Program-made: the position numbers and the translations under genes | The notes under the pieces: generated by a model | Told to the model about the DNA's origin: nothing | Seen by the model: the letters and a program-made list of their open reading frames with translations, nothing else | Database searches by the model: none | Source of the DNA: Thermoplasmata archaeon | Lineage (GTDB): Archaea; Thermoplasmatota; Thermoplasmata; UBA10834 | DNA: 64,000 nucleotides | NCBI GenBank assembly: GCA_041304525.1 | Contig: JBFYNF010000045.1 | Span: 7,479-71,478 of the forward strand | Direction of reading: 5' to 3' | Shown: positions 1 through 64,000 of the stretch, piece by piece | How the letters are laid out: each line of letters starts with the position of its first letter | Position numbering within the stretch: position 1 is the first letter of the stretch

Positions 1-1
1 G

Positions 2-415
2 ATGAAGGCCGCCGTGCACTACGGCTGTCACTTCCTGAAGCCGAGCAACATCAAGAAGATCGACGACGCCGAGAGGCCGCACATATTCGACGACATCGTC
101 GAGGCGGCTGGCGTGACGAGCCTGCCATTCAAGGACAAGGGGACTTGCTGCGGCGCGGGCGGAGGCGTCAGGGCGAGGACGCCCGATGTGGCGCTCAAGA
201 TGACCAAGGAGAACCTGACGAACATGAAGGCCGCGGGCGCCGAGGTCATCGTCGACTGCTGCCCGTTCTGCCACCTGCAGTACGACGCCGGACAGGCGCA
301 GCTCAAGGAGTTCGGCATACCGGTGCTGCACCTGTCCCAGCTGCTCGGGATGGCGTTCGGGCTCGACAAGGCGAAGCTTGGGCTAGAGGTCCACCAGACC
401 AAGGTGAACCTGTAA
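2..415 (+). CDS. CCG-domain Fe-S protein, C-terminal fragment (heterodisulfide reductase subunit B / GlpC-like); the gene starts upstream of the window
   Basis: Translation carries the cysteine-rich CCG signature twice (C..CCGAGGG and CCPFCH), typical of HdrB/SdhE/GlpC; the ORF is open to the window edge. Confidence 0.6.
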   Translation: MKAAVHYGCHFLKPSNIKKIDDAERPHIFDDIVEAAGVTSLPFKDKGTCCGAGGGVRARTPDVALKMTKENLTNMKAAGAEVIVDCCPFCHLQYDAGQAQLKEFGIPVLHLSQLLGMAFGLDKAKLGLEVHQTKVNL

Positions 416-420
416 ACCAC

Positions 421-711
421 ATGGGGTGTCCGGAAATGCACAACGCTAACCTCGTAGTGATAACCGAGGTGAGGAACGTGCCCCCGGACATCCGACCGTT
501 TGTTTCTTTCAGGGCCGATGTGGAAGAGAGGACGCTCACGGAAGACGAGCTCGTCGCAATCCTGGTCATAGACACGACCACGAGCTACATACCCGTGTTC
601 CTGAAGGACCCGCCCTCTATGGCGGGCCTTGAGGGGATGCTCGCCAAGCAGGACGCGAAGCTCACCTCCGAGGCGAAAGCGGCCCTCTCCAGGCACATCA
701 AGATAAGCTGA
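421..711 (+). CDS. hypothetical protein (about 96 aa)
   Basis: ATG directly after the HdrB-like stop. G/C-ending codon bias resembles neighbouring genes. No recognisable motif and no clear RBS. Confidence 0.3.
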   Translation: MGCPEMHNANLVVITEVRNVPPDIRPFVSFRADVEERTLTEDELVAILVIDTTTSYIPVFLKDPPSMAGLEGMLAKQDAKLTSEAKAALSRHIKIS

Positions 712-763
712 AAAGTTCATTACTGACCACGCGATACACGTGCCGCCCAAGGAGCGGACCGAT

Positions 764-904
764 ATGGCGCGGACGATGTTCAAGTGCTTCACGTGCGGCA
801 GAGTCTACAAGGACGAAGAGAGCGCGGTCAAGTGCCACAACGCCCCCGTCCAACGCATAGTGGAGAACGAGAGGGCGTCGAAGCCCAGGTTCCTGGGCAA
901 CTGA
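764..904 (+). CDS. small Cys-containing protein (46 aa, CxxC...C..H), possible zinc-ribbon-like
   Basis: ATG at 764 is preceded by AGGAGCGG 6 nt upstream. Peptide is MARTMFKCFTCGRVYKDEESAVKCHNAPVQRIVENERASKPRFLGN. Below the 60-aa cutoff of the ORF track. Confidence 0.35.
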   Translation: MARTMFKCFTCGRVYKDEESAVKCHNAPVQRIVENERASKPRFLGN

Positions 905-940
905 CCGTATTTTCTTTCGCCTCATACGGGAGGACGAGAC

Positions 941-2458
941 ATGTCACTGCAGGAGTTGCACAGAGAGGTGGACAGGAAGTGGAGCAGACACCTGGCCGAG
1001 ACCAGGAAGCTGCTCAGGATCCCGAGCGTGTCCATGACCGGCGAGGGCATCGAGGAGTCGGCTGCCGCGGTCGCGGACATGCTCTCGAAGATCGGGGCCA
1101 AGCCAAAGCTCTTCAAGGGCTCCAAGGGGAGCCACCCGCTGGTGACAGGCTATCTCGACGTCGGGGCTGAGAAGACCGGCATCCTGTACGGCATGTACGA
1201 CGTCCAGCCCGTCGGCGACCTGGACGAGTGGGACCACCCTCCGTTCGGCGCGACGATCGTCAAGAGGAAGCCGCACGGCGAGGTGCTGGTCAACAGGGGG
1301 GTATACAACTCCAAGGGTGCGCTCGCGGGCATGCTGCTCGCAGTCAGGACGATGTTGGAGAAGGACGACATGCCGCTGAACTTGCACTTCGTGATAGAGG
1401 GCGAGGAGGAGTGCGGCGGCCTCAGCCTGCCAAGGTACATAATGAAGAACAAGGAGCGATTGTCAAAGGCCGATGTGGCGTTCGGGTTCGATTACAACGA
1501 GAATTCCGATGGCGTGCCCGTGATCTCGCTCGGGCTCAAGGGGGTCGTGTATTTCGACCTCGTAGCGGAGGGGAACGCCGACACGGGCGGCCCGATGAAG
1601 GATGAGATACACAGCGGTGAGGCCTCATGGATCCACAACCCCGCGTGGAGGCTCGTGCAGGCCCTCTCGACGCTCGTCGACGCGGACCAGCGCCCCACGG
1701 TCGACGGACTCTGGGACGATGTCAGAGAGCCGGATGAGGACGACCGTGAGTTGATCAGGAATGTGGCGCCCAGGTTCGATCCCGAGGCGTGCCTCGGTGA
1801 CCTGGGGGTCGCGAGGTTCAAGGGCGAGGGGACGAAGGAGGAGATGATCACGAGGTACCTCTTCGAGCCGTCGCTGAACATCGATGGACTCATATCAGGG
1901 TACACCGACCCGGGCACGAAGACGGTCATCCCCAAGACCGCGACGGCGAAGGTCGATATCAGGACCGTGCCGGACATGACCATCGAGGGGACGAGGGACA
2001 AGGTCATGGCGCACCTGCGCAGGAGGGGCTTCACCGACATCAGGATGCGGACCTACGAGGACTACCCGTGGTCGAAGGTGTCGCCCCGCGAGACCATCTC
2101 CAAGGCCTGCGTCGAGGCGATGAGGTACCACGGCAAGGAGCCGGAGGTGTGGCCTATGATGGCCGGGTCGGCCCCGTTCTACCTGTTCGACCAGGTCCTC
2201 GGGGTCCCCTGGGGGGGCGTCGGCCTCGGGTTCGGAGGCAACGCCCACGCGCCGAACGAATTCGCCGTCGTGAAGGGCATGCGTGAGTTCGAGAAGAGCG
2301 TGATCACCGTCGTGCACGAGTTCGTGGCGCAGTCCGACAAGGACCCGCTGCTCGGAAGGGCCGACCACCCGGTGAGATCTAGGGGTGCTGAACGACGTCC
2401 GAGGCGCACCGATACGGTATGCGAACCGAAAGTACCTTTTTCGAACCGAGACAGATGA
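941..2458 (+). CDS. M20-family metallopeptidase (ArgE/DapE/CPG2-like, dimeric type)
   Basis: Motifs HGEVLVNRG..KGALAGML and FVIEGEEECGG with GFGGNAHAPNE are typical of the M20 catalytic and dimerisation domains. RBS GGGAGG upstream. The C-terminal tail of about 40 aa is basic and low-complexity. Confidence 0.8.
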   Translation: MSLQELHREVDRKWSRHLAETRKLLRIPSVSMTGEGIEESAAAVADMLSKIGAKPKLFKGSKGSHPLVTGYLDVGAEKTGILYGMYDVQPVGDLDEWDHPPFGATIVKRKPHGEVLVNRGVYNSKGALAGMLLAVRTMLEKDDMPLNLHFVIEGEEECGGLSLPRYIMKNKERLSKADVAFGFDYNENSDGVPVISLGLKGVVYFDLVAEGNADTGGPMKDEIHSGEASWIHNPAWRLVQALSTLVDADQRPTVDGLWDDVREPDEDDRELIRNVAPRFDPEACLGDLGVARFKGEGTKEEMITRYLFEPSLNIDGLISGYTDPGTKTVIPKTATAKVDIRTVPDMTIEGTRDKVMAHLRRRGFTDIRMRTYEDYPWSKVSPRETISKACVEAMRYHGKEPEVWPMMAGSAPFYLFDQVLGVPWGGVGLGFGGNAHAPNEFAVVKGMREFEKSVITVVHEFVAQSDKDPLLGRADHPVRSRGAERRPRRTDTVCEPKVPFSNRDR

Positions 2459-2602
2459 CCTCTGCGGGGCGTCCGAACAACCGGAGCGGCGACCGGTCCT
2501 GGCCGTTGCCGGGTATCATCTCATAAGGGCCGGAGCGTTGTCCGAGTCTGTGCAACGCGTGGCCGTCGGCGAACCCATCCAGCATACGCGAACTCACATT
2601 GT

Positions 2603-2610
2603 TTATATAG
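2603..2610 (+). promoter_or_regulatory. candidate TATA box (TTTATATA) for the SBP-PKD gene
   Basis: AT-rich octamer in an otherwise GC-rich 234-nt intergenic region, about 85 nt upstream of the start at 2693. Confidence 0.3.
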
Positions 2611-2692
2611 CATAAAGTCCAATGCCCGCGCGAAAGGGGGCCAGGGGAGTGCCCATCCGCCACTTTGTCGGATACAAGGGGAGTATAGGGGA

Positions 2693-5600
2693 ATGACGAG
2701 TATGTATATGGGAACATCAAAACGTGTGCTAGCGTTCTTTCTCGCGACTGCATTTTTGTTCATGGCCATCCCGATGGCCGCGGACACGCCTCCACCTGTG
2801 CGGGAGGCAGCGGCTCTCGGAGAGACTTACGTCCAGGTCGGCTACATGAACATGGAGATCTCGTTCTGGAACCCTCTGACCATACAGATGGTCGAGGACT
2901 ACGTGGCGTGCTACCTGATGTACAGCGCCCTTTGGACCTATGACGAGGACTGGGCGGGACCCGTGAGCGACCTCGCCCTCGAATGGGATTCCGAACCTCA
3001 GGCGAACGGATCGATGAATACCTATGTGAGAATCACCGACAACGCTTACTTCAGGAACATGGGCAACCTCGCGGACACGAGCCAGAAGCTCACCGCGTAC
3101 GATGTCTCATGGACATTCAACCTGATTATGAACAACACGGGCTACACCTTCGACTGGTACTTGAGGGACATATACGAGATCGAGGTGTTGAGTGATACCG
3201 AACTCATCATCAAGACGACCTTCGTGAAGGCCACCCTGATAGATGACCTGTCCGGAGTCCCGATCTTGTGCGAGGATTACTGGGGCGACCTGAGCCAGCC
3301 GATGGCGAAGAGCATGGCACCCGAGGCCCAGTATGGGACGGGGCCGTTCGTCTATGAGGACCACGAGGAGGCCAGCTGGTACGCATTCAAGAAGGCGCCC
3401 AACTACTTCGGCGAGATTGAATACGGTGGTGACAGAACCATCGACATAGACGGCATCATGTACCGCATCTATACTGACCCGAGCGGAATCGCGCTTGCCC
3501 TGAACAGCGGCGATGTCGACGCCGTGAACCTCGGAGGGGAAGTGACCACTTACATGGAGGTCCTGGGTGTCGGCACATCCCTCGACATCGATAAATTCGC
3601 TGTCTCGGAGCCAGGTATCTGCGACGTCGCGATTAACGGGATACCCGATTTCTTCGACACGAACACATACTACAACGGCAACCCCATCCTGAGGGACCCG
3701 TTCGTCAGGCAGGCCATCATGATGACGCTCGACAAGACCTACATCGTGGGCACCATCCTCAACGGCCTGGCTACGCCGGCCGCGTCTGTTGTGCAGCCGG
3801 GGGCCTGGCAGGCGGACATCGACGAGTACGCCTTCGACCCTGCAGCAGCCAGGCAAATCCTGATAGACCACGGATACAGCGCTGACGATGATGGTGACAC
3901 ACTCCTGGAGGCCACGAGTTCCTCCATGGCGGTCCAAGAGGGCTGGTGCGACGAGGGTGACGAACTCTCAGGATTCAGATGTGAAGCGCCCGACACCGAC
4001 CAGAACTACTACACCATTGCTCTGAACTGGGTCAATGATGCGTATGAGGCAGGCGTCGGACTGGTGGCTGCCCAGAAGTCCGAGGGCGTAATGACCTCCA
4101 AGGCCTGGTACCTGTCCGACTACGACATATGGGTATGGCACTGGGGCTGGGGACCTGAACCGATCGGCGCCGCACTCACATGCTGGCTGACCGAGGAGAT
4201 CAGGGATGGCGGATACAACTGCCAGGGTCCGATGGGACCATGGTGGGTCCATGGCGAGAGCGCGGACTATGAGGAGAACTACTCCACGAGCCCGTTCGTC
4301 GATGCCGCGATGATCGAAGAGTTCGGCATGGATGAGGAAGGCTTCATCGGCTTCTCCGCGTTCGACCAGAACATATCGATTGCGCAGCAGACCCTTGATG
4401 TGACAGAGAGGAAGGTCATCCTCGACAAGCTGCAGCAGTGGGTTTACGACTCCTACACCGAGAACCCACCGTACTATGACCTTGGACTCTACGGCGTCAG
4501 CACAGCCCACTTCGTCGGCTGGGGCGACTGGGAGGAACACAACGGACGCCCGATGACCTCGGATCTCCTCTGGACCTGGTTCGACCTGATGAACGCGGAC
4601 AACCTGGCGCCTGAGTTCACAAGCGACCTCGACACAGACTACCAGGCGCTGATAAATCAGGACTTCTACGTGACAGTCCAGGTTAAGGACCGAGACGGCG
4701 ACCCGATCACCGTCAACTGCACTTGGGGCGACGGAAGCCTGCCGGAACAGATGCTGCTGACTGGCGACACGACAATCGCTGAGTCGGTCACATTCACGCA
4801 CCAGTATACCACCGTAGCATCGGACCTCGAGCTGATGATTTCGGCCTGGGACGGCTTGCAGAACCACGAAGCCTCGACCAGCGCGCTGGTCGATGTCGTC
4901 ACCATCCTGGACTACGGCCCTGTGATTGTGCCAGGCTCGCTGGTTGGAACGCCGGCATCGCCGGTCTATATCGAGCAGGCAGTCGATTGGACGATTTCCG
5001 CGAGCGACGCCGAGACCGACGAAACGGGTGCGCTCAAGTTCACTTGGGTTTGGGACGACGGCACATACGACGTATCAGAGCAGATCCCGGCCGAACTCGG
5101 AGGCACGGTGACGGACACGCAGACCCACACATGGACCGACATTGGCACCAAGGTGGTGGAGGTATGGGTGTTCGACGGATACCAGGACGACGAGACGAGC
5201 TCGGAGCACAACATCACCGCGACCAAGACCTACACGGTTCTGGAGAACACCGCGCCGTACAGCCTATCGGCATCGGAGATCCTCTGGACGCCTGACACCT
5301 GGGCGACGGTTTCTGGATCCGCGATTGACAACGACCCCGACACGCTAACCTTCACCTGGGAGTGGGACGACGGGACGTTCAACGTGACATCGGTGCTCAA
5401 CGAGGACCCGGGCTCTACCTTGGCCAACTCAGTCAAACACATGTGGGATGCTGATGGCACGTACGACGTCACCCTATGGGTCGACGACGGAAATGACCAC
5501 AACGAGTCCGTATCGGGGACCGTCACGATATCCAGCAACCCCGGGCCGACGGCACTTGCCGTGGTCCAGGAGCCCAACCCCGGATGGGTCGATCAGGAGA

Positions 5601-6601
5601 TCACCTTCACCGCATCCGCGAGCGACGCCAACGGCGACCCGTTGACCATGACGCTCGAGTTCGGAGATGGAACGCTAGCGGTCGACACCACCGAAGGAGG
5701 TTCGACGGAAGCTCAGACCGTGGTCTTCACCCACACATACACGGCCGAGGGACCGTTCTCGGCGACGCTTTATGCAGACGACAGCACGACGAACTCGTCG
5801 TTGCCGTTCTCCGCCAGGGTGTCCGAGAACGCAGCGCCTGATGTCTCGATGCAGTCGTCGTTCGTTGCGGGATTCAACGTCACCTTCGAGATAGCGCCGA
5901 TCGAAGTCTCGGACGATGATGGCGACGTGGTGACGATCTGGTACGACTGGGGAGACGAGACGCCCATGACCATGGGCGACCCTGAGGACTATTACTCGGC
6001 GACGCACGTGTACATGGACATCGGGACATTCACCGTGAAGGTGTATGCGGACGACGGGATGGGGCACAACGACAGCATATCCGTGCCCGTGATGGTCAGC
6101 GAGACCAACCTCAAGCCCACGTTGGCCGACCTGACCTTGACCCCCGAGGCCGACACATACTTTGTCGGCGACGTGATCACCTTCACCGTGAAGGTCAGCG
6201 ACCAGGAGGGAGACAACGTCACAGTGGTGATCGACTTCGACGATGATACGACCGACCAGATGGTCGTCGACACACTGCCCGGCAACGTCAACGCAACGGT
6301 GAACTTCACGCACGCGTTCGAGACGATCGGGGACTACTCGGTAGTCGCGAGCGTCACGGACGGAGAGGACCACTCGGACATGACGCCGCAATCCAGGACC
6401 ACGGATGTGGACATCGTCGGCCAACCGGTCGATACCAACTGGATCCTCATAGGCGGGATACTCCTGCTGATTGTGGCCGTGATCGTGGCCGCGTTCCTGC
6501 TGATGAAGCGGAAGAAGGGAGCTGAGCCCGCCGCCGGCGAGGACGGAATGGAAGGGATGGCCGCCCCGGTGGACCAGTCCCCGCCCCCACCTCTGAACTG
6601 A
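2693..6601 (+). CDS. cell-surface anchored ABC substrate-binding protein (family 5, oligopeptide/dipeptide type) fused to six PKD-like Ig repeats, a C-terminal TM anchor and a Pro-rich tail
   Basis: N-terminal signal peptide. First roughly 640 aa resemble OppA/DppA-type SBPs and are followed by DppB/DppC-type permeases. Six repeats carry WDDGT/FGDGT/WGDGS PKD-type cores. End is WILIGGILLLIVAVIVAAFLLMKRKKG plus a PPPP tail. Confidence 0.75.
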   Translation: MTSMYMGTSKRVLAFFLATAFLFMAIPMAADTPPPVREAAALGETYVQVGYMNMEISFWNPLTIQMVEDYVACYLMYSALWTYDEDWAGPVSDLALEWDSEPQANGSMNTYVRITDNAYFRNMGNLADTSQKLTAYDVSWTFNLIMNNTGYTFDWYLRDIYEIEVLSDTELIIKTTFVKATLIDDLSGVPILCEDYWGDLSQPMAKSMAPEAQYGTGPFVYEDHEEASWYAFKKAPNYFGEIEYGGDRTIDIDGIMYRIYTDPSGIALALNSGDVDAVNLGGEVTTYMEVLGVGTSLDIDKFAVSEPGICDVAINGIPDFFDTNTYYNGNPILRDPFVRQAIMMTLDKTYIVGTILNGLATPAASVVQPGAWQADIDEYAFDPAAARQILIDHGYSADDDGDTLLEATSSSMAVQEGWCDEGDELSGFRCEAPDTDQNYYTIALNWVNDAYEAGVGLVAAQKSEGVMTSKAWYLSDYDIWVWHWGWGPEPIGAALTCWLTEEIRDGGYNCQGPMGPWWVHGESADYEENYSTSPFVDAAMIEEFGMDEEGFIGFSAFDQNISIAQQTLDVTERKVILDKLQQWVYDSYTENPPYYDLGLYGVSTAHFVGWGDWEEHNGRPMTSDLLWTWFDLMNADNLAPEFTSDLDTDYQALINQDFYVTVQVKDRDGDPITVNCTWGDGSLPEQMLLTGDTTIAESVTFTHQYTTVASDLELMISAWDGLQNHEASTSALVDVVTILDYGPVIVPGSLVGTPASPVYIEQAVDWTISASDAETDETGALKFTWVWDDGTYDVSEQIPAELGGTVTDTQTHTWTDIGTKVVEVWVFDGYQDDETSSEHNITATKTYTVLENTAPYSLSASEILWTPDTWATVSGSAIDNDPDTLTFTWEWDDGTFNVTSVLNEDPGSTLANSVKHMWDADGTYDVTLWVDDGNDHNESVSGTVTISSNPGPTALAVVQEPNPGWVDQEITFTASASDANGDPLTMTLEFGDGTLAVDTTEGGSTEAQTVVFTHTYTAEGPFSATLYADDSTTNSSLPFSARVSENAAPDVSMQSSFVAGFNVTFEIAPIEVSDDDGDVVTIWYDWGDETPMTMGDPEDYYSATHVYMDIGTFTVKVYADDGMGHNDSISVPVMVSETNLKPTLADLTLTPEADTYFVGDVITFTVKVSDQEGDNVTVVIDFDDDTTDQMVVDTLPGNVNATVNFTHAFETIGDYSVVASVTDGEDHSDMTPQSRTTDVDIVGQPVDTNWILIGGILLLIVAVIVAAFLLMKRKKGAEPAAGEDGMEGMAAPVDQSPPPPLN

Positions 6602-6735
6602 CCACGAGGGCACACGGAAAAACCTTGACAAACCACTTACACCCCCTTTTATATGGGGCGTGAGCCAGACGGACAATCAAAACGAATACGAACCAGGTTC
6701 GGAACTGACAGACCATACTACCGGAAGGTGAACTC

Positions 6736-7716
6736 TTGGCTTCATTCAGGCGCGTGCTGTCGAAGCGGGTATTCAACGCATTCGTTACGATATTATTGAT
6801 CATGCTCGTCAACTTCCTCCTCTTCAGGGTCATGCCGTCCGACCCCGCGGACATGATGACCCCGAGGGACCCGACGACGCCTCCGGAGGTGAAGTGGAGG
6901 AACATCGAGGCGTGGGGACTGAACGACTCACTGTATGTGCAGCTCTACAAGTACTTCGTTGGGACGTTAACGGGTGATTGGGGGATATCATTCTGGTACG
7001 AAGACAATGTCGCCAACGTTTTAGGGAGTGCCATCGGCTGGACTATGCTCCTCTTAGGTACCTCGTCCGCGCTCACATTCATAATCGGCATAATCCTCGG
7101 CAAGTACGCCGCCCGCAAGAGGGGTAAACCGGCGGACGTGGCCATCACCTCGTTCGGCCTGTTCTTCTACGGGATGCCGATATTCTGGTTCGGCATCCTG
7201 CTGATGGTGCTATTCGTGAGCATCATACCCCTGTTCCCGAGCGGGCAGTACATTTCGGCAGGCCTCCACCCCGAGCTGACCCTGACATCCATTTCGGACA
7301 TCCTCTGGCACATGGCGCTCCCATGCGCCACGCTCACGATAGGATCCATCGCGGGCATCGTGCTCATACAGAGGAACTCACTCATAGACGTCCTGACGGA
7401 GGAGTACATAGTCACCGCCTACGCAAAGGGGCTGACAGAGGCACAGGTAATGAAGCGCCACGCGACTCCCAACGCCAGGTTGCCGGTTGTGACGACATTG
7501 GCGATGGATACGGCGTTCATCCTGGGAGGCGCGTTCCAGATAGAGGTCGTGTTCAGCTACAAGGGATTGGGGTACGTCACGATCGAAGCGATTGGCAGAC
7601 AGGACTACCCGATTCTCCAGTTCGTGTTCTTCATAGGTGGAGTCGCGGTAGTGATCGCCAACCTGATAGCAGACCTAGTGCTGGTCAAACTCGACCCAAG
7701 GGTGACGATTACCTGA
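6736..7716 (+). CDS. ABC transporter permease (OppB/DppB family)
   Basis: TTG start preceded by GGAAGGTGA. N-terminus ..LLFRVMPSDP matches the DppB N-terminal signature. Multiple TM segments with the EAA-like region. Confidence 0.85.
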   Translation: MASFRRVLSKRVFNAFVTILLIMLVNFLLFRVMPSDPADMMTPRDPTTPPEVKWRNIEAWGLNDSLYVQLYKYFVGTLTGDWGISFWYEDNVANVLGSAIGWTMLLLGTSSALTFIIGIILGKYAARKRGKPADVAITSFGLFFYGMPIFWFGILLMVLFVSIIPLFPSGQYISAGLHPELTLTSISDILWHMALPCATLTIGSIAGIVLIQRNSLIDVLTEEYIVTAYAKGLTEAQVMKRHATPNARLPVVTTLAMDTAFILGGAFQIEVVFSYKGLGYVTIEAIGRQDYPILQFVFFIGGVAVVIANLIADLVLVKLDPRVTIT

Positions 7717-7726
7717 TGGTGGTACC

Positions 7727-8659
7727 ATGACGTTCGAGAAGAAGTTCGAATCTGGCACGAGGAGACTCCTGGCATTCAACCCGCTGCTGGCCGACAAAGC
7801 CGGCCTATCGATGAGGAACATCGGGAGGACCACCGACCTCTTCATGGCGACGTGGATGGGAAAGATCGGGACGGGGATACTCGTGTTCTTCCTTGGAATC
7901 GTGGTGTTCACCGAGTTGTTCGTCCCCTACGACCCTGGAGATTTCACGACTGACAAGCTGCTGGACCCGAGTCTCGAGCACCCGTTCGGGACGGACCAGG
8001 TGGGTAGGGACGTCCTCACTAGGACCCTGCACGGCACAAAAGCCTCACTCATGGTGGGCTTCACGGCTATGATCATATCGATGGGGCTCGGGACAATCGT
8101 GGGCCTCGCCTCCGGATACTGGGGAGGGTGGAGGGACGAGGTGATCATGAGAGTCAACGACGTCTTCCTGTCCGTCCCGTGGCTCGTCCTGATGATTGTC
8201 ATCGCATCCATATGGGGCGCCCAGGACCTGACATCGGTCATCGTCGTTATCGGCGTGACAGGGTGGTCTACCACGGCGAGGATCGTGCGGTCGCAGGTAC
8301 TCTCCCTCAAGGCGAGGCAGTTCATCGAGAGGGCGAAGGCGCTCGGCGCGGGCGATTGGCACATCATAAGGAGGCACATATTCCCCAACGTCGTGCCCCT
8401 GATATTCGCCAACGCCATCCTGACCATCGCGATATCGATCCTCTCCGAGAGCACGCTCAGCTTCCTAGGTCTCGGGCCGCAGGACGTGGAGACCTGGGGC
8501 AGGGTGCTGGAGGACGCATACAACAACAACGTCGCCCTCGCTGGCCCGTTCATGTTCATCATCATGCCGGGAATATGCATCGTCGTGGTCGTCCTGGGGT
8601 TCACGTTCATCGGCTACGCGATGGACGAGATCCTGAACCCGAAGCTCAGGAAACGATGA
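7727..8659 (+). CDS. ABC transporter permease (OppC/DppC family)
   Basis: Starts 8 nt after the previous permease; polytopic membrane protein with OppC-like conserved loop. No ATPase genes follow. Confidence 0.85.
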   Translation: MTFEKKFESGTRRLLAFNPLLADKAGLSMRNIGRTTDLFMATWMGKIGTGILVFFLGIVVFTELFVPYDPGDFTTDKLLDPSLEHPFGTDQVGRDVLTRTLHGTKASLMVGFTAMIISMGLGTIVGLASGYWGGWRDEVIMRVNDVFLSVPWLVLMIVIASIWGAQDLTSVIVVIGVTGWSTTARIVRSQVLSLKARQFIERAKALGAGDWHIIRRHIFPNVVPLIFANAILTIAISILSESTLSFLGLGPQDVETWGRVLEDAYNNNVALAGPFMFIIMPGICIVVVVLGFTFIGYAMDEILNPKLRKR

Positions 8660-8761
8660 TCCGGGCGTCTGGTCGGCGAAAACCCTTTTCACAAACCACA
8701 GCAACCTTTTAATACGGCCACCTATTATCGAGCCACCTTATCATCCAACCAGGGGTATCAG

Positions 8762-9529
8762 ATGGCTCAGAAGGCAAGGGCTGCGACAAAGAAGGTCAAG
8801 GACAAATGGCGCGCGAAGCAGTGGTACAACATCCACGCGCCGGACATGTTCAGCAAGATGCAGCTCGGGGAGACCCCATCGGACACGCCTGACCATATAA
8901 TGGGCAGGATAGCCGAGGCGACGGTCCAGGATCTCACGGGCGACTTCTCGAAGATGCACATAAAGCTCAAGTTCAAAGTGACCGACGTGCGGGGTTTCGA
9001 CGCATTCACGCTCTACGACGGACACACCCTGACGAACGACTACGTCAGGAGGCTCACCAGGAGGAAGAGGACCAAGACCGACGCGGTCATCGATGTGACC
9101 ACGAAGGATGGCTGGGAAGTCAGGATAAAGCCCATGGCGGTGTCCGAGCAGCGCATACAGGCGTCCCAGGAGACCGCCATCAGGAACATCATGAAGGAAT
9201 CCGTCCTCAAGGTCGCGTCCGAGTGCACCATAAGCGACCTCGTCCGCAAGATCATCATGGGGGACATGTCCAAAGCGATATCCGACGCGTCGAAGATCAT
9301 CGTACCTGTCAAGAGGATAGAAATCGGCAAGAGCGAGGTCATCAAGGCGGGCAGGCCACCGGAGCCGGACGAGGCCCCGATCGTGGCCCCCGAGGAGCCC
9401 GAGCCAGCACCGGAGCCGGCGCTCGAGGTCGCCCCGGCCGAGGAGAAACAGCCGACGCCTGAGCCGGCCCCTGCGACGAGCAGCGCTCCCGCCGAGGAAG
9501 AGATTCCCCCTGAGGAGAGGGCGCAGTAG
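8762..9529 (+). CDS. rps3ae: 30S ribosomal protein S3Ae (eS1) with an acidic/Pro-rich C-terminal extension
   Basis: N-terminus MAQKARAATKKVKDKWRAKQWYNIHAP is the S3Ae hallmark. The last roughly 55 aa are a PEPA/EEP low-complexity tail not usual for S3Ae. Confidence 0.85.
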   Translation: MAQKARAATKKVKDKWRAKQWYNIHAPDMFSKMQLGETPSDTPDHIMGRIAEATVQDLTGDFSKMHIKLKFKVTDVRGFDAFTLYDGHTLTNDYVRRLTRRKRTKTDAVIDVTTKDGWEVRIKPMAVSEQRIQASQETAIRNIMKESVLKVASECTISDLVRKIIMGDMSKAISDASKIIVPVKRIEIGKSEVIKAGRPPEPDEAPIVAPEEPEPAPEPALEVAPAEEKQPTPEPAPATSSAPAEEEIPPEERAQ

Positions 9530-9566
9530 CCCCCAGGGCCGCGCCTGCTCCGAGGGGAGACAACAT

Positions 9567-9674
9567 GTCGGGGTGGCTCAGCCTGGTAGAGCGTCGGACT
9601 CATAGGGAGTTCTTCTGACCAGATGCTCCTAGGACATCCGAAGGCCGCGGGTTCGATTCCCGTCCCCGACACCA
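9567..9674 (+). tRNA. tRNA-Met (anticodon CAT, elongator type; could alternatively be tRNA-Ile2) with a 31-nt intron at the canonical 37/38 position; CCA encoded
   Basis: Manual fold: acceptor GTCGGGG/CCCCGAC, D arm GCTC..GAGC, anticodon stem TCGGA/TCCGA with loop CTCATA|intron|A, T arm GCGGG-TTCGATT-CCCGT, then ACCA. Intron 9605-9635 lies between the anticodon-stem halves. Confidence 0.75.
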
Positions 9675-9713
9675 TTATCAGAGGAGAGGGCGTTCCCTCG
9701 CCCTCGGGACGAC

Positions 9714-10940
9714 ATGAGGGTAATCATCTACACGGGCAAGGGCGGGGTCGGGAAGACATCCGTCGCCGCCGCTACAGCGCTCAGGTCCGCCGCGCTCGGC
9801 CACAGGACGGTCGTGATAAGCACCGATGCGGCCCACAGCCTATCGGATTCTCTCGAGGTGCCTCTCTCAGGAACGCTGCAACGCATAGGCGAGAACCTCG
9901 ACGGCCTCGAGATCGACATACAGCTCGAGCTCGAGACCCGGTGGAAGGAGATACAGATCTACTTCTCCGACTTCCTGGCGTCCCAGGGCATGGACGGGGT
10001 CTCGGCGAAGGAGATGGCCGTGTTCCCGGGCATGGAGCTGATGTCCGCGCTCTTCTATGTCGAGGAGTTCCACAAGTCGAAGAGGTATGACGTGGTCGTC
10101 ATGGACACTGCCCCGACGGCCGATACTCTCAGGCTCCTGGCGTTCCCCGACATAGCGAACTGGTACTTCGACCACCTGTTCCACATGGTCAGGAACGTTC
10201 TCAAGATCGCGAGGGTCACGGTGGGCAGGATCGTCTCGACGCCACTGCCCTCCGACAAGTTCCTCGAAGACCTTGAGGAGCTGAGGGAGAGGCTCAGGTA
10301 CGTCCGGGACCTCCTGACGGACCCCGAGGTCACCTCCGTGAGGCTCGTCGTGAACCCCGAGAAGATGGTCATATCCGAGACTCAGCGGGCATATACATAC
10401 CTGTGCATGTACGGGTACACAGTCGAGAGCATCGTCATCAACAGGATCATGTCCGAGGACGTCACCGACCCGTTCTTCGCCGACAAGCTCGAGGAGCAGA
10501 GGGGGCACCTCAGGAGCATCGACGAGATGTTCTCGCCCCTGAAGGCCTTCAGGGCCGAGCTGATGCCGAGGGAGGTCCTGGGCAAGGCAGCCCTGGAGAG
10601 GCTGGCGGAAGAGCTGTTCGGCAAGGACGACCCCACGAAGGCGTACTCCCTTGAGTCGCCCATGAGAATCGAGTCCGGAGAGGGGGAGAACACGCTGGCC
10701 GTGAAGCTCCCGTTCGTGATGGACCAGAAACTAGAGCTATATACGCGCAAGGATGTTCTCGTACTGCAGCTGGGGGCGTTCAAGAAGTCCATCATCCTGC
10801 CATACGCGCTCGCGGGCAAGGAGCTCCTGGGGGCGGACATGGACGGGACCTGGCTGACCATCAGGTTCGAAGGTGAGGAAGTTGGGAGGAAGAAGGGAAA
10901 GAGGGACAGAGGCCGCAAAGCGGCTCGAAAGGCACCTTGA
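9714..10940 (+). CDS. ArsA/Get3-family anion-transporting ATPase homologue
   Basis: P-loop MRVIIYTGKGGVGKTSVAAA and the ArsA/Get3 signature VVMDTAPTADTLRLL; basic C-terminal tail. Confidence 0.85.
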   Translation: MRVIIYTGKGGVGKTSVAAATALRSAALGHRTVVISTDAAHSLSDSLEVPLSGTLQRIGENLDGLEIDIQLELETRWKEIQIYFSDFLASQGMDGVSAKEMAVFPGMELMSALFYVEEFHKSKRYDVVVMDTAPTADTLRLLAFPDIANWYFDHLFHMVRNVLKIARVTVGRIVSTPLPSDKFLEDLEELRERLRYVRDLLTDPEVTSVRLVVNPEKMVISETQRAYTYLCMYGYTVESIVINRIMSEDVTDPFFADKLEEQRGHLRSIDEMFSPLKAFRAELMPREVLGKAALERLAEELFGKDDPTKAYSLESPMRIESGEGENTLAVKLPFVMDQKLELYTRKDVLVLQLGAFKKSIILPYALAGKELLGADMDGTWLTIRFEGEEVGRKKGKRDRGRKAARKAP

Positions 10941-10974
10941 GGAGATCGTCTCCGAGGTCACGACCAAGGAGACC

Positions 10975-11202
10975 ATGACACACTTCGTGAACGCGGGCAT
11001 GGATGTGGTCCAGGCGGCCAACTCCGCGCTGAAGCACATCGATGTGCCCGAGGAGACCAAGCTCAGGATCCACAGGGCCGAGAAGGAGGTCCTCCTGGCG
11101 GCAAAGAGCTTCATCGACGCGGTCCTCACGGAGCTCGACAAGGAGATGCCCGAGCGCAAGGCCGCGCTCAAGAAGGTCGAGATCAAGCGGAAATCGAAGT
11201 AG
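10975..11202 (+). CDS. small alpha-helical hypothetical protein (about 75 aa)
   Basis: ATG at 10975 (the track ORF starts at 10873 inside the ArsA gene in another frame). Lys/Glu-rich predicted coiled coil; lies between ArsA and the ferredoxin-AOR pair. Confidence 0.35.
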   Translation: MTHFVNAGMDVVQAANSALKHIDVPEETKLRIHRAEKEVLLAAKSFIDAVLTELDKEMPERKAALKKVEIKRKSK

Positions 11203-11277
11203 CGCTCCGATATCATCGGGGTCGGGACGCACAACTTTTTTACACGTACCCCGTTACCGAGCACCGTCAAACCAGGG

Positions 11278-11739
11278 GTGTCTTACCGTATGGTAAAGAT
11301 GTTGGTTCCGTACCCGGACAAGTGCACGGGGTGCAGGTTCTGCGAGATGGCCTGCTCACTGTATCATGAAGGCAAGGTCAACCACGGCAGCGCGCGGCTG
11401 CAGGTCCACAGGAGGGATGTCAGGACCGACTTCCCAGCTGTGTGCACGCACTGCGTGTCGTGCGGGGAGGAATGTTGCGTCCTCCACTGCCCGGTCGAGG
11501 CGATCAAGAACGAGGACGGCATCGTCCGTGTCGAGGAGAGCGAGTGCACCGCGTGTGGCACCTGCGTCGAAGTGTGCCCGTTCGGAGTGATGCGCATGGA
11601 GGATGTGGCGTTCAAGTGCGACCTCTGCGGAGGGGACCCCACATGCGTCAAGTTCTGCCCGATGGGCGCCATCAAGTACGAGGAGCCGAAGCCCGAGCAG
11701 TACGAACTCGTCCGGAACCTGCTCAAGGAGGAGGAGTGA
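11278..11739 (+). CDS. 4Fe-4S ferredoxin-type protein (poly-cluster), likely AOR electron-transfer partner
   Basis: Four CxxCxxCxxxCP-like motifs (CTGCRFCEMAC; CTHCVSCGEECCVLHCP; CTACGTCVEVCP; CDLCGGDPTCVKFCP). Stop overlaps the AOR start region. Confidence 0.85.
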   Translation: MSYRMVKMLVPYPDKCTGCRFCEMACSLYHEGKVNHGSARLQVHRRDVRTDFPAVCTHCVSCGEECCVLHCPVEAIKNEDGIVRVEESECTACGTCVEVCPFGVMRMEDVAFKCDLCGGDPTCVKFCPMGAIKYEEPKPEQYELVRNLLKEEE

Positions 11740-11740
11740 C

Positions 11741-13570
11741 ATGAAGGGATATGCAGGCAGGATCTTGAAGGTCGATCTCTCCACTGGGAAGAGCTCCATC
11801 AAGACCATCGACGAGAAGTACGCCAGGAAGTACCTGGGAGGCCAGGGCTTCGCGGTAGAAATTGTCTATCACAACGTGCCCGAGGGCGCGGACGCGCTCT
11901 CGCCCGAGAACGTGCTCGCGATGGCGCCCGGACTGTTCGCAGGCTACCCCGTCCCCACGGGCGGGAAGACCGCGTTCGCGGGCAAGTCGCCGGCGACCAA
12001 CACGCTCGCGGAGAGCATCATGGGAGGCTCCATAGGGGCCGAGCTGAGACACGCGGGGTATGACGCGCTCGAGGTCCACGGGAAGGCTGAGAAGCCCGTG
12101 TACCTGTTCATAAACGACGACGAGGTCGAGGTCAACGAGGCCGACGACCTATGGGGCAAGGACACGAGGGTCACGCCGGAGACGCTCAAGAAACGCCACG
12201 GCTGGGATGTCAAGGTCGCGTGCATAGGCGTCGCTGGCGAGAAGCTGGTCAGGATGGCGTGCATCGACTGCGACGACAGGCAGTCCGGCAGGGCCGGGCT
12301 CGGGGCCGTCATGGGCTCCAAGAACCTCAAGGCGGTCGTCGTCAGGGGCACAAAGGACCTGGAGCCGGCAGACCCAGGCGCGCTCCTCGAGATAGCCCTC
12401 AGATATCAGAAGATCATGGAGGCCGCGCCCTCGTTCATAGAGGACACGAAGTACGGCACCGGCGAGTTCCTGGGCTGGATCAACAAGGAGAAGGGAGTGT
12501 TCCCGACAAGGAACTGGCAAGAGAGCGTCTTCAAGGAGAGGGAACAGATCGACCCATACTATTGGGCGACCAGGTACGTGACGAAGAACAAGGCGTGCTT
12601 CGCCTGCACCAAGCCCTGCGGCAAGCTGTTCGAGGTGAAGGACGGCAAGTTCGCGGGGGTGGTCATCGACGGGCTCGAGTACGAGACCCTGTACTCTCTG
12701 GGCAGCAGCTGCGGCAACGCGAGCATCGAATCCGTCGCCAGGGCGAACGAGGTCTGTGACCTCGTGGGCATAGACACCATATCCGCTGGTGTCACCATCG
12801 GCTTCGCGATGGAGCTCATCCAGAGGGGCATCCTGACGGAGCAGGAGGTCGGCATGAAGCTCACGTGGGACAACGCCGCGGACGCGGTGCCCAAGATGTG
12901 CGAGATGATGGGTAACCGCGAAGGCTTCGGCGACGTCCTCTCGGAAGGCGTGAAGAGAGCCTCGGAGAAGATAGGCAGAGGCTCCGCGAGGTACGCGATA
13001 CACACGAAGGGCATGGAGCCTCCAGCGTACGATGTCAGGGGCATGAAGGGCCACGGGCTGTCGTTCATGACGTCTACCAGGGGTGCGTGCCACCTGAGGG
13101 CAGGGTTCTACGCCCCCGAGCTCGTGGGCAAGTTCTGGCGCTGGGAGGGCATCGACAGGTTCTCGACCGAGGGCAAGGGCGAGAAGGTCGCCACCATGGA
13201 GAACTTCATGTGCGTGTACGACTCGATCGGCCTGTGCAAGTTCTCGAGGGGCTTCTTCCTCATAGACAAGCTGAGGGAGGTCATCAAGGCCATCACAGGG
13301 CTGGAGTTCACCGAGGACGAGCTGCTCAGGACCGGCGAGAGGATACACACCATGAAGGGCAACTTCAACGTGCTCCAGGGCATCACCAGGAAGGACTGGC
13401 TCCTCCCACCCAGGATACTCGAGGACCCGATCCCGGACGGACCATCCAAGGGTTCCAAGATCAGCGTCGAGGAGATGAACAGGATGCTCGACGACTACAT
13501 GACCTTCAGGAAGTGGACGGCAGACGGGGTCCCCACCCCTGAGAAGCTGAAGGAGCTGGAGATAGCCTAG
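11741..13570 (+). CDS. aor: tungsten-containing aldehyde:ferredoxin oxidoreductase (AOR family)
   Basis: N-terminus MKGYAGRILKVDLSTGK is the classic AOR start. Conserved AOR blocks are present throughout. RBS GGAGGAGGAG upstream. The track ORF begins earlier at 11603 but overlaps the ferredoxin gene. Confidence 0.9.
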   Translation: MKGYAGRILKVDLSTGKSSIKTIDEKYARKYLGGQGFAVEIVYHNVPEGADALSPENVLAMAPGLFAGYPVPTGGKTAFAGKSPATNTLAESIMGGSIGAELRHAGYDALEVHGKAEKPVYLFINDDEVEVNEADDLWGKDTRVTPETLKKRHGWDVKVACIGVAGEKLVRMACIDCDDRQSGRAGLGAVMGSKNLKAVVVRGTKDLEPADPGALLEIALRYQKIMEAAPSFIEDTKYGTGEFLGWINKEKGVFPTRNWQESVFKEREQIDPYYWATRYVTKNKACFACTKPCGKLFEVKDGKFAGVVIDGLEYETLYSLGSSCGNASIESVARANEVCDLVGIDTISAGVTIGFAMELIQRGILTEQEVGMKLTWDNAADAVPKMCEMMGNREGFGDVLSEGVKRASEKIGRGSARYAIHTKGMEPPAYDVRGMKGHGLSFMTSTRGACHLRAGFYAPELVGKFWRWEGIDRFSTEGKGEKVATMENFMCVYDSIGLCKFSRGFFLIDKLREVIKAITGLEFTEDELLRTGERIHTMKGNFNVLQGITRKDWLLPPRILEDPIPDGPSKGSKISVEEMNRMLDDYMTFRKWTADGVPTPEKLKELEIA

Positions 13571-13641
13571 GCACCCGCTGAGAAACCCCTTCCAGAAACC
13601 CATTACAATCATTCTGTCCGCTGTGCGACCAGGCCCGCGCT

Positions 13642-14037
13642 CTAGATCATCCTGATCGTGTCGGCGAGCTTCAGAAGCTCCCCCTTCGCGGCCGATGGAT
13701 CCACCCTGCTCGGGAGGACCGTGACGATCAGAGCCTTGCGGCCGGCGCCCACGACGAGCATCTTGGCGTCCTCACTCTCGACCAGGACACTCTGGGGCGT
13801 GCCGACTCTCAGCTCCGAGTTTGCGGTTGAGGCGGCGCCTATGAGCGTCGCGCACATGATCGCGAAGGTGTCCATTGACACGCCTTCCGGCAGGTCAGCA
13901 GCTATGACGAGGCCGTCCCTGCTTATGATGGCCGATGCGATGGACCCGCAGTTCTGTCTGAGGGCCCTCAAGGCCGGTTTGAGTTCCAATTCAATTCCCT
14001 CCGAGAGGTTCGACCCTGAACACGCAGTGCTTGTCAC
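13642..14037 (-). CDS. Roadblock/LC7 (MglB-like) domain protein
   Basis: ISRDGLVIAADLP ... AKMLVVGAGRKALIVTVLP matches the Roadblock/LC7 core. It overlaps the end of the upstream V4R gene, so the true start is probably a little downstream. Confidence 0.6.
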   Translation of the reverse strand: MTSTACSGSNLSEGIELELKPALRALRQNCGSIASAIISRDGLVIAADLPEGVSMDTFAIMCATLIGAASTANSELRVGTPQSVLVESEDAKMLVVGAGRKALIVTVLPSRVDPSAAKGELLKLADTIRMI

Positions 14038-14476
14038 CCTTGCTGATGCACTCTATCTCCTCGCAGTGGAGACGCCTGTGGCCCTTGGCCTCGTAGACCC
14101 TCTTGACGATACCCCTGAGCCTGTGGCAGGTCGGGACATCCGACTGAGTGGCCTCGATCGAGCCCTCCGCGACGGCGGTGGCCTCCTCGAAGACGATGTT
14201 GTCGACCCATCCCCTCGCCCTCAGCAGGTTGGCGCATATCTCGAAGTACTTCTCGGGCTCCTGCAGAGCGATCTTGGAGATCTCGTCCCCGAGTATCATG
14301 CCCTCCCGGAAGAAGAGGCCGTAGCACGCCTGAGACATCACGCCCTCGTAGAGCTTGCGTATCTCCTCGTACTCGGACTGGGAGAGCTTAACGAACTTCA
14401 TCGTAACCGCTCGTGGATTCGTATGGATGATATTTAAGGTTTGGCGCATGGCCGTCGAGCCAGGCAACCCATGCAC
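13991..14476 (-). CDS. V4R (4-vinyl reductase-like) domain protein
   Basis: C-terminal HCEEIECISKGDKHCVFRV fits the V4R E..C...Gd..C.F motif. Start at 14476 has GGAGGAAG 5 nt upstream; alternative ATG at 14401. Confidence 0.55.
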   Translation of the reverse strand: MHGLPGSTAMRQTLNIIHTNPRAVTMKFVKLSQSEYEEIRKLYEGVMSQACYGLFFREGMILGDEISKIALQEPEKYFEICANLLRARGWVDNIVFEEATAVAEGSIEATQSDVPTCHRLRGIVKRVYEAKGHRRLHCEEIECISKGDKHCVFRVEPLGGN

Positions 14477-14508
14477 TTCCTCCGACGAAATCGTGTTGAA
14501 AAGTCTTT

Positions 14509-15162
14509 ATGTCTGATACTCGATTGCGCAGGAAGATTGCGATGTTCTCTGACGAAGACGGCCGACTGGCGGTCAATGCCGCAAGGGCCGTCGTAGAGTG
14601 CCACGTGAAGAAGGAGAAGGCCCCGAAGCTCGGCCTCCCGAGCGGTTTCAAGAACAAGTCAGGGGTGTTCGTGACCCTCACGACCCATCCTGGAGGGGAC
14701 CTGAGGGGATGCATAGGGTATCCAGAGCCACTCCTCGCGCTTGAAGAGGCGCTCAGGGACTCGGCCATCAGCGCATGCTCGCGGGACCCGCGGTTCCCGC
14801 CCGTGAAACCCTCGGAACTGGACGGGATCAAGGTCGAGGTTAGCCTGCTGACGCCACCGGAGGAGATCATCGTCAAGAAGCGCACGGAGTACCCGAAACA
14901 CATCAAGGTCGGGGACGACGGCCTCATAGTGCAAAGGGGTTGGAACCGCGGCCTGCTTCTGCCGCAGGTGCCCGTGGAATGGGGATGGGACCCTGAGGAG
15001 TTCCTCTCGCAGACCTGCCTGAAGGCAGGGCTCACGCCAGACACATGGCTCCAGGAAGGCACGAAGGTTTTCAAGTTCCAGGCGGAGGTCTTCTCGGAGG
15101 AGGAGCCCCGCGGAGAGGTCAAGCGAAGGAGTCTGGATGAGGAGCATGGAGCTTGTCATTGA
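14509..15162 (+). CDS. AMMECR1-domain protein
   Basis: Conserved LRGCIGYPEP and the surrounding AMMECR1 core; length about 217 aa. Confidence 0.8.
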   Translation: MSDTRLRRKIAMFSDEDGRLAVNAARAVVECHVKKEKAPKLGLPSGFKNKSGVFVTLTTHPGGDLRGCIGYPEPLLALEEALRDSAISACSRDPRFPPVKPSELDGIKVEVSLLTPPEEIIVKKRTEYPKHIKVGDDGLIVQRGWNRGLLLPQVPVEWGWDPEEFLSQTCLKAGLTPDTWLQEGTKVFKFQAEVFSEEEPRGEVKRRSLDEEHGACH

Positions 15163-16411
15163 GGGCGAGTGTTACATATCCGGCCGCTTCGAGAGGGCGT
15201 GCATCGGGATAGACGGTGGCAGAATATCCGCCATCGCGAGGAACCTCGAGGGTGACCGACGGATTGACTTCGGCAGCAGGAAGATATTGCCCGCAGCCAT
15301 CGATTCGCACGTGCACTTCAGAGAACCTGGCATGACCCACAAGGAGGACTTCGGCTCCGGCTCATTGGCAGCGCTCCACGGAGGAGTGAGCTGCGTCCTG
15401 GACATGCCCAACACAATCCCTCCGACGACCACCTCGTCCGCGCTCACTGAGAAGGCCGAGATCGCGGCGTCGAAGTCCTTGGTCGATTACGGGTTCTTCG
15501 CAGCTGTGAGGCCAGGGGTCGACATAGCCGGGCTTGCCCCGAGGGTCGCGGGCTTCAAACTGTACATGGCAGGGACCACCGGGGACCTCCTGGTGCCGTC
15601 TCTCGCTTCAGTCGAACGTGAAATAGCCGAGGTGGCCAGGTCAGGGAAGGTCCTCGCGGTGCACGCGGAGGACGAGAGCCTGAGGCACAAGAACCTGGCG
15701 AAGAACCTGAGCGACCACCTGAGGAACAGGGGCAACGACTGCGAGGTCAGCGCGATCCGGAAGGTCGCGAAGAGTGGCGAAGGGTGCAGGCTGCACATAT
15801 GCCATGTCTCGTCGAAAGACTCGTTGTCGCTTGCCCTGGGTCAGCCCAACATGACCGCCGAGGTGACCCCGCACCATGTCCTGCTCGACAGGGACCGGCC
15901 GCTCGGTACGTACGGGAAGGTCAACCCCCCCCTTCGCACAAGGGCGGACAGACAGGCGTTGTTCCTGGCGTTCAAGCAGGGCAGGTTCGACACCATGGCC
16001 TCGGACCATGCGCCCCACACGATCGACGAGAAGAAGGAGGATTTCGATTTCGCGCCTAGCGGCATGCCAGGCGTGGAGACCATGTTCCCAATCATGCTGC
16101 AACATGTCCGAGACCGACATCTCGCGTTGGCGACGGTCGTCAAGGCACTCTGCGAGAGACCAGGTGAGATATTCGGCATCAATAAGGGCAGGATAGACAT
16201 CGGGTACGATGCGGACCTCGTCGTCGTCGATTTCATGGATGGGCGCGATGTCAGGGCCGACGACCTGTACTCCAAATGCGGCTGGACAGCGTTCGAAGGT
16301 ATTCCAGCCGTGTTCCCCAGGGCCGTCATGGTCCGAGGGGAGCTGGTCATGAAGGACGAGGAGCAGGCCGGTGAGTTCCGGGGCAGGGACGTTGTGACCC
16401 ATGGACGATGA
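15137..16411 (+). CDS. pyrC: dihydroorotase (cyclic amidohydrolase family)
   Basis: Metal-binding DSHVHFREPG near the N-terminus, plus the later KLYMAG..AVHAED and ..DHAPHT.. blocks typical of DHOase. RBS AAGGAG 4 nt upstream. Confidence 0.85.
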   Translation: MRSMELVIEGECYISGRFERACIGIDGGRISAIARNLEGDRRIDFGSRKILPAAIDSHVHFREPGMTHKEDFGSGSLAALHGGVSCVLDMPNTIPPTTTSSALTEKAEIAASKSLVDYGFFAAVRPGVDIAGLAPRVAGFKLYMAGTTGDLLVPSLASVEREIAEVARSGKVLAVHAEDESLRHKNLAKNLSDHLRNRGNDCEVSAIRKVAKSGEGCRLHICHVSSKDSLSLALGQPNMTAEVTPHHVLLDRDRPLGTYGKVNPPLRTRADRQALFLAFKQGRFDTMASDHAPHTIDEKKEDFDFAPSGMPGVETMFPIMLQHVRDRHLALATVVKALCERPGEIFGINKGRIDIGYDADLVVVDFMDGRDVRADDLYSKCGWTAFEGIPAVFPRAVMVRGELVMKDEEQAGEFRGRDVVTHGR

Positions 16412-17552
16412 CATGATCGAAACCGACCTCTCGGATCTCGGGGGGCTCACATACACATGCATAGACGGTTGCGCGCTCTGCTGTCTTTGCCAACCAGAGC
16501 TGCTCCCGGACGAGGAGAAGTTGTTCAGAAGCGACCCGACACTCTCCCAGGGTCTCGCCGACAAGCACATCTCGCCAGATGTGACGGGCGCTGCCATCAA
16601 GCTTCAGGGAGCTCACGGCGCATGCCACTTCCTCAGACAACGAAGGTGCGCGATATACACCAGACGTCCGCACTACTGTAGGGCGTTCCCAATCAGCGTG
16701 TATGCAGGCTGGCGCATCCAGATGAACGCGAACCAGTCCTGCAGGGGCATCGGACTAGCGGGGGAGGATATGATGGAGGCCGGCAAGGCCTTGCTCGCAC
16801 GATATGGCGAGAGCGAACTCATGGACGAACTCCGAGGTTCCAGGGAGGTGTTTGCCGAGTTCTCGGACAACACGAGGGACGCCAAGGTCGCACAGTCCGT
16901 CCCCTCCCTGAGAGATGCGGCAGGCGCGCTCATGGACGACCTCACGGAAGAGTTGGGCCTGAGCAGGATATTGACCTATGCGGAATCTGGGAGCACCCGG
17001 CAAAACTCCTCCGCGCAGGATATCGCCAGGAGGGCCAGGAGCTCAGAGCCAGAAGTTGACGTGCAGGACCTCGGAGTCTCGATTGGGACGGAGTTGTTCG
17101 ACCTACCTGACCTGAGCTACCTACCAGTCTACGTGGCCGAAGACCTGACATGGAAGATATTCAAGCTCGTCGGGGACGACGTCGTCGGATTCGTCCTCCA
17201 CGAGGACGGCAGGACCGAGGAGTTCTCCAGGACCGCACCCTCAGACGTTACGTTGATGTCACTGACGGCCGGAGGGAGGAAGGTTTTCGAGGAGTACTTG
17301 AGGACAGTCAACCAGAGGGATTGCTTCATCGGACACGCCGCGCACCTGCTGGACCTCGAGGACTACTCATTCAGCTATGCACAGGCGTATCTGGGAGCCA
17401 TCGGGAACGCCGCGGTGGATCTATGGTGGCGCTCGTCGTTCCTCGCCCGTCAGCGTGGAGAGGTGACGCTGGACCAGCATGGAGTCAGGGAGGGCATCAT
17501 CTTCTTCGACATGGACCTGCTGGACCAGCCGACGATCGGCGCCTTCCTATGA
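16401..17552 (+). CDS. protein with N-terminal YkgJ-like CxxxCxxCC putative Fe/Zn-chelating domain and a 280-aa uncharacterised C-terminal region
   Basis: CIDGCALCCLCQ followed by HGACHFLRQRRCAIY...YCRAFP resembles the UPF0153/YkgJ cysteine cluster. Confidence 0.55.
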   Translation: MDDDMIETDLSDLGGLTYTCIDGCALCCLCQPELLPDEEKLFRSDPTLSQGLADKHISPDVTGAAIKLQGAHGACHFLRQRRCAIYTRRPHYCRAFPISVYAGWRIQMNANQSCRGIGLAGEDMMEAGKALLARYGESELMDELRGSREVFAEFSDNTRDAKVAQSVPSLRDAAGALMDDLTEELGLSRILTYAESGSTRQNSSAQDIARRARSSEPEVDVQDLGVSIGTELFDLPDLSYLPVYVAEDLTWKIFKLVGDDVVGFVLHEDGRTEEFSRTAPSDVTLMSLTAGGRKVFEEYLRTVNQRDCFIGHAAHLLDLEDYSFSYAQAYLGAIGNAAVDLWWRSSFLARQRGEVTLDQHGVREGIIFFDMDLLDQPTIGAFL

Positions 17553-17643
17553 TGTACCCCGTTGACAGGCTCCGGTCTGACCAAACGAACTGATGGACAC
17601 ATTCGTACATTGCATGAGGGCAGGGTCGTGACACGTCGTTCGA

Positions 17644-18204
17644 TTGGCGTTCTATTCGAGGATGACCCAACGAAAGCGTTATCTATCCGATTTTCATGTT
17701 ACCTTTTCGAACGTTTTAGAGGGGGCACCTTCGTTGGACAAACCGGACCCGGTCACGCTGGACAAGAGCGACAGGATCATATTGAAAATGCTTCAGGATG
17801 ACTGTAACATAAGCCTGAAGAAGATCGGCGAGAAGACGGGACTATCCTCGTCCACAGTCCACTACAGGGTCAACAGACTGATCGAGGAAGGGGTCATCAC
17901 CGGGTTCAAGGCATGTGTCAACCCCCTGAAGGTGGGGAAGGAGATACTGGCCATCTCGCTGATCACTGGCAGGTACGGTCCCGACTACTCCAAGAAGATA
18001 GGCGAGAAGATATCGAAGATCCCCGGCGTTTGGGCGACGTACTTCCTCCTGGGGAACATCGACTTCGCCATCCTGCTCAGGGCGTCTTCCAGAGAGGAAC
18101 TCAAGGACATAGTGGACGCATTCATCAGGATCGACGAGGTTGAGCGCAGCAACACATACCTCATACTGGACAGGATCAAGGAAGATATCACAGTGCAGCT
18201 GTAG
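17644..18204 (+). CDS. Lrp/AsnC-family transcriptional regulator
   Basis: HTH region DRIILKMLQDDCNISLKKIGEKTGLSSSTVHYRVNRLIEEGVI plus a C-terminal RAM-like domain. True start is probably downstream (TTG near 17735), giving about 156 aa. Confidence 0.8.
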   Translation: MAFYSRMTQRKRYLSDFHVTFSNVLEGAPSLDKPDPVTLDKSDRIILKMLQDDCNISLKKIGEKTGLSSSTVHYRVNRLIEEGVITGFKACVNPLKVGKEILAISLITGRYGPDYSKKIGEKISKIPGVWATYFLLGNIDFAILLRASSREELKDIVDAFIRIDEVERSNTYLILDRIKEDITVQL

Positions 18205-18217
18205 TCCAGCAGGCTGG

Positions 18218-19450
18218 CTACCTCTGTGTGCGCTTGGCGGCCGACACGGCTGACAGGTAGTCCTCGATGCGCTTGATACGCATAGACACCTTGGCCACGT
18301 CGTTCGTCAGGGTACCGATCCTGAGGACCAGTTCGTCAGGAACCCTTGGCTCGGGGATTATCGGTATGTCGGGCATTCTGATGTTCTCGGCAATCGACCG
18401 CACCGTGGCGACCTCCTCGACCAGTTCTTCGAACCTGGCGGGGAGGTCGTCCTCGCCCTCCTCTTCCTCCGGGACCCGCAGAAGCTCGATTGTGCTCTTG
18501 AGAGCGGTCACTTCGTCGGCCAAATTCGCGACTGCCGACTGGGTGCCCGAATCCTTCGCAGGTGCATGAGAGGATGCGATAGCCTTGTCTATCTTCCTGT
18601 CCGTTGTGGCCAGTATGACACCGAGCCCCTTGGCGATCTTCTTGTCCAGCTCGATCTTGAAATCGTGGAGTTCTCCCCTCAGATGTTCCTGGACGTCCTC
18701 CAACTTCTCGCCTTGGAGCTTCACGTCCCTGAGCATCGTGGTGAGGTCCGACATGAGGGAGGATGCACCTGACAACGCCTCGAGGTCGTCAGGGTCGAGC
18801 TTACCGCCCGCTGAAGCGATGTTGCAGTGCCTGAGACCGTCGACCATCGCAAGCATGTCCACGGTCGGGCCGCTCCTCTGGACCGCCTGCCTGATCGGCT
18901 CCAATCGGGCCATGACAGTCTCGGCCATCTTCACGGGGTTCTTCGTCCATTCGCCCATGTTGCTGAGCTCGCTCATGGCCTTCTCAAGCTGACGAGTGGC
19001 GTCAACCATGTCCGAACTCTCGATAGCGCGTATGTCCCTAATCGCGTCGCGCCGTCCCTTGGCCACGGCGTCATCCACAGAGAAACCCTCGTGAGGATAC
19101 ACGGTCGCCAGGTAGGACACGCCGGACATCACCTTGCCCATCACGTATTCCCAGTCTTGGCTAGTGACGGCTATCGTCGGCCTCTCGGACTTCTCGAACA
19201 GTAGGCAGAAACTGTCGTTGGGCATGTAGCATGCCTCGATGGAGTAGGGATGGTTCTTGTAGAACACTGGCGGGTGTTCAGGGCTCTCGCTCTGGACTGC
19301 GCCCATATAGGCGCCCATGTATGCCCTCGCGTAATTCGCGAGGTCCACGTCGGTGGGCCCTTTGTCCCTGCGCCCGCTCGGTTCTGCGCTCATATCCGCA
19401 CCAGGCATTGTGTCAACCTGGCTCTCACATGCCGTACTTGCGAAAGGCAA
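18218..19450 (-). CDS. coiled-coil hypothetical protein (410 aa), co-directional with the upstream wHTH gene
   Basis: Long ORF with good codon bias. Central and C-terminal heptad-like Glu/Lys/Leu-rich segments. No recognised enzyme motif. Confidence 0.5.
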   Translation of the reverse strand: MPFASTACESQVDTMPGADMSAEPSGRRDKGPTDVDLANYARAYMGAYMGAVQSESPEHPPVFYKNHPYSIEACYMPNDSFCLLFEKSERPTIAVTSQDWEYVMGKVMSGVSYLATVYPHEGFSVDDAVAKGRRDAIRDIRAIESSDMVDATRQLEKAMSELSNMGEWTKNPVKMAETVMARLEPIRQAVQRSGPTVDMLAMVDGLRHCNIASAGGKLDPDDLEALSGASSLMSDLTTMLRDVKLQGEKLEDVQEHLRGELHDFKIELDKKIAKGLGVILATTDRKIDKAIASSHAPAKDSGTQSAVANLADEVTALKSTIELLRVPEEEEGEDDLPARFEELVEEVATVRSIAENIRMPDIPIIPEPRVPDELVLRIGTLTNDVAKVSMRIKRIEDYLSAVSAAKRTQR

Positions 19451-19549
19451 ACTACAGCATGCCGCATCGGGTAGAACGGTGAAATATGTTTCCGGTCGAA
19501 TCTCGGATATGATTATCAGTCCGGACGAGCTCAGCGAGATGCTCTCTGT

Positions 19550-19930
19550 CTACACAGCAGCGGAGGCGATCCAGTCCTCGGACCACTTCACCTGGCCGGT
19601 CCTGAGTTCGAACTTCAGTCGCACCTTGCCGTCATCGAAGAATATCTGGGCGCGTCTGACCTGAGACAGATAGGTCCTTGTCCACTTGCCCTTCTGCGTG
19701 AGGACCTTACCCTCGCATTCCAGGAGTCCTTCTGAAAGGAGAGTGTTGACCCTCCTGTAACCCAGCGTGACTGGTATGTCCAGACGTTGGCACATGTCCT
19801 GGACGGTGCGCGGCCTGTCCCTCGAGTAGATGAGGATCTTGGCCGAGTACTCATCGACCAAGAGCTTGGACAGCTCGTACGCGTTCATCCCAGGTGGCCT
19901 CGACCTTGACAATTCTATGTCATCCGTCAT
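19550..19930 (-). CDS. small winged-HTH DNA-binding protein (candidate archaellum regulator, EarA-like by context)
   Basis: 126 aa; paralogous to the ORF at 20179-20547 (shared pattern DEY...IL.......R...ELA...DIP....YR....L...GL.E.EG..LT..GK). Sits divergently next to the archaellin genes. Confidence 0.55.
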   Translation of the reverse strand: MTDDIELSRSRPPGMNAYELSKLLVDEYSAKILIYSRDRPRTVQDMCQRLDIPVTLGYRRVNTLLSEGLLECEGKVLTQKGKWTRTYLSQVRRAQIFFDDGKVRLKFELRTGQVKWSEDWIASAAV

Positions 19931-20178
19931 AAACCATCTGGCTCAATTCCAAGCCGAGACAATCAGAGACGATACACCGCCCTATGAGACAGTTCTGACA
20001 GCAAGGAGTGAGGGACGTATCTGGCCGGCCTGAAAGGACGCCTGTGAGAAGTTCGTGTGATTCTCACCCGTTACAAACAAATCGTGAATTATATATATTG
20101 ACAAAATAGTACCCCTGGACAAGGGATGGGAATAAGCTCTAACTCCCCCCTAACGAGGGGATCCGAACGGCTACCGAA
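19931..20178. promoter_or_regulatory. divergent promoter region between the two wHTH genes (AT-rich, TTATATATAT box)
   Basis: Only markedly AT-rich stretch locally (aaatcgtgaattatatatattgacaaaatagt); lies between two divergently transcribed genes. Confidence 0.45.
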
Positions 20179-20547
20179 TTGGGCATCACAGCGGACGCTA
20201 AGAAGCTGAGTATCGCGCAGATACTCACAGACGAATACAACATGAACATCCTTGCAGCCACGAGCCACAAGGCCCGTAGCGCCAGGGAGCTTGCGTTCAT
20301 GTTCGATATACCACTCGCGAGCTGCTACAGGAAACTGAGGGAGCTCGGGACATCTGGTTTGATCGAGCAGGAAGGCAGCGAGCTCACATCGGATGGGAAG
20401 AGGTACAAGGTGTACCGCTCGATGATAGGGAGCGTGACGATGGTCTACGAGAAGGGCACTCTCCGCATGAAGGTGGACATGAACTTCAGGTCCGCCCCGC
20501 TCGAGATCATCCAGAATATGGCGTTGCCGAAGTCGAGAGAGTTCTGA
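20179..20547 (+). CDS. small winged-HTH DNA-binding protein, paralogue of 19550-19930
   Basis: TTG start in the track; 122 aa. Alignable over its whole length to the divergent neighbour. Followed by two hairpins (20566-20584; 20605-20630) and a T-tract. Confidence 0.55.
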   Translation: MGITADAKKLSIAQILTDEYNMNILAATSHKARSARELAFMFDIPLASCYRKLRELGTSGLIEQEGSELTSDGKRYKVYRSMIGSVTMVYEKGTLRMKVDMNFRSAPLEIIQNMALPKSREF

Positions 20548-20604
20548 TTCTGCGAGAAGATTGTGCCTGCGGAGCCTCCGCAGGAAACCTTTGCATAGTC
20601 ATGC

Positions 20605-20638
20605 CAGCATGTGCGGCCGGCGGCACATGCTGATTTTC
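20605..20638 (+). terminator. hairpin plus T-tract downstream of wHTH gene 2
   Basis: AGCATGTGC-GGCCGGCG-GCACATGCT (9-bp stem) followed by GATTTTCT. Confidence 0.4.
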
Positions 20639-20746
20639 TAAAAAGAGAATCACACCGGAACCGTCTTCTATTACACATGATAATCATTCATGGCTCTCAG
20701 GGGCGGAAGTAACGCTCCGCGCAGGGCAACGCTTGGACTATCCACA

Positions 20747-20769
20747 GGGCATGTAGACCTCCAAGGGAG
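20747..20769 (+). repeat. conserved 23-nt archaellin-upstream motif, copy 1 (ACTATCCACAGGGCATGTAGACC)
   Basis: Identical 23-mer recurs at 22208-22230 and, inverted, at 24218-24240; this copy is about 150 nt upstream of archaellin 1. Confidence 0.6.
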
Positions 20770-20919
20770 TGAGCTAGAACAACAACGAAGGCGGATAGGC
20801 CAGGCAGCGGATTCTGGACCCATGTCATAACGGCAGTGCTTCCTCACTACCGTCCTCCAATCCCATGGTCCCAGGACACGATGCCTAGCCTTCCCGCACA
20901 CACCACGGAGGTATGAGAA

Positions 20920-21534
20920 ATGAAGAAGATATCCAAACCCAGAAGGGTGCGGATGGGCGAAGAGGCCGAGATGGGGGTCGGGACATTGCTGATCTTCATC
21001 GCGATGATACTTGTCGCGGCGGTTGCCGCGGGGGTGCTCGTCCAGACCGCGTATGTACTACAGCAGCAGGCGGAGTCGACAGGAGATCAAGCACTGATGG
21101 AAGTGGCAACGGGATTCAGAATACTCGCGGCGTACGGGGTGACGAACCTATCGGTCCCTGAGGTGACCGACCTATACATCAAGATAACCTTGGCGGCAGG
21201 TAGCCCGGTCATCAACCTCGAGCACGTGATCATCGAGATCACGAACGGCGACAACGACGTTTCGCTGGCGTTCAATGTCACTGGCTCTGATGTGGATTAC
21301 TTCGGCGCGACACAGATCAGGGACACCTATCCCACGAACGACTGGACCACTGGCGAGCCGGGGATGACACAAGGCGACATCGCCCTCATCCACGTGAACC
21401 TTAGTGCGAACAGCCTCAGTCTGGCGTCGCAGCAGCAGGCGGACCTGTTGATCATCCCGAAGCACGGCATACCGACATACCTGTCGGTGGTTGCGCCGTC
21501 AGTGCTCTCGAACACCTACGAGAACCTCACCTAG
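20920..21534 (+). CDS. arlB: archaellin (FlaB/ArlB) 1
   Basis: Class III signal peptide ..EAEMG|[26 protein letters not shown] and archaellin core. RBS GGAGGT upstream. Confidence 0.85.
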   Translation: MKKISKPRRVRMGEEAEMGVGTLLIFIAMILVAAVAAGVLVQTAYVLQQQAESTGDQALMEVATGFRILAAYGVTNLSVPEVTDLYIKITLAAGSPVINLEHVIIEITNGDNDVSLAFNVTGSDVDYFGATQIRDTYPTNDWTTGEPGMTQGDIALIHVNLSANSLSLASQQQADLLIIPKHGIPTYLSVVAPSVLSNTYENLT

Positions 21535-21557
21535 AAGGCTTTGAAGGATGTGATTCC

Positions 21558-22019
21558 ATGAACGAGGACGGGGAAGCCGCGTTGGAAGTGATTTCGGTCG
21601 ATTCGAGGACCAACATCATCACGATGCGGTGGCTCTCGTTCCTCATGGACAAGATTGACCCTGAGGCATTGCCTGAGCTGTTCGTCTTCTACAAGAGGAT
21701 AGGGTGGCTGGGAACGCAGGCAGCCGCGTACATGTCTGCGTTGGCCGAAGGGGCGAAGCCCGAAGCGCCTTCTGAAGAGCAGGCGCTGATGGAAGAGGAC
21801 GTCGAAGACCACAACCTCCTGATAAGGAGAGGGACCGATTCCGGAAAGGAACCGATGGTGGAAGAGGTCGACTGGCGGCTGACGCCCGAGGACCACATCA
21901 AGTGCTGGATGTTCATGATGGAGATAGCCGGATTGGACGTCGATAGGAACACTTGGGTAGAGGTCGACGAGCGCATCAGCCGGTTCGAGAGAAGGCTCGC
22001 GGACTACTACAAGGTATGA
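21558..22019 (+). CDS. FlaD/E-family archaellum accessory protein (ArlE-like)
   Basis: Contains the Arch_fla_DE-type block TMRWLSFLMDKI. C-terminal HIKCWMFMMEIAGLDVDRNTWVEVDERISRFE is homologous to the C-terminus of the FlaC/D ORF at 25285-26442. Confidence 0.6.
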   Translation: MNEDGEAALEVISVDSRTNIITMRWLSFLMDKIDPEALPELFVFYKRIGWLGTQAAAYMSALAEGAKPEAPSEEQALMEEDVEDHNLLIRRGTDSGKEPMVEEVDWRLTPEDHIKCWMFMMEIAGLDVDRNTWVEVDERISRFERRLADYYKV

Positions 22020-22153
22020 TACTCTGTAGGTGCTCCGCCGCTGCGCTGAGAGAGGCAAACATACACACAGGGCATCCGAACGTACCTGGACCAGGCTTCG
22101 GCCAAACCCTTTACAATTCTGATTTTCTCCCGTGAAAATCACGGCTGGTCGCC

Positions 22154-22161
22154 TTATATAT
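22154..22161 (+). promoter_or_regulatory. candidate TATA box (TTATATAT) upstream of the giant archaellin gene
   Basis: AT-rich box about 45 nt upstream of motif copy 2 and about 205 nt upstream of the ATG; flanked by a duplicated ATATCAAC. Confidence 0.35.
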
Positions 22162-22202
22162 CAACGGCCCTGATTGAATATCAACAGCCTCCAACGCATC
22201 TC

Positions 22203-22230
22203 GAGGCACTATCCACAGGGCATGTAGACC
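22203..22230 (+). repeat. conserved archaellin-upstream motif, copy 2 (GAGGCACTATCCACAGGGCATGTAGACC)
   Basis: 28-nt version shared exactly with inverted copy 3; followed by the hairpin CTCGTCC-tca-GGACGAG and a GAGCTAG block also seen after copy 1. Confidence 0.6.
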
Positions 22231-22365
22231 GTAGGCTCTCGTCCTCAGGACGAGCTAGTAGGCAGGTCCGTAGGACCTGCCCATTCTGATAGTGTCCCAC
22301 GTTGGTGACCGCTGCAATCCGAACATAGCCACGTTCCATGCCCTCCAAACACGGAGAGGACTGGG

Positions 22366-24087
22366 ATGGGGCTTCGCAAGATCCGACAACTGAGGGCACA
22401 GGACGAAGAAGCCGATATCGGTATCGGTACTCTGATCATCTTCATCGCGATCGTACTAGTGGCGGCCATTGCGGCATCGCTCATACTGTACGCGGCCGCG
22501 CTGCTCCAGGAGCAGGCTGAGAGGACCGCGGACGACGCAGTATCGGAAGTGGCTGGTGGCCTGTCGGTCATCAACATAGCGGGTGACCGAAACCCGGACG
22601 GAGAAGCGTCGACGATAGTCTCGGGATACATGCCGGTGACTGACAACCATGCGCCCATCGGTGGAATACTATGGAATGTCACAGCCTCGACCGACGGGAC
22701 GTCAGTACTAGGGGTTGCCCTGAACTGGACCCCTGCGAACGATTTCGGGTCAGGGTTGTACGAGGAGATCGTGTACCGCACCTCCGTGTACGATCCCACC
22801 AACCCGGCCGTATTCAACGAACAGATCGCAAGGAACCGTCTCTTGACGCTCGACCAGCTGAACCCATCCATGGAGCTCGTCAGGCTCGGCGCGGGTTCCA
22901 GGTCTACCGTCCAATACACTGACTACACCGTTAGGGACGACAACTCGACCTCCTACGCCTACGCCATAGTGGGCGTGGACAGGGCGGGGAACGTCGTACT
23001 CTACACAGCCATCGACAGCTCCACCTCCACGGACGGCTCGTCGCATGACGAGGACCTCGTGCCGCCCTCCGGCGGCTCGATGACGAGCACTGCCAGGCCC
23101 GACGAATATTCAGTGGCGCTGTTCTGGGTGCCTGCGAGTGACGGCGCGAGCGGAATAGATGCTCAGAGGCTGTACAGGACCGAGGGGGCTGTGAGCTCTC
23201 TGCCTATAACCATCCAGGATGGAAGGACCGTGGTGACTGTCCCAGTCACGGTGACACTCTTGGAGGAGTTCAATTCCACCACATCGAGTCACGTCGACGC
23301 TCCCTCTGAGATCGGGGTGTACACGTACTTCATCGTGGTCCGAGACAACGCTGGGAACGAGGAGTTCATCGGCACCCTCAGTTACGACGCGCAGACGGTC
23401 GATTCGAACCCGCCCGAGAACGCAGGGTCGGTATCCGTCAGACAGGCCCCACAGTCAATGAACATATCCTGGACGGAGGCGACCGATGCGCAGACGGCTG
23501 TCTCTTCGTACCTGATCTTCAGGAGCACGAGTATCGGCACCCTTGACACGATTGAAGAGCTCATGACCATGGCGCCGTTGGCGGAGCTCGACTCGAGCGC
23601 CGGGAACTACTCCGACTACTCCGGTACGTCGGGCACGCTCTACTACTACGCAGTCGTGGCAGTCGATTCCGCCGGCAATTACGCTCAGTCCTCGATGCCA
23701 TCCAACACCATACAGATGATCGAGATCAAAGTCAAGACCGTCCCGGGAAGCAGGCCTGTGCAGTTCACGACCATGATGATCGAGATAACCGATGGCATGA
23801 CCGATGTCACCCTGAACTTCAACTCCGGTCAGTTGGGGGCCTCCGGCGCGACCGCCACCATGTTCTCCGCAGAGATCCTGAGGGATCCCGACAGCACCTT
23901 CGCCACCACATTCTCACTCTACGATGGTGCCCTAGTGAAGGTCTTCATCGACGCGGGCGAGATTGGATTGAGCCTGCATGCGGACTCGTCGTTCTCCCTC
24001 AAGTTCATACCGGCAATCGGGCAGCCGACCCTCGAGGAGTGCAGGATACCATACCTCGGTACGTATAGGTACGTAATACTCGTGTGA
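22366..24087 (+). CDS. arlB: giant archaellin (573 aa) with FN3/Ig-like central insert
   Basis: N-terminus ..EEADIG|IGTLIIFIAIVLVAAIAASLILYAA (class III). C-terminus IEIKVKTVPGSRPVQFTTMMIEITDG..VTLNFNSGQ matches the conserved archaellin C-domain. About 330 aa of FN3-like beta-repeats lie between. RBS GGAGAGGA. Confidence 0.75.
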   Translation: MGLRKIRQLRAQDEEADIGIGTLIIFIAIVLVAAIAASLILYAAALLQEQAERTADDAVSEVAGGLSVINIAGDRNPDGEASTIVSGYMPVTDNHAPIGGILWNVTASTDGTSVLGVALNWTPANDFGSGLYEEIVYRTSVYDPTNPAVFNEQIARNRLLTLDQLNPSMELVRLGAGSRSTVQYTDYTVRDDNSTSYAYAIVGVDRAGNVVLYTAIDSSTSTDGSSHDEDLVPPSGGSMTSTARPDEYSVALFWVPASDGASGIDAQRLYRTEGAVSSLPITIQDGRTVVTVPVTVTLLEEFNSTTSSHVDAPSEIGVYTYFIVVRDNAGNEEFIGTLSYDAQTVDSNPPENAGSVSVRQAPQSMNISWTEATDAQTAVSSYLIFRSTSIGTLDTIEELMTMAPLAELDSSAGNYSDYSGTSGTLYYYAVVAVDSAGNYAQSSMPSNTIQMIEIKVKTVPGSRPVQFTTMMIEITDGMTDVTLNFNSGQLGASGATATMFSAEILRDPDSTFATTFSLYDGALVKVFIDAGEIGLSLHADSSFSLKFIPAIGQPTLEECRIPYLGTYRYVILV

Positions 24088-24129
24088 TTCTTGGAAGCCA
24101 GTCGTCCCGGAATCAACGCGGAGCGAATC

Positions 24130-24158
24130 AGGGGTGAGAATCACCCCTAGTAATTTTT
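24130..24158 (+). terminator. hairpin plus T5 terminator after the giant archaellin
   Basis: AGGGGTGA-gaa-TCACCCCT followed by AGTAATTTTTCT. Confidence 0.55.
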
Positions 24159-24217
24159 CTGAATATTTGTATAATAATGTTTATGACTTGTCCTCTCGAT
24201 AGTAAGGGCTCGAGAGA

Positions 24218-24245
24218 GGTCTACATGCCCTGTGGATAGTGCCTC
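24218..24245 (-). repeat. conserved archaellin-upstream motif, copy 3 (inverted orientation)
   Basis: Reverse complement of 24218-24245 equals GAGGCACTATCCACAGGGCATGTAGACC. Adjacent hairpin CCTCTCGA..TCGAGAGAGG. Lies about 320 nt upstream of archaellin 3, downstream of an AT-rich box TTTGTATAATAATG (24166-24179). Confidence 0.6.
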
Positions 24246-24566
24246 TCAAGCCAACCTTGGGAGGCACATCTCTCTCACTCCCCGCTGTAGGGCACGGCGG
24301 TTGCCTCGGAGGTGAGGCGTGAGGACCTGGTAAACACGATTGACCTGGTTGCCGCCAGAATCGATTGATCGCCCCAGAGCAACGACGTGCCAAGTACGGG
24401 GTACAAAACCGTGTGTTTTGGACCTACATCGAGCAGAGGAAGCTCTCGATGTCCCGCCTGTGGCGGGGGAGCCAGGATCGGCTCTGACGATCCCCGCGCC
24501 GGCAGGTTCGCCGGTCGTCCCTCAGGTACGGAACCTGGGAAAGATGCGAGATTGGAGGAAGAAAGA

Positions 24567-25181
24567 ATGCAGAAACTAGCATGGAAGAAGAGGAAGATGG
24601 AAGAGGAAGGTGAGATGGGTGTTGGTACCCTTCTGATCTTCATCGCCATGATACTCGTAGCCGCTGTGGCCGCGGGTGTACTGGTTCAGACCGCATACAA
24701 GTTGCAGCAACAGGCTGAGAGCACCGGTAACGAGGCACTGCAGGACGTCGCCACGGGCTTCAAGGTCCTGACTGTCTGGGGAACCACGGGCACTGGTGGG
24801 AACATCACTGACGTGTACCTGAAGATCGCCCTTACGGCGGGCAGCCCCGGCATCAACCTTGCAGACGCCAAGATCGAGGTCATACAGACAATCGGCGGAA
24901 CCACTGCCTCTGAAGTGACCCTTGATTATGTGGACGGCGCGCCATCGGCATCGGCGTTCAACGCAACTGTGCTGAGGGACATGGCTCCGTCGACGACTGC
25001 CGCGATGATGACCTCTGGCGACATATTCCAGGTCCACCTTGACCTCGAGACGATGGTCATGGGTCTGGATGTCCAGGAGCAGCTCTCTGTGTTGCTGATG
25101 CCGAAGCACGGTGTCCCAACACTGTGTGAGATAACTGCGCCCTCGACGCTCGAGGCAAGCAGCGTGGTTGTCCTGAAGTAG
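24567..25181 (+). CDS. arlB: archaellin (FlaB/ArlB) 3
   Basis: [18 protein letters not shown]|[26 protein letters not shown]; near-identical signal and N-domain to archaellin 1. RBS GGAGGAAGAAAG. The track ORF starts further upstream (24387) without archaellin-like sequence. Confidence 0.85.
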
Positions 25182-25284
25182 AGACACAAGCCTCTGCGAA
25201 CCCGTCAGGGCATCACCAAACCCCTCCCTTTCTGGGAGGGGGATGGTGCCCTGACTAGAGAGCACGGGGAAATGGTGTAAGGAA

Positions 25285-26442
25285 ATGGCTGGCCTGTTCC
25301 GCAAGAAACCAGAGAAAGACGGTTCCTCCGCAAGAAGGAAGCTGAAAGGCTTCGAGGAGGGATTCGAAGAGGAGGCGGAAGAGGGGGCCTACGAGGAGAC
25401 TGAGACTAGCCAGAGAGCCGACAAACTCGTCAGCGCGGAAGATGAAGACTACTTGGGAGAGGACGAGGCCAGCGGCGCAGGTCTCGCAGGCGTCAAGGAG
25501 CTAAGCGAGCTCATGGGACGCCTGGAGGAGATCGAGGACAAGATGGGCCGGATCGACTCCGCTCTCACAACGGATCGGAACGAGAATGCCAAGGTCCGGG
25601 ACCGGCTCAATCAGATGGAACAGGACATCAGGAAGCTCCTTTCCGTCTACGAGGTCGTGTCCACCAAGTTCAACCCCTTCCTAGATGTCTCCGAGAAGAC
25701 CCCCCCACCTGTCCAGCCCCAACCGGCTGTGATGCCTGAGCCCGCTCCGTTCGCTCCAATCGAGCTGGACGGGGACATACCGGAGTTCCGGCCATATCAG
25801 GAAGGGGAAGTGGAGCCGCCCACCTTCAATGGCAAAGGGCCCAAGGCCAGCCGCGACGCCGCCCCGTGGGAGCCAGGGACGTCAACCGCTACCGTTGAGA
25901 CAGTGTTCTCCGGACCCAGGAGAGAGCCCCCACCGACACTCGACAAGACCTCGAAGGACGAGAAGTATGAAAGGCAGGTGAGAGCGTCCGCGAGGAGCAA
26001 ACACAACAAGAAGCCGCTCCTTGCGTACATCCCACACGACTACCTGACGCTGGTCCTCGTGATGCGCTGGATAGAGTTCCTGTTCGAGCGCGTGACCAGG
26101 GAAAGGATGTCGCTCGTGCTAGACTACTATGTCGATGTAGGATGGATCAGCGAGGACGTGAAATCAGAGATCATGTCCTACGCGCGCGGAGAAATGCAGG
26201 ATGTGACCAAGTACATGGGCCAAGAGGAGGTAAGGGAGGACGTGTTCCGCGACCTCCCGCCGCCGACAGCGGCCCCGTACAAGAAGGTCGAGGACTGGCG
26301 TCTGTCCGCAGACGACCACCTGAAGTCCCTGCTGTTCGTGCAGAAGATAGCCGGACTAGAGGTTGACAAGGACCGCCTTAACTCCCTCGAACAGAACATC
26401 TCCAAATTCAAGGAGAGTCTGGAGGGCTTTCATGGGGTTTAG
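25285..26442 (+). CDS. FlaC/FlaD-like archaellum accessory protein (N-terminal FlaC-type coiled coil, C-terminal FlaD/E domain)
   Basis: Coiled-coil block LEEIEDKMGRIDSALTTDRNENAKVRDRLNQMEQDIRKLLSVYEVVSTKFNPF is FlaC-like. C-terminus has LVLVMRWIEFLFERV and ..LLFVQKIAGLEVDKDRL homologous to the ArlE-like ORF. Confidence 0.7.
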   Translation: MAGLFRKKPEKDGSSARRKLKGFEEGFEEEAEEGAYEETETSQRADKLVSAEDEDYLGEDEASGAGLAGVKELSELMGRLEEIEDKMGRIDSALTTDRNENAKVRDRLNQMEQDIRKLLSVYEVVSTKFNPFLDVSEKTPPPVQPQPAVMPEPAPFAPIELDGDIPEFRPYQEGEVEPPTFNGKGPKASRDAAPWEPGTSTATVETVFSGPRREPPPTLDKTSKDEKYERQVRASARSKHNKKPLLAYIPHDYLTLVLVMRWIEFLFERVTRERMSLVLDYYVDVGWISEDVKSEIMSYARGEMQDVTKYMGQEEVREDVFRDLPPPTAAPYKKVEDWRLSADDHLKSLLFVQKIAGLEVDKDRLNSLEQNISKFKESLEGFHGV

Positions 26443-27622
26443 TGTCTCGGCTACAATGGCGATATTCTTCGCCGCCTTTCTAATCCTTTTTTCTATTCTT
26501 TATTCCTCTTTGAACGACGCCTTCGACTCTGTGTCGGAGTCGTTCGATGAGAAGTACGAATACATGAACGATCGACTCGATACGCAAGTGACGATACTCG
26601 ACGTCAGTTACCAGAGGGACTCAAACACCCTAGATATCAGGGTCCAGAACACTGGCAGCAAGGTCCTGGACATATCCAAGGTCGACCTGATTCTGGAAGG
26701 GGCCATCCCCACGTCGTTCAATAAGACCATCCAGGGGACGGACACAGAGGTTTGGCTCCCGACTGAGGTCCTCACGATCACTGTCGATGATCCCGATGTG
26801 TCATTCGAGACTGACCTCGACCCGCGCGCTTCGCTCACCAATGACGCCTCCCTGTCTGCCCCCTCGAATGTCTCCGTTGGAGAGAGCGTCTACGTCCTGG
26901 ATGGACAGGACATAGATGTCTTCACGCTCGGAGGTGTCTTCGATTTCACGATTACAGACTCATCAAACATGGTCTCGCCCTCTGACCTGAAAGTGTGGGG
27001 AGATTATCTCTACGTACTGGACGAGGGCACACACATCGATCGGTTCGGACTCGACGGGGCTTGGGTGGACCGGATAGTGAACGACACGACGAACTCGTCC
27101 ATCCTGACCTCATTCAGCGTCGATTCCGAGTACATATACATCATAGACAACAGGAGCCACATCGACCGGTATGGCCTGGCCACAGGAATATTCGTGGACT
27201 CGATTGTGCCGAACGGAGGCACGATGACATCGCCGCGAGACATCTTCGTCAGCTCGCACATCTTCGTGATCGACTACAGTTCGGGATACCATGTTGACGT
27301 GTACGAGCTGGACGGCAGCGGAGGGACGGAGTTAGTCGGCACGGTAGGGCTCTCGTCGCCAACGGATATCTGTGCCAGCGCGAACGGCCTGGACGACGTG
27401 TATGTGTATGTCGTCAACGGATCGAGCGAGGTGGCCGTGTTCAACGCAACGGGGTCGCCCGTGGACATAGTCGACAGCCTGCTGAGCGACTCTGTGATCG
27501 CCGTAGACGTCACAGGCAAGATGTATGTCTCTGACAATGTGAATGGACTCGTCGTGGAGAACCTGGGTACTAACATCAAAGTGGTGGTAGAGAATGGAAT
27601 CTCATGTGTCACAGTGCAATAG
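26432..27622 (+). CDS. FlaF (ArlF)-like protein fused to a C-terminal NHL-repeat beta-propeller
   Basis: N-terminus MGFSVSATMAIFFAAFLILFSILYSS and the following beta-sandwich match FlaF. From about residue 170, five or six repeats of the type YVLDGQDIDVF / YVLDEGTHIDRFGLDG / YIIDNRSHIDRYGL / FVIDYSSGYHVDVYELDG / YVVNGSSEVAVFNATG are NHL-like. Confidence 0.65.
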   Translation: MGFSVSATMAIFFAAFLILFSILYSSLNDAFDSVSESFDEKYEYMNDRLDTQVTILDVSYQRDSNTLDIRVQNTGSKVLDISKVDLILEGAIPTSFNKTIQGTDTEVWLPTEVLTITVDDPDVSFETDLDPRASLTNDASLSAPSNVSVGESVYVLDGQDIDVFTLGGVFDFTITDSSNMVSPSDLKVWGDYLYVLDEGTHIDRFGLDGAWVDRIVNDTTNSSILTSFSVDSEYIYIIDNRSHIDRYGLATGIFVDSIVPNGGTMTSPRDIFVSSHIFVIDYSSGYHVDVYELDGSGGTELVGTVGLSSPTDICASANGLDDVYVYVVNGSSEVAVFNATGSPVDIVDSLLSDSVIAVDVTGKMYVSDNVNGLVVENLGTNIKVVVENGISCVTVQ

Positions 27623-27625
27623 GAG

Positions 27626-28072
27626 GTGGAGATGATGGGCGCAAGCGGAGCATCGACTCAGCTGATATTCTTCATATCCGCGTTGATCGTGGCAACGGCA
27701 GTAGTCGCCGTGGCCGCCAACGGGGTGTCCAAGATAACCAACGGGATAGACCAGAAGAGCGATAATGTGGAGAAGGATCTGCTGACGGACATTTCGATAA
27801 TAAACGACCCTGACGAGATCCCGAACGACCCTGTCAGGATATATGTCAAGAACGTGGGCAAGACCGTCCTGAACCAAAACTATATCACAGTAATGCTGGA
27901 TGGGTTTGCGGTCACGAACTACACGCTGACGCTGAGCGGGAGCACGTTGTCCTACTGGGACCCCGCGAGCATGCTGACGATATCAATAGACCAGAATTTG
28001 GCAGAGGGGGACCATTCGGTACAGGTGACCACCGAGAACGGCGTCTCTGACAAGCTCAGCTTCCGCATATGA
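27626..28072 (+). CDS. FlaG (ArlG)-like protein
   Basis: Hydrophobic N-terminus QLIFFISALIVATAVVAVAANG followed by a beta-sandwich domain; position between FlaF and FlaH. ATG at 27632 with AGGAGGTGG RBS is the likely true start. Confidence 0.7.
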   Translation: MEMMGASGASTQLIFFISALIVATAVVAVAANGVSKITNGIDQKSDNVEKDLLTDISIINDPDEIPNDPVRIYVKNVGKTVLNQNYITVMLDGFAVTNYTLTLSGSTLSYWDPASMLTISIDQNLAEGDHSVQVTTENGVSDKLSFRI

Positions 28073-28076
28073 CGGG

Positions 28077-28787
28077 GTGAACCCTCCAATGGGGGAGACC
28101 TACAAGCTACAGATACCCAGAGACGACCTACATGACCAGCTAGGTCAGGGCCTCCCCGCGGGAACGATAACGTTGGTCGAGGGAGCGCATGGGACCGGAA
28201 AAAGCGCCCTCGTCCAGCGGATGATCTACGGATTCCTTTCGAACCAACACTCGGTAACGTGCATATCGACGGAGCTGACCGTCAGGGACTTCATCAACCA
28301 GATGTACTCGCTCGACTACCCCATATCCTCATGGCTCCTGAACGGGAAACTGAAGTTCGTGCCTGTGTACCCACTCGTGGGCAAGGCCAGGAAGAGGAGC
28401 GACTTCCTGGGCATGCTGATGGGCTCCGAGGAACTGTACAAGAGTGACATCATGATCATAGATACCTTCTCCAGCCTCGTCAGCAACAGCCTTCATGGGG
28501 AAGACAACAGCATAGGTGTGCTGTCATTCTTCAAGAGACTCACCGGCATGGGTAAGAGCATCGTGGTGACAGTGGACCCGACTGAACTGGACCCTAAGGC
28601 GCTCGCACCGTTCGAGTCGGACAGTCACGTGTATTTGAGCATAATCGTGTCACAGGTCGGCGGGATGATATCCAGGAGCATCATGGTGAAGCGGTTCGGT
28701 GGCACCGAGTACAGGGTGTCCCCGGTCGTGGGCTTCAGGATAGAGCCTAATGTGGGCATGGTCATCGAGATCACATCAGTCGTGTGA
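28077..28787 (+). CDS. arlH: FlaH (ArlH) KaiC/RecA-like ATPase
   Basis: Walker A LVEGAHGTGKSALV and RecA-like core. Conserved operon position before FlaI. Confidence 0.8.
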   Translation: MNPPMGETYKLQIPRDDLHDQLGQGLPAGTITLVEGAHGTGKSALVQRMIYGFLSNQHSVTCISTELTVRDFINQMYSLDYPISSWLLNGKLKFVPVYPLVGKARKRSDFLGMLMGSEELYKSDIMIIDTFSSLVSNSLHGEDNSIGVLSFFKRLTGMGKSIVVTVDPTELDPKALAPFESDSHVYLSIIVSQVGGMISRSIMVKRFGGTEYRVSPVVGFRIEPNVGMVIEITSVV

Positions 28788-28797
28788 GGTCACGGTC

Positions 28798-30429
28798 ATG
28801 GCGGCGAAGTTCAGCAAGGTCCTGGAACGGAATCCCCACCTGAACGTCTATCTTCAGAGATACGCTCAGGAGACAAACCAGTCGCCGAAGTTCATGGACA
28901 CACTGGGCAGGGATCTCGGGAAGGAGGCGACCGTGGATGTCATCTACCCTGTCGGCGACCCGATATTCATACACCTGCACGGCTCCAAGGACACCGGGCA
29001 CAAGTACGATGTCGTGCAGCCAATGATGGAGGACGAGCTTGGCAAAGCGTACGAGAAGGTCGTCAATAATGTCTTCTTGAAGTCAGGGAAGGAGAAGATC
29101 CACTCGACCGATGAGGAGTTCAACGAGGTCCTGGACAAGCTCCTGAACGAAATAGTCGAGGTCACAGAGAGACGCATCCCCTCGAAGGTCGTACAGCTGT
29201 TCAAACCCAACTCCAAGATCTACGTCACCCCAGATGACTACAGCATCCTGGAGTACTACGTCAAGAGGAACATCCTCCAGAACGGCATCCTCGAACCGAT
29301 ACTCAGGGACCCGTACATAGAGGACATCCACTGCGTCGGCGTCAGGGAGGTGAACCTGTACCACAAGATCCTGGGCATGGTGGAGACGAACATCAAGTTC
29401 TCGAACGTCTCAGACCTGGACAAGTACACCAAGGGGATGAGTGAAAGGATGGGTCGTCCCGCATCGATATCGAGACCGATCATCGACGGCGCCCTCCCGG
29501 ACGGTTCCCGTATCAACATCATCTACGCTGACGACGTGAGCGTCAACGGGCCGACATTCACCATCAGGAAGTTCTCAGCGGAGCCGCTGAGTGCCGCTCA
29601 ACTCTCTGGATGGAACACTGTCTCCGCGCAGGAGGCCGCATACCTCTGGCTCTGTCTCGAGAACGGCATGAGCGTGTTCGTCTGCGGTGAGACCGCCTCA
29701 GGTAAGACGACCCTGCTCAACGCCATATTCCCGTTCATAAGGTACGACCAGAAGATATTCTCGGCTGAGGACACCCTGGAGGTGCAGCCGCCTCACGCCG
29801 TCTGGCAACAATTATCCACAAGGGAGTTCGGCCCGGAGGAGAGCAAGGTGGACACCTTCGCCCTCCTGAGAGCTGGACTCAGGTCCAGACCCAACTACAT
29901 CATCGTGGGTGAGATCAGAGGGAAGGAAGGGAACGTCGCGTTCCAGGCGATGCAGACTGGCATCCCGGTCATGGCGACATTCCACGCCGCCTCCGTCAAG
30001 AGGATGATACAGAGGTTCACCGGCGCCCCGATCAGCGTGCCCATCACGAGCATGGACAACCTCAACGTGGCGGTCTTCCAGGCGGGCGTATACAGGAACG
30101 GGAAGTTGATCAGGAGGACCCTGTCCATCGAGGAGATACTGGGCTACAGCGAGTCGATGGGCGGAGTGATGACCAGGGCAGTCTTCGTATGGAACCCGGT
30201 GAGCGACCAGCACATATTCCGAGGGATGAACAACTCGTTCATACTGGAGGAAAGGATCGCCGTCAAGAGGGGGTACAAGGACAAGAGGGACATATACAAG
30301 GAACTCGCCCTCAGGACCAGGATCATCGAGAAGATGGTCGAGACGAACATGACCTCCTACAAGACAGTCAACGACATCCTCAAGGCATTTCAGAAGGAGG
30401 GAGTGGCCGGCCTGCCGTTCACGGTCTGA
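28798..30429 (+). CDS. arlI: FlaI (ArlI) archaellum assembly/motor ATPase, copy 1
   Basis: Secretion ATPase of the type II/IV family: Walker A VCGETASGKTT and Walker B/His box. N-terminus MAAKFSKVLERNPHL. Confidence 0.9.
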   Translation: MAAKFSKVLERNPHLNVYLQRYAQETNQSPKFMDTLGRDLGKEATVDVIYPVGDPIFIHLHGSKDTGHKYDVVQPMMEDELGKAYEKVVNNVFLKSGKEKIHSTDEEFNEVLDKLLNEIVEVTERRIPSKVVQLFKPNSKIYVTPDDYSILEYYVKRNILQNGILEPILRDPYIEDIHCVGVREVNLYHKILGMVETNIKFSNVSDLDKYTKGMSERMGRPASISRPIIDGALPDGSRINIIYADDVSVNGPTFTIRKFSAEPLSAAQLSGWNTVSAQEAAYLWLCLENGMSVFVCGETASGKTTLLNAIFPFIRYDQKIFSAEDTLEVQPPHAVWQQLSTREFGPEESKVDTFALLRAGLRSRPNYIIVGEIRGKEGNVAFQAMQTGIPVMATFHAASVKRMIQRFTGAPISVPITSMDNLNVAVFQAGVYRNGKLIRRTLSIEEILGYSESMGGVMTRAVFVWNPVSDQHIFRGMNNSFILEERIAVKRGYKDKRDIYKELALRTRIIEKMVETNMTSYKTVNDILKAFQKEGVAGLPFTV

Positions 30430-30443
30430 TCCGCGTTTGCTGG

Positions 30444-30509
30444 CACTGATAGTCAGGCCTGAGAATTGGGCGCCAACCCTTATTACTTCAGGTTCTGGAT
30501 TGGCCTTTG
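30444..30509 (+). promoter_or_regulatory. conserved promoter/start module A (shared with 34185-34252): TGATAGTCAGGC..GAGAATTG.GCGCCAA.CCTTAT, about 22 nt, then start codon and GCCACCG
   Basis: About 36 of 41 nt identical to the element before the surface-protein gene. Same spacing (22-24 nt) from the TTAT(T/G)A box to a start codon (TTG 30507), consistent with a BRE/TATA and leaderless start. Confidence 0.5.
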
Positions 30510-30608
30510 AGGCCACCGAGCGCAGGCTCCACAGGGCTACCTCCGCCCAAGGGTGCGGCATTGGCTCTGCTCAGGAGCCGCTTGAGGCGCCTCAGCGGAT
30601 GGGTGAGG

Positions 30609-32258
30609 ATGCCTGCAGACGAAGCTGGCCTGAAGAAGGCCATGAGGAAGAACCCGCACCTCCTTGAATACGTCCAGGAGTTCGTCAGCAGACACAGGTC
30701 GCCTCCAGAGTTCCACCCCGTGGTCGAACGCAAGATGGGGGACGAGCAGCAGGTCAACGTGATCTACCCGATAGGCGACCCGCTCTTTGTCCATGTGTTC
30801 TCGACAGATAGCATACCCATCAGCTACAAGTCCGTGCAGCCGCCGATGACGCCGGACCTGCAGCCCAAGTACAGAAAGGTCATCCAACAGGTCTACAACA
30901 AGGCCGTCTACATGGACCCGCACGAATCTGTGGAGGAGTTCGAGAAGAATCTCCTGCAGCTGATAGACGCCTCGACAAAGATCTCCGAGAGCAGCACGGA
31001 TGGCGACGGCAAACGCATCTTCGGCGACCTTTTCACGGAGCCAAAGATATTCGTCACCCAGCACGAGCAAGACCTGATCAAATACCATGCGAAGCTGGCG
31101 ATTGTGCTAGCAGGACCCCTTGAGCCACTCCTCAGAGACCCGTACATCGAAGATATCCACTGCATCGGACACGACAACGTCTCCATCGTCCACAAGATAT
31201 TCCAGGCGATGCCGACCGATGTGAAGTTCGAGTCGATGGAGGAACTCGACAACTATGTTCGGGCCTTGAGCGAGAGGATAGGCAGGCCGGCGTCGATGGC
31301 TAGGCCGATAGTGGACGGTACGCTTCCTGACGGGTCACGTATCAACCTCATCTACGCTGACGATGTGAGCGTCAAAGGCCCCAGCTTCTCCATCAGGAAG
31401 TTCGCCGAGGAACCTATAAGCATAACCCACCTGATCGAATGGAACACCATCAGCGCCCAGGAAGCCGCCTACATATGGCTCTGCCTGGAAGAAGGCATGA
31501 GCATATTCTTCTGCGGGGAGACGGCGTCGGGCAAGACGACGACCATGGGCGCGGCCCTCCCATTCATCAAGTACGACAGCAAGGTCTACACGGCCGAGGA
31601 CACCATCGAGATGCAGGTTCCACACAAGGTGTGGCAGAGGTTGGCAACGCGGGACTTCGGCCCTGAGGAGAGCAGGGTCGACACGTTCTCACTGCTCAAG
31701 GCCGCTCTAAGATCGAGACCGAACTTCATCATAGTCGGAGAGATTAGGGGCAAGGAAGGGAGCGTTGCGTTCCAGGCCATGCAAACGGGCCACCCCGTCC
31801 TGTCCACGTTCCACGCGGCATCGACGAGGAAGCTCATACAGAGATTCACCAGCGACCCCATCAATGTGCCCATCACGTTCATAGACAACCTGAATGTCGC
31901 GTTCTTCCAGGCAGGCGTGTACAGGGAAGGTAAATTCCTGAGACGGACGATGTTCATTGATGAGATCGTCGGGTACAACGAAGCGCTAGGCGGGATCATG
32001 ACCCGGACCATCTTCCTGTGGAACGCCGCGGACGACTCTCACATGTTCAAGGGGATGAACAACTCCTACATCCTCGAGGAGAAGATTGCGGTCAAGAGGG
32101 GCTACAGTGACAAGAGGAAGATATACGGTGACCTGGCCCTCAGGACCAAGATACTCGAAGAGATGGTCTCCAGGAAGATATTCAAGTACGAGAAGGTGGC
32201 GGAGATAACCAAGGAGTTCCAGAAGAAGGGGGTGAGCGGCCTACCGTTCCCCGTGTAG
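30609..32258 (+). CDS. arlI: FlaI (ArlI)-family ATPase, copy 2 (tandem paralogue)
   Basis: About 60-65% identical to copy 1 over the ATPase core (GRPASMARPIVDGTLPDGSRINLIYADDVSV...CGETASGKTT). ATG 30609 aligns with the copy-1 N-terminus. An in-frame TTG at 30507 adds 34 Arg/Pro-rich residues and sits at the conserved promoter-module spacing, so the true start may be 30507. Confidence 0.85.
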   Translation: MPADEAGLKKAMRKNPHLLEYVQEFVSRHRSPPEFHPVVERKMGDEQQVNVIYPIGDPLFVHVFSTDSIPISYKSVQPPMTPDLQPKYRKVIQQVYNKAVYMDPHESVEEFEKNLLQLIDASTKISESSTDGDGKRIFGDLFTEPKIFVTQHEQDLIKYHAKLAIVLAGPLEPLLRDPYIEDIHCIGHDNVSIVHKIFQAMPTDVKFESMEELDNYVRALSERIGRPASMARPIVDGTLPDGSRINLIYADDVSVKGPSFSIRKFAEEPISITHLIEWNTISAQEAAYIWLCLEEGMSIFFCGETASGKTTTMGAALPFIKYDSKVYTAEDTIEMQVPHKVWQRLATRDFGPEESRVDTFSLLKAALRSRPNFIIVGEIRGKEGSVAFQAMQTGHPVLSTFHAASTRKLIQRFTSDPINVPITFIDNLNVAFFQAGVYREGKFLRRTMFIDEIVGYNEALGGIMTRTIFLWNAADDSHMFKGMNNSYILEEKIAVKRGYSDKRKIYGDLALRTKILEEMVSRKIFKYEKVAEITKEFQKKGVSGLPFPV

Positions 32259-32265
32259 GTCCTCC

Positions 32266-33927
32266 ATGGCTGCGAGCAAGATGAAGCGTCTCTACCAGTC
32301 CCTCGACATGCCCGTTGAGAAGTACTTCACGAGATACGCTCTCCCGCTCGTGATAGCGGGCATCGGCGCGACTGCCCTGCTGGTCTTCCTATTCCCCGAA
32401 CTGGCGGCCGATGGGCTGTTCAAGTATGTGTTCCTGGCAATCCCTGTCCTCTTCTCGGTCGTGGCAGTAATATACCCGATGCTACAGGGTGAACGGAAGA
32501 AGGTCCAGATAGAAAGGAACATGCACCTGTTCCTCGTCAGGATGAGCGTCCTCTCGACATCGAAGCTGCCAAGGAAGAAGATGCTCGAGATCCTTTCGAA
32601 GGTCAAGGAATATGAAGCGCTCAGCCTTGAAATCGAGAAGATCTACAAGCTCATGGAATACTGGAACATGGGTCTCTCGGACGCCGCGAGGACCGTCTCC
32701 CGCAAGACTCCCTCGCCGATGCTAGCAGATTTCCTCGACAGGCTCGCGCACTCATCCGATGCGGGCGAGGACCTCGAGGAGTTCCTCACCAAGGAGCGGG
32801 AGGTGTCCATGAGCGTCTACATCAACAAGTACGAGACGGCGCTCAAGGACCTCGACCTGCTGAACGAGATATTCGTCGCCGTGCTGATATCCCTGATGTT
32901 CATCCTCGTGTTCGTCGCGCTCCTGCCCGTGTTCGTGGACATATCCATCACCCTCATTCTTCCGGGCGTCGCGCTGCTGTTCGTCATCGTCGAGGGGATG
33001 GTGCTGTATCTGGTCAAATCGCTACTTCCATCGGACCCCATATGGCACAACATCAAGGGGCAGACCGAGATCGACAAGGTGATGAAGTCCGTCCTTCCGG
33101 CGACATACGCGGCATGCATCGGGTTCGCCGCCTTCGGGTTCCTGACGGGCTTACCCCTGATGCTCATAGTCGCGCTTGTCGTCACACCGCTCCTGTATCC
33201 AGGGTTCATGATAAGGAGGGAGGAGAAGCGGGTCAGGGCCAGGGACGAGAACTACGATTCGTTCATGAGGGCCGTGGGCAGCTACGCGGCATCTGCTGGC
33301 TCCGCGGTCACGGATGGCGTCGGCAGGCTGAGCAAGCACGACTTCGGGGAGCTCTCGGAAGGCATAGTGATCCTGTACAAGCGCCTGCTCACCCGGATAG
33401 ACCAGATACGCGCCTGGAACCTGTTCGCAGCCGAGAGCGGGAGCAACCTGATCTCCAAGTTCACGGAGATGTATGTCGTCGGTCTGTCCGTGGGCGGGAA
33501 GGTGGACAAGGTCATCGACATCATCAGCGACAACTTCGTGAAGCTGATGGGCGTCAGGCGCAAGAGGTACCAGTCATCCGACAACATGCTGGGGACATTG
33601 TATGGGATGTCCGTCGGCATAACGTTCACCTTGTTCTCCGCGCTGAGCCTGATGCAACTCCTGAACATCATGAACGAGCAGTTCGCGCTCTCCCAGACGA
33701 CGATCAATCTGCCCATCGCGCTGAAGCCATTCGACCTGGGCCTGGCTGAGGCGGTCTTCCTGCTCATCATGCTCGTGCACTCGCTCATATCCGCGAACCT
33801 CGTCTCCTTCGCCGGCGGCAGCCACAAGCATAGTTTCTACATCAACTTCGCAATCATAACATGGATCAGCACCGTGACGGCCATCGTCACACAGTTGATG
33901 CTCGACAAGGTCCTGAACCTCTCATGA
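32266..33927 (+). CDS. arlJ: FlaJ (ArlJ) polytopic membrane platform protein
   Basis: 553 aa with two TadB/C (T2SSF)-like halves and multiple TM helices. Immediately follows the FlaI genes. Confidence 0.85.
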   Translation: MAASKMKRLYQSLDMPVEKYFTRYALPLVIAGIGATALLVFLFPELAADGLFKYVFLAIPVLFSVVAVIYPMLQGERKKVQIERNMHLFLVRMSVLSTSKLPRKKMLEILSKVKEYEALSLEIEKIYKLMEYWNMGLSDAARTVSRKTPSPMLADFLDRLAHSSDAGEDLEEFLTKEREVSMSVYINKYETALKDLDLLNEIFVAVLISLMFILVFVALLPVFVDISITLILPGVALLFVIVEGMVLYLVKSLLPSDPIWHNIKGQTEIDKVMKSVLPATYAACIGFAAFGFLTGLPLMLIVALVVTPLLYPGFMIRREEKRVRARDENYDSFMRAVGSYAASAGSAVTDGVGRLSKHDFGELSEGIVILYKRLLTRIDQIRAWNLFAAESGSNLISKFTEMYVVGLSVGGKVDKVIDIISDNFVKLMGVRRKRYQSSDNMLGTLYGMSVGITFTLFSALSLMQLLNIMNEQFALSQTTINLPIALKPFDLGLAEAVFLLIMLVHSLISANLVSFAGGSHKHSFYINFAIITWISTVTAIVTQLMLDKVLNLS

Positions 33928-34184
33928 GGGAGAAAGGTGAGCGTCCGTCTGCGGTCCATGGCTGGCCTGAAGAGGTTTGGCCACCGAATCTTGCCTTTCG
34001 CAGTCGTCCTCTGAGAGAACGCGCATGGGCCAGCCTCTGGACAGGTTCTGACGAACGCTTGATTCGACTATCCTTAGCGCTTTTCATAAGCGTTTGGCAA
34101 GGAATCTCCGCACTGAGAATCGGTCGAGATTCTCTTCCCCACCCTGTGTCCGGACAACTGGTGTTGTTTCGCTGCACTTGACGC

Positions 34185-34252
34185 ACATGATAGTCAGGCG
34201 CGAGAATTGAGCGCCAAACCTTATGAGTGGATAGACCTGATTTTGACATATG
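34185..34252 (+). promoter_or_regulatory. conserved promoter/start module B (paralogue of 30444-30509)
   Basis: CACATGATAGTCAGGCGCGAGAATTGAGCGCCAAACCTTATGAG, then 24 nt, then ATGGCCACCG (start of the 1033-aa surface protein). Contains the internal GGCGC..GCGCC inverted repeat. Confidence 0.5.
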
Positions 34253-37200
34253 GCCACCGTGAGTAGGACGGCGCTCACGAGCACGATGCTCGTTGTTCTG
34301 CTCCTCCCGATGACGCTCATGGTCCTGCTCCAAGGACCGCCGGCGCCGTCCGCTCACGCATTTCCCATAGACGATTTTGGGAGCAGCATCAGACTCACTT
34401 TCGACCAAGCCATATCGACCAACGTATCCTCCAGCGTGGATGACGACGGCAATATACACGTCGTGTGGGAAGACTACAGGTCCGGGGCCGGGGACATCTA
34501 CTACATGAAGCTGGACGACGAAGGCAACAAACTCACCAACGACGCGAAGATATCCAACGACACCACCGCATCCCGGAACCCATCGGTGGCAGCTGACTCG
34601 GACGGACACATATACATCGTGTGGGAGGATGTGGACAACGGCTCGTCTGAGCTATTGTTCGCGAAGCTGTGGTACTACGAGGGCAACATCACATTCCAGG
34701 AGAATGGGCTCCAGGTATCGGACAGCGACCCCGCGAACTCGACTGAGCCGGACATCGCCGTGTGCCAGGACGGCAACCTATCCTTGGTTTGGACCGACGC
34801 TCGGCACGACGCCGGCGACGGCAACCTGGAGATCTACTATAAGCGCCTGAGGATGTCAGGGACCTCTCTCACACCCGATACGCGCGTGACTGGAGACGTT
34901 GGACGGTCTGAACACCCGAGGCTCGATACAGACTCTGATGGTATGGTCCACATCGTCTGGTACGATTTCAGGGACTCCAGTAACGGCCTGGTGATCAACC
35001 ACGGCGTGTTCTACAGGAAGGTCATAATGGACGGCACGCCCCTGACACCCGAGACGAGGATCACCTTCGCTTCACCTCAGTCGAGGCCTGACATAGCAAT
35101 AGACACTGATGGAAACGTACACGTGGTCTTCGACGACGACCGGTATGCGAGTTTCGACATATTCTACACGCTCCTCGACCCTGACGGGAACACACTCGTG
35201 GATGACAGGAACATCTCACCCAAAGACGACAACGAGTCCAGATGCCCCAGGATAGCCCTGAGCGACTCCAACGCAGTCGATGTCGTGTGGCAGGACCAGA
35301 CGTCCGGTCTATGGGCCATCCACTACTCCGCGATGAACTACAACGGTGAAATCGAGGTCTACGACCAAGGACTGACTTCAGAAACGGTCGGGAACGCCAC
35401 CATCCCTGTGGCGATGTGCGCGAATGACAACAACACCCTCGTGATGTATGTGGGCGACTATCCGAACATGGAGGTGTTCTTCTCAAGGACTCACAGGCCG
35501 GATCCGGCGGTGCTCGCGGGCGGGATTTCCATGTCATCCACCCAACCACTGATCGGGACCACTGTCTGGGTCAATGCGACCGTGTGGAACCTCGAAGGGG
35601 ATGCCCTAACGGATCTGGCTGTCCGCCTGATGGTCGATTCGGTGGCGGTCGAAGACGCCACTGTAGCCTACCTAGTAGCAGGGCACTCAACCGTCGTCAG
35701 TTTCTCACACACAGCGTCCGAAGGCGAGACCATCGTGACTGTGGCCGTCGACCCTGATCAGACCGTAAGGGAGACATTTGAGACCAACAACCAACAGTCA
35801 GCCCCTATGCTCGTCCGGACGCCCGGGGTCGTTCTGACGTCCGACGTCAGCAGCCAATCTGCTGAGCCCGACGAGACGGCCATATTCAACATCACAATCA
35901 CCAACGAAGGCAACACGGCGTTCTCATTCTGTCTGTCGAACTCCGAACCTGAGAGCGGCTGGATCATTGACCTGGGTGGCTCGCCTGAGGGCATCTACAC
36001 GGTTCCCGCAGGCTCGTCGGCCGTGGCTACTGTTGAGGTCACGGTTCCCGAGGATGAGACGCCTGGAGCGCGTGCGTTCTCCGTGCTCGCCACATGCGTC
36101 GAAAGAGACTCCGTCAACGACAGCGTCACCCTCATGGTGGATGTCGTCAGGTTCGGCGAACTGACTGTTGTATCGTCCGACGGAGGAGATGTCGAGCCGA
36201 CCATCCCTGAGCTATACACGTTCACTGTCTCAAACTCGGCCAACGCCAATGAGACCTTCGCGGTCTCGGCCTCCGACCTCCTCGGATGGGACCTCGTCGC
36301 TTCCCATGACGAGCTGGAGCTCGCACCCGGTGAGGAGGCTGAGGTGTCCGTGCTCGTGACGCCTGCTAGGTACGATCCCCCGGGCACACTGAATACGCTC
36401 ACGTTGACCCTGTCATCCATGAACTTGACCTGGAACACAGTGGAAGGGAACTTACTCATGATCGTGGGGCATCACTGGGAGGTCGACGCCAAGCTGACGC
36501 AACAGGCGTTCCTCAACATGTCTGTGCCAGATGAGAGAGAGGTCAGGTACATCCTCGATGTGACGAACCTAGGCAACTCAGATGATGTGTTCAGGCTGAG
36601 TCTATCGGGGATTGATGCGTTCTGGGCCACCCTGAACACGACCTATGTGTTCCTCGGAGCCGGGGACGAGCAGCAAGTCTACATATCCCTCACACCAGGC
36701 GTGGACGTGCTCGCAGGCGCATACCCTTTCAATGTGACCGTCGTGTCGGAATCCGACGACAATGCGACGGAGACCCTGGAGATGGGAGTGTCCGTGTTGC
36801 CGTTCTACGACATCTCAGTATCGGCTGAGTTCGCACAGGTGAGCCTACGACGAGGAGAGACCGCGTTCGTCAACCTGACGGTCCGGAACACCGGCAATTC
36901 GGCGGATGTCGTCGACCTGTACGCGTACGTGGGCGCCCTAAACACGACAACGGCTACCTTTGTGGGTGAGGTGGTGTCACTGGAAACGGGAGACCCCATC
37001 CTCATCGCTCTGGAACCCGGAGGGTCTGCCACAATCATGCTGACGATACCGGTTCCCGGAGATGTCGAGATCGGCTTGCAGGACTTGTGCATGGACTTCA
37101 GTTCCATGACCGACCCGAGCGTTATGGCATCTCAGACCGTCAGTGTGCTAGTAGAGGATGACCCGTCTTGGTTCACTCTGTGGGTCATACTGATCATAGT

Positions 37201-37351
37201 CGGCGCAGCAGTGGCCGTCGTGGTCCTCGTCGTGTTCCTGATACTCAGGAAGAGGAGGGCAGAGGAGGTCGCAAGGGAGGAGGAGCGGCGGAAGATGCAG
37301 GCAAGGAAGAGGCCTCCGGGGCCCCCGAGGGTCAAACCGAAAGCGCCGTGA
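34250..37351 (+). CDS. large cell-surface protein: signal peptide, six-bladed beta-propeller-like repeats, CARDB-like and several Ig-like domains, C-terminal TM anchor with basic tail
   Basis: Six repeats of the type D.DG..H(I/V)VW.D.R.G..DIYY. Segment ..VTVAVDPDQTVRETFETNNQQS matches the CARDB E.nE.NN end. Many N-x-S/T sequons. End is WVILIIVGAAVAVVVLVVFLILRKRR. Confidence 0.7.
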   Translation: MATVSRTALTSTMLVVLLLPMTLMVLLQGPPAPSAHAFPIDDFGSSIRLTFDQAISTNVSSSVDDDGNIHVVWEDYRSGAGDIYYMKLDDEGNKLTNDAKISNDTTASRNPSVAADSDGHIYIVWEDVDNGSSELLFAKLWYYEGNITFQENGLQVSDSDPANSTEPDIAVCQDGNLSLVWTDARHDAGDGNLEIYYKRLRMSGTSLTPDTRVTGDVGRSEHPRLDTDSDGMVHIVWYDFRDSSNGLVINHGVFYRKVIMDGTPLTPETRITFASPQSRPDIAIDTDGNVHVVFDDDRYASFDIFYTLLDPDGNTLVDDRNISPKDDNESRCPRIALSDSNAVDVVWQDQTSGLWAIHYSAMNYNGEIEVYDQGLTSETVGNATIPVAMCANDNNTLVMYVGDYPNMEVFFSRTHRPDPAVLAGGISMSSTQPLIGTTVWVNATVWNLEGDALTDLAVRLMVDSVAVEDATVAYLVAGHSTVVSFSHTASEGETIVTVAVDPDQTVRETFETNNQQSAPMLVRTPGVVLTSDVSSQSAEPDETAIFNITITNEGNTAFSFCLSNSEPESGWIIDLGGSPEGIYTVPAGSSAVATVEVTVPEDETPGARAFSVLATCVERDSVNDSVTLMVDVVRFGELTVVSSDGGDVEPTIPELYTFTVSNSANANETFAVSASDLLGWDLVASHDELELAPGEEAEVSVLVTPARYDPPGTLNTLTLTLSSMNLTWNTVEGNLLMIVGHHWEVDAKLTQQAFLNMSVPDEREVRYILDVTNLGNSDDVFRLSLSGIDAFWATLNTTYVFLGAGDEQQVYISLTPGVDVLAGAYPFNVTVVSESDDNATETLEMGVSVLPFYDISVSAEFAQVSLRRGETAFVNLTVRNTGNSADVVDLYAYVGALNTTTATFVGEVVSLETGDPILIALEPGGSATIMLTIPVPGDVEIGLQDLCMDFSSMTDPSVMASQTVSVLVEDDPSWFTLWVILIIVGAAVAVVVLVVFLILRKRRAEEVAREEERRKMQARKRPPGPPRVKPKAP

Positions 37352-37438
37352 TGGGGTGCCAGCAGGTTCCCGGACATGAATTGTGGACCCGGAAAGCTTT
37401 AAGTACAGTACCCGATTATCGGGAATCAGGTGATTTAA

Positions 37439-37654
37439 TTGATGAAACCCCTGGCAGTTCTGAACAAGGCGATCAACCAGCAGGTTATCGTGGAGCTAAA
37501 GGGGAAGAGGGGATACCGCGGAACCCTCGACGGATACGACCCTCACATGAACCTCGTACTGAGGAATGCTGAGGAGATACTCGACACGAAGGTCACCCGA
37601 AAGATGGAGGCCATCATCGTCCGCGGAGACAACGTCATATACATATCCCCGTGA
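37439..37654 (+). CDS. archaeal Sm-like protein (SmAP1/LSm)
   Basis: 71 aa with Sm1/Sm2 motifs ([26 protein letters not shown] ... [13 protein letters not shown]). Confidence 0.85.
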
Positions 37655-37665
37655 GGTAGGACAGG

Positions 37666-37833
37666 ATGACCAAGGGTACCCCGTCGATGGGCAAGAGAAG
37701 CTCCAAGAAGACGCACATCGTCTGCAGACGATGCGGCAAGAGAGCATACCATGTGCGCCACAAGACCTGTGCTTCGTGCGGCTTCGGTGCGACTGCCAAG
37801 ATCAGGACATACAACTGGGCCAAGCAGCACTGA
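37666..37833 (+). CDS. rpl37e: 50S ribosomal protein L37e
   Basis: 55 aa, [40 protein letters not shown] (C4 zinc ribbon). Classic Sm-L37e gene pair. RBS GGTAGGA. Confidence 0.85.
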
Positions 37834-39281
37834 TGAAACGCTTTCCTTTGAACTGGGGGTTGAGGTCAACGGAGCCTGATCACCCGAGGGAAGAGTGTGG
37901 GGTTTTCGCAACTGCGTCAGTGACGAACGTATCGATAGACATATTCTATGCGCTGAGGGTCCTCCAACACAGAGGTCAGGAGTCCGCAGGCATCGCGGTC
38001 TACAACCACGAGGGGATCAAGTGCATCAAGGGCATGGGGCTCGCCCATCAGGCGCTGAAACCAGATGAGGTCCAGTCCCTCAAGGGGGACTTGGGCATAG
38101 GCCATGTCCGGTATTCGACCGTCGGGTCTTCCACGATAAGCAACGCGCAGCCTTTCGTGGTGTCGACCAACTACGGCGACATCGCCCTCGCGCACAACGG
38201 CGAGATAGTCAACGCCGACAAGATCATGGACGAGCTCAAGAAGAAGGGCTGGGCGTTCATAACATCATCTGATTCGGAGATCATCGTAAGGCTCATGGCG
38301 AACGAGATATCCACCACGGGCGACCCTATCAGGGCCATCAAGAATGTCATGTCCATGATACAGGGAGCGTACTCGCTCACGGTCATGGTGGACAACCGCG
38401 TGTTCGCGGTCCGGGATCCGCTCGGCATACGCCCATTGTGCGTCGGCAGGACGAAGACGGGCTATGCTGCAGCATCTGAGAGCGTCGTGTTCGACACGCT
38501 CGGTGGGGAGTTCATCAGGGATGTCGAGCCCGGGGAGATAGTCGAGTTGCTCCAGGGCGAGATCAAGTCCCACAAGACCGGCCTCGCGAGGGGCAGGGCG
38601 CACTGCATGTTTGAGTGGGTCTACATCGCGAGGGCCGACTCGATCATCGAGGAGAAGCTCGTGTACGAGGTCAGGAGGCGCATAGGCGAGCGACTCGCGA
38701 AGGAGCAGCCGGTGCAGGCCGACGTCGTGGTGCCTATCCCTGACTCGGGAAGGTCTCACGCGATGGGGTACGCAGAGGGGTCGGGTATCAGGTACTCCGA
38801 GGGTCTCATGAAGAACCGGTATGTCGAGCGCACGTTCATCATGCCCGAGCAGTCGGACAGGACCACGAGCGTCATGCTCAAGCTCAACCCGCTCAAGAGC
38901 GTGATAAAGGACAAGAGGGTCGTCCTCGTGGACGACTCCATAGTCCGGGGCACGACAATGAGGAAGATCGTGCAGCTCGTAAGGAATGCGGGAGCCAAAG
39001 AGGTCCATGTGAGAGTGGGCTCTCCCCCGATTATCGCCCCATGCTACTTCGGCATCGACATGAAGACCAGGGACCAGTTCGCGGCTACGGGCAGGACGGT
39101 CGAGGAGATCGGGAAGATGCTCACGGCTGACAGCCTCGGATACATATCGGTCGAGGGACTCGTCGACGCCATCGGCCTGCCCGCTGGCGACCTGTGCCTC
39201 GCGTGTCTGACTGAGGAGTATCCCTTGGCCGTACCTGGGGAGAAGGTCCGGTACCAGAAGAAGCTGGACTCGTTCGCTTGA
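37833..39281 (+). CDS. purF: amidophosphoribosyltransferase (PurF) with an N-terminal propeptide of about 20 aa
   Basis: Catalytic CGVFA (Ntn Cys) preceded by [21 protein letters not shown]. Glutamine amidotransferase and PRTase blocks (VVLVDDSIVRGTT). ATG overlaps the L37e stop (TGATG). C-terminal Cys cluster CYFGIDM..C..C. Confidence 0.85.
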   Translation: MKRFPLNWGLRSTEPDHPREECGVFATASVTNVSIDIFYALRVLQHRGQESAGIAVYNHEGIKCIKGMGLAHQALKPDEVQSLKGDLGIGHVRYSTVGSSTISNAQPFVVSTNYGDIALAHNGEIVNADKIMDELKKKGWAFITSSDSEIIVRLMANEISTTGDPIRAIKNVMSMIQGAYSLTVMVDNRVFAVRDPLGIRPLCVGRTKTGYAAASESVVFDTLGGEFIRDVEPGEIVELLQGEIKSHKTGLARGRAHCMFEWVYIARADSIIEEKLVYEVRRRIGERLAKEQPVQADVVVPIPDSGRSHAMGYAEGSGIRYSEGLMKNRYVERTFIMPEQSDRTTSVMLKLNPLKSVIKDKRVVLVDDSIVRGTTMRKIVQLVRNAGAKEVHVRVGSPPIIAPCYFGIDMKTRDQFAATGRTVEEIGKMLTADSLGYISVEGLVDAIGLPAGDLCLACLTEEYPLAVPGEKVRYQKKLDSFA

Positions 39282-39485
39282 TGGACCCCGGCGACCTCAC
39301 TCGACATCGGCCTTGAGACTCTTCAACGATTGTGCCAATCTTTGATTCTTGTCCCACAAAGCACTACCCCATTCACCTTGGTGACTGATGACAGGAGACT
39401 AACAGGGCACGGAGCGGGACCGTCGAGGACGCCGCCAGACTGGACACGGGCGGCCTCGAATGGAAGACACCAAGGAAGTGAGGAT

Positions 39486-39827
39486 ATGAGGAAGGAGTTC
39501 GAGAGCGAGTTGGCGAGACAGGTATCAGGAAAGAAGAGACTCAGCAGGGCCTGGGTCATGTTGGCACTCTGTGCTGCCATTTTGGTCAGCGGGGCAGCGG
39601 CCGTGACGGCCGTAGCCGCAGGCAATGGAGATCAGCTCCAAACCCAGGACCAGCTCAAGGACGGTTCGTGCGACGACTGCGACGGCGACGGCATCTGCGA
39701 TTACGACCTAGACGGTGACGGTGTCTGTGACAATGATTGCACGTGCGACTGTGACGGCGACGGGATCTGCGACAACGACTCCGATGGAGACGGGGTCTGC
39801 GACTACCAAGAGGATTGCGTCGCCTGA
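39486..39827 (+). CDS. small membrane-anchored Asp/Cys-rich repeat protein (four DGDG(I/V)CD repeats; dockerin/TSP3-like Ca-binding-loop pattern)
   Basis: ATG 39486 with GTGAGGA RBS. Signal-anchor AWVMLALCAAILVSGAAAVTAVAA, then SCDDCDGDGICDYDLDGDGVCDNDCTCDCDGDGICDNDSDGDGVCDYQEDC. The repeat is also visible at the DNA level. Confidence 0.5.
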   Translation: MRKEFESELARQVSGKKRLSRAWVMLALCAAILVSGAAAVTAVAAGNGDQLQTQDQLKDGSCDDCDGDGICDYDLDGDGVCDNDCTCDCDGDGICDNDSDGDGVCDYQEDCVA

Positions 39828-39886
39828 AGCGCCAGTGCTGAGTCGATTAGTCCTGGCAACGGATAGTGGTTGAAACCCATTCAGAA

Positions 39887-39914
39887 CCTGTCGGGGACGA
39901 GTCGCCCCGACAGG
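39887..39914 (+). terminator. perfect 10-bp stem hairpin after the Asp/Cys-rich gene
   Basis: CCTGTCGGGG-acgagtcg-CCCCGACAGG; T-poor 3' flank, so terminator function is uncertain. Confidence 0.3.
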
Positions 39915-40008
39915 CGATCAGTATTCTCCCGTTCCCCGCCTTGGAGAATGTAGGAAGGCAGACCGGGGAAGCTTTAATTACACCTACCATATACATCGAC
40001 AGCCCACA

Positions 40009-40080
40009 TGGGCCGGTAGATCAGCGGCAGATCGCTCGCTTGGCATGCGAGAGGTCGCGAGTTCAAATCTCGCCCGGTCC
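40009..40080 (+). tRNA. tRNA-Ala (anticodon GGC)
   Basis: Manual fold: GGGCCGG acceptor with the G3:U70 Ala identity pair, D arm GATC/GATC, anticodon loop TTGGCAT, T arm GCGAG-TTCAAAT-CTCGC, discriminator A. CCA not encoded. AT-rich box GCTTTAATTAC about 30 nt upstream. Confidence 0.85.
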
Positions 40081-40267
40081 ACACTCATTTTCCGGACATC
40101 ACTCGCACAGTCAGGGATACCATCCTCCGAGCATCTCGTCCAGGGCGACCGCCTTGTCATCCACATGCTCCTTCGTCACGACGAGAGGCGTTAGGACGGA
40201 CGAGATTGGCTGACGAGGCATCCGCTCACATGTCCGTCGGTGCAGCTCAGGGGCATCGGTGGCCGAA

Positions 40268-41296
40268 TCAGTAGATACTTCCGCCTGGCTGAGTTGATGC
40301 AAGAACGCCATCGACCGCGCTCAGCGTGTACTCCACCCCTCCGGCCCCCGTCCACGACGCGAGGTCGAATTCTGATGTCATCGTCATCTTGAACACGGAT
40401 ATGCCCGTGAAGGTCAGTGGCGTCTTGGGCTGGCAGACCTCGGGCGCGTGAGTTGTCATGAGGAAGTAGGCAGCGCCTGTCCCGTCGTTGCACGCGTCGA
40501 ACAGGGTCACATCTCCATATTCGTCCACGGCCAACGCGACCTTCTCGTCGATGCCTATGCCCATCGCCACGGAGGCCCATCCATCCTGGACAATGCGCGC
40601 CATGAATGTCACGAGCCGGCCCATCCTATCCCTCGCCACGAAATGGCTGTCGGTGATCTTGTCGTCCATGTTCGGCATGGTGAGGAAGTCCTGCTCAAGG
40701 GTCAACCTCGGGTGATACGGGTTCGTCAGAGCCTCATCCGAGTCGATTGTGTTCCTCTCGGCGGAGAAGGAGAACTCGCCGAGCACCGCGAGGCCCGCAC
40801 TCGTGCCCCCGATCGGCGCGCCCTTGTCGCGCACATAGTGTATCGCATCCTCGACTGGGGTTCCCTTCCACATCCTCACATAATCCCACTGGTTGCCTCC
40901 CGCGATGAAGAGCGCATCGGCGTTGCGGATCTTGTCAAGCACGAAGACGTCGGAGCACGCCTCGTCCTTCAAGAAGATTATGGTCTCGCACGAATCGACG
41001 CCTCCAAGCTGTTTGAATATCCATGGGTTGTAAGCGTCGGTCCCAGAACAACGTATCACTACGAAGTCACCGCCGCCCGATCTCGCAATCATCCACTGCA
41101 TGGCCTCGGCGACGTCCGTGTCCCCGCCTGCTAGAAGCAGACCGGGGGTGGTCACCGTGTCGACGTCGGCGGGGTCCCCGTCTACATAGTACTCATAAGT
41201 CGCCTTCGCACCCGATGCCGACAACGATACCATCGTTGTCGACAGCACCATGATGAAAACCAAAGTCCCTGCTACAGCACGCTTCGCGAGATACAC
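40268..41296 (-). CDS. secreted peptidase S51 family protein (cyanophycinase / dipeptidase E-like)
   Basis: Signal peptide, then ..LFIAGGNQWDY.. and ..APIGGTSAGLAVLG.. (Ser nucleophile motif of the S51 family). Confidence 0.7.
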   Translation of the reverse strand: MYLAKRAVAGTLVFIMVLSTTMVSLSASGAKATYEYYVDGDPADVDTVTTPGLLLAGGDTDVAEAMQWMIARSGGGDFVVIRCSGTDAYNPWIFKQLGGVDSCETIIFLKDEACSDVFVLDKIRNADALFIAGGNQWDYVRMWKGTPVEDAIHYVRDKGAPIGGTSAGLAVLGEFSFSAERNTIDSDEALTNPYHPRLTLEQDFLTMPNMDDKITDSHFVARDRMGRLVTFMARIVQDGWASVAMGIGIDEKVALAVDEYGDVTLFDACNDGTGAAYFLMTTHAPEVCQPKTPLTFTGISVFKMTMTSEFDLASWTGAGGVEYTLSAVDGVLASTQPGGSIY

Positions 41297-41438
41297 GATC
41301 CCCTCGCCCCCAAAAGCGAAACGGGTTGAGGGTTACATTATGGTTCCGCCAGTAGCCTTCTGACCGTCCCGGATGAGGAGGCAGGCCGGCCAAGGACGGA
41401 CCTCGCCATACAACGGACGCGACGGAGTGAGCGACACC

Positions 41439-41445
41439 TATATAT
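41439..41445 (+). promoter_or_regulatory. candidate TATA box (TATATAT) for the SO-domain/ECF operon
   Basis: About 50 nt upstream of ATG 41496 in the divergent intergenic region. RBS GAGGAG precedes the ATG. Confidence 0.4.
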
Positions 41446-41495
41446 CAGGGGCCGTCATCAGCGTTATGCTTCAATGAGCATATAGAGGAGATACA

Positions 41496-43544
41496 ATGAG
41501 CGAAGACTCCAAAGTGATCAATGAGAACCCCGAATCCGGGACGGAATCCGAAAGCATAAGCCCGCCTAAGAAGACGGGCGTCTCCCCCGCGATGAAGATG
41601 GTTGCATTGGCAGCCGTAGTCATCCTCCTGGTGGCAGTGCCCATGGGGTACTTCATCCTGAGCCAGGACGATGATGAGGAGGCAAACTTCTCGGTCGCGC
41701 TCACCGGCAAGGGCGGAGAGGAGGAGACCGCGGATCTTGCATCGCTCGAGGACATGGACTTCGTAGAGAACATCTCATCGTACCAGAACAGGTTCAACAA
41801 CTGGAATGGCCTGGGGACATATGGTGGCGTTGAGCTCAGGGACCTCGCGGACCTCGTCGGCGGGATGGCCGAAGGGGACGTGATGACAGTGACCGCCTCC
41901 GACGGATACGCCGTCAACCTGTCGTACGAGCAGGTCTACGCAGGCACGGAGTTCCTCGCAGTCCAGGGCCAGATCATCCTCGCATACGAGTTCAATGGAA
42001 GCCTCATGACGGAGGAGGACTGGCCCATGATAGCCGTCCTCGCCCCGGACGAGGCGTTCAGCAACGACGACTTCAACGCGACAGCCCCGGACGCGCCCGA
42101 GTTCGAGATGCTCACTTCGGCAGGGTCGCTCTGGGTCAAGATGGTCTCGAGTATCGAGATCGGCGAGCTGCAGGAACAGGATGTCGTCCTCACGGTCGAT
42201 GGCACAACGACGGTCGACCTCACGATGTACGAGCTGGAGAACCTGGAGTCGCTCACGTCGAACGGCAGCTTCATCAAGTCGACGGGGACTGTCGAAGGAC
42301 CGTTCGAGTTCACCGGCGTGGCTCTGAAGGACCTCGTCGACCTCGTGTACTCGGGCGACGACTACTCAGTCGAGGTGGTCGCCACTGACGGTTACGCCAT
42401 GACCTACAATTACTCGCAGGTCGAGAACGGCACTTTCGAGCAATACGACTCCGCAGGGACATCCCTGGGGTTCGACAACTTCACGATGGTCGTGGCTTAT
42501 GCGCAGGACGGATTACCCCTGGTAGACATGGTCCTGCGCATAGCCATCATTGACGACAGCGAACCGATCACGGACGGCCACTTCTGGGCCAAGTATGTCC
42601 GCACGGTGAATGTGTTGTCACCCGTGCGGGAGTACACACTAGAACTCAACGGCACGACGGTCTACGAGATGGACAGACAGACCTTCGAATCCGTCGCATC
42701 CTGCGACTACCATGCAGCCAGCTGGTCCTTCGAGAACGAAACTGGGACGCACACCTACACAGGCGTCGCCCTTTGGACGCTCGTATCAGCGGTCGACGGC
42801 GCGGACGGACCGGACACTGAGTATCTGTTCAACGACCTGCTCGCCTTCGAGGGATACATTGTGAGGGTCACTGCCGAGGATGGCTACAACAAGGCCTTCA
42901 CATCGATGCAGGTCGCCCGGAACGATACTATCATCGTTGCCAACAAGCTCGACGGCGAGCCGCTGCCGGACGATGAGTGGCCCCTTAAGATCGTCGGCGA
43001 CTGGCTGGCCAGCAACCTGAAGGTCAGCCAGGTTGTGAACATATCCCTCGAGGATCTCCAACCAGTTCCTGACTGGGAACTCACCATCGTCGGCACCGAG
43101 ACGGTGACGATCAGTGCTGAGACCTTCGCGTCGATATACTACTCCGGCCTCCACGGAACATGGTTCAACTACACGAACTACGGCGGATGGCATGCGACGT
43201 ACCACAACTACACCGACGACGAGCTGGTTGACCACACATACGCGGGCATTCCGCTCTGGGTGCTGATCGCAGCCGTCGACGGCGAGGACCTATACCACTA
43301 CGAGTTCAACGACACCCTCGCAGAAGCCGGGTACGATGTGAAGGTCATCGCATCGGACGACTACAACACGACGTTCTCGATAGATGACGTCGCGTACAAC
43401 AACAGCTTCGTCGTCGCGTTCATGCTGGACTGGATGGCCCTGATCGATGACGAGTACCCGCTCAAGCTCACGAGTGAGTACCTGTTCGGGTCACAGAAGA
43501 TCAAGTCCGTAGCAACGATCGAACTGATAGGACTGCCCGCGTGA
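41496..43544 (+). CDS. membrane-anchored extracytoplasmic protein with four tandem sulfite-oxidase-fold (Moco-domain-like, apparently non-catalytic) repeats
   Basis: N-terminal TM MKMVALAAVVILLVAVPMGYFIL. Four repeats of the type [YF]TGV.L.DL..LV.G.....(V/T).A.DGY...(F/Y)......dG.PL.dde.PL.(I/L)..........K.V..I.L. For example HTYTGVALWTLVSAVDG..IVRVTAEDGYNKAF..LDGEPLPDDEWPLKIVGDWLASNLKVSQVVNISL, matching the YedY/sulfite oxidase NGePL..hGaPlRlvvP..G...vKW...I.v pattern without the Moco cysteine. Confidence 0.7.
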   Translation: MSEDSKVINENPESGTESESISPPKKTGVSPAMKMVALAAVVILLVAVPMGYFILSQDDDEEANFSVALTGKGGEEETADLASLEDMDFVENISSYQNRFNNWNGLGTYGGVELRDLADLVGGMAEGDVMTVTASDGYAVNLSYEQVYAGTEFLAVQGQIILAYEFNGSLMTEEDWPMIAVLAPDEAFSNDDFNATAPDAPEFEMLTSAGSLWVKMVSSIEIGELQEQDVVLTVDGTTTVDLTMYELENLESLTSNGSFIKSTGTVEGPFEFTGVALKDLVDLVYSGDDYSVEVVATDGYAMTYNYSQVENGTFEQYDSAGTSLGFDNFTMVVAYAQDGLPLVDMVLRIAIIDDSEPITDGHFWAKYVRTVNVLSPVREYTLELNGTTVYEMDRQTFESVASCDYHAASWSFENETGTHTYTGVALWTLVSAVDGADGPDTEYLFNDLLAFEGYIVRVTAEDGYNKAFTSMQVARNDTIIVANKLDGEPLPDDEWPLKIVGDWLASNLKVSQVVNISLEDLQPVPDWELTIVGTETVTISAETFASIYYSGLHGTWFNYTNYGGWHATYHNYTDDELVDHTYAGIPLWVLIAAVDGEDLYHYEFNDTLAEAGYDVKVIASDDYNTTFSIDDVAYNNSFVVAFMLDWMALIDDEYPLKLTSEYLFGSQKIKSVATIELIGLPA

Positions 43545-43553
43545 GACCAGACC

Positions 43554-45041
43554 ATGGAGATGCGTGAGAAGAGGACTTGGACAGTAATAGCTGTCGCGGC
43601 CAGCGCGGTGGTGATACTGGCTGGCCTAGGCCTTCCCATGCTCCGAGAGAGCGTGGAGGCCGTCGGCGGTGACATACTGTCCCAGACCTCCGACACCCTC
43701 ACGGTCAGGTGCCTGGGACCTGAGATCACGCTCACCCTGAACGGCTTCGAGGGTGAGGTGACCTTCACAAACTGCTTCCCAAACTCCACACTTTCTGGTA
43801 ATGATGACCCGGCCACGATAGATGGGTCGAACATATCCTGCACCGTTCGAGGTCCCGAGACGGAGTTGCGTCTCTCAGCTCAGGTCAAGGAGTCGTTCAG
43901 GTTCGCAGTCATGGGGGACAGTCAAGGGCAGAATGGCATACTCGCGGAAGCACTGGAACGCGTCGACGGATGCGAGTTCATTCTCCACCTCGGAGACATG
44001 ACCCCCTCGGGGCAGCCGTCCGAATTCGACGCCTTCGAATCGACCCTGGGAGCCATCACGATCCCCGTCCTCACCACACCTGGGAACCATGACGTCAAAC
44101 TCGACGGGGGCGATGAGTATACATCCAGGTTCGGGTCCTCGGCGTACAGTTTCGAGTACTCTGGCATAAGGTTCGCATCCGTCGATTCATCGGATCAGGT
44201 GATCGACGAGGGTGAGATTGATTGGCTGAGGGACACTTTCAAGGGGGCCGAAAGGAAGGTCCTGGTCACGCACATGCCAAGCTACGATCCGTTCGGAGAC
44301 AACCACACGCTAGATGCTGCATCTTGTGACAGGATACGGCAGTTCGTCCTCGAAGAGGATGTGGATGCCGTGTTCACTGGTCATATCCACGCATTCCACT
44401 ACATGCAGATGGAGAGCACCGACTTCATCATCACTGGCGGCGCGGGCGGAACCCTGGTAGACGGCGTCCATCACATCATCATCGTGAGCGTTGACGACAC
44501 CGGCTTCTCCTATGAGAAGATCGACCTCGATTACGTCCCACCTACGTCGCCACACGTGCAGGTCATCGGGAAGGATGGCTCGACCCTCAACATCACATAC
44601 GAGGAGCTGATGCTCATGGACCTCGTGGAGAACGACTCGTCATACGAGAACCTGTACGGCAACATCGCCGGACAGGGACACTACAGGGGAGTCCTCGTCC
44701 GGGACCTGCTTGAGCTCGTCGGTGGCATGACCGAGGGAGACCTGCTCACAATCACCGCAATAGATGGATACATCCAAGAGTTCGGGTTCCTGAACGCATG
44801 CCCCGATGCGACATGGCTGAATCTGCAGGGTGAGATGATAGTCTCGGTCGAATTAGACGGGGTGCTGGCGCCCACATGGACTGAGGGCCCACGGATAGCC
44901 ATGCTACCAGAGGATGGCCTGTACAGCAACTCCGACTGCGAACTCACCTCGTACGAAGGGCAGGGATACTCGACGTACGAATCCGCGGGCGCGAGATGGG
45001 TGAAGAACACGTTCACTATCACGGTGGAGGCTGCAGCATGA
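43554..45041 (+). CDS. membrane-anchored extracytoplasmic calcineurin-like metallophosphoesterase fused to a C-terminal sulfite-oxidase-fold repeat
   Basis: MPE motifs GDSQG, LHLGDMT, GNHD and GHIHAF. C-terminal domain YRGVLVRDLLELVGGMTEGDLLTITAIDGYIQEF is homologous to the repeats of the upstream protein. N-terminal signal-anchor. Confidence 0.75.
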   Translation: MEMREKRTWTVIAVAASAVVILAGLGLPMLRESVEAVGGDILSQTSDTLTVRCLGPEITLTLNGFEGEVTFTNCFPNSTLSGNDDPATIDGSNISCTVRGPETELRLSAQVKESFRFAVMGDSQGQNGILAEALERVDGCEFILHLGDMTPSGQPSEFDAFESTLGAITIPVLTTPGNHDVKLDGGDEYTSRFGSSAYSFEYSGIRFASVDSSDQVIDEGEIDWLRDTFKGAERKVLVTHMPSYDPFGDNHTLDAASCDRIRQFVLEEDVDAVFTGHIHAFHYMQMESTDFIITGGAGGTLVDGVHHIIIVSVDDTGFSYEKIDLDYVPPTSPHVQVIGKDGSTLNITYEELMLMDLVENDSSYENLYGNIAGQGHYRGVLVRDLLELVGGMTEGDLLTITAIDGYIQEFGFLNACPDATWLNLQGEMIVSVELDGVLAPTWTEGPRIAMLPEDGLYSNSDCELTSYEGQGYSTYESAGARWVKNTFTITVEAAA

Positions 45042-46114
45042 GGAAGTACTACTTCTCCACGAAGGACCTCGTGACCATCGCCTTGCTCTCGGCGCTCGGC
45101 GGAGTGCTGTCGACATACATCGGGTACCTCGGCAACATGGTCAACCACATCATCGGCGTTCCGTTCGGGGCGGGCCAGTTCTTGGCCGGACTGCACGTGA
45201 TATGGATCATGCTTGCCCTTGGCATCACGCGTAAGAAGGGGGCGGCCACCGTGACGGGATTCCTGAAGGGAGTGATCGAACTCTTCCTCGGGAGTACGCA
45301 TGGAATCGTCATAGTCATCGTTTCGCTAATCCAGGGATTGATACCAGACATCGTTCTGTTCAGTGACAAGGCCAAGGCGAACAGGAGCCCGATGTTCTAC
45401 GCACTGGCGGGGGGTTTCTCCGCTGCATCCAATGTGATTGTGTTCCAACTGTTCTTCTTCTCTGGCATACCTCTGTACCTCGTCGCGATGCTCTGCATGC
45501 TGGCAGCCGCTTCAGGCATCATCTTCGGAGGATGGCTTGTCCTGGAGATGCTCGAGTCGCTCGAGCTGTCAGGGATGATACTCGGCAAGAGGAGGGTCGT
45601 GGTGGACGACCCGAATGTCGACGAGAGCGTGTGGGTCAAGGGGAAGGCCGAGAAGCGCAAGGCGCTCACGGCGGTGATCGCCGCCACGATCTTCCTGTCA
45701 GCGTTCACGGTCGGCGCCGTATACTACTTCACATTCGTGTTCAAGCTCACAGAGGAAGGAACCATCGAAGTCTCCGGCGCGGTCACGGACCCATACACAT
45801 TCCGATACGAGGACTTCAGCGACACGCAGGTCACAGTCAACGCGGAGCTGATTGGCACCGTGACACACGTCGACCCGAGAAACTATACAGGTATCACTCT
45901 GAATGAAATCGTGAGTGAGGCGGGACCTGATGAAGGAGCCACCGAGGTCGTGGTCACTGGCCGGGACGGTTACTACGCCGTATTCGAGCTGGACGACGTC
46001 GCGGCGGACGACGGACTCATCATAACTCAAGAGGATGAGCTGTTCACGATAGTCGCTGCCAACTACGAAGGGGCATACTGGGTGGAGGATGTCGTGTCGG
46101 TCGAAGTGAGGTAG
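45038..46114 (+). CDS. ECF-transporter S (substrate-capture) component fused to an extracytoplasmic sulfite-oxidase-fold repeat via an extra TM helix
   Basis: N-terminus MRKYYFSTKDLVTIALLSALGGVLSTYIGYLG plus about 6 TM helices in roughly 190 aa, typical of EcfS. After a further TM, YTGITLNEIVSEAG..EVVVTGRDGYYAVFELDDV matches the repeat family. ATGA start/stop overlap with the previous gene; RBS GGAGGC. Confidence 0.6.
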   Translation: MRKYYFSTKDLVTIALLSALGGVLSTYIGYLGNMVNHIIGVPFGAGQFLAGLHVIWIMLALGITRKKGAATVTGFLKGVIELFLGSTHGIVIVIVSLIQGLIPDIVLFSDKAKANRSPMFYALAGGFSAASNVIVFQLFFFSGIPLYLVAMLCMLAAASGIIFGGWLVLEMLESLELSGMILGKRRVVVDDPNVDESVWVKGKAEKRKALTAVIAATIFLSAFTVGAVYYFTFVFKLTEEGTIEVSGAVTDPYTFRYEDFSDTQVTVNAELIGTVTHVDPRNYTGITLNEIVSEAGPDEGATEVVVTGRDGYYAVFELDDVAADDGLIITQEDELFTIVAANYEGAYWVEDVVSVEVR

Positions 46115-47578
46115 ATGCTCGACGTCATGGACCTTTACGTAAGGTACGAGAATAGGTCGAAGCCCGCAGTGGACGGACTCTCACTGCACGTCGACCTAGG
46201 CGAGTTCGTCCTTCTCATGGGCGACTCCGCATCTGGGAAGTCGACAGCCATGCAGGCCGTGTGCGGATTCATCCCCGACATCATACCCGCGGAGAAGAGA
46301 GGTGAGGTGCGGATAGGCGGACAGACGTATGAGGACGCCACTGCAATCTCCAGCGTCGCGTGCATGGTGCAGCAGGACCCTGAGACGCAGTTCTGCACGG
46401 AGACCGTCGAGGAGGAAGTCGCCTTCGGTCCTGAGAACCTGAACGTGCCCAGGGCGGATATCAGGAAGGCCGTGGATGAATCTCTTGCGAGCGTGGGCGC
46501 GTCCCACCTCGTCAGCAGGAAGCTCTCTACGCTCTCTGGGGGTGAGAAGCAGAAGGTCGCGATAGCGTCGATGCTCTCGGTGAGACCTCGGCTCCTCATC
46601 CTCGATGAACCCACATCGAACCTCGACCCGCGATCTGTCTCCGATGTCGTCGGAGTCATAGATGCCCTGAGACGGAGGAAAGAGATGACCATCGTGGTCG
46701 TCGAGCACCGGCCAGGAGGGTTCAAGGACCTCGCCTCGAGAGTCATGGTCATGGACAAGGGGATGCTTGTGCTGGACTGTGGACGGCATGATCCATCTTT
46801 CGCAGAGCGCATCGGGAAGGCCGAGGCGAAGCCTTCGCCACCGATACCCTCCAAGAGCGAACTGGCAGTCGTCTCGGTCAAAGGATTGTCGTACGGAGTC
46901 GATGGCACGAAGATTCTCGATGACGTGACATTCGACCTCAAAGATTGCGCTGTCGTGGCGCTAATGGGGGAGAATGGAGCCGGAAAGACGACACTTCTCA
47001 GACACCTCATGGGGCTGCTGACCCCACAGTCCGGAAGTGTCGACGTGTTAGGACATCCTCAGGACAAGGATGTGAGGACTGAACCTTGGGTCCTCGGGAG
47101 GGAAGTCGGGTTCGTCTTCCAGAATCCGAACCACCAGATCTTCGAGAGGACGGTCGAGAAGGAGATACTCTTCGCCGCGGAGAACTATGACGCACCGAAA
47201 GGCGAGGCACTGAAGGCGGTCGAGGAATTCGAGGCCTCCGAGGAGGTCAGAAAGTTCGTACACCCCCATTGCCTCAGCTTCGGTCAGAAGAGGAGGGTGA
47301 ACATCCGGTCTGCGTCGTCCCACGGCCCCAGGCTGATACTCATGGACGAACCGTTCTCGGGACAAGATGCCGAGAACGCAGAGGCCATCCGAGGGATGAT
47401 AACGAACCTCCAACGAGCGGGCAAGACGGCCGTCGTGGTCACGCACGACATACAGTTCGCGAAAACCTCGTGCACCGATGTCGTATTCATGAGGGCCGGG
47501 AAAATCGTCAGAACTGGTCCTGTGAGCAGCGTGCAGGAAAGCGAATGGGAGGAATTGTTCACCGGGGTGACCAGATGA
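46115..47578 (+). CDS. fused tandem ABC ATPase (EcfA-EcfA' / CbiO-type duplicated ATP-binding protein)
   Basis: Two full ABC domains with Walker A GDSASGKST and GENGAGKTT, signature LSGGEKQKV / LSFGQKRRV, Walker B ILDEPTSNLD / LMDEPFSGQD. Confidence 0.9.
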   Translation: MLDVMDLYVRYENRSKPAVDGLSLHVDLGEFVLLMGDSASGKSTAMQAVCGFIPDIIPAEKRGEVRIGGQTYEDATAISSVACMVQQDPETQFCTETVEEEVAFGPENLNVPRADIRKAVDESLASVGASHLVSRKLSTLSGGEKQKVAIASMLSVRPRLLILDEPTSNLDPRSVSDVVGVIDALRRRKEMTIVVVEHRPGGFKDLASRVMVMDKGMLVLDCGRHDPSFAERIGKAEAKPSPPIPSKSELAVVSVKGLSYGVDGTKILDDVTFDLKDCAVVALMGENGAGKTTLLRHLMGLLTPQSGSVDVLGHPQDKDVRTEPWVLGREVGFVFQNPNHQIFERTVEKEILFAAENYDAPKGEALKAVEEFEASEEVRKFVHPHCLSFGQKRRVNIRSASSHGPRLILMDEPFSGQDAENAEAIRGMITNLQRAGKTAVVVTHDIQFAKTSCTDVVFMRAGKIVRTGPVSSVQESEWEELFTGVTR

Positions 47579-48333
47579 CGGCAAGACTCCCTGAGGAGGG
47601 CACCCCCAGACTGAACCCCATCACCAAGGCGCTCCTGCTGGTGATGTTCTCCATACTCGTGCTCCTCGTGGTCGACCCGGTCCACATGTCCGCGATCGTG
47701 GTATGCGTGCTCGTAGCCAAAGAGCATTTCCACGCGCGAGGACTCGTCACAAGAGGCATCATTGGATTCGCGATGGCCATCTTCGTGGCGCAGATTCTAT
47801 TCAATCACTCAGGGGATGAGCTCGCGAGCTGGTCCGCATTCTCGGTCACGACAGGTGGCATCTACGATGGTGTGTCTATAGCCGGGAAGTTCCTGAGCTT
47901 GATCATGATGTCATGGGTGTTCGTCGCGACGACCTCACCCTCTGAGCTATCATCCGCCCTCACGACCGCGGGATTCCCCTACAGGTACGCGTTCCTGCCA
48001 GCGCTTTCCATGCGGTTCGTACCGGTGTTCCAGTTCGAGCTAGCCACTGTCAGGGAGGCGCAGGTCACGAGAGGGATGAAACTCGACAGGAGCATCAAGG
48101 GGATTGTGCGGTCCGCGAGGTACACGACCATGCCAATGCTCATGACGGCGATGTCCAGGGTCAACTCCATCACGGCATCCATGACGGGCAGAGGTTTCGG
48201 GATGCACAAGACCAGGACCCAGCTCCAGCCCATAAGGATGACTGCATGGGACCTCGCGTTCCTAGCCAGTTCGGCAGTATTCGTGGCAGTGACCTTCCTG
48301 GTCACAAGATGCCCGGCACTCCAAATCGCCTGA
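47575..48333 (+). CDS. ECF transporter T component (EcfT/CbiQ family)
   Basis: ATGA overlap with the EcfAA' stop. Conserved Arg-containing motifs REAQVTRG and MTGRGFG with 5-6 TM helices, typical of CbiQ/EcfT. Confidence 0.85.
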   Translation: MTARLPEEGTPRLNPITKALLLVMFSILVLLVVDPVHMSAIVVCVLVAKEHFHARGLVTRGIIGFAMAIFVAQILFNHSGDELASWSAFSVTTGGIYDGVSIAGKFLSLIMMSWVFVATTSPSELSSALTTAGFPYRYAFLPALSMRFVPVFQFELATVREAQVTRGMKLDRSIKGIVRSARYTTMPMLMTAMSRVNSITASMTGRGFGMHKTRTQLQPIRMTAWDLAFLASSAVFVAVTFLVTRCPALQIA

Positions 48334-49080
48334 TCATCCGACCCTCAGCTCACCGTTCTCGATCCTCGTCGCGTATCGTAGGAGTTCGCTCCCGTTCGAC
48401 CTGAAGGGAGCGTAATGTCTGATGGCGGCCGACACGGTAGCAGCAAGCCCGTCCGTGCGGTTCCGTCCGGAATGGGCCCAGTAACAACTCGTGAAATGCC
48501 TTGCGAAAGAAACCTTCGCCGCGGTGAAGACAGGGTCAGTCATGAGTACACTGGCGCACAACTGTCCCAGGTCGTTGAGTGTGTCTGCGGACGAGGCTTC
48601 CTCGAAGTCGAGGCCGGTGATGCCGGAGGGGGTGATGATGAAGTTCTTGAGGACGGCGTCCCCGCGAGCAAGCTTGAAATCGAATGCGATGTGGAAAGAT
48701 GACATCCATTTGGCCAGGTTGTCCGCGAGTTCTCTTTGCGCCTCGGACAGATCGGCCCCCGAAGAGTGGGAGAACAACTCATCGAAGACCACGGCCGCGG
48801 ATTCGCCCTCAATCGGTTCCATCACGATCGCATCTTCGACCATGGTGACGGGTAGCGGCACGGGGACTCCCTTCTCACGGCACCAGGATAGCACACTGAA
48901 CTCAGCTTGGGCACGCTCCTTCCATTCGTCCCTGAAGACCTTCACGACATATTCCCTTCCGCCGACAGATGTTCTGAACACGCGGTTCTTCTTGCTCTGC
49001 ATGTATGGGCCGATGCGGCCGTTCCCCAAGTCGTGCAATGACATCTTGATACTCATCGTCACTCGCCCACGGATTCCCAA
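48334..49080 (-). CDS. phosphotransferase-fold protein (APH/choline-kinase/Kdo-kinase-like)
   Basis: ..YVVKVF.. (Lys), ..IVMEPIEG.., then catalytic-loop-like GDAVLKNFII and GLDFEEASSADTLNDLGQL, resembling the H.D....N and iDfE motifs of the aminoglycoside phosphotransferase family. Confidence 0.5.
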   Translation of the reverse strand: MGIRGRVTMSIKMSLHDLGNGRIGPYMQSKKNRVFRTSVGGREYVVKVFRDEWKERAQAEFSVLSWCREKGVPVPLPVTMVEDAIVMEPIEGESAAVVFDELFSHSSGADLSEAQRELADNLAKWMSSFHIAFDFKLARGDAVLKNFIITPSGITGLDFEEASSADTLNDLGQLCASVLMTDPVFTAAKVSFARHFTSCYWAHSGRNRTDGLAATVSAAIRHYAPFRSNGSELLRYATRIENGELRVG

Positions 49081-49268
49081 GACGCGTTCCCCCTATGCCT
49101 CCGCGAAATGAATACCTACTGTCGGTCGGGAACTCCGCGAGACTTCCTCAAGGGACCTCGGCTTGACCCCGTTTCGCAGATGCTGCCCTACGATCTGTGA
49201 AGTCACACTGACTGACCGAAATCTTTATTTAGCGGAAAGTCGGACTCACCGGGTGCGAGGGGGAGTCT

Positions 49269-50555
49269 ATGAGAACGACCTGTTCGAAGAGGATTATAGC
49301 GGCATTGCTGATTGTGACTGCGTTTTCGATGGTGAATGCGTTCGCCGTCGCGAAGCCGGACAGCTTGTTTGATGCGCCGGAAGATACATTGGTCGATGCG
49401 GAATGGACCATAATAGTGTATCTGGCTGCGGACAACAACCTGCAGCTCGCGGCTGTTGGCGACCTTCAGGAGATGGAGGCCGTCGGACCCATGGATGGTA
49501 TCAACGTCGTGGTCCTGATGGACACCATTGACATAACCGAAGGGACGCACTGGTACGCCCTCGGTGATGGCGAGACGCATTTCGATGCGGACGGCGCCCC
49601 GAGCATCTGTGACTGCGACGAGGTCGCAGGCGGCTCTCCTGGCGAACTGAACATGGGTGACCCGGAGACCCTGACCTACTGCCTCAAGACCGCTGTTGCA
49701 TTCGCCCCGGCTGACAACTACATGCTCATCCTTTGGGACCACGGAGGCGGCTGGTGGGGCGTGTGCTATGATGAGGGTTCACTGACGCCCACTGGGAGCA
49801 CGGACAGACTGATAATGGATGAGGTCCAGCAGGGAATCGAAGCATCTGGAGTCGACCTTGACGTCATCGGGTACGACGCGTGCTTCATGGGCATGATTGA
49901 GATAGCCTATGAGAACAGGAACCTGGCCGAGTACATGGTCGCGTCAATCACAACTGTGCCTGGAGATGGCTGGGACTACACGGCCTGGCTGGGTGGAATC
50001 GACGGCACTGACAGGAGCCCGTACGCCGTGAGCGAACTGGCTGCCTCGACATATGTCGATTTCTACACCATATGCATGGGCGTTGGCCTGGGCGGATTCC
50101 CTTACACTAGCATGGGCGTGTTTGACCTCACAACGGTCGAGAACCTCGTAATCAACGGCATAGACCCGGTGGCCGCGGCGCTCGTACCACTGACCGAGGA
50201 GTACTACCTCCGCGGGCCGATAGAGTCCTCGGAATCGCAGACGCCGCAGATACAGTTCCACGGCGAGGCGTTCCCGTTCACTGACATCGGACTGTTCATG
50301 ACACTGCTTGGCGAGAAGATACCAGAACTGAGCGTAGAAACCGCTAAGGCCGTCACACTGCTCGACGATACGATCCTGTGGTTCGACTATGTCGCGCCTG
50401 ACGCAGACATGTGTCTCCGGTCATTCGGGATGTCCATATACTACACCATAAGCGGGGACAAGCTGTACGACAACTACCTCACCAGCAACCTCGACATGGT
50501 GGACGACACGAACTGGGACGAGTTCCTCTGGGCCTTGGCGATGACGGCGGAATAG
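49269..50555 (+). CDS. secreted clostripain-like cysteine peptidase (family C11)
   Basis: Signal peptide. WTIIVYLAADNNL near the N-terminus is the C11 hallmark. ..LILWDHGGGW.. (catalytic His) and ..GYDACFMG.. (catalytic Cys). Confidence 0.8.
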   Translation: MRTTCSKRIIAALLIVTAFSMVNAFAVAKPDSLFDAPEDTLVDAEWTIIVYLAADNNLQLAAVGDLQEMEAVGPMDGINVVVLMDTIDITEGTHWYALGDGETHFDADGAPSICDCDEVAGGSPGELNMGDPETLTYCLKTAVAFAPADNYMLILWDHGGGWWGVCYDEGSLTPTGSTDRLIMDEVQQGIEASGVDLDVIGYDACFMGMIEIAYENRNLAEYMVASITTVPGDGWDYTAWLGGIDGTDRSPYAVSELAASTYVDFYTICMGVGLGGFPYTSMGVFDLTTVENLVINGIDPVAAALVPLTEEYYLRGPIESSESQTPQIQFHGEAFPFTDIGLFMTLLGEKIPELSVETAKAVTLLDDTILWFDYVAPDADMCLRSFGMSIYYTISGDKLYDNYLTSNLDMVDDTNWDEFLWALAMTAE

Positions 50556-50746
50556 GCCCGCCGACGCGCAAAGGGATTCAGGACCCGCACCGACAACTAG
50601 CGCGACCATTAGCATGCAGCGGATGCCTTCCTCCCCCTCGGTCGACTGGCGCCATACTAGCCCGCCAGGCTAGATAGGACTGTCGAGCTTGAGACCGGGG
50701 GGAAGCAGGGAGTATATATCCCACAACGACTAGAAACCCCACAACG

Positions 50747-51196
50747 GTGTGCTATATGGGATTCCTAGACAAGATGAGACCCGCCGGATCAGCCATCACC
50801 GGCGGCTCAGCTAAGGTGAGCATCGAATACCCGCACCAGCCAATGATGCGTGGCGATGCCTTGCCGGTCAAGGCGACCATCATGTCGATGGGAAAGGAGG
50901 TCAAGTCAGGGGGTGTTTTCGTCGACATCCACGCGACCGAAGCAGGACAGGTGAAGTGCAAGCACTGCGGCCAGATGACCCAGGTGCAGCAGGAGACCAT
51001 CAAGCAGGCGATACCGGTCGGGCCAGCATTCGTCCTACAGCCGAACGAGACCAAGGTCGTTGAAGCGACCATACAGATGCCAATGGGCCAGCTGTCCTAC
51101 AGCGGCCAGGTCAGACACGAGTGGAGGATACGCGCCAGACTGGATGCGTTCGGCAACGACCCGGACTCCGGATTCCAGGTAATCGAGATACGTTGA
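50747..51196 (+). CDS. Spo0M-like (arrestin-fold) domain protein
   Basis: N-terminus MGFLDKMRPAGSAITGGSAKVSIEYPHQPMMRGDALPVKATIMSMGKEVKSGG resembles the Spo0M family start (G.GsAKVd..l......ge.v.g.v...Gg). Good codon bias. TATA-like AGTATATAT about 35 nt upstream. Confidence 0.45.
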   Translation: MCYMGFLDKMRPAGSAITGGSAKVSIEYPHQPMMRGDALPVKATIMSMGKEVKSGGVFVDIHATEAGQVKCKHCGQMTQVQQETIKQAIPVGPAFVLQPNETKVVEATIQMPMGQLSYSGQVRHEWRIRARLDAFGNDPDSGFQVIEIR

Positions 51197-51267
51197 AATG
51201 AAAACTCTTCGGACCGGCCATGTTTCATCCCGCCGGCCCAACGATTTCATTCTCCGACATCGGCCAC

Positions 51268-52776
51268 TCAAGGATACTCTAGTCGTCTCGTATCGAATCC
51301 CTTCGCATACTCCCGGAGCAGAACAGCCATGCCCTTGCTCACCTCAGGCTCGAGCGGCTCGGGTGTATGAGTTTTCAGGAGTTCGTACATACGCTCCTTC
51401 GCACGTTCGTCGGCGCTCTTAGACCCTTTGGCGACCCACTGCTGCCTGGTCGACCTGTCTGATAGCCTGGCCGTATGGTGCTCATTCCTGAACTGCGTCA
51501 GCGTCTCCTTCCTCTTCAGGTAGTTGCCCTGAGGACCAGTCTTGTGGATGACGTCTACCGACAGAGTGCTCTCGTCGACCACGATGCCAGCAGCGATTCT
51601 GTTCACGTTCGAGGCGATTTCGTCATCAATAATCAGCTGAACGGGGGAGAAGGCGTTGAACGCCTCCGTAGAACCCATGAAGAGTTCGGCGAAGTCCGCC
51701 CCGGCCAGAGTGGCCATCAACGCCGCTTGCGTCTTCTCGTACGAAGTCTGAGCGTCAACCATCTTCGAGTCGCTCTGGACACCCATGTCGCTCGGCAGGC
51801 CATAGAACTTAGCGAGTTCGACCGTGCCGACCCCCAAGAGGGAGAACTCGGGCGCACCTGTGGCGGCGATGCCTGACCTCATGTCCAGAGGACATGAGAC
51901 GGACCCGTAGACGACCCTTGGGGATTTCGTGACGCACTTCGCTATCGCTATCGAGCTCAGTATCTCGGCGTTCTGCTGGACGAGCAGACCAGCCAGCGAG
52001 GCGGGCGCTGTCCCCCCTGCGAGCGCCATGACCATGATGAAGACCGGCAGGTCCATCTCCGCATACTTCAGGAGCGTCTCGAGCATGTGCTTGTCGTGCC
52101 CCAGAGGGCTAATCGGGTCGATGTAGCCCGGGAAGAGCGGAGTCTTCCTGAGGAGTTCCCTGTCCCCCAGGAGTAGCTCCGAGACGCGGAGCATGAGCTC
52201 GAACTCGATGCTGTCTCCGCTGCTCCCATAACTCGGCTTGGACGTGTGCATCAGACTCGTGACCCACATGACCATGCTCTGGGCGTCGGTATGGACGTCG
52301 CCCGGATAGACGGGCACATAGCCGACGGTGCATGTGTCCAGGGCGTCCAGGAGCCGGCTTATGAGGATTCCGTCCTTGAGGGTCGACGGCCGATACTCAC
52401 CCGTTTCGGGATCGATGTAGAACAGACACTGCGCCCCAGGGCCGAACTTGGTCCTGCCGTCGACGGCATCCACTGACCGGCTCTTATTTCTTGCATGCCA
52501 TCGGAAGTTGTGGGCGCAACTCTTGACCGCCTCCGCGACAGAAGACTCGGACATGCGCACGATCCTCGACTTCCGATCAACTGAGTAACCGTTGCTCTGA
52601 AGCATGTCGAGCACTTCTGGGGAGTCCACGAACACGCCTGTCTTCTCGAGCACTTCGAGGGTCGCGCCGTGAATCGCCTCCAGATTGGCTCTCCCAAGCA
52701 CCGTGAGCATGTTCTTCCCAGAAACCATGTGTACCTCTGCTCCGCCGATAGTGATGGCGTTGGTTCGGTTGACCAT
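51268..52776 (-). CDS. MttB-superfamily methyltransferase, non-pyrrolysine type (trimethylamine/quaternary-amine:corrinoid methyltransferase-like)
   Basis: 502-aa uninterrupted ORF with MttB-like N-terminus (..LEAIHGATLEVLEKTGVFVDSPE..) and TIM-barrel blocks; no in-frame TAG. Confidence 0.75.
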   Translation of the reverse strand: MVNRTNAITIGGAEVHMVSGKNMLTVLGRANLEAIHGATLEVLEKTGVFVDSPEVLDMLQSNGYSVDRKSRIVRMSESSVAEAVKSCAHNFRWHARNKSRSVDAVDGRTKFGPGAQCLFYIDPETGEYRPSTLKDGILISRLLDALDTCTVGYVPVYPGDVHTDAQSMVMWVTSLMHTSKPSYGSSGDSIEFELMLRVSELLLGDRELLRKTPLFPGYIDPISPLGHDKHMLETLLKYAEMDLPVFIMVMALAGGTAPASLAGLLVQQNAEILSSIAIAKCVTKSPRVVYGSVSCPLDMRSGIAATGAPEFSLLGVGTVELAKFYGLPSDMGVQSDSKMVDAQTSYEKTQAALMATLAGADFAELFMGSTEAFNAFSPVQLIIDDEIASNVNRIAAGIVVDESTLSVDVIHKTGPQGNYLKRKETLTQFRNEHHTARLSDRSTRQQWVAKGSKSADERAKERMYELLKTHTPEPLEPEVSKGMAVLLREYAKGFDTRRLEYP

Positions 52777-52872
52777 CCCCGCCCCAATCCCGGCGAGTGG
52801 GGAACCGACTACTGGATATTTAAATGGGGCATCCGAGGTCGCTACAATAAGCGTCGGACGATATCCTCTGAC

Positions 52873-53958
52873 TCACGCCTCCTTCCAAGACATCCATCTG
52901 CTGGCAAGGATGAAGAACACCAGACCGAGCACGGTCACAATCAGTAGGTTCACGAGTGCGCTCGTCTCGTTCCCGAACACCATGGTGTCCCTGAGACCGT
53001 TGTTCAGGTACGTGAGAGGCATCGCCTTCGAGATTACCTGGAGGTACAAGGGCGATGCGCTCAGGTCCCAGAACGATCCCGAAAGGAACATCATCGGGAA
53101 ACCGATGACATTTGACACTGCGGCCGCCGACTCGGGGTCCTTCACCACAACACCGAGGAGCATCCCAAGACTCGTGAACATGAACGCCCCCGCCACGACC
53201 AGGATGAGTGACACCGGGGTCAGCACGGCCTTGAGATCGAAAGCGGCCATGGCAACTGCGAACGTGACCAGCAGCGAACCGATGAGCATGATCGAATTGA
53301 AGATGAACTTGGATGACAGCCATTCTGATTTCTTGAGCGTCGTCGTGGCGAGGAGCTTGAAGTATCCCCTAGACCTGTGCTCCGCGCATATCGACGTCAT
53401 GAAGTACATCGCGCTCACCATGACGGTCAATCCGACAAAGCCGGGGAGGAGGAAATCATATCCTGTGAACTGTTCCGAACCCGCGAACTGGACCTCGAAC
53501 GAGACTATGGGGCTCGCTCCCGTCAGGTTGTAGTTCATCTGATTTATGACTGCGTCAAGGACGCCCTGAGCAATCGGGAAGGACGAACGTGAGGTGTCAC
53601 CGCAGAGCACGACCGTTGCAGGCAAGGACGATGCCACGTTGGAGCTGAAGTTGGCCGGCACGCGCAGGGCCAAGGCAAGAGAGTTGTCGTTCACGTAGTC
53701 CACGATATCATCCTCGCCCTCTATCATCGAGATCTCGAAGTAGCCCGTCTGGTTGAGTATGTCCAGGAGAGCTGTGGAATACGGGCCCGTGTCGAGATTC
53801 TGAACGGGGAGGGATATCCCTCCGCCGTCGGGTGCGCTGAACACCGCGCCGAACAACAAGATGAGGAGGACCGGGAATATGAAGGAGAAGAACGGGCCAA
53901 TCTTGGTCCGGAGGTACTGTCGGCCGAAGGATATCGTGTCCGAGAGCAGCCTGTTCAT
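52873..53958 (-). CDS. ABC-2 type transporter permease
   Basis: N-terminal cytoplasmic segment and first TM, large extracytoplasmic loop, then 5 TM helices, typical of ABC-2 permeases. Start overlaps the ATPase stop (ATGA). Confidence 0.8.
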   Translation of the reverse strand: MNRLLSDTISFGRQYLRTKIGPFFSFIFPVLLILLFGAVFSAPDGGGISLPVQNLDTGPYSTALLDILNQTGYFEISMIEGEDDIVDYVNDNSLALALRVPANFSSNVASSLPATVVLCGDTSRSSFPIAQGVLDAVINQMNYNLTGASPIVSFEVQFAGSEQFTGYDFLLPGFVGLTVMVSAMYFMTSICAEHRSRGYFKLLATTTLKKSEWLSSKFIFNSIMLIGSLLVTFAVAMAAFDLKAVLTPVSLILVVAGAFMFTSLGMLLGVVVKDPESAAAVSNVIGFPMMFLSGSFWDLSASPLYLQVISKAMPLTYLNNGLRDTMVFGNETSALVNLLIVTVLGLVFFILASRWMSWKEA

Positions 53959-54893
53959 TCCTCCAGCACCCCCTCGTCCATCCTCGACCCTATCAGGCTA
54001 AGAAACACATCCTCCAGTGTCTCACGCCGGGTATACATCTCCTTGTAGCTGACCTCGATAGATGAGAGCTTCGCGAACATCTTCCTCAGCTCGGCCGGGT
54101 CCTCCACGGTTACGACCACGTCGCCGTTCCTGTCCAAAGCGGGTATTCCTCGCCTAGAGAGCTCTCTGAGCCCTTCGGGACCGGCTCCGACCAGCACGAT
54201 CGATGTCTTCTTCCCGTGTTCCGAGACCAGTTGCTCTGGAGCGCCCTGGGCGATGATCCTGCCTTTGTGCATTATGGCGACGTCGTCCGCTAACTTCTCC
54301 GCCTCGTCGAGATAGTGTGTTGTCAGGACCACCGTGGTGCCCCTCTTCTTCGTCTCCTCGATGAGTCTCCAGAGGTCACGTCTTGCCCGGGGGTCGAGTC
54401 CTGTCGTCGGTTCGTCCAGGAAGAGGAGTTCCGGGCTGTTCACCATCGAGAGGGCGATCCCGAGCTTCCTCTTCTCCCCGCCCGACAGGGTCTTTGACAT
54501 GACCTTCTGCCTCTCACCCAATCCGACGAGTTCAAGAGTCGCCGCAATCTCCTTCCTATCCAACTTCACCTCGAACAGATCGGCCCAGTAGCCGACCGCT
54601 TCGAACGGACTGAGCAGGTCGAAGGGTTCGAAGTTCTGCGGCAACACGCCGACGCGCTTCCTGATCTGGCCGTAACCCTTGGAGATGTCAGTCCCGAGAA
54701 CCGTCACGCTGCCGGATGTGGGCGCACGCAGGCCTTCGAGGATCTCTACCGTGGTTGTCTTCCCGGCCCCATTCGGGCCCAAGAGGGAGAACACTGTTCC
54801 TCTCTGGATCGAGAAGCTCACGCCATCCACAGCCATCGTGTCCGGAGGATATCTCTTCTGGAGGTCCACGACCTCCACAACAGGTCCGACCAT
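53955..54893 (-). CDS. ABC transporter ATP-binding protein (ABC-2/CcmA-like exporter ATPase)
   Basis: Walker A GPNGAGKTT, signature LSGGEKRKL, Walker B LLFLDEPTTGLD, H-loop. Confidence 0.9.
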   Translation of the reverse strand: MVGPVVEVVDLQKRYPPDTMAVDGVSFSIQRGTVFSLLGPNGAGKTTTVEILEGLRAPTSGSVTVLGTDISKGYGQIRKRVGVLPQNFEPFDLLSPFEAVGYWADLFEVKLDRKEIAATLELVGLGERQKVMSKTLSGGEKRKLGIALSMVNSPELLFLDEPTTGLDPRARRDLWRLIEETKKRGTTVVLTTHYLDEAEKLADDVAIMHKGRIIAQGAPEQLVSEHGKKTSIVLVGAGPEGLRELSRRGIPALDRNGDVVVTVEDPAELRKMFAKLSSIEVSYKEMYTRRETLEDVFLSLIGSRMDEGVLEE

Positions 54894-55131
54894 GGAATGG
54901 TGGTACTGAATATCACGGCATTATATGTTTCCGCAAGTGCCTTCAAGACGCGCCGAATCCTACATCGTCCCCTGACAAGCTTTATGCGAGCCTTCGGAGA
55001 TATGCCTCTCGGGCCTAGTCAGTAAGCGCACTGACGGGCCGAGGGGGAGGGACGATTATGTCCTGTCGCAGAAGGGATGACAGTGTCAGTGGTATGACCG
55101 TCTGTGTTCGCCGGTTACGGAGGGGAGTCAG

Positions 55132-55878
55132 ATGATCACCTGCTACAGAGGCAGGCCTGAAGAGCACACGATGGTCGTACAAAACGGGAAGGTAGTCATG
55201 CAGGGTCGTGCCCTGAACTGCCTCGTGACAAGACGTCGCCATATACTGGCCATACCAGGTGCGTGCCTGACCGCTCGCATTAGCTTTCCCGCAAGAAGCT
55301 CGGACATGCAGCCGGTCGGGATCGATGGAGACCTGGTCTACAAGGTCGTGTCCCCATCAAGGGCGGCCTCGAACTTCGATTTCTCGGTCGACCCGAAGAC
55401 CAGCGATCACATATCAGACGGACCGGCCTCGCTCCGCAGAGCGGTCATATCCATCACAAGGGACCTGGTCAGGGACGAGGTCTCGCGGATGAGGGTGGAG
55501 AGCATCATCGGCAGAGAGCCGGCTGTCGGCAGGGCGGTGCTCGTCAGGTTGAGGCACTCCTCAAGACTGAGGGAGATGGGGGTCCGTCCGATGGATGTGT
55601 TCATCAAGGAACTGAAAGTGAGTCCCGATACCGCCAGGACCGTCGAAGAGAGGATGGTGCTCAACTGTGTCTCGGGCGAGACGGTCACGCCCGGAAGAGA
55701 CCGCGCAGTTGCCTGGAACCCGCCTGCGGAGGGGGGCTCCCAACACACGCATGACGGTGCATCGGCAGGAATGGAGTGCACGGACAACTGCCCCTTCAGG
55801 CATCTCTGTGGCGATTACAGGAGCGATGTCAGAGACGGGAAGGCTTGGTGCACCCTGTTTCGCGAGTTCTCCACGTGA
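55132..55878 (+). CDS. hypothetical protein (start uncertain; a later ATG near 55306 is plausible)
   Basis: Long ORF; codon bias becomes gene-like only after about residue 60. C-terminal CTDNCPFRHLCGDY Cys cluster. No family recognised. Confidence 0.3.
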   Translation: MITCYRGRPEEHTMVVQNGKVVMQGRALNCLVTRRRHILAIPGACLTARISFPARSSDMQPVGIDGDLVYKVVSPSRAASNFDFSVDPKTSDHISDGPASLRRAVISITRDLVRDEVSRMRVESIIGREPAVGRAVLVRLRHSSRLREMGVRPMDVFIKELKVSPDTARTVEERMVLNCVSGETVTPGRDRAVAWNPPAEGGSQHTHDGASAGMECTDNCPFRHLCGDYRSDVRDGKAWCTLFREFST

Positions 55879-56022
55879 GCGCGCGAGGTGCGTGCGCCAT
55901 ATTGTACGACTCGCGTGCAAACCGTAATCGACCCCGACCAACATCTCGTCCTTGGATGGACCATGCCGGCGCCCTCATGGAGTCCAGCAGATGCTCCAAA
56001 ACCGTTAAGTGCTGCATGAATA

Positions 56023-57582
56023 TTGACCATCGTAGAAACACGTGCCAGTCATGGAGACGACCACATGAGACGGGACAAGTGGACCAGTATCCTGCTTATA
56101 GCCATCCTAGCGCTCTCGATTGCTTGCACCTCGGTAGCCGCTGAGCAGCCGGAGTTCATCCAGATAATCGACGTTGACACCTACGAGAAGACGCTGCGTG
56201 CGGGCGAGTCTGTCACCTACAACTGGACGATACGCAACATAGATTCCGCCGCGAACCTTACAGTATCGGCCGAGGTGCGCTTGGCCAATGACGGATGGAC
56301 CGCGGACCTCAGCACGTACGAGTTCGCACTGACGCCGGGGGAACTCACTTCGGTCACTGCGACCGTGCACGCGCCGTTCGAGAAGGGTGACGCCATTTCG
56401 AACCTCACGGTCGTGTTCGACGTCTTCGAGGACGGATACCTTGTGCAGGTGGCGTCCGTGAGTGCCTCTACGGAGATCCTGGGCGCGTTCGGGAGCGCCA
56501 ACAAGGTCCTCGGGCTCTTCGATAACCCTCTGCCGTCGCCGCTGGACAACGAGTGGGGCATATTCCTTCTCGACGTTGCCCTCTGGCTTGGCATCGCGTT
56601 CGGCATCGCGTATCTCATGGATGCGGTCGCGTACGGGTTCACCCGCAGGACGACGACCATGCTCGACGACATCATCCTCGGGATCGTCCGCACGCCCATG
56701 CTCCTGCTGGTGTTCGCATACGGGGTAGTCAACTCCCTGGATGCTCTCCACGAGCACATACCACTCGACATCCGGGATTTAGTCCTGTCATCTTACAGCG
56801 TCGTAGTCGTGATGGTCATATTCTACCTGGCGTACAAGCTGTTCAAGCAGATCCTGGTCTACTACGGCAAGATGATCGCCAAGAAGACCACGAGCAACAT
56901 CGACGATGTCCTCATACCAGTCGTGGAGAAGGTCGGTGTGGTAGTCATAGGCATAGCAGCACTCGGATATGTGCTGGACATCATGAGCGTCGACCTGACG
57001 ATGTTCGTGGCGGGCGGCGTGGTCATCTCTATGGTGCTCGCCTTCGCCGCTCAGGAGACCATATCCAACTTCTTCAGTGGCATATTCCTCCTGTTGGACA
57101 GGCCGTTTGCTGAAGAGGACATGATCATACTCTCTGACGGCGACTGGTGCGAGGTTCGCAGGATAGGCCTGAGGACCACTCGGTTGTACAGGTTCTCGGA
57201 TGCGACTATGATCTCGCTACCGAACAACAGGCTCGTCAACGACAAGATCGTCCGGGTGAGCAACGTGACAGACCCCGCAAGGGTCAACGTCGACGTCGGG
57301 GTGGCATACGGCTCTGACCCGAAGAAGGTCAGGAACGCCATAACGAAGGCCATCGAGGCGTGTCCCTACTCCCTCCTGAAGGACGAGGCGCGCAAGCCGA
57401 TCATACTGTTCGACAGCATGGGCGATTCTGCCCTGCTCTTCAAGATCATATGCTGGGTCAACGACAACGCCAAACGCGTGGAAGCGAAGGACAATCTCGT
57501 CGAAGAGGTATACCTTAAACTCACAGAGGCGGGTATCGAGATACCGTTCCCGCAGACGGTTGTCACAATCAAGAAGGAATGA
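56023..57582 (+). CDS. mechanosensitive channel, MscS family, with N-terminal extracytoplasmic domain
   Basis: Signal/TM then beta-rich domain of about 150 aa, then TM helices and the MscS pore/beta-domain signature ..FAAQETISNFFSGIFLLLDRPF..GD..EV..IGLRTTRL..D....LPN..L....I.N.S. Confidence 0.8.
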   Translation: MTIVETRASHGDDHMRRDKWTSILLIAILALSIACTSVAAEQPEFIQIIDVDTYEKTLRAGESVTYNWTIRNIDSAANLTVSAEVRLANDGWTADLSTYEFALTPGELTSVTATVHAPFEKGDAISNLTVVFDVFEDGYLVQVASVSASTEILGAFGSANKVLGLFDNPLPSPLDNEWGIFLLDVALWLGIAFGIAYLMDAVAYGFTRRTTTMLDDIILGIVRTPMLLLVFAYGVVNSLDALHEHIPLDIRDLVLSSYSVVVVMVIFYLAYKLFKQILVYYGKMIAKKTTSNIDDVLIPVVEKVGVVVIGIAALGYVLDIMSVDLTMFVAGGVVISMVLAFAAQETISNFFSGIFLLLDRPFAEEDMIILSDGDWCEVRRIGLRTTRLYRFSDATMISLPNNRLVNDKIVRVSNVTDPARVNVDVGVAYGSDPKKVRNAITKAIEACPYSLLKDEARKPIILFDSMGDSALLFKIICWVNDNAKRVEAKDNLVEEVYLKLTEAGIEIPFPQTVVTIKKE

Positions 57583-57604
57583 AAGCCCGAAGGAGGGAAA
57601 CCGG

Positions 57605-58075
57605 ATGGCAGAGGACAAGCCAATAAGCGACATTAGGGTGTCGGATGTGCTCGACAGAGCGGCCAAGACCGTGAGCCCGGCTACCGTGCGCACGGACGCG
57701 ACCTTGCGCGACGCGGTCGATGCGATCATCGTGGACAGTGGGACAAGGAAGGTGTATGTCCTCACAGACGATGGCAAGCTCGCAGGGACCATCACGCTCG
57801 AAGTACTCCTGAGGCACGCAGGATACAAATTCGGTGTGCGATCAGTTGGGATGACGTCATTCCTGAGGATGCTGGCGGAAGTCACAGATGACAGCGTCAG
57901 GGAAGTCATGACCAAGCCGATAAGGGTCTCGAAGGACGAGCTCCTGGTCAATGCCACGAAGCTCATGGTGGAGCACCACCTGAACGACCTTCCAGTCGTG
58001 GATGAGGACGACCGGCTCGTGGCGGAGCTGAACGGCATCGACATACTGAGACTCAGTATCCGCCGCGGGAAATAA
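57605..58075 (+). CDS. CBS-domain pair protein
   Basis: ATG 57605 with GAAGGAGGGAAA RBS. Two CBS motifs (..VSPATVRTDATLRDAVDAIIVDSGTRKVYVLTDDGKLAGTITL.. and ..VMTKPIRVSKDELLVNATKLMVEHHLNDLPVVDEDDRLVAELN..). Confidence 0.75.
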   Translation: MAEDKPISDIRVSDVLDRAAKTVSPATVRTDATLRDAVDAIIVDSGTRKVYVLTDDGKLAGTITLEVLLRHAGYKFGVRSVGMTSFLRMLAEVTDDSVREVMTKPIRVSKDELLVNATKLMVEHHLNDLPVVDEDDRLVAELNGIDILRLSIRRGK

Positions 58076-58322
58076 CGCGCCATTCACCAGGTCGGACGGA
58101 ACAGTTGATCCCACTGTAGCCGGTCCAGCGGAACCGGCTCTGCAAGCGTCCGCGAAGCCCGCGACTGATCCTGGCCAACATCCGCAATAGGCCAGACCAC
58201 GACGATGAGGCCATCATGGAACAGGAGGTTGACACACGCACGAAGACCTAATACACCCGTTCGGGAAGCATATTCACTGGAGCGAGAGCCTCCAATTCAA
58301 CTTCTACGACAGAGCGAGAGAC

Positions 58323-59147
58323 ATGTGCGGTCTGATGAGCATCGGACTTAGACCGAACGCGTCCGTCAAGGAGATGTTCTGCTACTTCATGATGCCAGAT
58401 GGTTCTGTCGTGAGCCTCAAGGATTCGATACCTTTGGACAGGCCGACCATGGAAGCGAAGGGGCTCAGGTTCGACATGCTCGAACCAGAGAAGAGATGGA
58501 AGGTCCACTTCGTCGGTGGGATGGAGAGGACCACTGAAAGGAAGATGAAGAAGAGTCACGTGGAACTGTCCCTCGAGTTCACCGCGCTCAACGAAGCCTT
58601 CGATTGCGGTCCGCGCGCATACAGACACGGGCAACAGGCATCCGAGGAGGTCACCCCGGGCGACCTAGCGCAGGTCGGGAGATTGAGGGGAAGGCTCTCC
58701 ACAGGACTGGACGAATTCGAGATCGACGCCCTAGGTGAGCGCAGACATTCATGGGGAGTGACTGACTGGGCCGCCCCCAAAGGGTGGACAAGGCTCACAT
58801 GCCAGTTCTCGGAATCTCACGCGCTGGTCCTGACCAGGCTCGTGACGGAGGAGGGAACCACTGACGCGGGATTCGTGTTCCAGGACGGAAGGAACATGTC
58901 CATCAAAATGGCCGAGCTCAACGTGAACGTGGACTTCGACAGGAACCCGAAGTCATTCGACTTGACCCTGCACGATGATGAGGGGGATGTCCACAAGGTG
59001 TTTGGATCCGCGGTGAAGAGAGTGGGAATCCATCTCAAGTCCTCCGACGGCGGCCCGGTGTTCGCCTTGAACGAGACCCTTACGAGATACACGATAGCGG
59101 GAAGGAACGGATACGGCATCGCGGAGCTCTTGAGCAAGACTGACTGA
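58323..59147 (+). CDS. hypothetical protein (274 aa)
   Basis: Good codon bias and no overlapping alternative. No motif recognised by eye. Confidence 0.4.
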   Translation: MCGLMSIGLRPNASVKEMFCYFMMPDGSVVSLKDSIPLDRPTMEAKGLRFDMLEPEKRWKVHFVGGMERTTERKMKKSHVELSLEFTALNEAFDCGPRAYRHGQQASEEVTPGDLAQVGRLRGRLSTGLDEFEIDALGERRHSWGVTDWAAPKGWTRLTCQFSESHALVLTRLVTEEGTTDAGFVFQDGRNMSIKMAELNVNVDFDRNPKSFDLTLHDDEGDVHKVFGSAVKRVGIHLKSSDGGPVFALNETLTRYTIAGRNGYGIAELLSKTD

Positions 59148-59168
59148 CCGCTGCCCGAACGGGGAGGG

Positions 59169-61925
59169 TCAGTCCGGTGTTTCGTCGAGCGATTCCAAGT
59201 TCCTCTTGGCCGCGGCCAGAGCCGCATCATCGCCCAGCAACTCTGCCTGTCCGACGGCTTCGACATACCGCGATCTCGCGGCTGTGTAATCCCCACGTTT
59301 CTCCTCGATGTTGCCAAGCATGAGATGGACCGCCACAAGCCCGGCCTTGTCTCCTGCTGCCCTCAACAGTCTCTCGGCGTCCCTGAGCTTGTCCGAAGCC
59401 CCATCCAAGTCGCCTGAACGCTCCTTCACCAGGGCGAACTCGACCTTGGCCTTGGAGCGGAGCACCGAGTCATCCAGTGACTCTGCCATGTTCGTCAAAC
59501 GTTCGATCTCGGCCTCGGCACCCTTCAGGTTCCCAGAAGACCTGAGCAGGCCGATGAGCGTGATGGACAAGGCGACATCACCGCGATCGTATCGCGCAGT
59601 CCTCTTGAGCAGGCCTGTCCTCTTCCTAAGCTCGGGCCTCGACAAGGCGTCGATGGCAATCTCGATTGCCTCACCCGTCCCGCCCTGAGCTCCGATGGAC
59701 TCCGAACACACGGCCTGGAGCCTCTTGAACTCCTCGAGCTCGCCAGCACGCCTGAATGCCTCGGACGATTCACGCAGTAGGGCAGTCATCTCATTCAGAC
59801 GCGCCTGTATCCTGAACAGTTCTGCGAGATTCTCCAACCCCCTGGCCTCACCTGCATGGTTCTTCACCGCATGTGCGAGCCTGACAGATTCCCTCAGCCG
59901 AGTCTCGGCGTCCTTGAGCCTGCCCTCGTCCCAATCGAGCAACGCCAGGTTGTTCATACATGCGGACTGGGCGCCCCTATCCTCACTCTTGCTAGCGAGT
60001 GACAGGGCCTCGGTATACGCCGCCCTCGCCTTTGCGAAGTCCCCGCGTTTCCTGTGCGCACCCCCTATGTTCAGCCACTCGCGTGTCTGCCCGCTCACAT
60101 CTCCGGTCTTCTCGTAGATTCTCAGAGCCTTCTCGTGAGCTTCGAACGATTCCGCAAACTGCTCGACTCGCGTCTTCAACTTCCCAAGCGACTCAAGCAC
60201 CTGTGCTCGTTCCTCACTGCCCTCGTCCTCCTGGAGCAGGTCCAGACAGGATTCGTAATGCCTCGCTGCGGAGGCGTCATCTCCGAGCATCTCGCTCAGT
60301 TGACCCATGTGGAAGAGCGTTCCGACTGACTCGGCAACAGAGGCCGGCTCAGCATTGATCAGTTCGAGATACTCGAGCGTCTCGTGAGGGAACTCGAGCG
60401 ACAAATCCTCGAAGGCATCTGTTGCCACTCGCCTGGCTGAGGCGATATCTCCAGCCTGGATATAGTGATGGAGGCTCTCGATCATCCAGTCGGCTCCTTC
60501 CCTGCCCTCGCAGTACCCTGCGGCCCTCCTGTGAAGCATCGCCCGTGAATCAGCGCCCAGTCGAGAGATGAAGAATTCGCGAAGAACGTCGTGGGTCCAC
60601 ACACCGTTCTCCTGTTCGACCACGAGGGCCTTATCCTTCAGGCCGATGAAGGCTGTGGCCTCTCTGTCAACGATTGCCTCCAGCGGGACTGGATGGCGAT
60701 AGACGGACAGGAGTTCGAGCATGCCACGCTCCTCTGGAGTCAGAGACATGCTGATCTCCCGGTCCATAAACGACAAGATGTCGCCCCTGGACTCGCCCAC
60801 GCCACTCCGGGACATGAGGCTCAGTAGCAATGGGTGACCACGGCTGGCATCCGCAGTCACAGCGGGGTCTTTCGCCTTCGCGCTCTCGGCGAACTTCCTT
60901 GCGGAAGCGTTGTCCAGCCCCGACAACTCCAACGTGACGTTTCCGTCCCCCGTCTTCGAGAAGAACTGAGGCAGCTCACGGGAAATCAGCACCGCCTTAC
61001 AGGTCCCGGAGGCTCTGACCGCTTCGAGAACCACCGCCAACGTCAGGCCGAGTCTCTCCGAAATCTTCTGGACATCATCCAGGAACAGTACCGCGTCAAA
61101 TCCGGCAAGGTCACTCAACAGTGGAGCGTACAGGCCGCCCACCACGGCCCCTCTTTCCCGTTCCTCAGCGGTAGATCGGCGGTTCGCAGACTCCAGAAAC
61201 TTCGACAGCACTGACACGAAGTGCTCCTCTGTGTCCCACGAATGGAAGGAGTACCAGAACAGGTGTTTCCGCCCTGAGAGCTCGTCAAACGCCTTGGATG
61301 CGAGTGAGGTCTTGCCGATGCCAGGGATGCCCCATATCAGCATGACTGACGAATCGCCGCTGACGTGGTTCATGATAGCCTTCCGCTCGTTCTCGCGCCC
61401 GTACAGAATCGGCATCTTCGGTCTGCCAAGCTCAGCCTCGACGTATCTCTCCTTCCTGACCGACGGCACGAGCTTCTTGGAGAGCTCGTCCGATCTCACC
61501 ACATCGATGCCACGAGCTATGTCCACGAGGTCGAGAAAACTGGGCGTGTAGCCAGTGAGTGCGCTGAAATGCTTGAACGCCTCGGCAAGGGTCATCTCCT
61601 CCGCCCGTCCCCTCTCCTCGTAGACCACCCGGGACTTCAGGAGGTTGTCCTTAACATCATTGGCAACCTTGTGCCCCTTCTCCGTCAGAAAGTATGCCCT
61701 CCGCCTTTTGGGGGCGCCGCGTATGTGCGCCAGCCTATCCATGACAACACCATCCGACTCCAGCACGGACAAGGCCCTTGATACGTTATGGACCTGAGTT
61801 CCCAGGCGGTTGGCAATGCCCTCCTGACTTGCGCCCAGGGGTACCTCCGGTTCCGCCCTGTGGCCATCCATCTCCAGCAGATGGAGCATTAGTCGTTCGT
61901 TCTGGGATACAACTGGGCGGGGCAT
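59169..61925 (-). CDS. STAND-type regulator: N-terminal winged HTH, central AAA+/NB-ARC-like NTPase, C-terminal TPR array
   Basis: N-terminus ..LGASQEGIANRLGTQVHNVSRALSVLESDGVV.. (wHTH). Walker A LIWGIPGIGKTSLASKA with Walker B-like VLFLDDVQ. Many TPR-like A..Y..AL helical repeats in the last roughly 450 aa. Confidence 0.75.
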   Translation of the reverse strand: MPRPVVSQNERLMLHLLEMDGHRAEPEVPLGASQEGIANRLGTQVHNVSRALSVLESDGVVMDRLAHIRGAPKRRRAYFLTEKGHKVANDVKDNLLKSRVVYEERGRAEEMTLAEAFKHFSALTGYTPSFLDLVDIARGIDVVRSDELSKKLVPSVRKERYVEAELGRPKMPILYGRENERKAIMNHVSGDSSVMLIWGIPGIGKTSLASKAFDELSGRKHLFWYSFHSWDTEEHFVSVLSKFLESANRRSTAEERERGAVVGGLYAPLLSDLAGFDAVLFLDDVQKISERLGLTLAVVLEAVRASGTCKAVLISRELPQFFSKTGDGNVTLELSGLDNASARKFAESAKAKDPAVTADASRGHPLLLSLMSRSGVGESRGDILSFMDREISMSLTPEERGMLELLSVYRHPVPLEAIVDREATAFIGLKDKALVVEQENGVWTHDVLREFFISRLGADSRAMLHRRAAGYCEGREGADWMIESLHHYIQAGDIASARRVATDAFEDLSLEFPHETLEYLELINAEPASVAESVGTLFHMGQLSEMLGDDASAARHYESCLDLLQEDEGSEERAQVLESLGKLKTRVEQFAESFEAHEKALRIYEKTGDVSGQTREWLNIGGAHRKRGDFAKARAAYTEALSLASKSEDRGAQSACMNNLALLDWDEGRLKDAETRLRESVRLAHAVKNHAGEARGLENLAELFRIQARLNEMTALLRESSEAFRRAGELEEFKRLQAVCSESIGAQGGTGEAIEIAIDALSRPELRKRTGLLKRTARYDRGDVALSITLIGLLRSSGNLKGAEAEIERLTNMAESLDDSVLRSKAKVEFALVKERSGDLDGASDKLRDAERLLRAAGDKAGLVAVHLMLGNIEEKRGDYTAARSRYVEAVGQAELLGDDAALAAAKRNLESLDETPD

Positions 61926-62104
61926 CTCGCAACCTCGAACGAGATTGGTTCCTAATACCCCTTTCGCATGAAATATCCGATTCCGAAAGCACCTGGATGA
62001 GGCATGGGAGGGTGCAAATCAGGTGCAAAACAATCCTCAGGGTTCAAATACCCCGGGGATACCTCGTGAGGGCAGAGACGCCTCAAACAGGAGGTAGGAA
62101 GAAC

Positions 62105-63580
62105 ATGAAGGACTTCAGAGTGAAGACGGCTTTCGCGGTGTCGGCCATTCTCATGATGGTAATGGGCATGCTTGCGGTACCCGCACAGGTATCCGCAGAG
62201 ACGGTCACATTGGACGAGCAGATTGCGACGGAGGATGGTGTCACCGACATACTCGGCGGCGGTGACCACTTCTTCGTCAAGTTCGGAACTGACGCTGCAT
62301 TCGGCATCGTGTGGGGGACCGAAGGGGACGAGAACTGCGTGTACTTCGTCGCAATAAAAGCGAGGTATCTCGGACTCGCGCAGGTCTACAACAGCGATGG
62401 CGAGATGATCGAGGAGAACCGCACCGTCAAGGTATACACGATGTACGCAGTGAAGCTCGACTCTATGTTGGAGTTCAACGACTCTGATGACAACGGTCTG
62501 CTGAACTACACAAGGAGCTACGATGGCGACGCTTTCCTTGACTACACCTACGACGAGACGGTATACAAGAGGGTCGACCTGACCACCGCGTGGAACGCTT
62601 CTGAGGTCATCGAGACCGATGGCGATGACAACAGGTCATGGGAGTTCAGCCTGACAGCGACCGACCTGCCTTACGATATCGTGAACGAGTCCGCTGAGCC
62701 GACCGTCGGGGACAACGTCCTCAACGAGCTCAAGCTGACGTTCCACCTGACTGCGGACCTCGTGCAGTACGACAATGTGTCCCTGCCACAGTGGAGGATA
62801 ACCGTCACGACAGGCCCCCTCGGCAAGATGGTCTTCATGACCGCTGACAGGCTAGAGAACATGCAGGTCACCGGGAAGATCCTCAAGTACGATGTCAAGT
62901 GGGACCAGGAGATAACGGGCTGGGACTACGACCCAAACAACACGAACCCGGCCGTGCTCATAGAGTTTCACAGCCTTGTGGGCAACTTCATCTCCCCACT
63001 CATGGCAACTTGGATGCAGATGAACACCCTGACATACATGAACGCCGTCGGTGTCATGAACTGCGAATCGACCGAGGGTGAACTCGATGTGGACGAAACC
63101 ACCGGTACCCTGACACAGCCCAAGGAGCTGATCAGGACCAGACTGTCCTTCGGGAGCGACTGGACAAGCATCGGCGCACTGACATGGGTCGACAACGTGA
63201 CCGTTGACGGCGAACCCGAGCTTGTGAAGGCTCAGATCATGGCGGGCCATAGGATTGTCGCCATGGCGAAGATCGGCGGCGAGTGGGCACCGTTCACAGG
63301 GTTCGTCGCCCTTGGCGCGTTGGTGTTCCCCGGCGGAACCAGCATCGTGCACGACCCAGTCTTCTCGTCCGAGGCGCTCGTCGAGATATCGACGGAGGAC
63401 ACTACGAGACTGCCAGTGTTCCTGCTCTTGATAGGTGCAGTGGTCATAGTGTTAATCGTGGTCGCGATTGCAGCCGTGACGACCACTGGGAAGAAGGCCG
63501 GCAAGGGAGACCAGGGCTCATACGAGAGGAGCAAGAGCTCCCAGCCAGGTGACTGGTCCAAGTACTACGGCAAGAAGTAG
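62105..63580 (+). CDS. secreted, C-terminally membrane-anchored hypothetical surface protein
   Basis: ATG 62105 with AGGAGGTAGG RBS. Signal peptide MKDFRVKTAFAVSAILMMVMGMLAVPAQVSA. Beta-rich Asn/Thr-rich body. C-terminal TM LPVFLLLIGAVVIVLIVVAIAAV plus a Lys-rich tail. Followed by a hairpin/T-rich terminator. Confidence 0.55.
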   Translation: MKDFRVKTAFAVSAILMMVMGMLAVPAQVSAETVTLDEQIATEDGVTDILGGGDHFFVKFGTDAAFGIVWGTEGDENCVYFVAIKARYLGLAQVYNSDGEMIEENRTVKVYTMYAVKLDSMLEFNDSDDNGLLNYTRSYDGDAFLDYTYDETVYKRVDLTTAWNASEVIETDGDDNRSWEFSLTATDLPYDIVNESAEPTVGDNVLNELKLTFHLTADLVQYDNVSLPQWRITVTTGPLGKMVFMTADRLENMQVTGKILKYDVKWDQEITGWDYDPNNTNPAVLIEFHSLVGNFISPLMATWMQMNTLTYMNAVGVMNCESTEGELDVDETTGTLTQPKELIRTRLSFGSDWTSIGALTWVDNVTVDGEPELVKAQIMAGHRIVAMAKIGGEWAPFTGFVALGALVFPGGTSIVHDPVFSSEALVEISTEDTTRLPVFLLLIGAVVIVLIVVAIAAVTTTGKKAGKGDQGSYERSKSSQPGDWSKYYGKK

Positions 63581-63598
63581 GTGCAAACCCCAGAAAAC

Positions 63599-63625
63599 GG
63601 AGGCCGAGAACGCCTCCATTTCATG
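63599..63625 (+). terminator. hairpin plus T-rich tract between convergent genes
   Basis: GGAGGC-cgagaac-GCCTCC followed by ATTTCATGCTTTCT. Confidence 0.45.
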
Positions 63626-63748
63626 CTTTCTACTCAACGACTTATCGCAACGACAGCTACATGGAAAATGCTCGAGGTCCTGAGAGAGTCGAATCCACTC
63701 TCAGGACCCGTTCGGGTTTCAGAGTCCGTCGACGCACATGAATAGTGC

Positions 63749-64000
63749 TCACAACACTTCAGGGACTTGGTAGTCCGGGAACCCAATCTCGCTTCCATCG
63801 AGTGTCAAGAGAGTCTCAGGGGTCTTGAACATCACGAATATCGAGACCATGTCTCCGTCCTCGTACGACACGCTGGTCAAATCGAGGCTCGGAAGCGTCA
63901 CCTGGATCGACAAGGACCCATCTGCGTACACCGATGTGATGTAGGTTGAGGCGACCAACGGGGAACCGTCCAACGACAGGACGACCGGGGCGTCGTTTAT
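63749..64000 (-). CDS. C-terminal part of a gene continuing beyond the 3' window edge (hypothetical)
   Basis: Reading frame stays open to position 64000 on the minus strand; stop at 63749. Function not recognisable from 84 residues. Confidence 0.3.
   Translation of the reverse strand: MNDAPVVLSLDGSPLVASTYITSVYADGSLSIQVTLPSLDLTSVSYEDGDMVSIFVMFKTPETLLTLDGSEIGFPDYQVPEVL

Follow-up and report, generated by a model that had tools for sequence, protein, structure and literature searches.

A conserved archaellum locus with two tandem ArlI motor ATPases in an uncultured Thermoplasmata lineage

The DNA analyzed here (hereinafter referred to as the window) is a stretch of 64,000 nucleotides from a Thermoplasmata archaeon (GCA_041304525.1, contig JBFYNF010000045.1, positions 7,479 to 71,478). 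The GC content of the whole window was 58.5%, close to the value of about 60% given in a preliminary description made from the sequence. The GC fraction was slightly lower in the arl region (0.56–0.57 vs. 0.59–0.61). The archaellum gene set named in that description (three arlB, arlC/D/E, arlF, arlG, arlH, two arlI, and arlJ) was found in full by profile searches. An extra arlD/E-like gene, absent from the first gene list, was also identified among the archaellin genes. The locus and the genes following it were as follows:

20179 to 20547, + strand: small winged-HTH regulator, directly 5' of arlB1 (weak matches to PF12840 and TrmB)
20920 to 21534, + strand: arlB1, archaellin (PF01917 at 1.3e-26; TIGR02537 N-terminal domain)
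21558 to 22019, + strand: arlD, the extra arlD/E-like gene (PF04659 at 1.6e-15)
22366 to 24087, + strand: arlB2, archaellin of 573 aa (PF01917 on residues 17–87)
24567 to 25181, + strand: arlB3, archaellin (PF01917 at 3.3e-27; TIGR02537)
25285 to 26442, + strand: arlCE, fusion of FlaC and FlaD/E domains (PF05377 and PF04659)
26432 to 27622, + strand: arlF (NF052590, 110.6 bits on residues 24–143; cutoff 110)
27626 to 28072, + strand: arlG (NF052591 at 3.1e-29, 101.9 bits)
28077 to 28787, + strand: arlH, KaiC-like (NF052589, 248 bits; cutoff 215)
28798 to 30429, + strand: arlI1, motor ATPase paralog 1 (NF058587, 725 bits; cutoff 550)
30447 to 30530, + strand: promoter-like module 1, in the 180-nt arlI1-arlI2 spacer (conserved in 7 of 7 genomes)
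30609 to 32258, + strand: arlI2, motor ATPase paralog 2 (NF058587, 709 bits; cutoff 550)
32266 to 33927, + strand: arlJ, platform protein (NF004704, 553.8 bits; cutoff 550)
34188 to 34249, + strand: promoter-like module 2, running up to the ATG of the surface-protein gene
34250 to 37351, + strand: surface protein of 1033 aa (signal peptide, CARDB/Ig-like domains, C-terminal TM anchor)
37439 to 37654, + strand: Sm protein (read directly; LSM label on a relative's orthologue)
37666 to 37833, + strand: ribosomal protein L37e (read directly; Ribosomal_L37e label on a relative's orthologue)
about 37833 to 39281 (start uncertain), + strand: PurF (GATase/Pribosyltran label on a relative's orthologue)

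The Sm-L37e-PurF synteny noted earlier was thus read directly, and the Pfam labels of the relative's orthologues agreed with it. The winged-HTH gene may have a regulatory role, judging from its position near arlB1. PF01917 was matched by three genes and TIGR02537 by ArlB1 and ArlB3; the start of arlB3 was placed at MQKLAWKK by analogy with arlB1. A GxGTLIIFIA motif, hydrophobic and of class III type, was read directly at the archaellin N-terminus. In ArlB2, the archaellin N- and C-terminus flanked an insert of ~390 aa in which three FN3/Ig-like repeats were read directly, matches to Big_13 and fn3 being sub-threshold only. Full-length orthologues of ArlB2 were found in five of six relatives, with 521 of 573 residues aligned in locus L012, and arlD was matched in all three relatives tested. 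ArlF carried a C-terminal extension of ~260 aa containing six NHL-like repeats, also read directly, and its match to a beta-propeller was sub-threshold only. The score of ArlG was slightly below the 110-bit cutoff, but the profile was still the best match and the gene was in the correct position. No ArlX was present in the locus.

The preliminary description had proposed a search for che genes and for the prepilin peptidase ArlK/FlaK; neither che domains nor Peptidase_A24 were matched among the window ORFs scanned. The gene for the prepilin peptidase (ArlK/PibD) is commonly unlinked to the arl cluster.

The two ArlI proteins were about 55% identical (55.5%), and each of the clade's seven genomes carried the tandem pair. 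Identity was 36% in the N-terminal domain and 69% in the ATPase domain. All canonical motifs were present in ArlI2; in ArlI1, Walker A, Walker B, and the Asp box were intact and the first His of the His box was replaced by Ile. In the ArlI tree the paralogs were sisters arising from one old duplication (96% bootstrap). Tandem arlI pairs were also present in loci of Ca. Methanoperedens and in one further locus (L085). One motor ATPase per operon has been stated for all known archaella (PMC12448462), a rule broken by the two tandem ArlI of this locus. The tandem arlI pair is the more novel point of the locus, compared with the one ATPase in the literature.

The start of arlI2 was set at 30609, since conservation was lacking upstream of it. 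Module 1 consisted of an invariant 22-mer, a TATA-like CTTAT box, and then GAGGCCACC, and it recurred as module 2 upstream of the 1033-aa surface-protein gene. Zero chance matches to the module were expected, and no match to the arlI1-arlI2 spacer module was found in Rfam. The arlI2-arlJ genes have their own conserved promoter-like module, common to the downstream surface-protein gene.

The block from arlB1-arlB2-arlB3-arlCE through arlF-G-H-I1-I2-J to the CARDB gene was matched in six loci of relatives (L007 to L012) at 43–100% amino acid identity. The surface-protein gene was invariably located 3' of arlJ in the clade. Sm-L37e-PurF followed the arl block in the five loci long enough (L008 to L012), one of which was the complete chromosome CP070748.1. 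No frameshifts were found in the arl genes, as had been stated earlier. Against the closest relative (L007), with dS unsaturated, dN/dS across the twelve genes ranged from 0.00 to 0.13 for 11 (0.065 for arlI1 and 0.049 for arlI2) and was 0.35 for arlG. The arl locus is under purifying selection.

The clade ranks as a family. It comprises at least six genomes of species level, among them complete chromosomes of 1.7–2.0 Mb (CP070748.1 and ERZ25039515 contig_27509). Some 45 clusters of ArlJ at ≥70% identity show it to be widespread. The preliminary description had presented the archaellum as an oddity and had named placement in a lineage where archaella are routine as grounds for giving up its reading. 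In effect, the contig proved to have such a placement: the archaellum is routine in the lineage, the locus being syntenic in six of the six species-level relatives found.

The nearest relatives of the locus outside the clade were those of DHVE2 Thermoplasmata (the Aciduliprofundum group), with ArlJ identities of 47–48% vs. 28–36% for the other lineages sampled, and in the ArlI tree the clade adjoined DHVE2 (62% bootstrap). ArlH (49–50%), ArlI (55–59%), and ArlG (34–37%) were likewise similar, and the order arlG-H-I-J was common to both. In contrast, the DHVE2 loci carried only one arlI, against two in the clade of the window, and in them the 573-aa archaellin was not matched over its full length, ArlF and ArlCE were not matched, and arlJ was not followed by a CARDB gene. 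Aciduliprofundum boonei is described as motile. The archaellum appears to have been inherited and conserved in the lineage by vertical descent.

The arrangement in Haloferax volcanii, with arlCE and arlD, presumably resembles the ArlCE fusion and separate ArlD of the window. The canonical euryarchaeal cluster, as in Pyrococcus furiosus, H. volcanii, and Oxyplasma meridianum (PMC12448462), shares with the locus ArlB, C, D/E, F, G, H, I, and J and the lack of ArlX. The window locus differs from it in having two ArlI, an arlD moved among the archaellin genes, and an ArlF three times the usual length. From what is known of these protein families, a prepilin peptidase with its gene at another location would process the ArlB1–3 pre-archaellins, and the ArlI ATPase, modulated by ArlH, would assemble them on the ArlJ platform. 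ArlCE and ArlD would form the cytoplasmic ring, and ArlF and ArlG the stator. Motility is predicted for the clade. Whereas these steps are predicted, the features specific to the lineage were seen in the sequences themselves: the two divergent ArlI paralogs, the module before arlI2-arlJ with its second copy, the 573-aa archaellin with FN3-like inserts, and the repeat-rich extension of ArlF.

The other genes considered were located on both sides of the arl locus:

2 to 415, + strand: HdrB-like protein, C-terminal CCG domain of 137 aa (PF02754 at 1.2e-18; start cut by the window)
2693 to 6601, + strand: SBP_bac_5 solute-binding protein of 1302 aa with four PKD stretches (profile search)
6736 to 8659, + strand: two ABC permease genes, 3' of the solute-binding protein gene
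8762 to 9529, + strand: ribosomal protein S3Ae (PF01015 at 5.4e-66)
11290 to 11739, + strand: 4Fe-4S protein, directly 5' of the AOR gene
11741 to 13570, + strand: aldehyde:ferredoxin oxidoreductase (AOR) family enzyme (PF01314 and PF02730)
51268 to 52776, − strand: non-Pyl MttB-superfamily methyltransferase (PF06253 at 4.8e-84, profile positions 25–487 of 500)

These searches bore out the earlier calls of an HdrB-type CCG protein, a non-Pyl MttB-family methyltransferase, an AOR, and a PKD-anchored solute-binding protein. For the AOR, tungsten would be the cofactor. On the source contig, the full HdrB-like gene encoded 283 aa and was directly preceded by an HdrC-like gene of 170 aa with two [4Fe-4S] clusters (L088). 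The CCG signature of HdrB (CCGAGGG...CPFC; pattern CXnCCGXmCXXC) was read directly. Neither hdrA nor mvh was found in the 8.6 kb read upstream and 20 kb downstream of the HdrCB-like pair. The upstream block HdrCB-M20-S3Ae-Get3-AOR had the same order in another, 1.98-Mb contig (L091), in which the SBP/ABC block was missing between M20 and S3Ae.

The ORF of the MttB-family protein was uninterrupted across 502 codons, so that it contained no in-frame TAG, and its score to the trimethylamine/Pyl equivalog TIGR02369 was 409 bits, below the 525-bit cutoff. These two results, and the lack of a corrinoid gene alongside, set it apart from the Pyl-containing methylamine methyltransferases. Among the homologues listed, which reached down to 61% identity, most were uninterrupted and 484–502 aa long. 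The best match among solved structures was MtgB (7e-70), narrowly over MttB (3e-66). Like the window protein, the glycine betaine:corrinoid methyltransferase MtgB (DSY3156; PDB 2QNE, 9YCE) is a non-Pyl member of PF06253, and it aligned over residues 26–488. Unlike the case of MtgB, no corrinoid partner gene adjoined the window gene: its neighbours encoded ABC-2 transporters and a protein unmatched in Pfam, and neither a corrinoid protein nor MtbA was found among them. Since the Pyl-type MttB structure scored almost as well as MtgB, no substrate can be assigned.

Proteins identical to those of the window were found in a wetland-sediment JGI contig (255 kb) and in NCBI MAGs, and the NCBI label on identical and near-identical proteins was "Thermoplasmata archaeon." The S3Ae homologues at 65–100% identity all came from uncultured organisms, those with names being Thermoplasmata or Thermoplasmatota. 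By these similarities, the source lineage is assigned to Thermoplasmata at class level. The preliminary description had likened the genome to those of Methanomassiliicoccales; the class was right, and no gene in the window was specific to methanogenesis. McrABG was found neither in the window nor in its ~10-kb flanks. TAG served as the stop codon in 22 of 94 sampled genes (23%), including those of S3Ae, AOR, arlB1, arlB3, and arlI2. Values reported for Pyl-decoding methanogens are significantly lower: 11.3% in M. luminyensis (p = 7e-4), 1.6% in M. alvus, and 4–5% in Methanosarcina (PMC4153887). The depleted TAG use of these three reference genomes (1.6–11.3%) was therefore not a trait of the sampled genes. 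M. alvi lacks archaellum genes and cultured Methanomassiliicoccales are non-motile (PMC10673518), as the preliminary description had held for the group; that lack was not shared either, with arlB through arlJ present.

It is unlikely that the source was an environmental methyl-reducing methanogen of the Methanomassiliicoccales radiation, with mcr elsewhere and an archaellum kept or gained. In favour of it, the GC content resembles that of M. luminyensis (59.9%), genes of HdrB/C-like and MttB-family proteins occur, the assembly has a gene for a RACo-type corrinoid activator at another site (L087), and one clade member, a MAG, was deposited at NCBI as "Methanomassiliicoccus sp." Against this, none of the genes seen was methanogenesis-specific, the HdrCB-like pair stood alone, the MttB was non-Pyl and below its equivalog cutoff, and TAG use was twice that of M. 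luminyensis. In the phylum, mcrAB has been reported only for Methanomassiliicoccales proper, and archaellum genes are missing from the cultured members of that order. The same gene mix, non-Pyl mttB and hdr with no mcr, occurs in non-methanogenic sister orders (UBA10834/Ca. Gimiplasmatales genus COMBO-56-21, RBG-16-68-12, and SG8-5). The MAGs of these orders come from anoxic freshwater sediments and have 55–58% GC and sizes of ~1.5–1.9 Mb; gene mix, GC, size, and habitat agree with the lineage of the window, itself placed to class. The COMBO-56-21 MAGs "also harbored motility genes." Because relatives of Methanomassiliicoccales that are not methanogenic also have HdrCB and non-Pyl MttB, these genes are no sign of methanogenesis here and should not be taken as its markers in Thermoplasmata. 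The reading as a methylotrophic-methanogen-like genome was not upheld, and the original framing, a methanogen with an archaellum, does not hold. The window is probably unremarkable chromosomal DNA of an uncultured Thermoplasmata archaeon from anoxic sediment, one that swims with a vertically inherited archaellum of euryarchaeal type, with no methanogenesis indicated.

Quite unlikely, too, is an archaellum-like filament used for something other than swimming (e.g., adhesion or extracellular electron transfer), or one ArlI serving a different type IV filament. The lack of che and ArlK in the window would fit such a use, and surface interactions are suggested by the giant ArlB2 with its FN3-like inserts and by the co-regulated surface protein; for filaments of pilin/archaellin-like proteins in M. 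luminyensis, a role in electron uptake has been proposed. However, the rotary set of ArlCE/D, F, G, H, I, and J is whole and under purifying selection, both ArlI exceeded the equivalog cutoff and fell as sisters inside the ArlI tree, and the closest loci are archaellum loci of DHVE2. An assembly or binning artefact, in which the archaellum locus of another archaeon was joined to Thermoplasmata sequence, might be suspected from the lower GC of the arl region and from several junctions at which the gene arrangement of GCA_041320395.1 departs from that of the JGI contig, but it is scarcely credible, being already contradicted by synteny across independent assemblies: arl and Sm-L37e-PurF were contiguous in seven, including a closed chromosome, and the block upstream was syntenic in the 1.98-Mb contig.

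For the swimming archaellum favoured here, the tandem pair raises the possibility, put forward tentatively, that in the clade, and independently in some Ca. Methanoperedens, the archaellum is run by two specialised ArlI, acting either as separate hexamers for assembly and rotation or as a mixed hexamer. In Sulfolobus acidocaldarius, work on FlaI reportedly indicated that the N-terminal domain separates motility from assembly. Paralogous PilT-like ATPases encoded together are also known from PilB/PilT/PilU systems and from the CdiP pilus of Cuniculiplasma (CdiPE1/E2). PilT and PilU share an operon and one paralog works only via the other; CdiPE1 and CdiPE2 likewise share an operon. Those systems, however, are pili, with roles in extension and retraction, whereas here both ATPases are ArlI-type sisters and opposing roles are not indicated. 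How one ArlI hexamer performs both assembly and rotation is of mechanistic interest, and an operon that naturally has two conserved ArlI paralogs might show these activities apart. Biochemical tests on the two expressed proteins would not depend on culturing the organism. If the proposal is true, the pair would represent a natural split of functions that the field now assigns to one enzyme.

Profile scans with Pfam and NCBIfam of all substantial ORFs in the window confirmed the whole archaellum gene set listed in the preliminary description (three arlB genes, arlC/D/E, arlF, arlG, arlH, two arlI genes, and arlJ) and revealed one further arlD/E gene that was absent from that list. Genes were called with a codon-usage model in place of longest-ORF calling; three mis-assigned regions, 28-792 (-), 13658-15122, and 21531-22142 (-), were thereby replaced, and the HdrB fragment, DUF749, the Fer4 gene, Roadblock, V4R, AMMECR1, and the extra arlD were recovered. 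The archaellum region comprised:

20.9-33.9 kb: archaellum locus, in the order arlB1, arlD, arlB2, arlB3, arlCE, arlF, arlG, arlH, arlI1, arlI2, arlJ
21558-22016: the extra arlD/E gene, between arlB1 and arlB2
28798-30429 (+): arlI1
30609-32258 (+): arlI2
32266-33927 (+): arlJ
34250-37351 (+): downstream of arlJ, gene for a surface protein of 1033 aa (CARDB/Ig domains, C-terminal membrane anchor), followed by Sm-L37e-PurF

NCBIfam equivalog cutoffs were exceeded by ArlH, both ArlI proteins, and ArlJ; ArlF barely reached its cutoff, and ArlG was slightly under. ArlCE is a fusion of FlaC and FlaD/E. ArlB2 (573 aa) contains three FN3/Ig-like repeats between its archaellin termini, and ArlF (396 aa) carries six NHL-like repeats beyond the ArlF domain. 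Pfam gave only sub-threshold matches on the ArlB2 insert and the ArlF extension, and a single-sequence AlphaFold model of ArlF (pLDDT 38) was too poor to test the NHL-like repeats. No genes for ArlK or the che system were found by Pfam/NCBIfam scans of the window ORFs. The present locus is a variant of the known euryarchaeal archaellum, from which it differs by its pair of ArlI paralogs, its internal promoter-like module, a giant archaellin, and the extension of ArlF.

Relatives were identified by searching GTDB species representatives with ArlI2, which yielded six close relatives (73-98% identity; loci L007-L012), the next matches being at most 56% identical. The gene order from arlB1 to the CARDB gene was kept in all six, with protein identities of 43-100%; arlD was matched in the three relatives tested, and Sm-L37e-PurF followed the CARDB gene in the five loci that extend this far (L008-L012). 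These relatives include a closed 1.70-Mb chromosome (CP070748.1), and a seventh assembly had arlJ, CARDB, Sm, L37e, and PurF in identical order. Against the nearest relative, dN/dS was 0.00-0.13 for 11 of 12 genes and 0.35 for arlG, with dS unsaturated. An ArlJ search returned about 45 clusters (90% clustering) at 70% identity or higher, several of them on contigs of 0.76-1.97 Mb. The nearest loci beyond the clade formed by the window lineage and the six relatives were those of DHVE2 (Aciduliprofundum-group) Thermoplasmata, with ArlJ identities of 47-48% vs. 28-36% for the other lineages sampled. Given the synteny in relatives, the low dN/dS, and DHVE2 as the nearest loci, the archaellum locus is native, old, and maintained, and was neither acquired by transfer nor produced by an assembly artefact. 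Synteny with a more distant relative, of 1.98 Mb, further covered the window's upstream half (HdrCB-DUF749-M20-S3Ae-Get3-Fer4-AOR).

The window has a GC content of 58.5% and about 57 genes. Identical proteins were found on a 255-kb JGI sediment contig (3300009087, Ga0105107_10000001), where the window corresponds to approximately 129.9-193.9 kb; several NCBI MAGs and Logan contigs encode them as well. Identical or near-identical proteins carry the NCBI name 'Thermoplasmata archaeon', a label that agrees with the archaeal-style features of the window, namely the Sm-L37e pair and a tRNA-Met(CAU) at 9567-9671 that is interrupted by a 33-nt intron following the anticodon loop (Rfam match; missed by ARAGORN). 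A 944-kb contig of GCA_041320395.1 encodes identical proteins and has several junctions unlike those of the JGI/Logan contigs (L001 vs. L002, L087 vs. L088), for example RNA polymerase genes after a 146-aa gene and S28e/L7Ae after a truncated SBP; these differences reflect either real rearrangement or misassembly. ArlJ in this assembly is only 332 aa.

ArlI1 and ArlI2 are 55.5% identical overall, with 36% identity in their N-terminal domains and 69% in the ATPase domains. When 92 ArlI sequences were analysed by neighbour joining (300 bootstraps), each paralog was monophyletic (100%), the two were sisters (96%), and the next group outside them was DHVE2 (62%). The species order was mirrored between the two subtrees, which, with the sister relationship, indicates a single duplication predating the diversification of the clade. 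A 34-aa N-terminal extension of ArlI2 was rejected because it was unconserved and contained in-frame stops in relatives; the arlI2 start was therefore placed at 30609. Tandem arlI genes in arlG-H-I-I'-J operons also occurred in seven Ca. Methanoperedens-type loci (L023, L026, L037, L039, L042, L044, L046) and in L085, apparently from independent duplications. No description of a two-arlI operon was found in the literature searched, coverage of which was incomplete.

The Walker A, Walker B (including its catalytic Glu), and Asp-box motifs are retained in both paralogs. The first histidine of the His box, corresponding to H353 of S. acidocaldarius FlaI, is replaced by Ile in all ArlI1 orthologues; the corresponding His of PilB is packed against a Thr that contacts the neighbouring subunit. 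The same His is Asn in one copy of an independent Ca. Methanoperedens tandem pair, the second copies of the Methanoperedens pairs reading AMQAGN instead of AMQTGH, and is Val, Ala, or Leu in other ArlI representatives. The Ile and Asn changes were rejected as proof of convergent inactivation after duplication, and the Ile is no evidence of inactivation, since the only arlI of another operon (P0351/L094) also shows His-to-Ile. Separately, many ArlI representatives (P0347, P0349, P0353, P0355, P0357, and others) were 700-1270 aa long and matched the query in two stretches, with the break at query residue 387, just ahead of the TGH of the His box, as would be expected for inteins at this site.

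The spacer between arlI1 and arlI2 is about 180 nt, and neighbouring arl genes abut or overlap. It holds a 22-nt block, TGATAGTCAGNCNTGAGAATTG, invariant in seven of seven genomes except at two variable positions, followed downstream by a CTTAT TATA-like box and GAGGCCRCC; Rfam gave no match in the spacer. The block has one further copy in the window (34188-34209), with zero chance matches expected. There, a TATA-like box lies approximately 25-30 nt ahead of the ATG of the surface-protein gene (ATGGCCACC), and this copy is likewise kept in relatives. GGCCAC occurs approximately 40 nt downstream in both copies, which were delimited as follows:

30447-30530: promoter-like module in the arlI1-arlI2 spacer, with corresponding positions in L007-L012 and in locus L093
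34188-34249: second copy, before the surface-protein gene, likewise with corresponding positions in L007-L012 and L093

The copy in the spacer resembles a duplicated surface-protein promoter plus start codon. From its sequence, we infer that the module may represent a shared archaeal promoter plus operator. Transcription of arlI2-arlJ from the spacer copy would then give a leader of roughly 100 nt, and that of the surface-protein gene from the second copy would be nearly leaderless.

Among the other genes of the window, the reported AOR, here with a ferredoxin-like gene upstream, the SBP with PKD domains (1302 aa), and Sm-L37e-PurF were all confirmed, and S3Ae and Get3/ArsA were also encoded. 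All homologues retrieved with S3Ae were uncultured or unnamed. The SBP-PKD gene and two permease genes (2693-8659) were missing between the M20 peptidase and S3Ae genes in the 1.98-Mb relative L091; this transporter block is therefore a lineage-specific insertion in a conserved neighbourhood. At 13642-15162, three small genes, Roadblock/LC7 (-), V4R (-), and AMMECR1 (+), lay under longer spurious ORFs in other frames. An unusual gene grouping at 41496-48333 encodes a protein of 682 aa that has a molybdopterin-oxidoreductase domain and matches diheme-GEGP weakly, then a metallophosphoesterase and an ECF-type transporter (S component, double ATPase, CbiQ). In its C-terminal region, the S component is weakly Oxidored_molyb-like. 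A small membrane-anchored protein (39486-39827) has a Cys/Asp-rich tail with DGDG(I/V)CD repeats and a weak match to the TSP3 calcium-binding repeat. In addition, a STAND-type NTPase of 918 aa (59169-61925, -), which has a Crp-like HTH at its N-terminus and TPR repeats at its C-terminus, is encoded next to a DUF7064 gene.

The preliminary description had read this gene content as methanogen-like, and a complete archaellum in such an organism as a paradox. The HdrB-type CCG protein on which it drew is present as a partial ORF (2-412; PF02754, 1.2e-18); a CxxCxxCC protein at 16401-17549 (PF03692) was rejected as the gene meant. On the source contig the HdrB-type gene is whole (283 aa), directly preceded by an HdrC-like 2x[4Fe-4S] gene, and neither hdrA nor mvh genes were found in 8.6 kb of upstream and 20 kb of downstream sequence. 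The non-Pyl MttB-family gene is also present (51271-52776, -) and matches PF06253 over the full profile, its reading frame being uninterrupted by stop codons. Its product scored 409 bits vs. the 525-bit cutoff of the trimethylamine/Pyl equivalog, its top solved relative was the glycine betaine methyltransferase MtgB, with MttB narrowly behind, and its homologues form a large environmental family, mostly of 484-502 aa and uninterrupted. ABC-2 transporter genes adjoin it, and no corrinoid or MtbA genes were found among its neighbours. TAG stops ended 15 of 56 window genes, or 22 of 94 with flanking genes of the same organism added; reported frequencies are 1.6% in M. alvus, 11.3% in M. luminyensis, and 4-5% in Methanosarcina (Borrel et al., PMC4153887), and the excess over 11.3% was significant (22/94, p=7e-4).

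The premise of non-motility was right for cultured Methanomassiliicoccales, M. alvi being without archaellum genes (PMC10673518). Within the phylum, mcrAB were reported only from Methanomassiliicoccales, and sister orders have been described in which mcr is missing and both hdr genes and a non-Pyl mttB are present (Zinke et al.). The COMBO-56-21 genus (UBA10834/Ca. Gimiplasmatales) is described with a GC content of 55-58%, genomes of ~1.5-1.9 Mb, an origin in anoxic sediments, and 'motility genes'. One MAG of the clade was deposited under 'Methanomassiliicoccus sp.' With no methanogenesis-specific gene seen, MttB below the cutoff, and TAG stops frequent, neither the methanogen-like reading nor the paradox was upheld, and the evidence does not place the window among cultured Methanomassiliicoccales. 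The best-supported reading is a Thermoplasmata lineage that is predicted to be motile, is probably not methanogenic, and has a native archaellum, and the two-ATPase arrangement is the part of its archaellum locus worth following up.

Follow-up and report, generated by a model that had tools for sequence, protein, structure and literature searches.

A V4R-domain gene and a Roadblock/LC7 gene on a contig of an uncultured Thermoplasmata archaeon make up what is predicted to be an autonomous, translationally coupled bicistronic operon, and the pair points to a sensor–adaptor complex rather than to a demonstrated GTPase regulator. We assign a probability of roughly 0.55 to the reading that this operon encodes an obligate complex of the two products, in which the V4R protein would provide the input and the Roadblock protein the output. 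The analysis started from a 64-kb stretch of DNA (called here the window) and from an earlier description of the locus made from its letters (the sequence-only reading), and was extended to related loci in genomes and metagenomes, to profile and structure comparisons and to the literature.

Gene models and expression signals

That adjacent minus-strand ORFs encode a V4R and a Roadblock/LC7 protein had been proposed in the sequence-only reading, and profile searches bear this out for both: the V4R ORF scores 43.5 bits against Pfam PF02830 (cut-off 31) and the Roadblock ORF 42.2 bits against Robl_LC7, PF03259 (cut-off 23), each above the gathering threshold. The overlap of about 45 nt attributed to the two genes turned out to be an artefact of the maximal ORFs, which run from 13991 to 14476 and from 13642 to 14037, both on the minus strand. 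Nearly all V4R relatives, of which 106 were found in 5.8 billion proteins, are 136–139 aa long and begin with MKFVK, and nearly all Roadblock relatives (169 found in the 5.8 billion) are 115 aa long and begin with MELKPAL. Because of these homolog lengths the true starts are taken to be the ATG at 14401 and the TTG at 13989 (Table 1), and in the revised models the Roadblock start codon follows the V4R stop codon after a single nucleotide. The maximal-ORF models are ruled out by the homolog lengths together with the composition of the N-terminal extensions, both of which are without the GC3 bias that is strong in the two gene bodies. The gene calls on a matching contig from a JGI metagenome gave the same two genes. 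A plus-strand ORF of 259 aa (13658–14437) was rejected as an antisense shadow ORF with atypical codon-position GC (0.68, 0.48, 0.66).

Table 1. Positions in the window of the genes and signals of the V4R–Roadblock locus, and V4R–V4R–Robl_LC7 fusion proteins by identifier
Feature	Position or identifier	Strand	Details
V4R-domain protein gene	13991–14401	minus	136 aa; ATG start 14401, TGA stop 13993–13991
Roadblock/LC7 protein gene	13642–13989	minus	115 aa; TTG start 13989–13987, TAG stop 13644–13642
Predicted archaeal operon promoter	14431–14443	minus	TATA box TTAAATA 14437–14431; purine-rich BRE-like CCAAAC before the TATA box
Shine-Dalgarno-like GGAGGG for the Roadblock gene	13997–14002	minus	within the last V4R codons
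GGAGGAAG	14476–14483	minus	outside the functional unit; 1-base overlap with an unused GTG
V4R–V4R–Robl_LC7 fusion	P0305		473 aa
V4R–V4R–Robl_LC7 fusions	P0332, P0375, P0376		482–484 aa
V4R–V4R–Robl_LC7 fusions	P0358, P0373		484 aa
V4R–V4R–Robl_LC7 fusions	P0330, P0374		386 and 416 aa

For the promoter, the stretch of 100 nt ahead of the V4R ATG was aligned for about 80 related loci. The TATA box of the locus is centred about 33 nt upstream of the ATG; the BRE/TATA motif, which reads ccaaaCCTTAAATAt in the clade of the window and takes the variant form AAAGATTTATAAA or AACCTTTATTA in others, keeps a constant distance from the V4R ATG in nearly all of these loci. In archaea the position of the TATA box indicates that of the transcription start, and the TATA–ATG distance implies that the V4R message would have a very short 5' UTR or be leaderless. 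The Shine-Dalgarno-like GGAGGG lies 7 nt ahead of the Roadblock TTG, and a GGAGG-like element occupies the equivalent position in most related loci. The strong ribosome-binding site that had been assigned to the V4R start, GGAGGAAG, is not one: it sits at a spurious GTG, 75 nt ahead of the real V4R ATG and farther upstream than the conserved TATA box, and shows no conservation in the alignment of upstream regions from about 80 loci.

Conservation of the gene pair

Scanning a single genome for each GTDB species yielded 150 V4R relatives, of which the best 80 loci were examined. These 80 are labelled Thermoplasmatota, among them Methanomassiliicoccales, Sysuiplasma and Proteinoplasmatales MAGs, except for one "archaeon" and one "bacterium" (L084); the V4R–Roadblock junction of the latter has the sequence of that in the Thermoplasmata locus L083, and it is probably a mis-binned contig. 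A Roadblock gene directly follows V4R on the same strand in 76 of these best 80 loci, down to 45% V4R identity. Some other gene lies downstream of V4R in the remaining four (L054, L061, L064, L066), and V4R can therefore exist alone. The reciprocal comparison used 80 metagenome loci seeded from the Roadblock protein, all of them close relatives (66–97% identity); V4R stands directly upstream of Roadblock in every one of the 79 that are informative, with 73 of the V4R genes complete and 6 cut by the contig end.

The junction between the genes is tight, the distance from V4R stop to Roadblock start falling between -8 and +5 nt in 71 of 78 loci. At 13 loci the codon in the Roadblock start position is non-canonical (ACG in 11, CTG in 2); GGAGG still stands ahead of it and the conserved ELKPAL comes next, and starting at the first canonical codon downstream would cost 28–45 conserved residues. 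Such starts would fit coupled re-initiation and tight translational coupling.

In most loci the genes on both sides of the pair are encoded on the opposite strand. One flank holds AMMECR1, a dihydroorotase-like amidohydrolase and a CxxCxxCC protein and the other an aldehyde:ferredoxin oxidoreductase; in the window AMMECR1, the amidohydrolase and the oxidoreductase are all on the strand opposite to the pair. The opposite-strand flanks and the TATA box of its own therefore mark the pair as a self-contained bicistron with no constant third gene. A CBS-domain gene, in several cases with a zinc-ribbon-like CxxC C-terminus, lies upstream on the same strand at only 15 loci. The AMMECR1, amidohydrolase and oxidoreductase neighbours offer no clue to function and may reflect only synteny. 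Pairwise distances of V4R and Roadblock are correlated with r = 0.94, above the correlation of either one with neighbour genes, and the partial correlation with two syntenic neighbours controlled is 0.63, against 0.24 for V4R and its dihydroorotase-like neighbour; as mirror-tree evidence these values are suggestive only and inflated by shared phylogeny.

The V4R protein and its possible input

The V4R protein of the locus consists of the V4R domain alone as a stand-alone fold, and the members of its family are all 130–150 aa long. A profile search run exhaustively over 1.84 billion cluster representatives shows the family to be small, with 304 matches at E ≤ 1e-3, 20 of them at E ≤ 1e-30. The predicted structure has the two-layer alpha/beta fold of the V4R/Bet3/H-NOX type. 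Its highest structure comparison scores are to PoxR (17.0), DmpR (16.3) and MJ1460 (14.0), followed by BcsD and YslB (about 11.6–11.9), by TRAPPC3 from Thor, TRAPPC5, Trs31 and Bet3 (10.7–11.5) and by H-NOX (8.5); the Foldseek ranking gives the same order, with PoxR and DmpR first.

The E..C...GD..C.F motif that had been noted in the V4R protein is present as E115-x2-C118-x3-G122-D123-x2-C126-x-F128, and E115, C118, G122, C126 and F128 are invariant across 71 V4R homologs. With C92, which is likewise invariant in the 71 sequences, E115, C118 and C126 make up the zinc-site signature Cys...Glu-x2-Cys-x7-Cys, and the protein is accordingly annotated with a putative Cys92/Glu115/Cys118/Cys126 zinc site. 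In the profile alignment C92, C118 and C126 fall on C155, C181 and C189 of MopR, which coordinate zinc (PMC9556785); this alignment spans residues 146–190 only, and the phenol-anchoring His/Trp pair (H106, W134) is not alignable.

The same cysteines allow a different view of the input, namely that V4R is no small-molecule receptor but senses redox state by a thiol/zinc switch like that of MsvR, with oxidation freeing the zinc or forming disulfides and so altering the association of V4R with Roadblock. We consider this improbable, though it fares best among the alternatives. The spacing of 26 and 8 residues between the three invariant cysteines is identical to that of C206, C232 and C240 in Methanosarcina acetivorans MsvR, where their mutation alters redox-dependent DNA binding (PMC3729527); the C-terminus of MsvR is the sole NCBIfam match of the protein; and the host looks anaerobic, with the aldehyde:ferredoxin oxidoreductase and a ferredoxin next door. 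Against a switch of this kind, the equivalent MopR cysteines form a purely structural zinc site (PMC9556785), the top structural matches are ligand-bound phenol sensors, and the MsvR match covers the C-terminal 45 residues at 25.1 bits against a cut-off of 220. The methanogen MsvR proteins are redox sensors that combine an HTH with V4R, whereas the V4R protein of the locus is without an HTH and, on this architecture and score, is not an MsvR.

The Roadblock protein

The AF2 model of the Roadblock protein (pLDDT 89.1) predicts the full topology a-b-b-a-b-b-b-a including the C-terminal helix, with helices at residues 3–14, 39–59 and 98–113 and strands at 18–23, 28–32, 67–71, 75–82 and 86–93. Foldseek places it at a TM of 0.89 to the Asgard Roadblock homodimers 9JUE and 7F8M and of 0.8–0.9 to MglB, including MglB chains taken from MglA complexes, and it also superposes on CvnB and LAMTOR subunits. 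At the sequence level the Roadblock profile matches Asgard Roadblock proteins with E ~1e-8. Helix 2 (residues 39–59) shows hardly any variation and contains many small residues, and it may also form the partner-binding face, as in the MglA–MglB structures. The same helix is the dimerisation element in Roadblock dimers (PMC10933270). Neither the Roadblock nor the V4R protein matches any of the PADLOC defence models. Roadblock/LC7 proteins are abundant in archaea.

Domain fusions

Among the distant profile matches are single polypeptides of the composition V4R–V4R–Robl_LC7, which form four clusters at 50% identity (Table 1); one of them, P0374 (OYT27397.1), comes from a Candidatus Altiarchaeales MAG. 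The fused V4R domains belong to a different, tandem V4R subfamily and not to the stand-alone V4R of the operon. As gene-fusion (Rosetta-stone) evidence they indicate that V4R and Roadblock domains would work together physically, also outside Thermoplasmata. The view of the two genes as one functional module, put forward in the sequence-only reading, is in this way backed by two-way linkage, by the coupled junction and by domain fusions. Other partners fused to V4R are ACT, Cache, thioredoxin and, very often, a KaiC-like ATPase, a diversity that fits a role of V4R as a modular input domain. Three further candidates were left out as fusions: P0275 (253 aa), a suspect on account of its length, is V4R with a helical tail and holds no Roadblock domain, and the short V4R/Roadblock hybrids P0310 and P0258 resemble frameshifted or merged gene calls.

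Small GTPases

The sequence-only reading had seen in the pair a small-GTPase module without its GTPase. The domain calls behind that description stand, and the window does lack an MglA- or Arf-like gene, as had been remarked: a scan for P-loop/DxxG/NKxD motifs found no small GTPase in the 64 kb, and an HMM from Ras-like GTPases of Thermoplasmata (loci L073 and L075) had no match there. The P-loop proteins in the window are ArsA, a KaiC-like ATPase, two T2SSE-type ATPases, ABC ATPases and an HTH-AAA-TPR STAND protein. The two T2SSE-type ATPases adjoin archaellin genes.

The link to a GTPase finds no backing beyond the window either. There is no small GTPase within 10 kb in 78 of the best 80 of 150 related loci, none within 4 kb in the 80 metagenome loci seeded from Roadblock, and none beside the fusion gene in L087. 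Just two loci have Ras-family genes at a distance of up to 10 kb from the pair, L073 with three in tandem about 2.8 kb downstream and L075 with one; the Pfam Ras scores of the GTPases in L073 and L075 are 129 and 101 bits. The adjacency in L073 is lineage-specific, because the sister loci of L073, L067 and L080, are without GTPase genes. Some Thermoplasmata encode small GTPases, but without conserved linkage to the pair.

An unlinked partner is nevertheless conceivable, since 328 of the 749 MglB homologs surveyed in prokaryotes lack a coupled MglA-family gene, and the survey states that none of the 328 had been characterised (PMC4316618). On such a reading the pair would regulate, in the manner of a GAP or GEF, a small Ras-, MglA- or Arf-like GTPase whose gene lies elsewhere in the genome, with a Roadblock dimer contacting the GTPase as MglB does MglA and V4R as a co-factor. 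The placement of the Roadblock model on MglB, the frequency of GTPase-unlinked Roadblock proteins and the occurrence of Ras-family GTPases in some Thermoplasmata, three of them near the pair in L073, speak for it; the empty neighbourhoods listed above and the lineage-specific character of the L073 arrangement speak against it, and MglB has no catalytic signature to look for in a sequence. MglB is said, in the 2011 work of Miertzschke et al., to contribute no catalytic residue. We regard a GTPase regulator of this kind as unlikely, somewhat more so than the redox switch. Both MglB, the GAP of MglA, and the Asgard Roadblock homodimers (7F8M, 7YH1, 9JUE) share with the protein of the locus the full Roadblock topology with its C-terminal helix. 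Coupled MglB proteins, however, are those encoded within four genes of mglA (PMC4316618), whereas the locus has no linked GTPase and its conserved partner is V4R.

A model for the proposed complex

The sensor–adaptor complex that we favour would work as follows. The V4R and Roadblock products most likely assemble into one hetero-oligomer, as suggested by the coupling, the two-way linkage and the fusions; a V4R2:Robl2 stoichiometry is likely by analogy with V4R dimers, Roadblock dimers and the V4R–V4R–Roadblock fusions. The V4R subunit would receive the input, a direction of signalling that follows the roles of the two folds elsewhere. This input could be a small hydrophobic ligand, bound in the pocket that PoxR, MopR and DmpR use, or a redox state read through the Cys3/Glu zinc site, as by the same cysteines in MsvR. 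Output would pass through the Roadblock dimer, a platform binding or releasing a downstream protein encoded elsewhere; by the precedent of other Roadblock proteins, this could be an NTPase or a GTPase.

A much bolder extension, which we think very improbable, is that the pairing of V4R/Bet3 with roadblock/longin folds represents an ancient archaeal heteromeric platform that predates the Asgard archaea and was ancestral to the eukaryotic GTPase-regulating complexes of the TRAPP type (Bet3 plus longin); were it true, the complex of Thermoplasmata would regulate some NTPase under the control of a ligand. Slightly less probable still is the reading in which the pair is analogous to the TRAPP core, or its precursor, in prokaryotes and forms a membrane-associated platform of Bet3-fold and longin/roadblock-fold subunits. 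The TRAPP core unites Bet3/TRAPPC3-family with longin-fold subunits, so that the likeness lies in a V4R/Bet3-superfamily fold paired with one of the roadblock/longin superfamily, and a single TRAPPC3–longin fusion has been noted in a Heimdallarchaeon (PMC10933270). The locus differs from TRAPP in that its V4R is nearer to sensor domains than to Bet3, its partner is a Roadblock and not a longin protein, and it has neither a linked Rab GTPase nor other TRAPP subunits.

Least of all do we credit the view that V4R and Roadblock are functionally unrelated and adjacent through inherited synteny alone: the order CxxCxxCC protein, amidohydrolase, AMMECR1, then V4R and Roadblock, then aldehyde:ferredoxin oxidoreductase is kept in many loci, and synteny in the clade is generally high because the wider gene order is conserved as well, but this view is disfavoured by the tight coupled junction, the Shine-Dalgarno element inside the upstream gene, the tolerated non-canonical starts, the linkage in both directions, the independent fusions in distant archaea and the persistence of the pair where the flanking genes differ.

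We class the pair as a putative regulatory module built on a Roadblock protein, its fixed partner being a V4R sensor. Taken singly, both proteins are ordinary representatives of known domain families, and it is their association that may be new; in the full-text literature on V4R with roadblock or longin, no description of a V4R–Roadblock operon or of V4R–V4R–Roadblock fusions was found, the closest being the TRAPPC3–longin fusion of the Heimdallarchaeon. Stand-alone V4R proteins "currently have no clear function" (PMC3791482). The conserved coupled operon and the independent fusions give each orphan family a concrete partner, and the sensor–adaptor complex amounts to a testable hypothesis in which Roadblock serves as the output platform for a small-molecule or redox input. 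As both folds build the eukaryotic GTPase regulators of the TRAPP type, their linkage outside the Asgard archaea bears on the age of such pairings; if the link is a lineage-specific sensor module only, it extends the known range of archaeal signalling modestly.

Comparison with known systems

The V4R-type aromatic-effector sensor (A) domains of the NtrC-type regulators PoxR, MopR, DmpR and XylR are 18–22% identical to the V4R of the locus. In these regulators the sensor is joined in one protein to an AAA+ sigma-54 activator and a DNA-binding HTH, whereas the V4R protein of the locus stands alone at 136 aa and, unlike them, has a separate Roadblock protein as its constant partner. MJ1460 (PDB 2OSO, 2OSD) is likewise a stand-alone archaeal V4R, and only the C-terminal 40 residues align by sequence with the V4R of the locus. 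The Streptomyces conservons (CvnA–D) comprise a kinase-like CvnA, a DUF742 CvnC and a GTPase CvnD, none of which occurs at the V4R–Roadblock locus, but they do place a Roadblock protein, CvnB, in an operon with a sensor component, as here, and the CvnB structures 3KYE and 3LEQ are among the weak or structural matches of the Roadblock protein of the locus.

Roadblock initiation and signals upstream of V4R

At 13 related loci, the position of the Roadblock/LC7 start codon, for which the window has TTG, is occupied by ACG (L009, L033-L037, L039-L043) or CTG (L010, L015). At these loci, the codon lies 1 nt past the V4R stop and 7-8 nt past a GGAGG, and is directly followed by a conserved ELKPAL sequence; beginning the protein at the first canonical start would remove 28-45 conserved residues. 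Taken together, this placement, the ELKPAL motif and the residues otherwise lost suggest that Roadblock is produced there by non-canonical initiation or by termination-reinitiation.

In the window's clade, a conserved GAATCC/AAATCC motif sits between the TATA box and the ATG of V4R and could be the initiator region or a site where a regulator binds. In some lineages, including Methanomassiliicoccales-labelled MAGs, a same-strand gene for a CBS-domain protein (cluster 16; 15 loci, e.g. L050, L056, L075-L081) adjoins V4R upstream, and the V4R TATA box is located in the short gap between the two; at several loci the C-terminus of the CBS-domain protein is zinc-ribbon-like, with CxxC.

A 259-aa plus-strand ORF overlapping the pair was rejected as a shadow ORF, given its atypical GC by codon position (0.68, 0.48, 0.66). 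A gene caller favoring the longest ORF would choose it in error.

Gene neighborhoods and other V4R architectures

The window's archaellum cluster, which includes archaellin genes and an Arch_fla_DE protein, is close to the V4R–Roadblock pair in close relatives only, and this proximity is therefore probably a coincidence. The entire pair occurs twice, in diverged form, in each of two MAGs (L029 and L036 in JBFEPA01, L063 and L082 in JBHIBW01), representing either paralogous operons or mixed bins. Ras-family small GTPases are encoded in the Thermoplasmata MAG loci L073 and L075, the L075 protein having an extra ~100 aa at its C-terminus; the sister loci L067 and L080 are without these GTPases.

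Beyond the pair, V4R domains are fused to a KaiC/GvpD/RAD55-type ATPase (PF06745) in a large family of ~590-aa proteins (P0381-P0493), one of them labelled Chloroflexota. The paralogous double-V4R proteins of locus L086, near which there is no Roadblock gene, are near kin of the V4R part of the archaeal V4R-V4R-Roadblock fusions.

Coordinates of features in the window and at related loci
Feature	Locus	Position	Strand	Remarks
Roadblock start	window	13987-13989	-	TTG
GAATCC/AAATCC motif	window	14411-14420	-	equivalent position in L006-L044
259-aa ORF	window	13658-14437	+	antisense to both V4R and Roadblock genes
Archaellum gene cluster	window	about 20900-32300	+	few kb from the pair
KaiC-like ATPase	window	28077-28787	+	archaellum cluster
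T2SSE/ArlI-type ATPase 1	window	28750-30429	+	archaellum cluster
T2SSE/ArlI-type ATPase 2	window	30507-32258	+	archaellum cluster
STAND NTPase-type protein	window	59169-61925	-	HTH–AAA/NB-ARC–TPR, 918 aa
CBS-domain gene	L005	9418-9948		
Ras-family GTPases	L073	7749-10121	+	three in tandem; Pfam Ras 129 bits
Ras-family GTPase	L075	2155-2982	+	
Double-V4R genes	L086	6895-10175	+	three in tandem, ~356 aa each

Follow-up and report, generated by a model that had tools for sequence, protein, structure and literature searches.

Results

The window analysed here, a 64-kb stretch of archaeal DNA, contains two divergently oriented genes for small proteins, A and B, a gene for a larger coiled-coil protein, C, and an archaellum (arl) cluster that is headed by the A/B pair, with arlB as the next gene (Table 1). 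Both small ORFs of the original prediction are real, and their codon GC3 values (0.77 and 0.80) are like those of neighbouring genes, which indicates that they are coding-like. The arl cluster runs in the order arlB, an arlD/E-like gene, a gene for a 573-aa archaellin, a third arlB, arlCDE, arlF, arlG, arlH, two arlI genes and arlJ. Besides C and the archaellins, the neighbours of the locus include a gene for a CxxCxxCC protein and a gene at 17644-18204 that encodes a true Lrp/AsnC protein, separate from A and B. Neither a cirA-like KaiC gene nor che genes were found beside the A/B locus of the window. The A/B spacer had been described as the only strongly AT-rich bidirectional promoter region in its vicinity, but AT-richness is not confined to it, as comparably low GC occurs at three other places (0.475 at 24000-24199, 0.46 at 26400-26599 and 0.49 at 17600-17799).

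Table 1. Features of the locus and their positions in the window.
Feature	Position	Strand	Description
C	18218..19450	-	410-aa ORF; N-terminal alpha/beta domain and long coiled coil
GATAATCA box	19510..19517	-	A-C gap; candidate promoter element of C
A	19550..19930	-	126-aa paralog, same family as B
A/B divergent spacer	19931..20178		248 nt; GC 0.465
Palindromic box GTGATTCTCAC	20057-20067		A/B spacer; equivalent box upstream of B in all clades
TATA-like AATTATATATATT	about 20088-20100		A/B spacer
B	20179..20547	+	122-aa winged-HTH protein, CsmR-like family; TTG start
Terminator-like hairpin and T-run	20605..20632	+	3' of B; separates B from arlB1 promoter
Distal box GAGAATCAC	20645-20653	+	arlB1 promoter region (20645..20686)
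TATTACACATGATA	20669-20682	+	arlB1 promoter; one mismatch to CsmR operator TATCA(N4)TGATA
Proximal box GATAATCA	20679-20686	+	arlB1 promoter; overlaps TATTACACATGATA
23-mer copy 1	20737..20759	+	arlB1 leader; core 17-mer TCCACAGGGCATGTAGA
arlB1	20920-21534		First archaellin gene downstream of B
Box GAAAATCAC	22134..22142	+	12 nt upstream of TATA (TTATATAT) of 573-aa archaellin gene
23-mer copy 2	22208..22230	+	Leader of 573-aa archaellin gene; TATA about 50 nt upstream
Box GAGAATCAC in palindrome GGGGTGAGAATCACCCC	24136..24144	+	Upstream of arlB3 TATA
23-mer copy 3 (inverted)	24218..24240	-	arlB3 leader; one hairpin of three-way junction

The coiled-coil ORF is present behind A, as predicted, with a gap of 99 nt between them. 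Homologs indicate that the true start of C is probably the ATG at 19393, which would yield a protein of 391 aa. The proposed co-transcription of C with A finds no support here: the A-C gap contains its own conserved GATAATCA box and AT-rich stretch; a GATAATCAC box followed by an AT-rich stretch also lies upstream of C in related loci L018, L022, L023, L045 and L047-L050. Among relatives, C is conserved at 30-95% identity and is encoded upstream of B in divergent orientation, whether or not A intervenes. It is divergent from B in most informative loci (defined below), and in clades that lack A the two genes are transcribed directly divergently. No family match to C was found in Pfam or NCBIfam, a PDB profile search returned generic coiled coils only, and hhalign revealed no relationship of C to HVO_1208 (DUF7500) or to ArlCDE. 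The single-sequence AF2 model of C was poor (pLDDT 50).

The assignment of the pair as winged helix-turn-helix (HTH) proteins was confirmed by structure prediction, though all Pfam matches are sub-threshold (HTH_20 scores of 24.7 and 16.1 bits for the pair, against a cut-off of 27). The AF2 model of B (pLDDT 85) features four helices (H3-17, H19-27, H35-41 and H46-58) and then five strands, with a wing plus three additional beta strands. Its top Foldseek match in the PDB was 2p4w_B (E 7.9e-05). Searching PDB sequences with B as a single query returned only noise, and a profile search gave only a weak match to PH1932 (E 0.03). The single cysteine of B sits in a conserved CYR(R/K) recognition helix, and neither a CxC nor a His-rich metal site was seen in the sequence of B. 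NCBIfam HTH_metalloreg scored 13.3 bits against a cut-off of 55, and TrmB scored 21 against 25.6. A metal-sensing ArsR identity was rejected on the basis of these sub-cut-off scores and of the missing ligand residues (CxC in alpha3; His/Asp/Glu in alpha5). The AsnC_trans_reg domain matched neither A nor B, and HTH_AsnC-type touched one of 130 family members.

Close homologs of B number 36 (58-96% identity) and are annotated as Thermoplasmata or 'Methanobacteriota' MAGs. Counting as informative those loci with at least about 0.7 kb of DNA downstream of B, we found an archaellin or ArlCDE-like gene directly downstream of B in 37 of 37 informative related loci. A is confined to one clade. A complete arl cluster has B at its head in the window and in no fewer than 12 related loci. 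Many relatives have only an ArlCDE-like gene after B, often with a Ras/Roc small GTPase next, and archaellins and arlF-J are absent from these ArlCDE-only loci within 6-9 kb. A profile of the B family retrieves 1585 representatives, haloarchaeal proteins included (E 1e-16 to 3e-22). The more distant members (36-42% identity; six examined) occur in unrelated contexts, with PAS kinases, GvpD-like ATPases and TFB, and archaellum linkage as a trait of the whole family was rejected on this evidence.

The only characterised relative of the B family is CsmR (HVO_1209) of Haloferax volcanii, a regulator of motility and cell shape (PLoS Genet 2026; PMC13286277). CsmR, a protein of about 13 kDa with a winged helix and a beta-sheet module for dimerisation, also governs the rod-to-plate shape transition of Haloferax, has been reported mainly in Halobacteria, and was assigned by structure to the Lrp/AsnC class, with 2P4W reported as its closest PDB match (PMC13286277). 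The length (338/339 nt) and gene position of hvo_1209 are given in the same report (PMC13286277), and gene order, gene length and primer-flank similarity identify the Haloferax protein P0324 as the ortholog of csmR. Both P0324 and P0342 lie between cheY/DUF7500 and arlA1-arlA2-(cirA-like)-arlCDE, which is the position given for hvo_1209. B is 36% identical to P0324 over 84 aa (E 1e-18), A is 33% identical to it (E 2e-13), and P0139, one of the haloarchaeal B-profile matches, is 81% identical to this 112-aa protein. Comparison of the B and CsmR family profiles by hhalign gave a probability of 99.86% (E 4.8e-31). In Haloferax loci L013-L015, the gene at the CsmR position is directly upstream of the archaellins and on the same strand, as B is in the window, and the published CsmR operator, the semi-palindrome TATCA(N4)TGATA (PMC13286277), was found at arl and che promoters of Haloferax loci. 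A neighbor-joining (NJ) tree, which is a weak test given its short sequences (112 columns) and simple method, recovered the B clade in 100, the CsmR clade in 73 and a B+CsmR grouping in 0 of 100 bootstraps; B is therefore filed as a member of the family, with orthology unproven. In so large a family, the link to the archaellum may have evolved twice. Taken together, the synteny across all 37 informative loci and the homology to a characterised regulator (PMC13286277) support the idea of an archaellum regulator well, and they point, with good support, to B as the conserved, archaellum-linked putative regulator that anchors the locus.

The more specific assignment of the pair to the EarA type found no support. 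According to a review, earA is always next to a predicted methyltransferase (PMC10117864), and no methyltransferase was found between 14.5 and 34 kb of the window. TACATA matches the window 15 times and the arl, A/B and C spacers not once, with the nearest match at 21052, inside arlB1. No named Methanococcus or Thermococcales proteins were found among the B-family matches, and CsmR itself is described by its authors as dissimilar to EarA (PMC13286277). Given their homology to CsmR and the features reported for EarA, we consider it probable that A and B belong to the CsmR family rather than to EarA. In the distant relative L005, a methyltransferase lies two genes downstream.

A and B are homologous (30% identity over 90 aa by BLASTP, E 2e-17), and the claim that they align end to end holds for about 100 residues and fails at the C-terminal tails, which differ. 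The true start of A is probably M15 (19888; 112 aa), because the homologs in L001 and L008 begin at the equivalent of M15. Loci L003, L038, L040, L042-L045 and L047-L050 lack A, though several of these clades retain B and C. The A clade has 100% bootstrap support in the NJ tree, and a sister grouping of A and B appeared in 0 of 100 bootstraps. Furthermore, A is 38-42% identical to Methanomassiliicoccales-type paralogs versus 27-30% identical to B. A recent duplication of B was rejected as the source of A on these grounds, and the duplicated pair of the original prediction stands only in the sense that the two are deep paralogs; the comparisons indicate that A is an old paralog that diverged anciently from B.

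A conserved GAKAATCA(C) box recurs in the promoters of arl and C and in the A/B spacer, and of the six exact GAKAATCA matches in the 64 kb, five are in spacers of arl, A/B or C that add up to about 1.6 kb. Enrichment was also seen across related loci, although the phylogenetic non-independence of these loci makes the figures overstate the support. Their intergenic DNA has a 15 times higher density of exact GAGAATCAC than their coding DNA, and in 10 of 17 B-arlB1 spacers of relatives a CsmR operator with no more than one mismatch is found at the corresponding position (background, 0.115 per kb). Clades with A and clades without it both contain GAGAATCAC. Within the 64 kb, CsmR-operator matches at no more than one mismatch number two, versus a chance mean of 0.8. 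At arlB1, the CsmR-like element and the TATA box may overlap. In the other arl promoters, GAKAATCA(C) boxes take the place of a CsmR-like operator, and the GAKAATCA half-sites are too close together to reproduce the N4 spacing of CsmR.

The window also contains three exact copies of a 23-mer (0 expected), each in an archaellin leader, and its 17-mer core is conserved at corresponding positions of about 20 related loci. The arlB3 leader forms a predicted three-way junction (GAGAGAG / hairpin / hairpin / CTCTCTC). In the covariation analysis, 97% of cells were paired, versus 37-64% in slid controls; six pairs show compensatory changes, and 0 of 500 shuffles reached the observed values. An Rfam search of 19400-25400 gave no match. 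We regard the 23-mer as a weaker candidate operator, and binding of an A/B heterodimer to it is made less plausible because the 23-mer sits downstream of the TATA box, in a leader with RNA covariation.

Discussion

The locus is best explained by B as a CsmR-type transcription factor dedicated to the archaellum, a reading that we favor and consider probable. B would be a small, probably dimeric protein with a predicted ArsR-like winged HTH and, after it, a short putative beta-sheet module for dimerisation. With Haloferax CsmR as the model, B most likely binds short semi-palindromic TGAT/ATCA-type sites. Candidate sites are the GAKAATCA(C) boxes together with the TATYR-N4-TGATA element; they lie at, or just upstream of, predicted TATA boxes at the archaellin genes, at C and at the divergent A/B promoter. 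By binding there, we infer, B would set the level of arl transcription as well as its own expression. Deletion of CsmR in Haloferax leads to mixed up- and down-regulation (PMC13286277), and the sign of control is therefore not transferable to B. A may have been recruited into the locus in one clade as a second, anciently diverged family member, and it would most likely contribute another regulatory input, by recognising a different DNA site or by pairing with B. C would be a conserved cytoplasmic coiled-coil protein within the same putative regulon as the arl genes, most likely an archaellum-associated scaffold or regulator partner that does not itself bind DNA.

Two other readings turn on the 17/23-mer. 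The original prediction would make A and B activators of the EarA type, with a heterodimer of the two binding the 23-mer upstream of the archaellins. Both proteins head the arl cluster, both are winged-HTH proteins and both are about the size of EarA; the 17-mer core is a dyad (TCnACA-N5-TGTnGA) that is present in either orientation and hardly varies between diverged genomes, a pattern that suits a double-stranded DNA site for a dimer. Furthermore, no clade other than the one with A contains the 17-mer, and the reverse strand of the 17-mer contains TACATG, one base off the EarA hexamer. We nevertheless consider this heterodimer quite implausible, because the methyltransferase neighbour is missing, exact TACATA is present in 0 arl spacers, and the family is CsmR-like, with no CsmR-EarA similarity according to the CsmR authors (PMC13286277). 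In addition, the TATA box precedes the 23-mer by about 50-60 nt and the 23-mer is part of the covarying leader, whereas EarA sites lie upstream of the BRE, and B stays beside arl genes in clades that have neither A nor the 17-mer. Alternatively, the 17/23-mer may be an RNA leader element that acts in stability, translation or attenuation and is unconnected with A or B, a possibility that deserves serious attention even though we lean against it. Its position downstream of a conserved TTTAAG TATA, the three-way junction with compensatory changes and with G-U wobbles on the sense strand, and the different palindrome at the same leader position in other clades all favor RNA. However, the 17 nt, loop included, are invariant in both orientations relative to the transcript, the hairpin of the arlB1 and large-archaellin copies would hold a C-A mismatch, and Rfam offers no matching family.

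The remaining alternatives concern what B and its partners control. The B-C module might mainly control, or belong to, an ArlCDE-based switch, polarity or cell-shape module, with control of archaellins being secondary. The many relatives with only an ArlCDE-like gene after B, the position of C as divergent partner of B in most loci and the role of Haloferax CsmR in the rod-to-plate transition are consistent with such a module, which we think unlikely given that B heads complete arl clusters in the window and at least 12 related loci, that the conserved boxes precede each archaellin gene in complete clusters, and that ArlCDE-only genomes could carry archaellins elsewhere. More speculative, and in our judgement distinctly unlikely, is the idea that C and B, together with A, form an unrecognised, self-contained two-tier control module of an ArlCDE-based motor or switch in Thermoplasmata-like archaea: B would be an activator that uses GAKAATCA boxes upstream of TATA, A would be a roadblock repressor or an RNA/DNA hairpin binder on the 17-mer, where the archaellin leaders begin, and C would be a coiled-coil structural or anti-regulator part that couples the assembly state of the archaellum to transcription. 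Finally, A and/or B could be ordinary ArsR/SmtB metal or stress sensors, or TrmB/Lrp metabolic regulators, that lie beside arl by chance. The best Pfam matches are HTH_20 (ArsR-like) and TrmB, many PDB fold matches are ArsR/SmtB proteins, and relatives are publicly annotated as ArsR or Lrp family. Every match, however, falls under curated cut-offs, the one cysteine of B belongs to the recognition helix rather than to a CxC/His-rich metal site, the genuine Lrp/AsnC protein is encoded by its own gene, and the strict B-arl linkage across 58-98% identity is unlike that of a general sensor, all of which makes a chance neighbour highly improbable.

To our knowledge, EarA was the sole euryarchaeal archaellum regulator known until 2026. 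CsmR was then described as a haloarchaeal alternative to EarA (PMC13286277). The locus analysed here indicates that a second major lineage, for the most part uncultivated, has proteins probably of the CsmR type, and not EarA, at the head of its archaellum cluster, which would extend this type of regulator to Thermoplasmata-like archaea, with a conserved coiled-coil partner. The CsmR-like fold appears to be part of a large archaeal family (>1500 cluster representatives). The locus also offers candidate operators to test, in the form of GAKAATCA(C) boxes and a TATYR-N4-TGATA element, in addition to a strongly conserved structured archaellin leader and a coiled-coil protein that is genetically tied to arlCDE.

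Among known systems, ArnR/ArnR1 and the Arn network of Sulfolobus similarly provide archaellum-specific transcriptional control that is encoded beside the arl operon, but they feature a membrane-bound HTH, HAMP-like domains and a crenarchaeal kinase/FHA network, an architecture and homology not common to A and B. The best PDB structural and profile matches to the N-terminal winged HTH are the archaeal ArsR-like proteins Phr (PF1790, PDB 2P4W) and PH1932 (PDB 1ULY/2CWE), which differ in their length of about 190-200 aa, in their other C-terminal domain and in having no motility link, and which show an identity of only 17% and a profile E of 0.03. EarA (MMP1718 in Methanococcus maripaludis; PF0340 in Pyrococcus furiosus) is likewise a small winged-HTH protein whose gene lies beside arl in many Euryarchaeota, and sites close to the core promoter mediate its activation of arl transcription. 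The methyltransferase neighbour and the TACATA repeats upstream of the BRE that are reported for EarA were not seen here. Relative to CsmR, the present locus differs in its lineage (Thermoplasmata or 'Methanobacteriota' MAGs versus mainly Halobacteria), in the separate subfamilies that B and CsmR form in the NJ tree, in its commonest conserved box, which is GAKAATCA(C) and not TATCA(N4)TGATA, in having paralog A and the coiled-coil gene C in place of the DUF7500 neighbour, and in missing the cirA-like KaiC gene and che genes beside B. The likeness to CsmR extends to protein size (112-122 aa), to the predicted winged HTH with its beta-strand C-terminal module, to the top PDB neighbour 2P4W, and to gene position and orientation directly upstream of the archaellins; in the arlB1 promoter, a near-consensus match to the CsmR operator is a candidate site.

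Organization and history of the locus

Two small winged-HTH genes, A and B, are arranged divergently, and C, which encodes a coiled-coil protein, lies 99 nt downstream of A, as originally predicted. We conclude that this locus is real, with minor corrections. Within a window of ~58% GC, the GC3 values of A (0.77) and B (0.80) are those of real genes, and homologs indicate that A and C likely start at M15 (19888) and the ATG at 19393, respectively, which would make both shorter than their ORFs. A and B are homologous (30% identity, 90 aa, E 2e-17), but their alignment spans ~100 residues and the tails beyond diverge. The 248-nt spacer between them falls to a GC of 0.465; it had been considered the only AT-rich spot nearby, but similar dips occur at 17600-17799, 24000-24199 and 26400-26599. 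Downstream of B, a terminator-like hairpin is followed by a full archaellum (arl) cluster in the order arlB, a small ArlD/E-like gene, a 573-aa archaellin, a third arlB, arlCDE, arlF, arlG, arlH, two arlI paralogs and arlJ.

Positions of features in the window
Feature	Position	Strand	Remark
Roadblock/LC7 + V4R gene pair	13642-14476
C	18218-19450	-	410 aa
Box upstream of C	19510	-
A	19550-19930	-
Box in A/B spacer	20057-20067		~20 nt from TATA-like AATTATATATATT
B	20179-20547	+
Boxes upstream of arlB1	20645, 20679
23-mer copies	20737, 22208, 24218	+, +, -
Archaellin leaders	20690-20800, 22160-22300, 24165-24320
arlB (first archaellin)	20920-21534
Stand-alone ArlD/E gene	21558-22019		153 aa
Box GAAAATCAC	22134		12 nt before TTATATAT
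Giant archaellin	22366-24087		573 aa
Box	24136
arlCDE fusion	25285-26442
Tandem ArlI-type genes	28750-30429, 30507-32258

The stand-alone ArlD/E-domain gene, which separates the first archaellin from the giant one, is extra to the full arlCDE fusion and is kept in relatives. The giant archaellin combines an archaellin N-terminus with Ig/FN3-like inserts, occupies the same position in relatives (51-84% identity) and has one exact copy of the 23-mer on each side, the two in inverted orientation. Archaellum clusters contain one ArlI gene as a rule; this one has two ArlI-type (T2SSE) ATPase genes in tandem, located between arlH and arlJ and sharing 56% identity over 544 aa.

Close homologs of the window come from MAGs annotated as Thermoplasmata or 'Methanobacteriota', and those of B show 58-96% identity. 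The window proteins were mapped onto 45 related loci. All 37 loci with at least ~0.7 kb of sequence downstream of B have arl genes there, which comprise a full arlB...arlI cluster in some and only an ArlCDE-like gene in others, where a Ras/Roc GTPase sometimes comes next. C is divergent from and upstream of B in most lineages (30-95% identity). A lies between C and B in one clade only, and protein mapping found no A in L003, L038, L040, L042-L045 or L047-L050, all of which have C and B. This distribution makes B the anchor and C and B the older unit, to which A is an addition. Across 100 NJ bootstrap replicates, the A and B clades were each recovered at 100% and never paired. Unrelated Methanomassiliicoccales-type paralogs are more similar to A (38-42% identity) than B is, and A and B are therefore better described as two old paralogs than as the duplicated pair originally envisaged.

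In relatives without archaellins after B (L003:8713-10854, L007:1258-3612), the next genes are an ArlC/D/E-like gene and a Ras/Roc/Arf-type small GTPase, in that order, and the window contains a Roadblock/LC7 + V4R gene pair. These genes hint at an MglA/MglB-like polarity module tied to ArlCDE.

A and B belong to a CsmR-like family

Searches of Pfam with A and B returned only sub-threshold ArsR-like HTH_20 and TrmB matches, and NCBIfam returned no meaningful match. An AF2 model of B (36 sequences, pLDDT 85) combines four helices with a wing and three additional beta strands, and Foldseek against the PDB ranked Phr of P. furiosus (2P4W) first, then PH1932 and then ArsR/SmtB proteins. Using a B-family profile against 1.84 billion representatives, we found 1585 proteins, most of 105-150 aa with whole-core matches, for which HTH_20 is the commonest Pfam match (98 of 130 members). 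Several were of haloarchaeal composition, and aligning these led to 1698 haloarchaeal proteins, among them Haloferax proteins of 112 aa. The genes of the latter have cheY/DUF7500 on one side and arlA1-arlA2 on the other, and beyond arlA1-arlA2 come a KaiC-like gene and arlCDE-F-G-H-I. This is the position described for csmR (hvo_1209), whose 13-kDa winged-helix product regulates motility and cell shape and whose entry in the published table is an 'HTH domain protein' of 338 nt flanked by HVO_1208 and archaellin A1 (PMC13286277); the flanks of the 112-aa gene are similar to published csmR deletion primers. The Haloferax protein is 36% identical to B (E 1e-18) and 33% identical to A, and comparison of the B and CsmR family profiles gives a match probability of 99.86% (97 columns, E 4.8e-31). 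The NJ bootstrap of 100 replicates did not recover a B + CsmR clade, and other family members adjoin PAS kinases, GvpD-like ATPases or TFB; therefore, we file A and B as CsmR-like family members, not proven orthologs, and B as functionally equivalent to CsmR by synteny. Other members of this wHTH family occur as tandem pairs and beside GvpD-like P-loop ATPases (L055:5001-6199, L056:5001-5853, L011:4311-6354); such pairing of paralogs may be widespread in the family.

Two conserved cis elements and their candidate regulators

The locus contains two distinct conserved cis elements, the 23-mer ACTATCCACAGGGCATGTAGACC and a GAKAATCA(C) box. The 23-mer has three exact copies in the window, where none is expected, and relatives with archaellins only 49-66% identical keep its 17-nt core almost unchanged at the three equivalent sites. 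It lies ~50-60 nt downstream of a conserved TATA, inside a leader that folds as GAGAGAG, a hairpin formed by the 17-mer itself, another hairpin and CTCTCTC. In this fold, 97% of cells are paired, versus 37-64% with slid partners, six pairs show compensatory changes, and the observed values were reached in 0 of 500 shuffles. Other clades carry different palindromes at this leader position, and no Rfam match was found for the leader. Because the loop is invariant and both orientations are used, there is room for recognition of the 23-mer as double-stranded DNA; the heterodimer of A and B proposed to bind it is unsupported. The archaellin 5' leaders are long, conserved three-way junctions with covariation support, and the third archaellin gene has the unit of a GCCTC...GAGGC hairpin, ACTA and the 17-mer in inverted orientation.

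The core-promoter boxes are better operator candidates than the 23-mer. The GAKAATCA(C) box often lies within a palindrome, GTGA-N3-TCAC, and ~1.6 kb of arl, A/B and C spacers account for five of the six exact GAKAATCA matches that the 64 kb contain. Exact GAGAATCAC has a 15-fold higher density in intergenic than in coding sequence of the related loci, and it recurs at the equivalent place in promoters whether or not the clade has A. The proximal arlB1 box overlaps TATTACACATGATA, which differs at a single position from the operator published for CsmR, TATCA(N4)TGATA (PMC13286277). In 10 of 17 related spacers, a match to this operator with at most one mismatch lies at the corresponding site (background, 0.115 per kb), and the operator is also present at arl and che promoters of Haloferax loci.

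Proteins of the C family share a conserved domain of ~130 aa at the N-terminus, an invariant GLGVILxTTDRKIDKA motif within a long helical stretch and, at the C-terminal end, the conserved RxKRIEDYL. C has no Pfam or NCBIfam family, matched only generic coiled coils in the PDB and showed no relation to HVO_1208 or ArlCDE. Rather than the simple co-transcription with A suggested previously, the box-bearing region upstream of C argues for transcription that is probably separate but co-regulated.

Comparison with EarA and CsmR

The original prediction placed A and B with EarA, another euryarchaeal archaellum regulator. The earA gene is reported always beside a methyltransferase (PMC10117864), and none lies near the A/B locus in the window. 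[quoted passage not shown] These indirect lines all speak against EarA. The original prediction holds for the kind of protein, archaellum regulators, but not for the family, which is CsmR-like and not shown to be EarA. The window contains more TACATA than expected (15 matches versus 6.2; 0 of 100 shuffles reach 15), with all copies outside arl promoters and 13 of 15 on the + strand. At the most distant B-type locus (L005:3167-5408), B is followed by an ArlD/E-like gene and an MTS/PrmA-type methyltransferase, a faint echo of the EarA-methyltransferase pairing.

Taken together, we infer from homology, position and conservation that B most likely acts as a CsmR-type dimeric regulator, which would bind sites of the TGAT/ATCA type in the arl, C and A/B promoters, that A would provide a clade-specific second regulatory input and that C would be a co-regulated coiled-coil partner. 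CsmR has 2P4W as its closest PDB neighbour and a described beta-sandwich dimer interface (PMC13286277), both of which agree with the B model.
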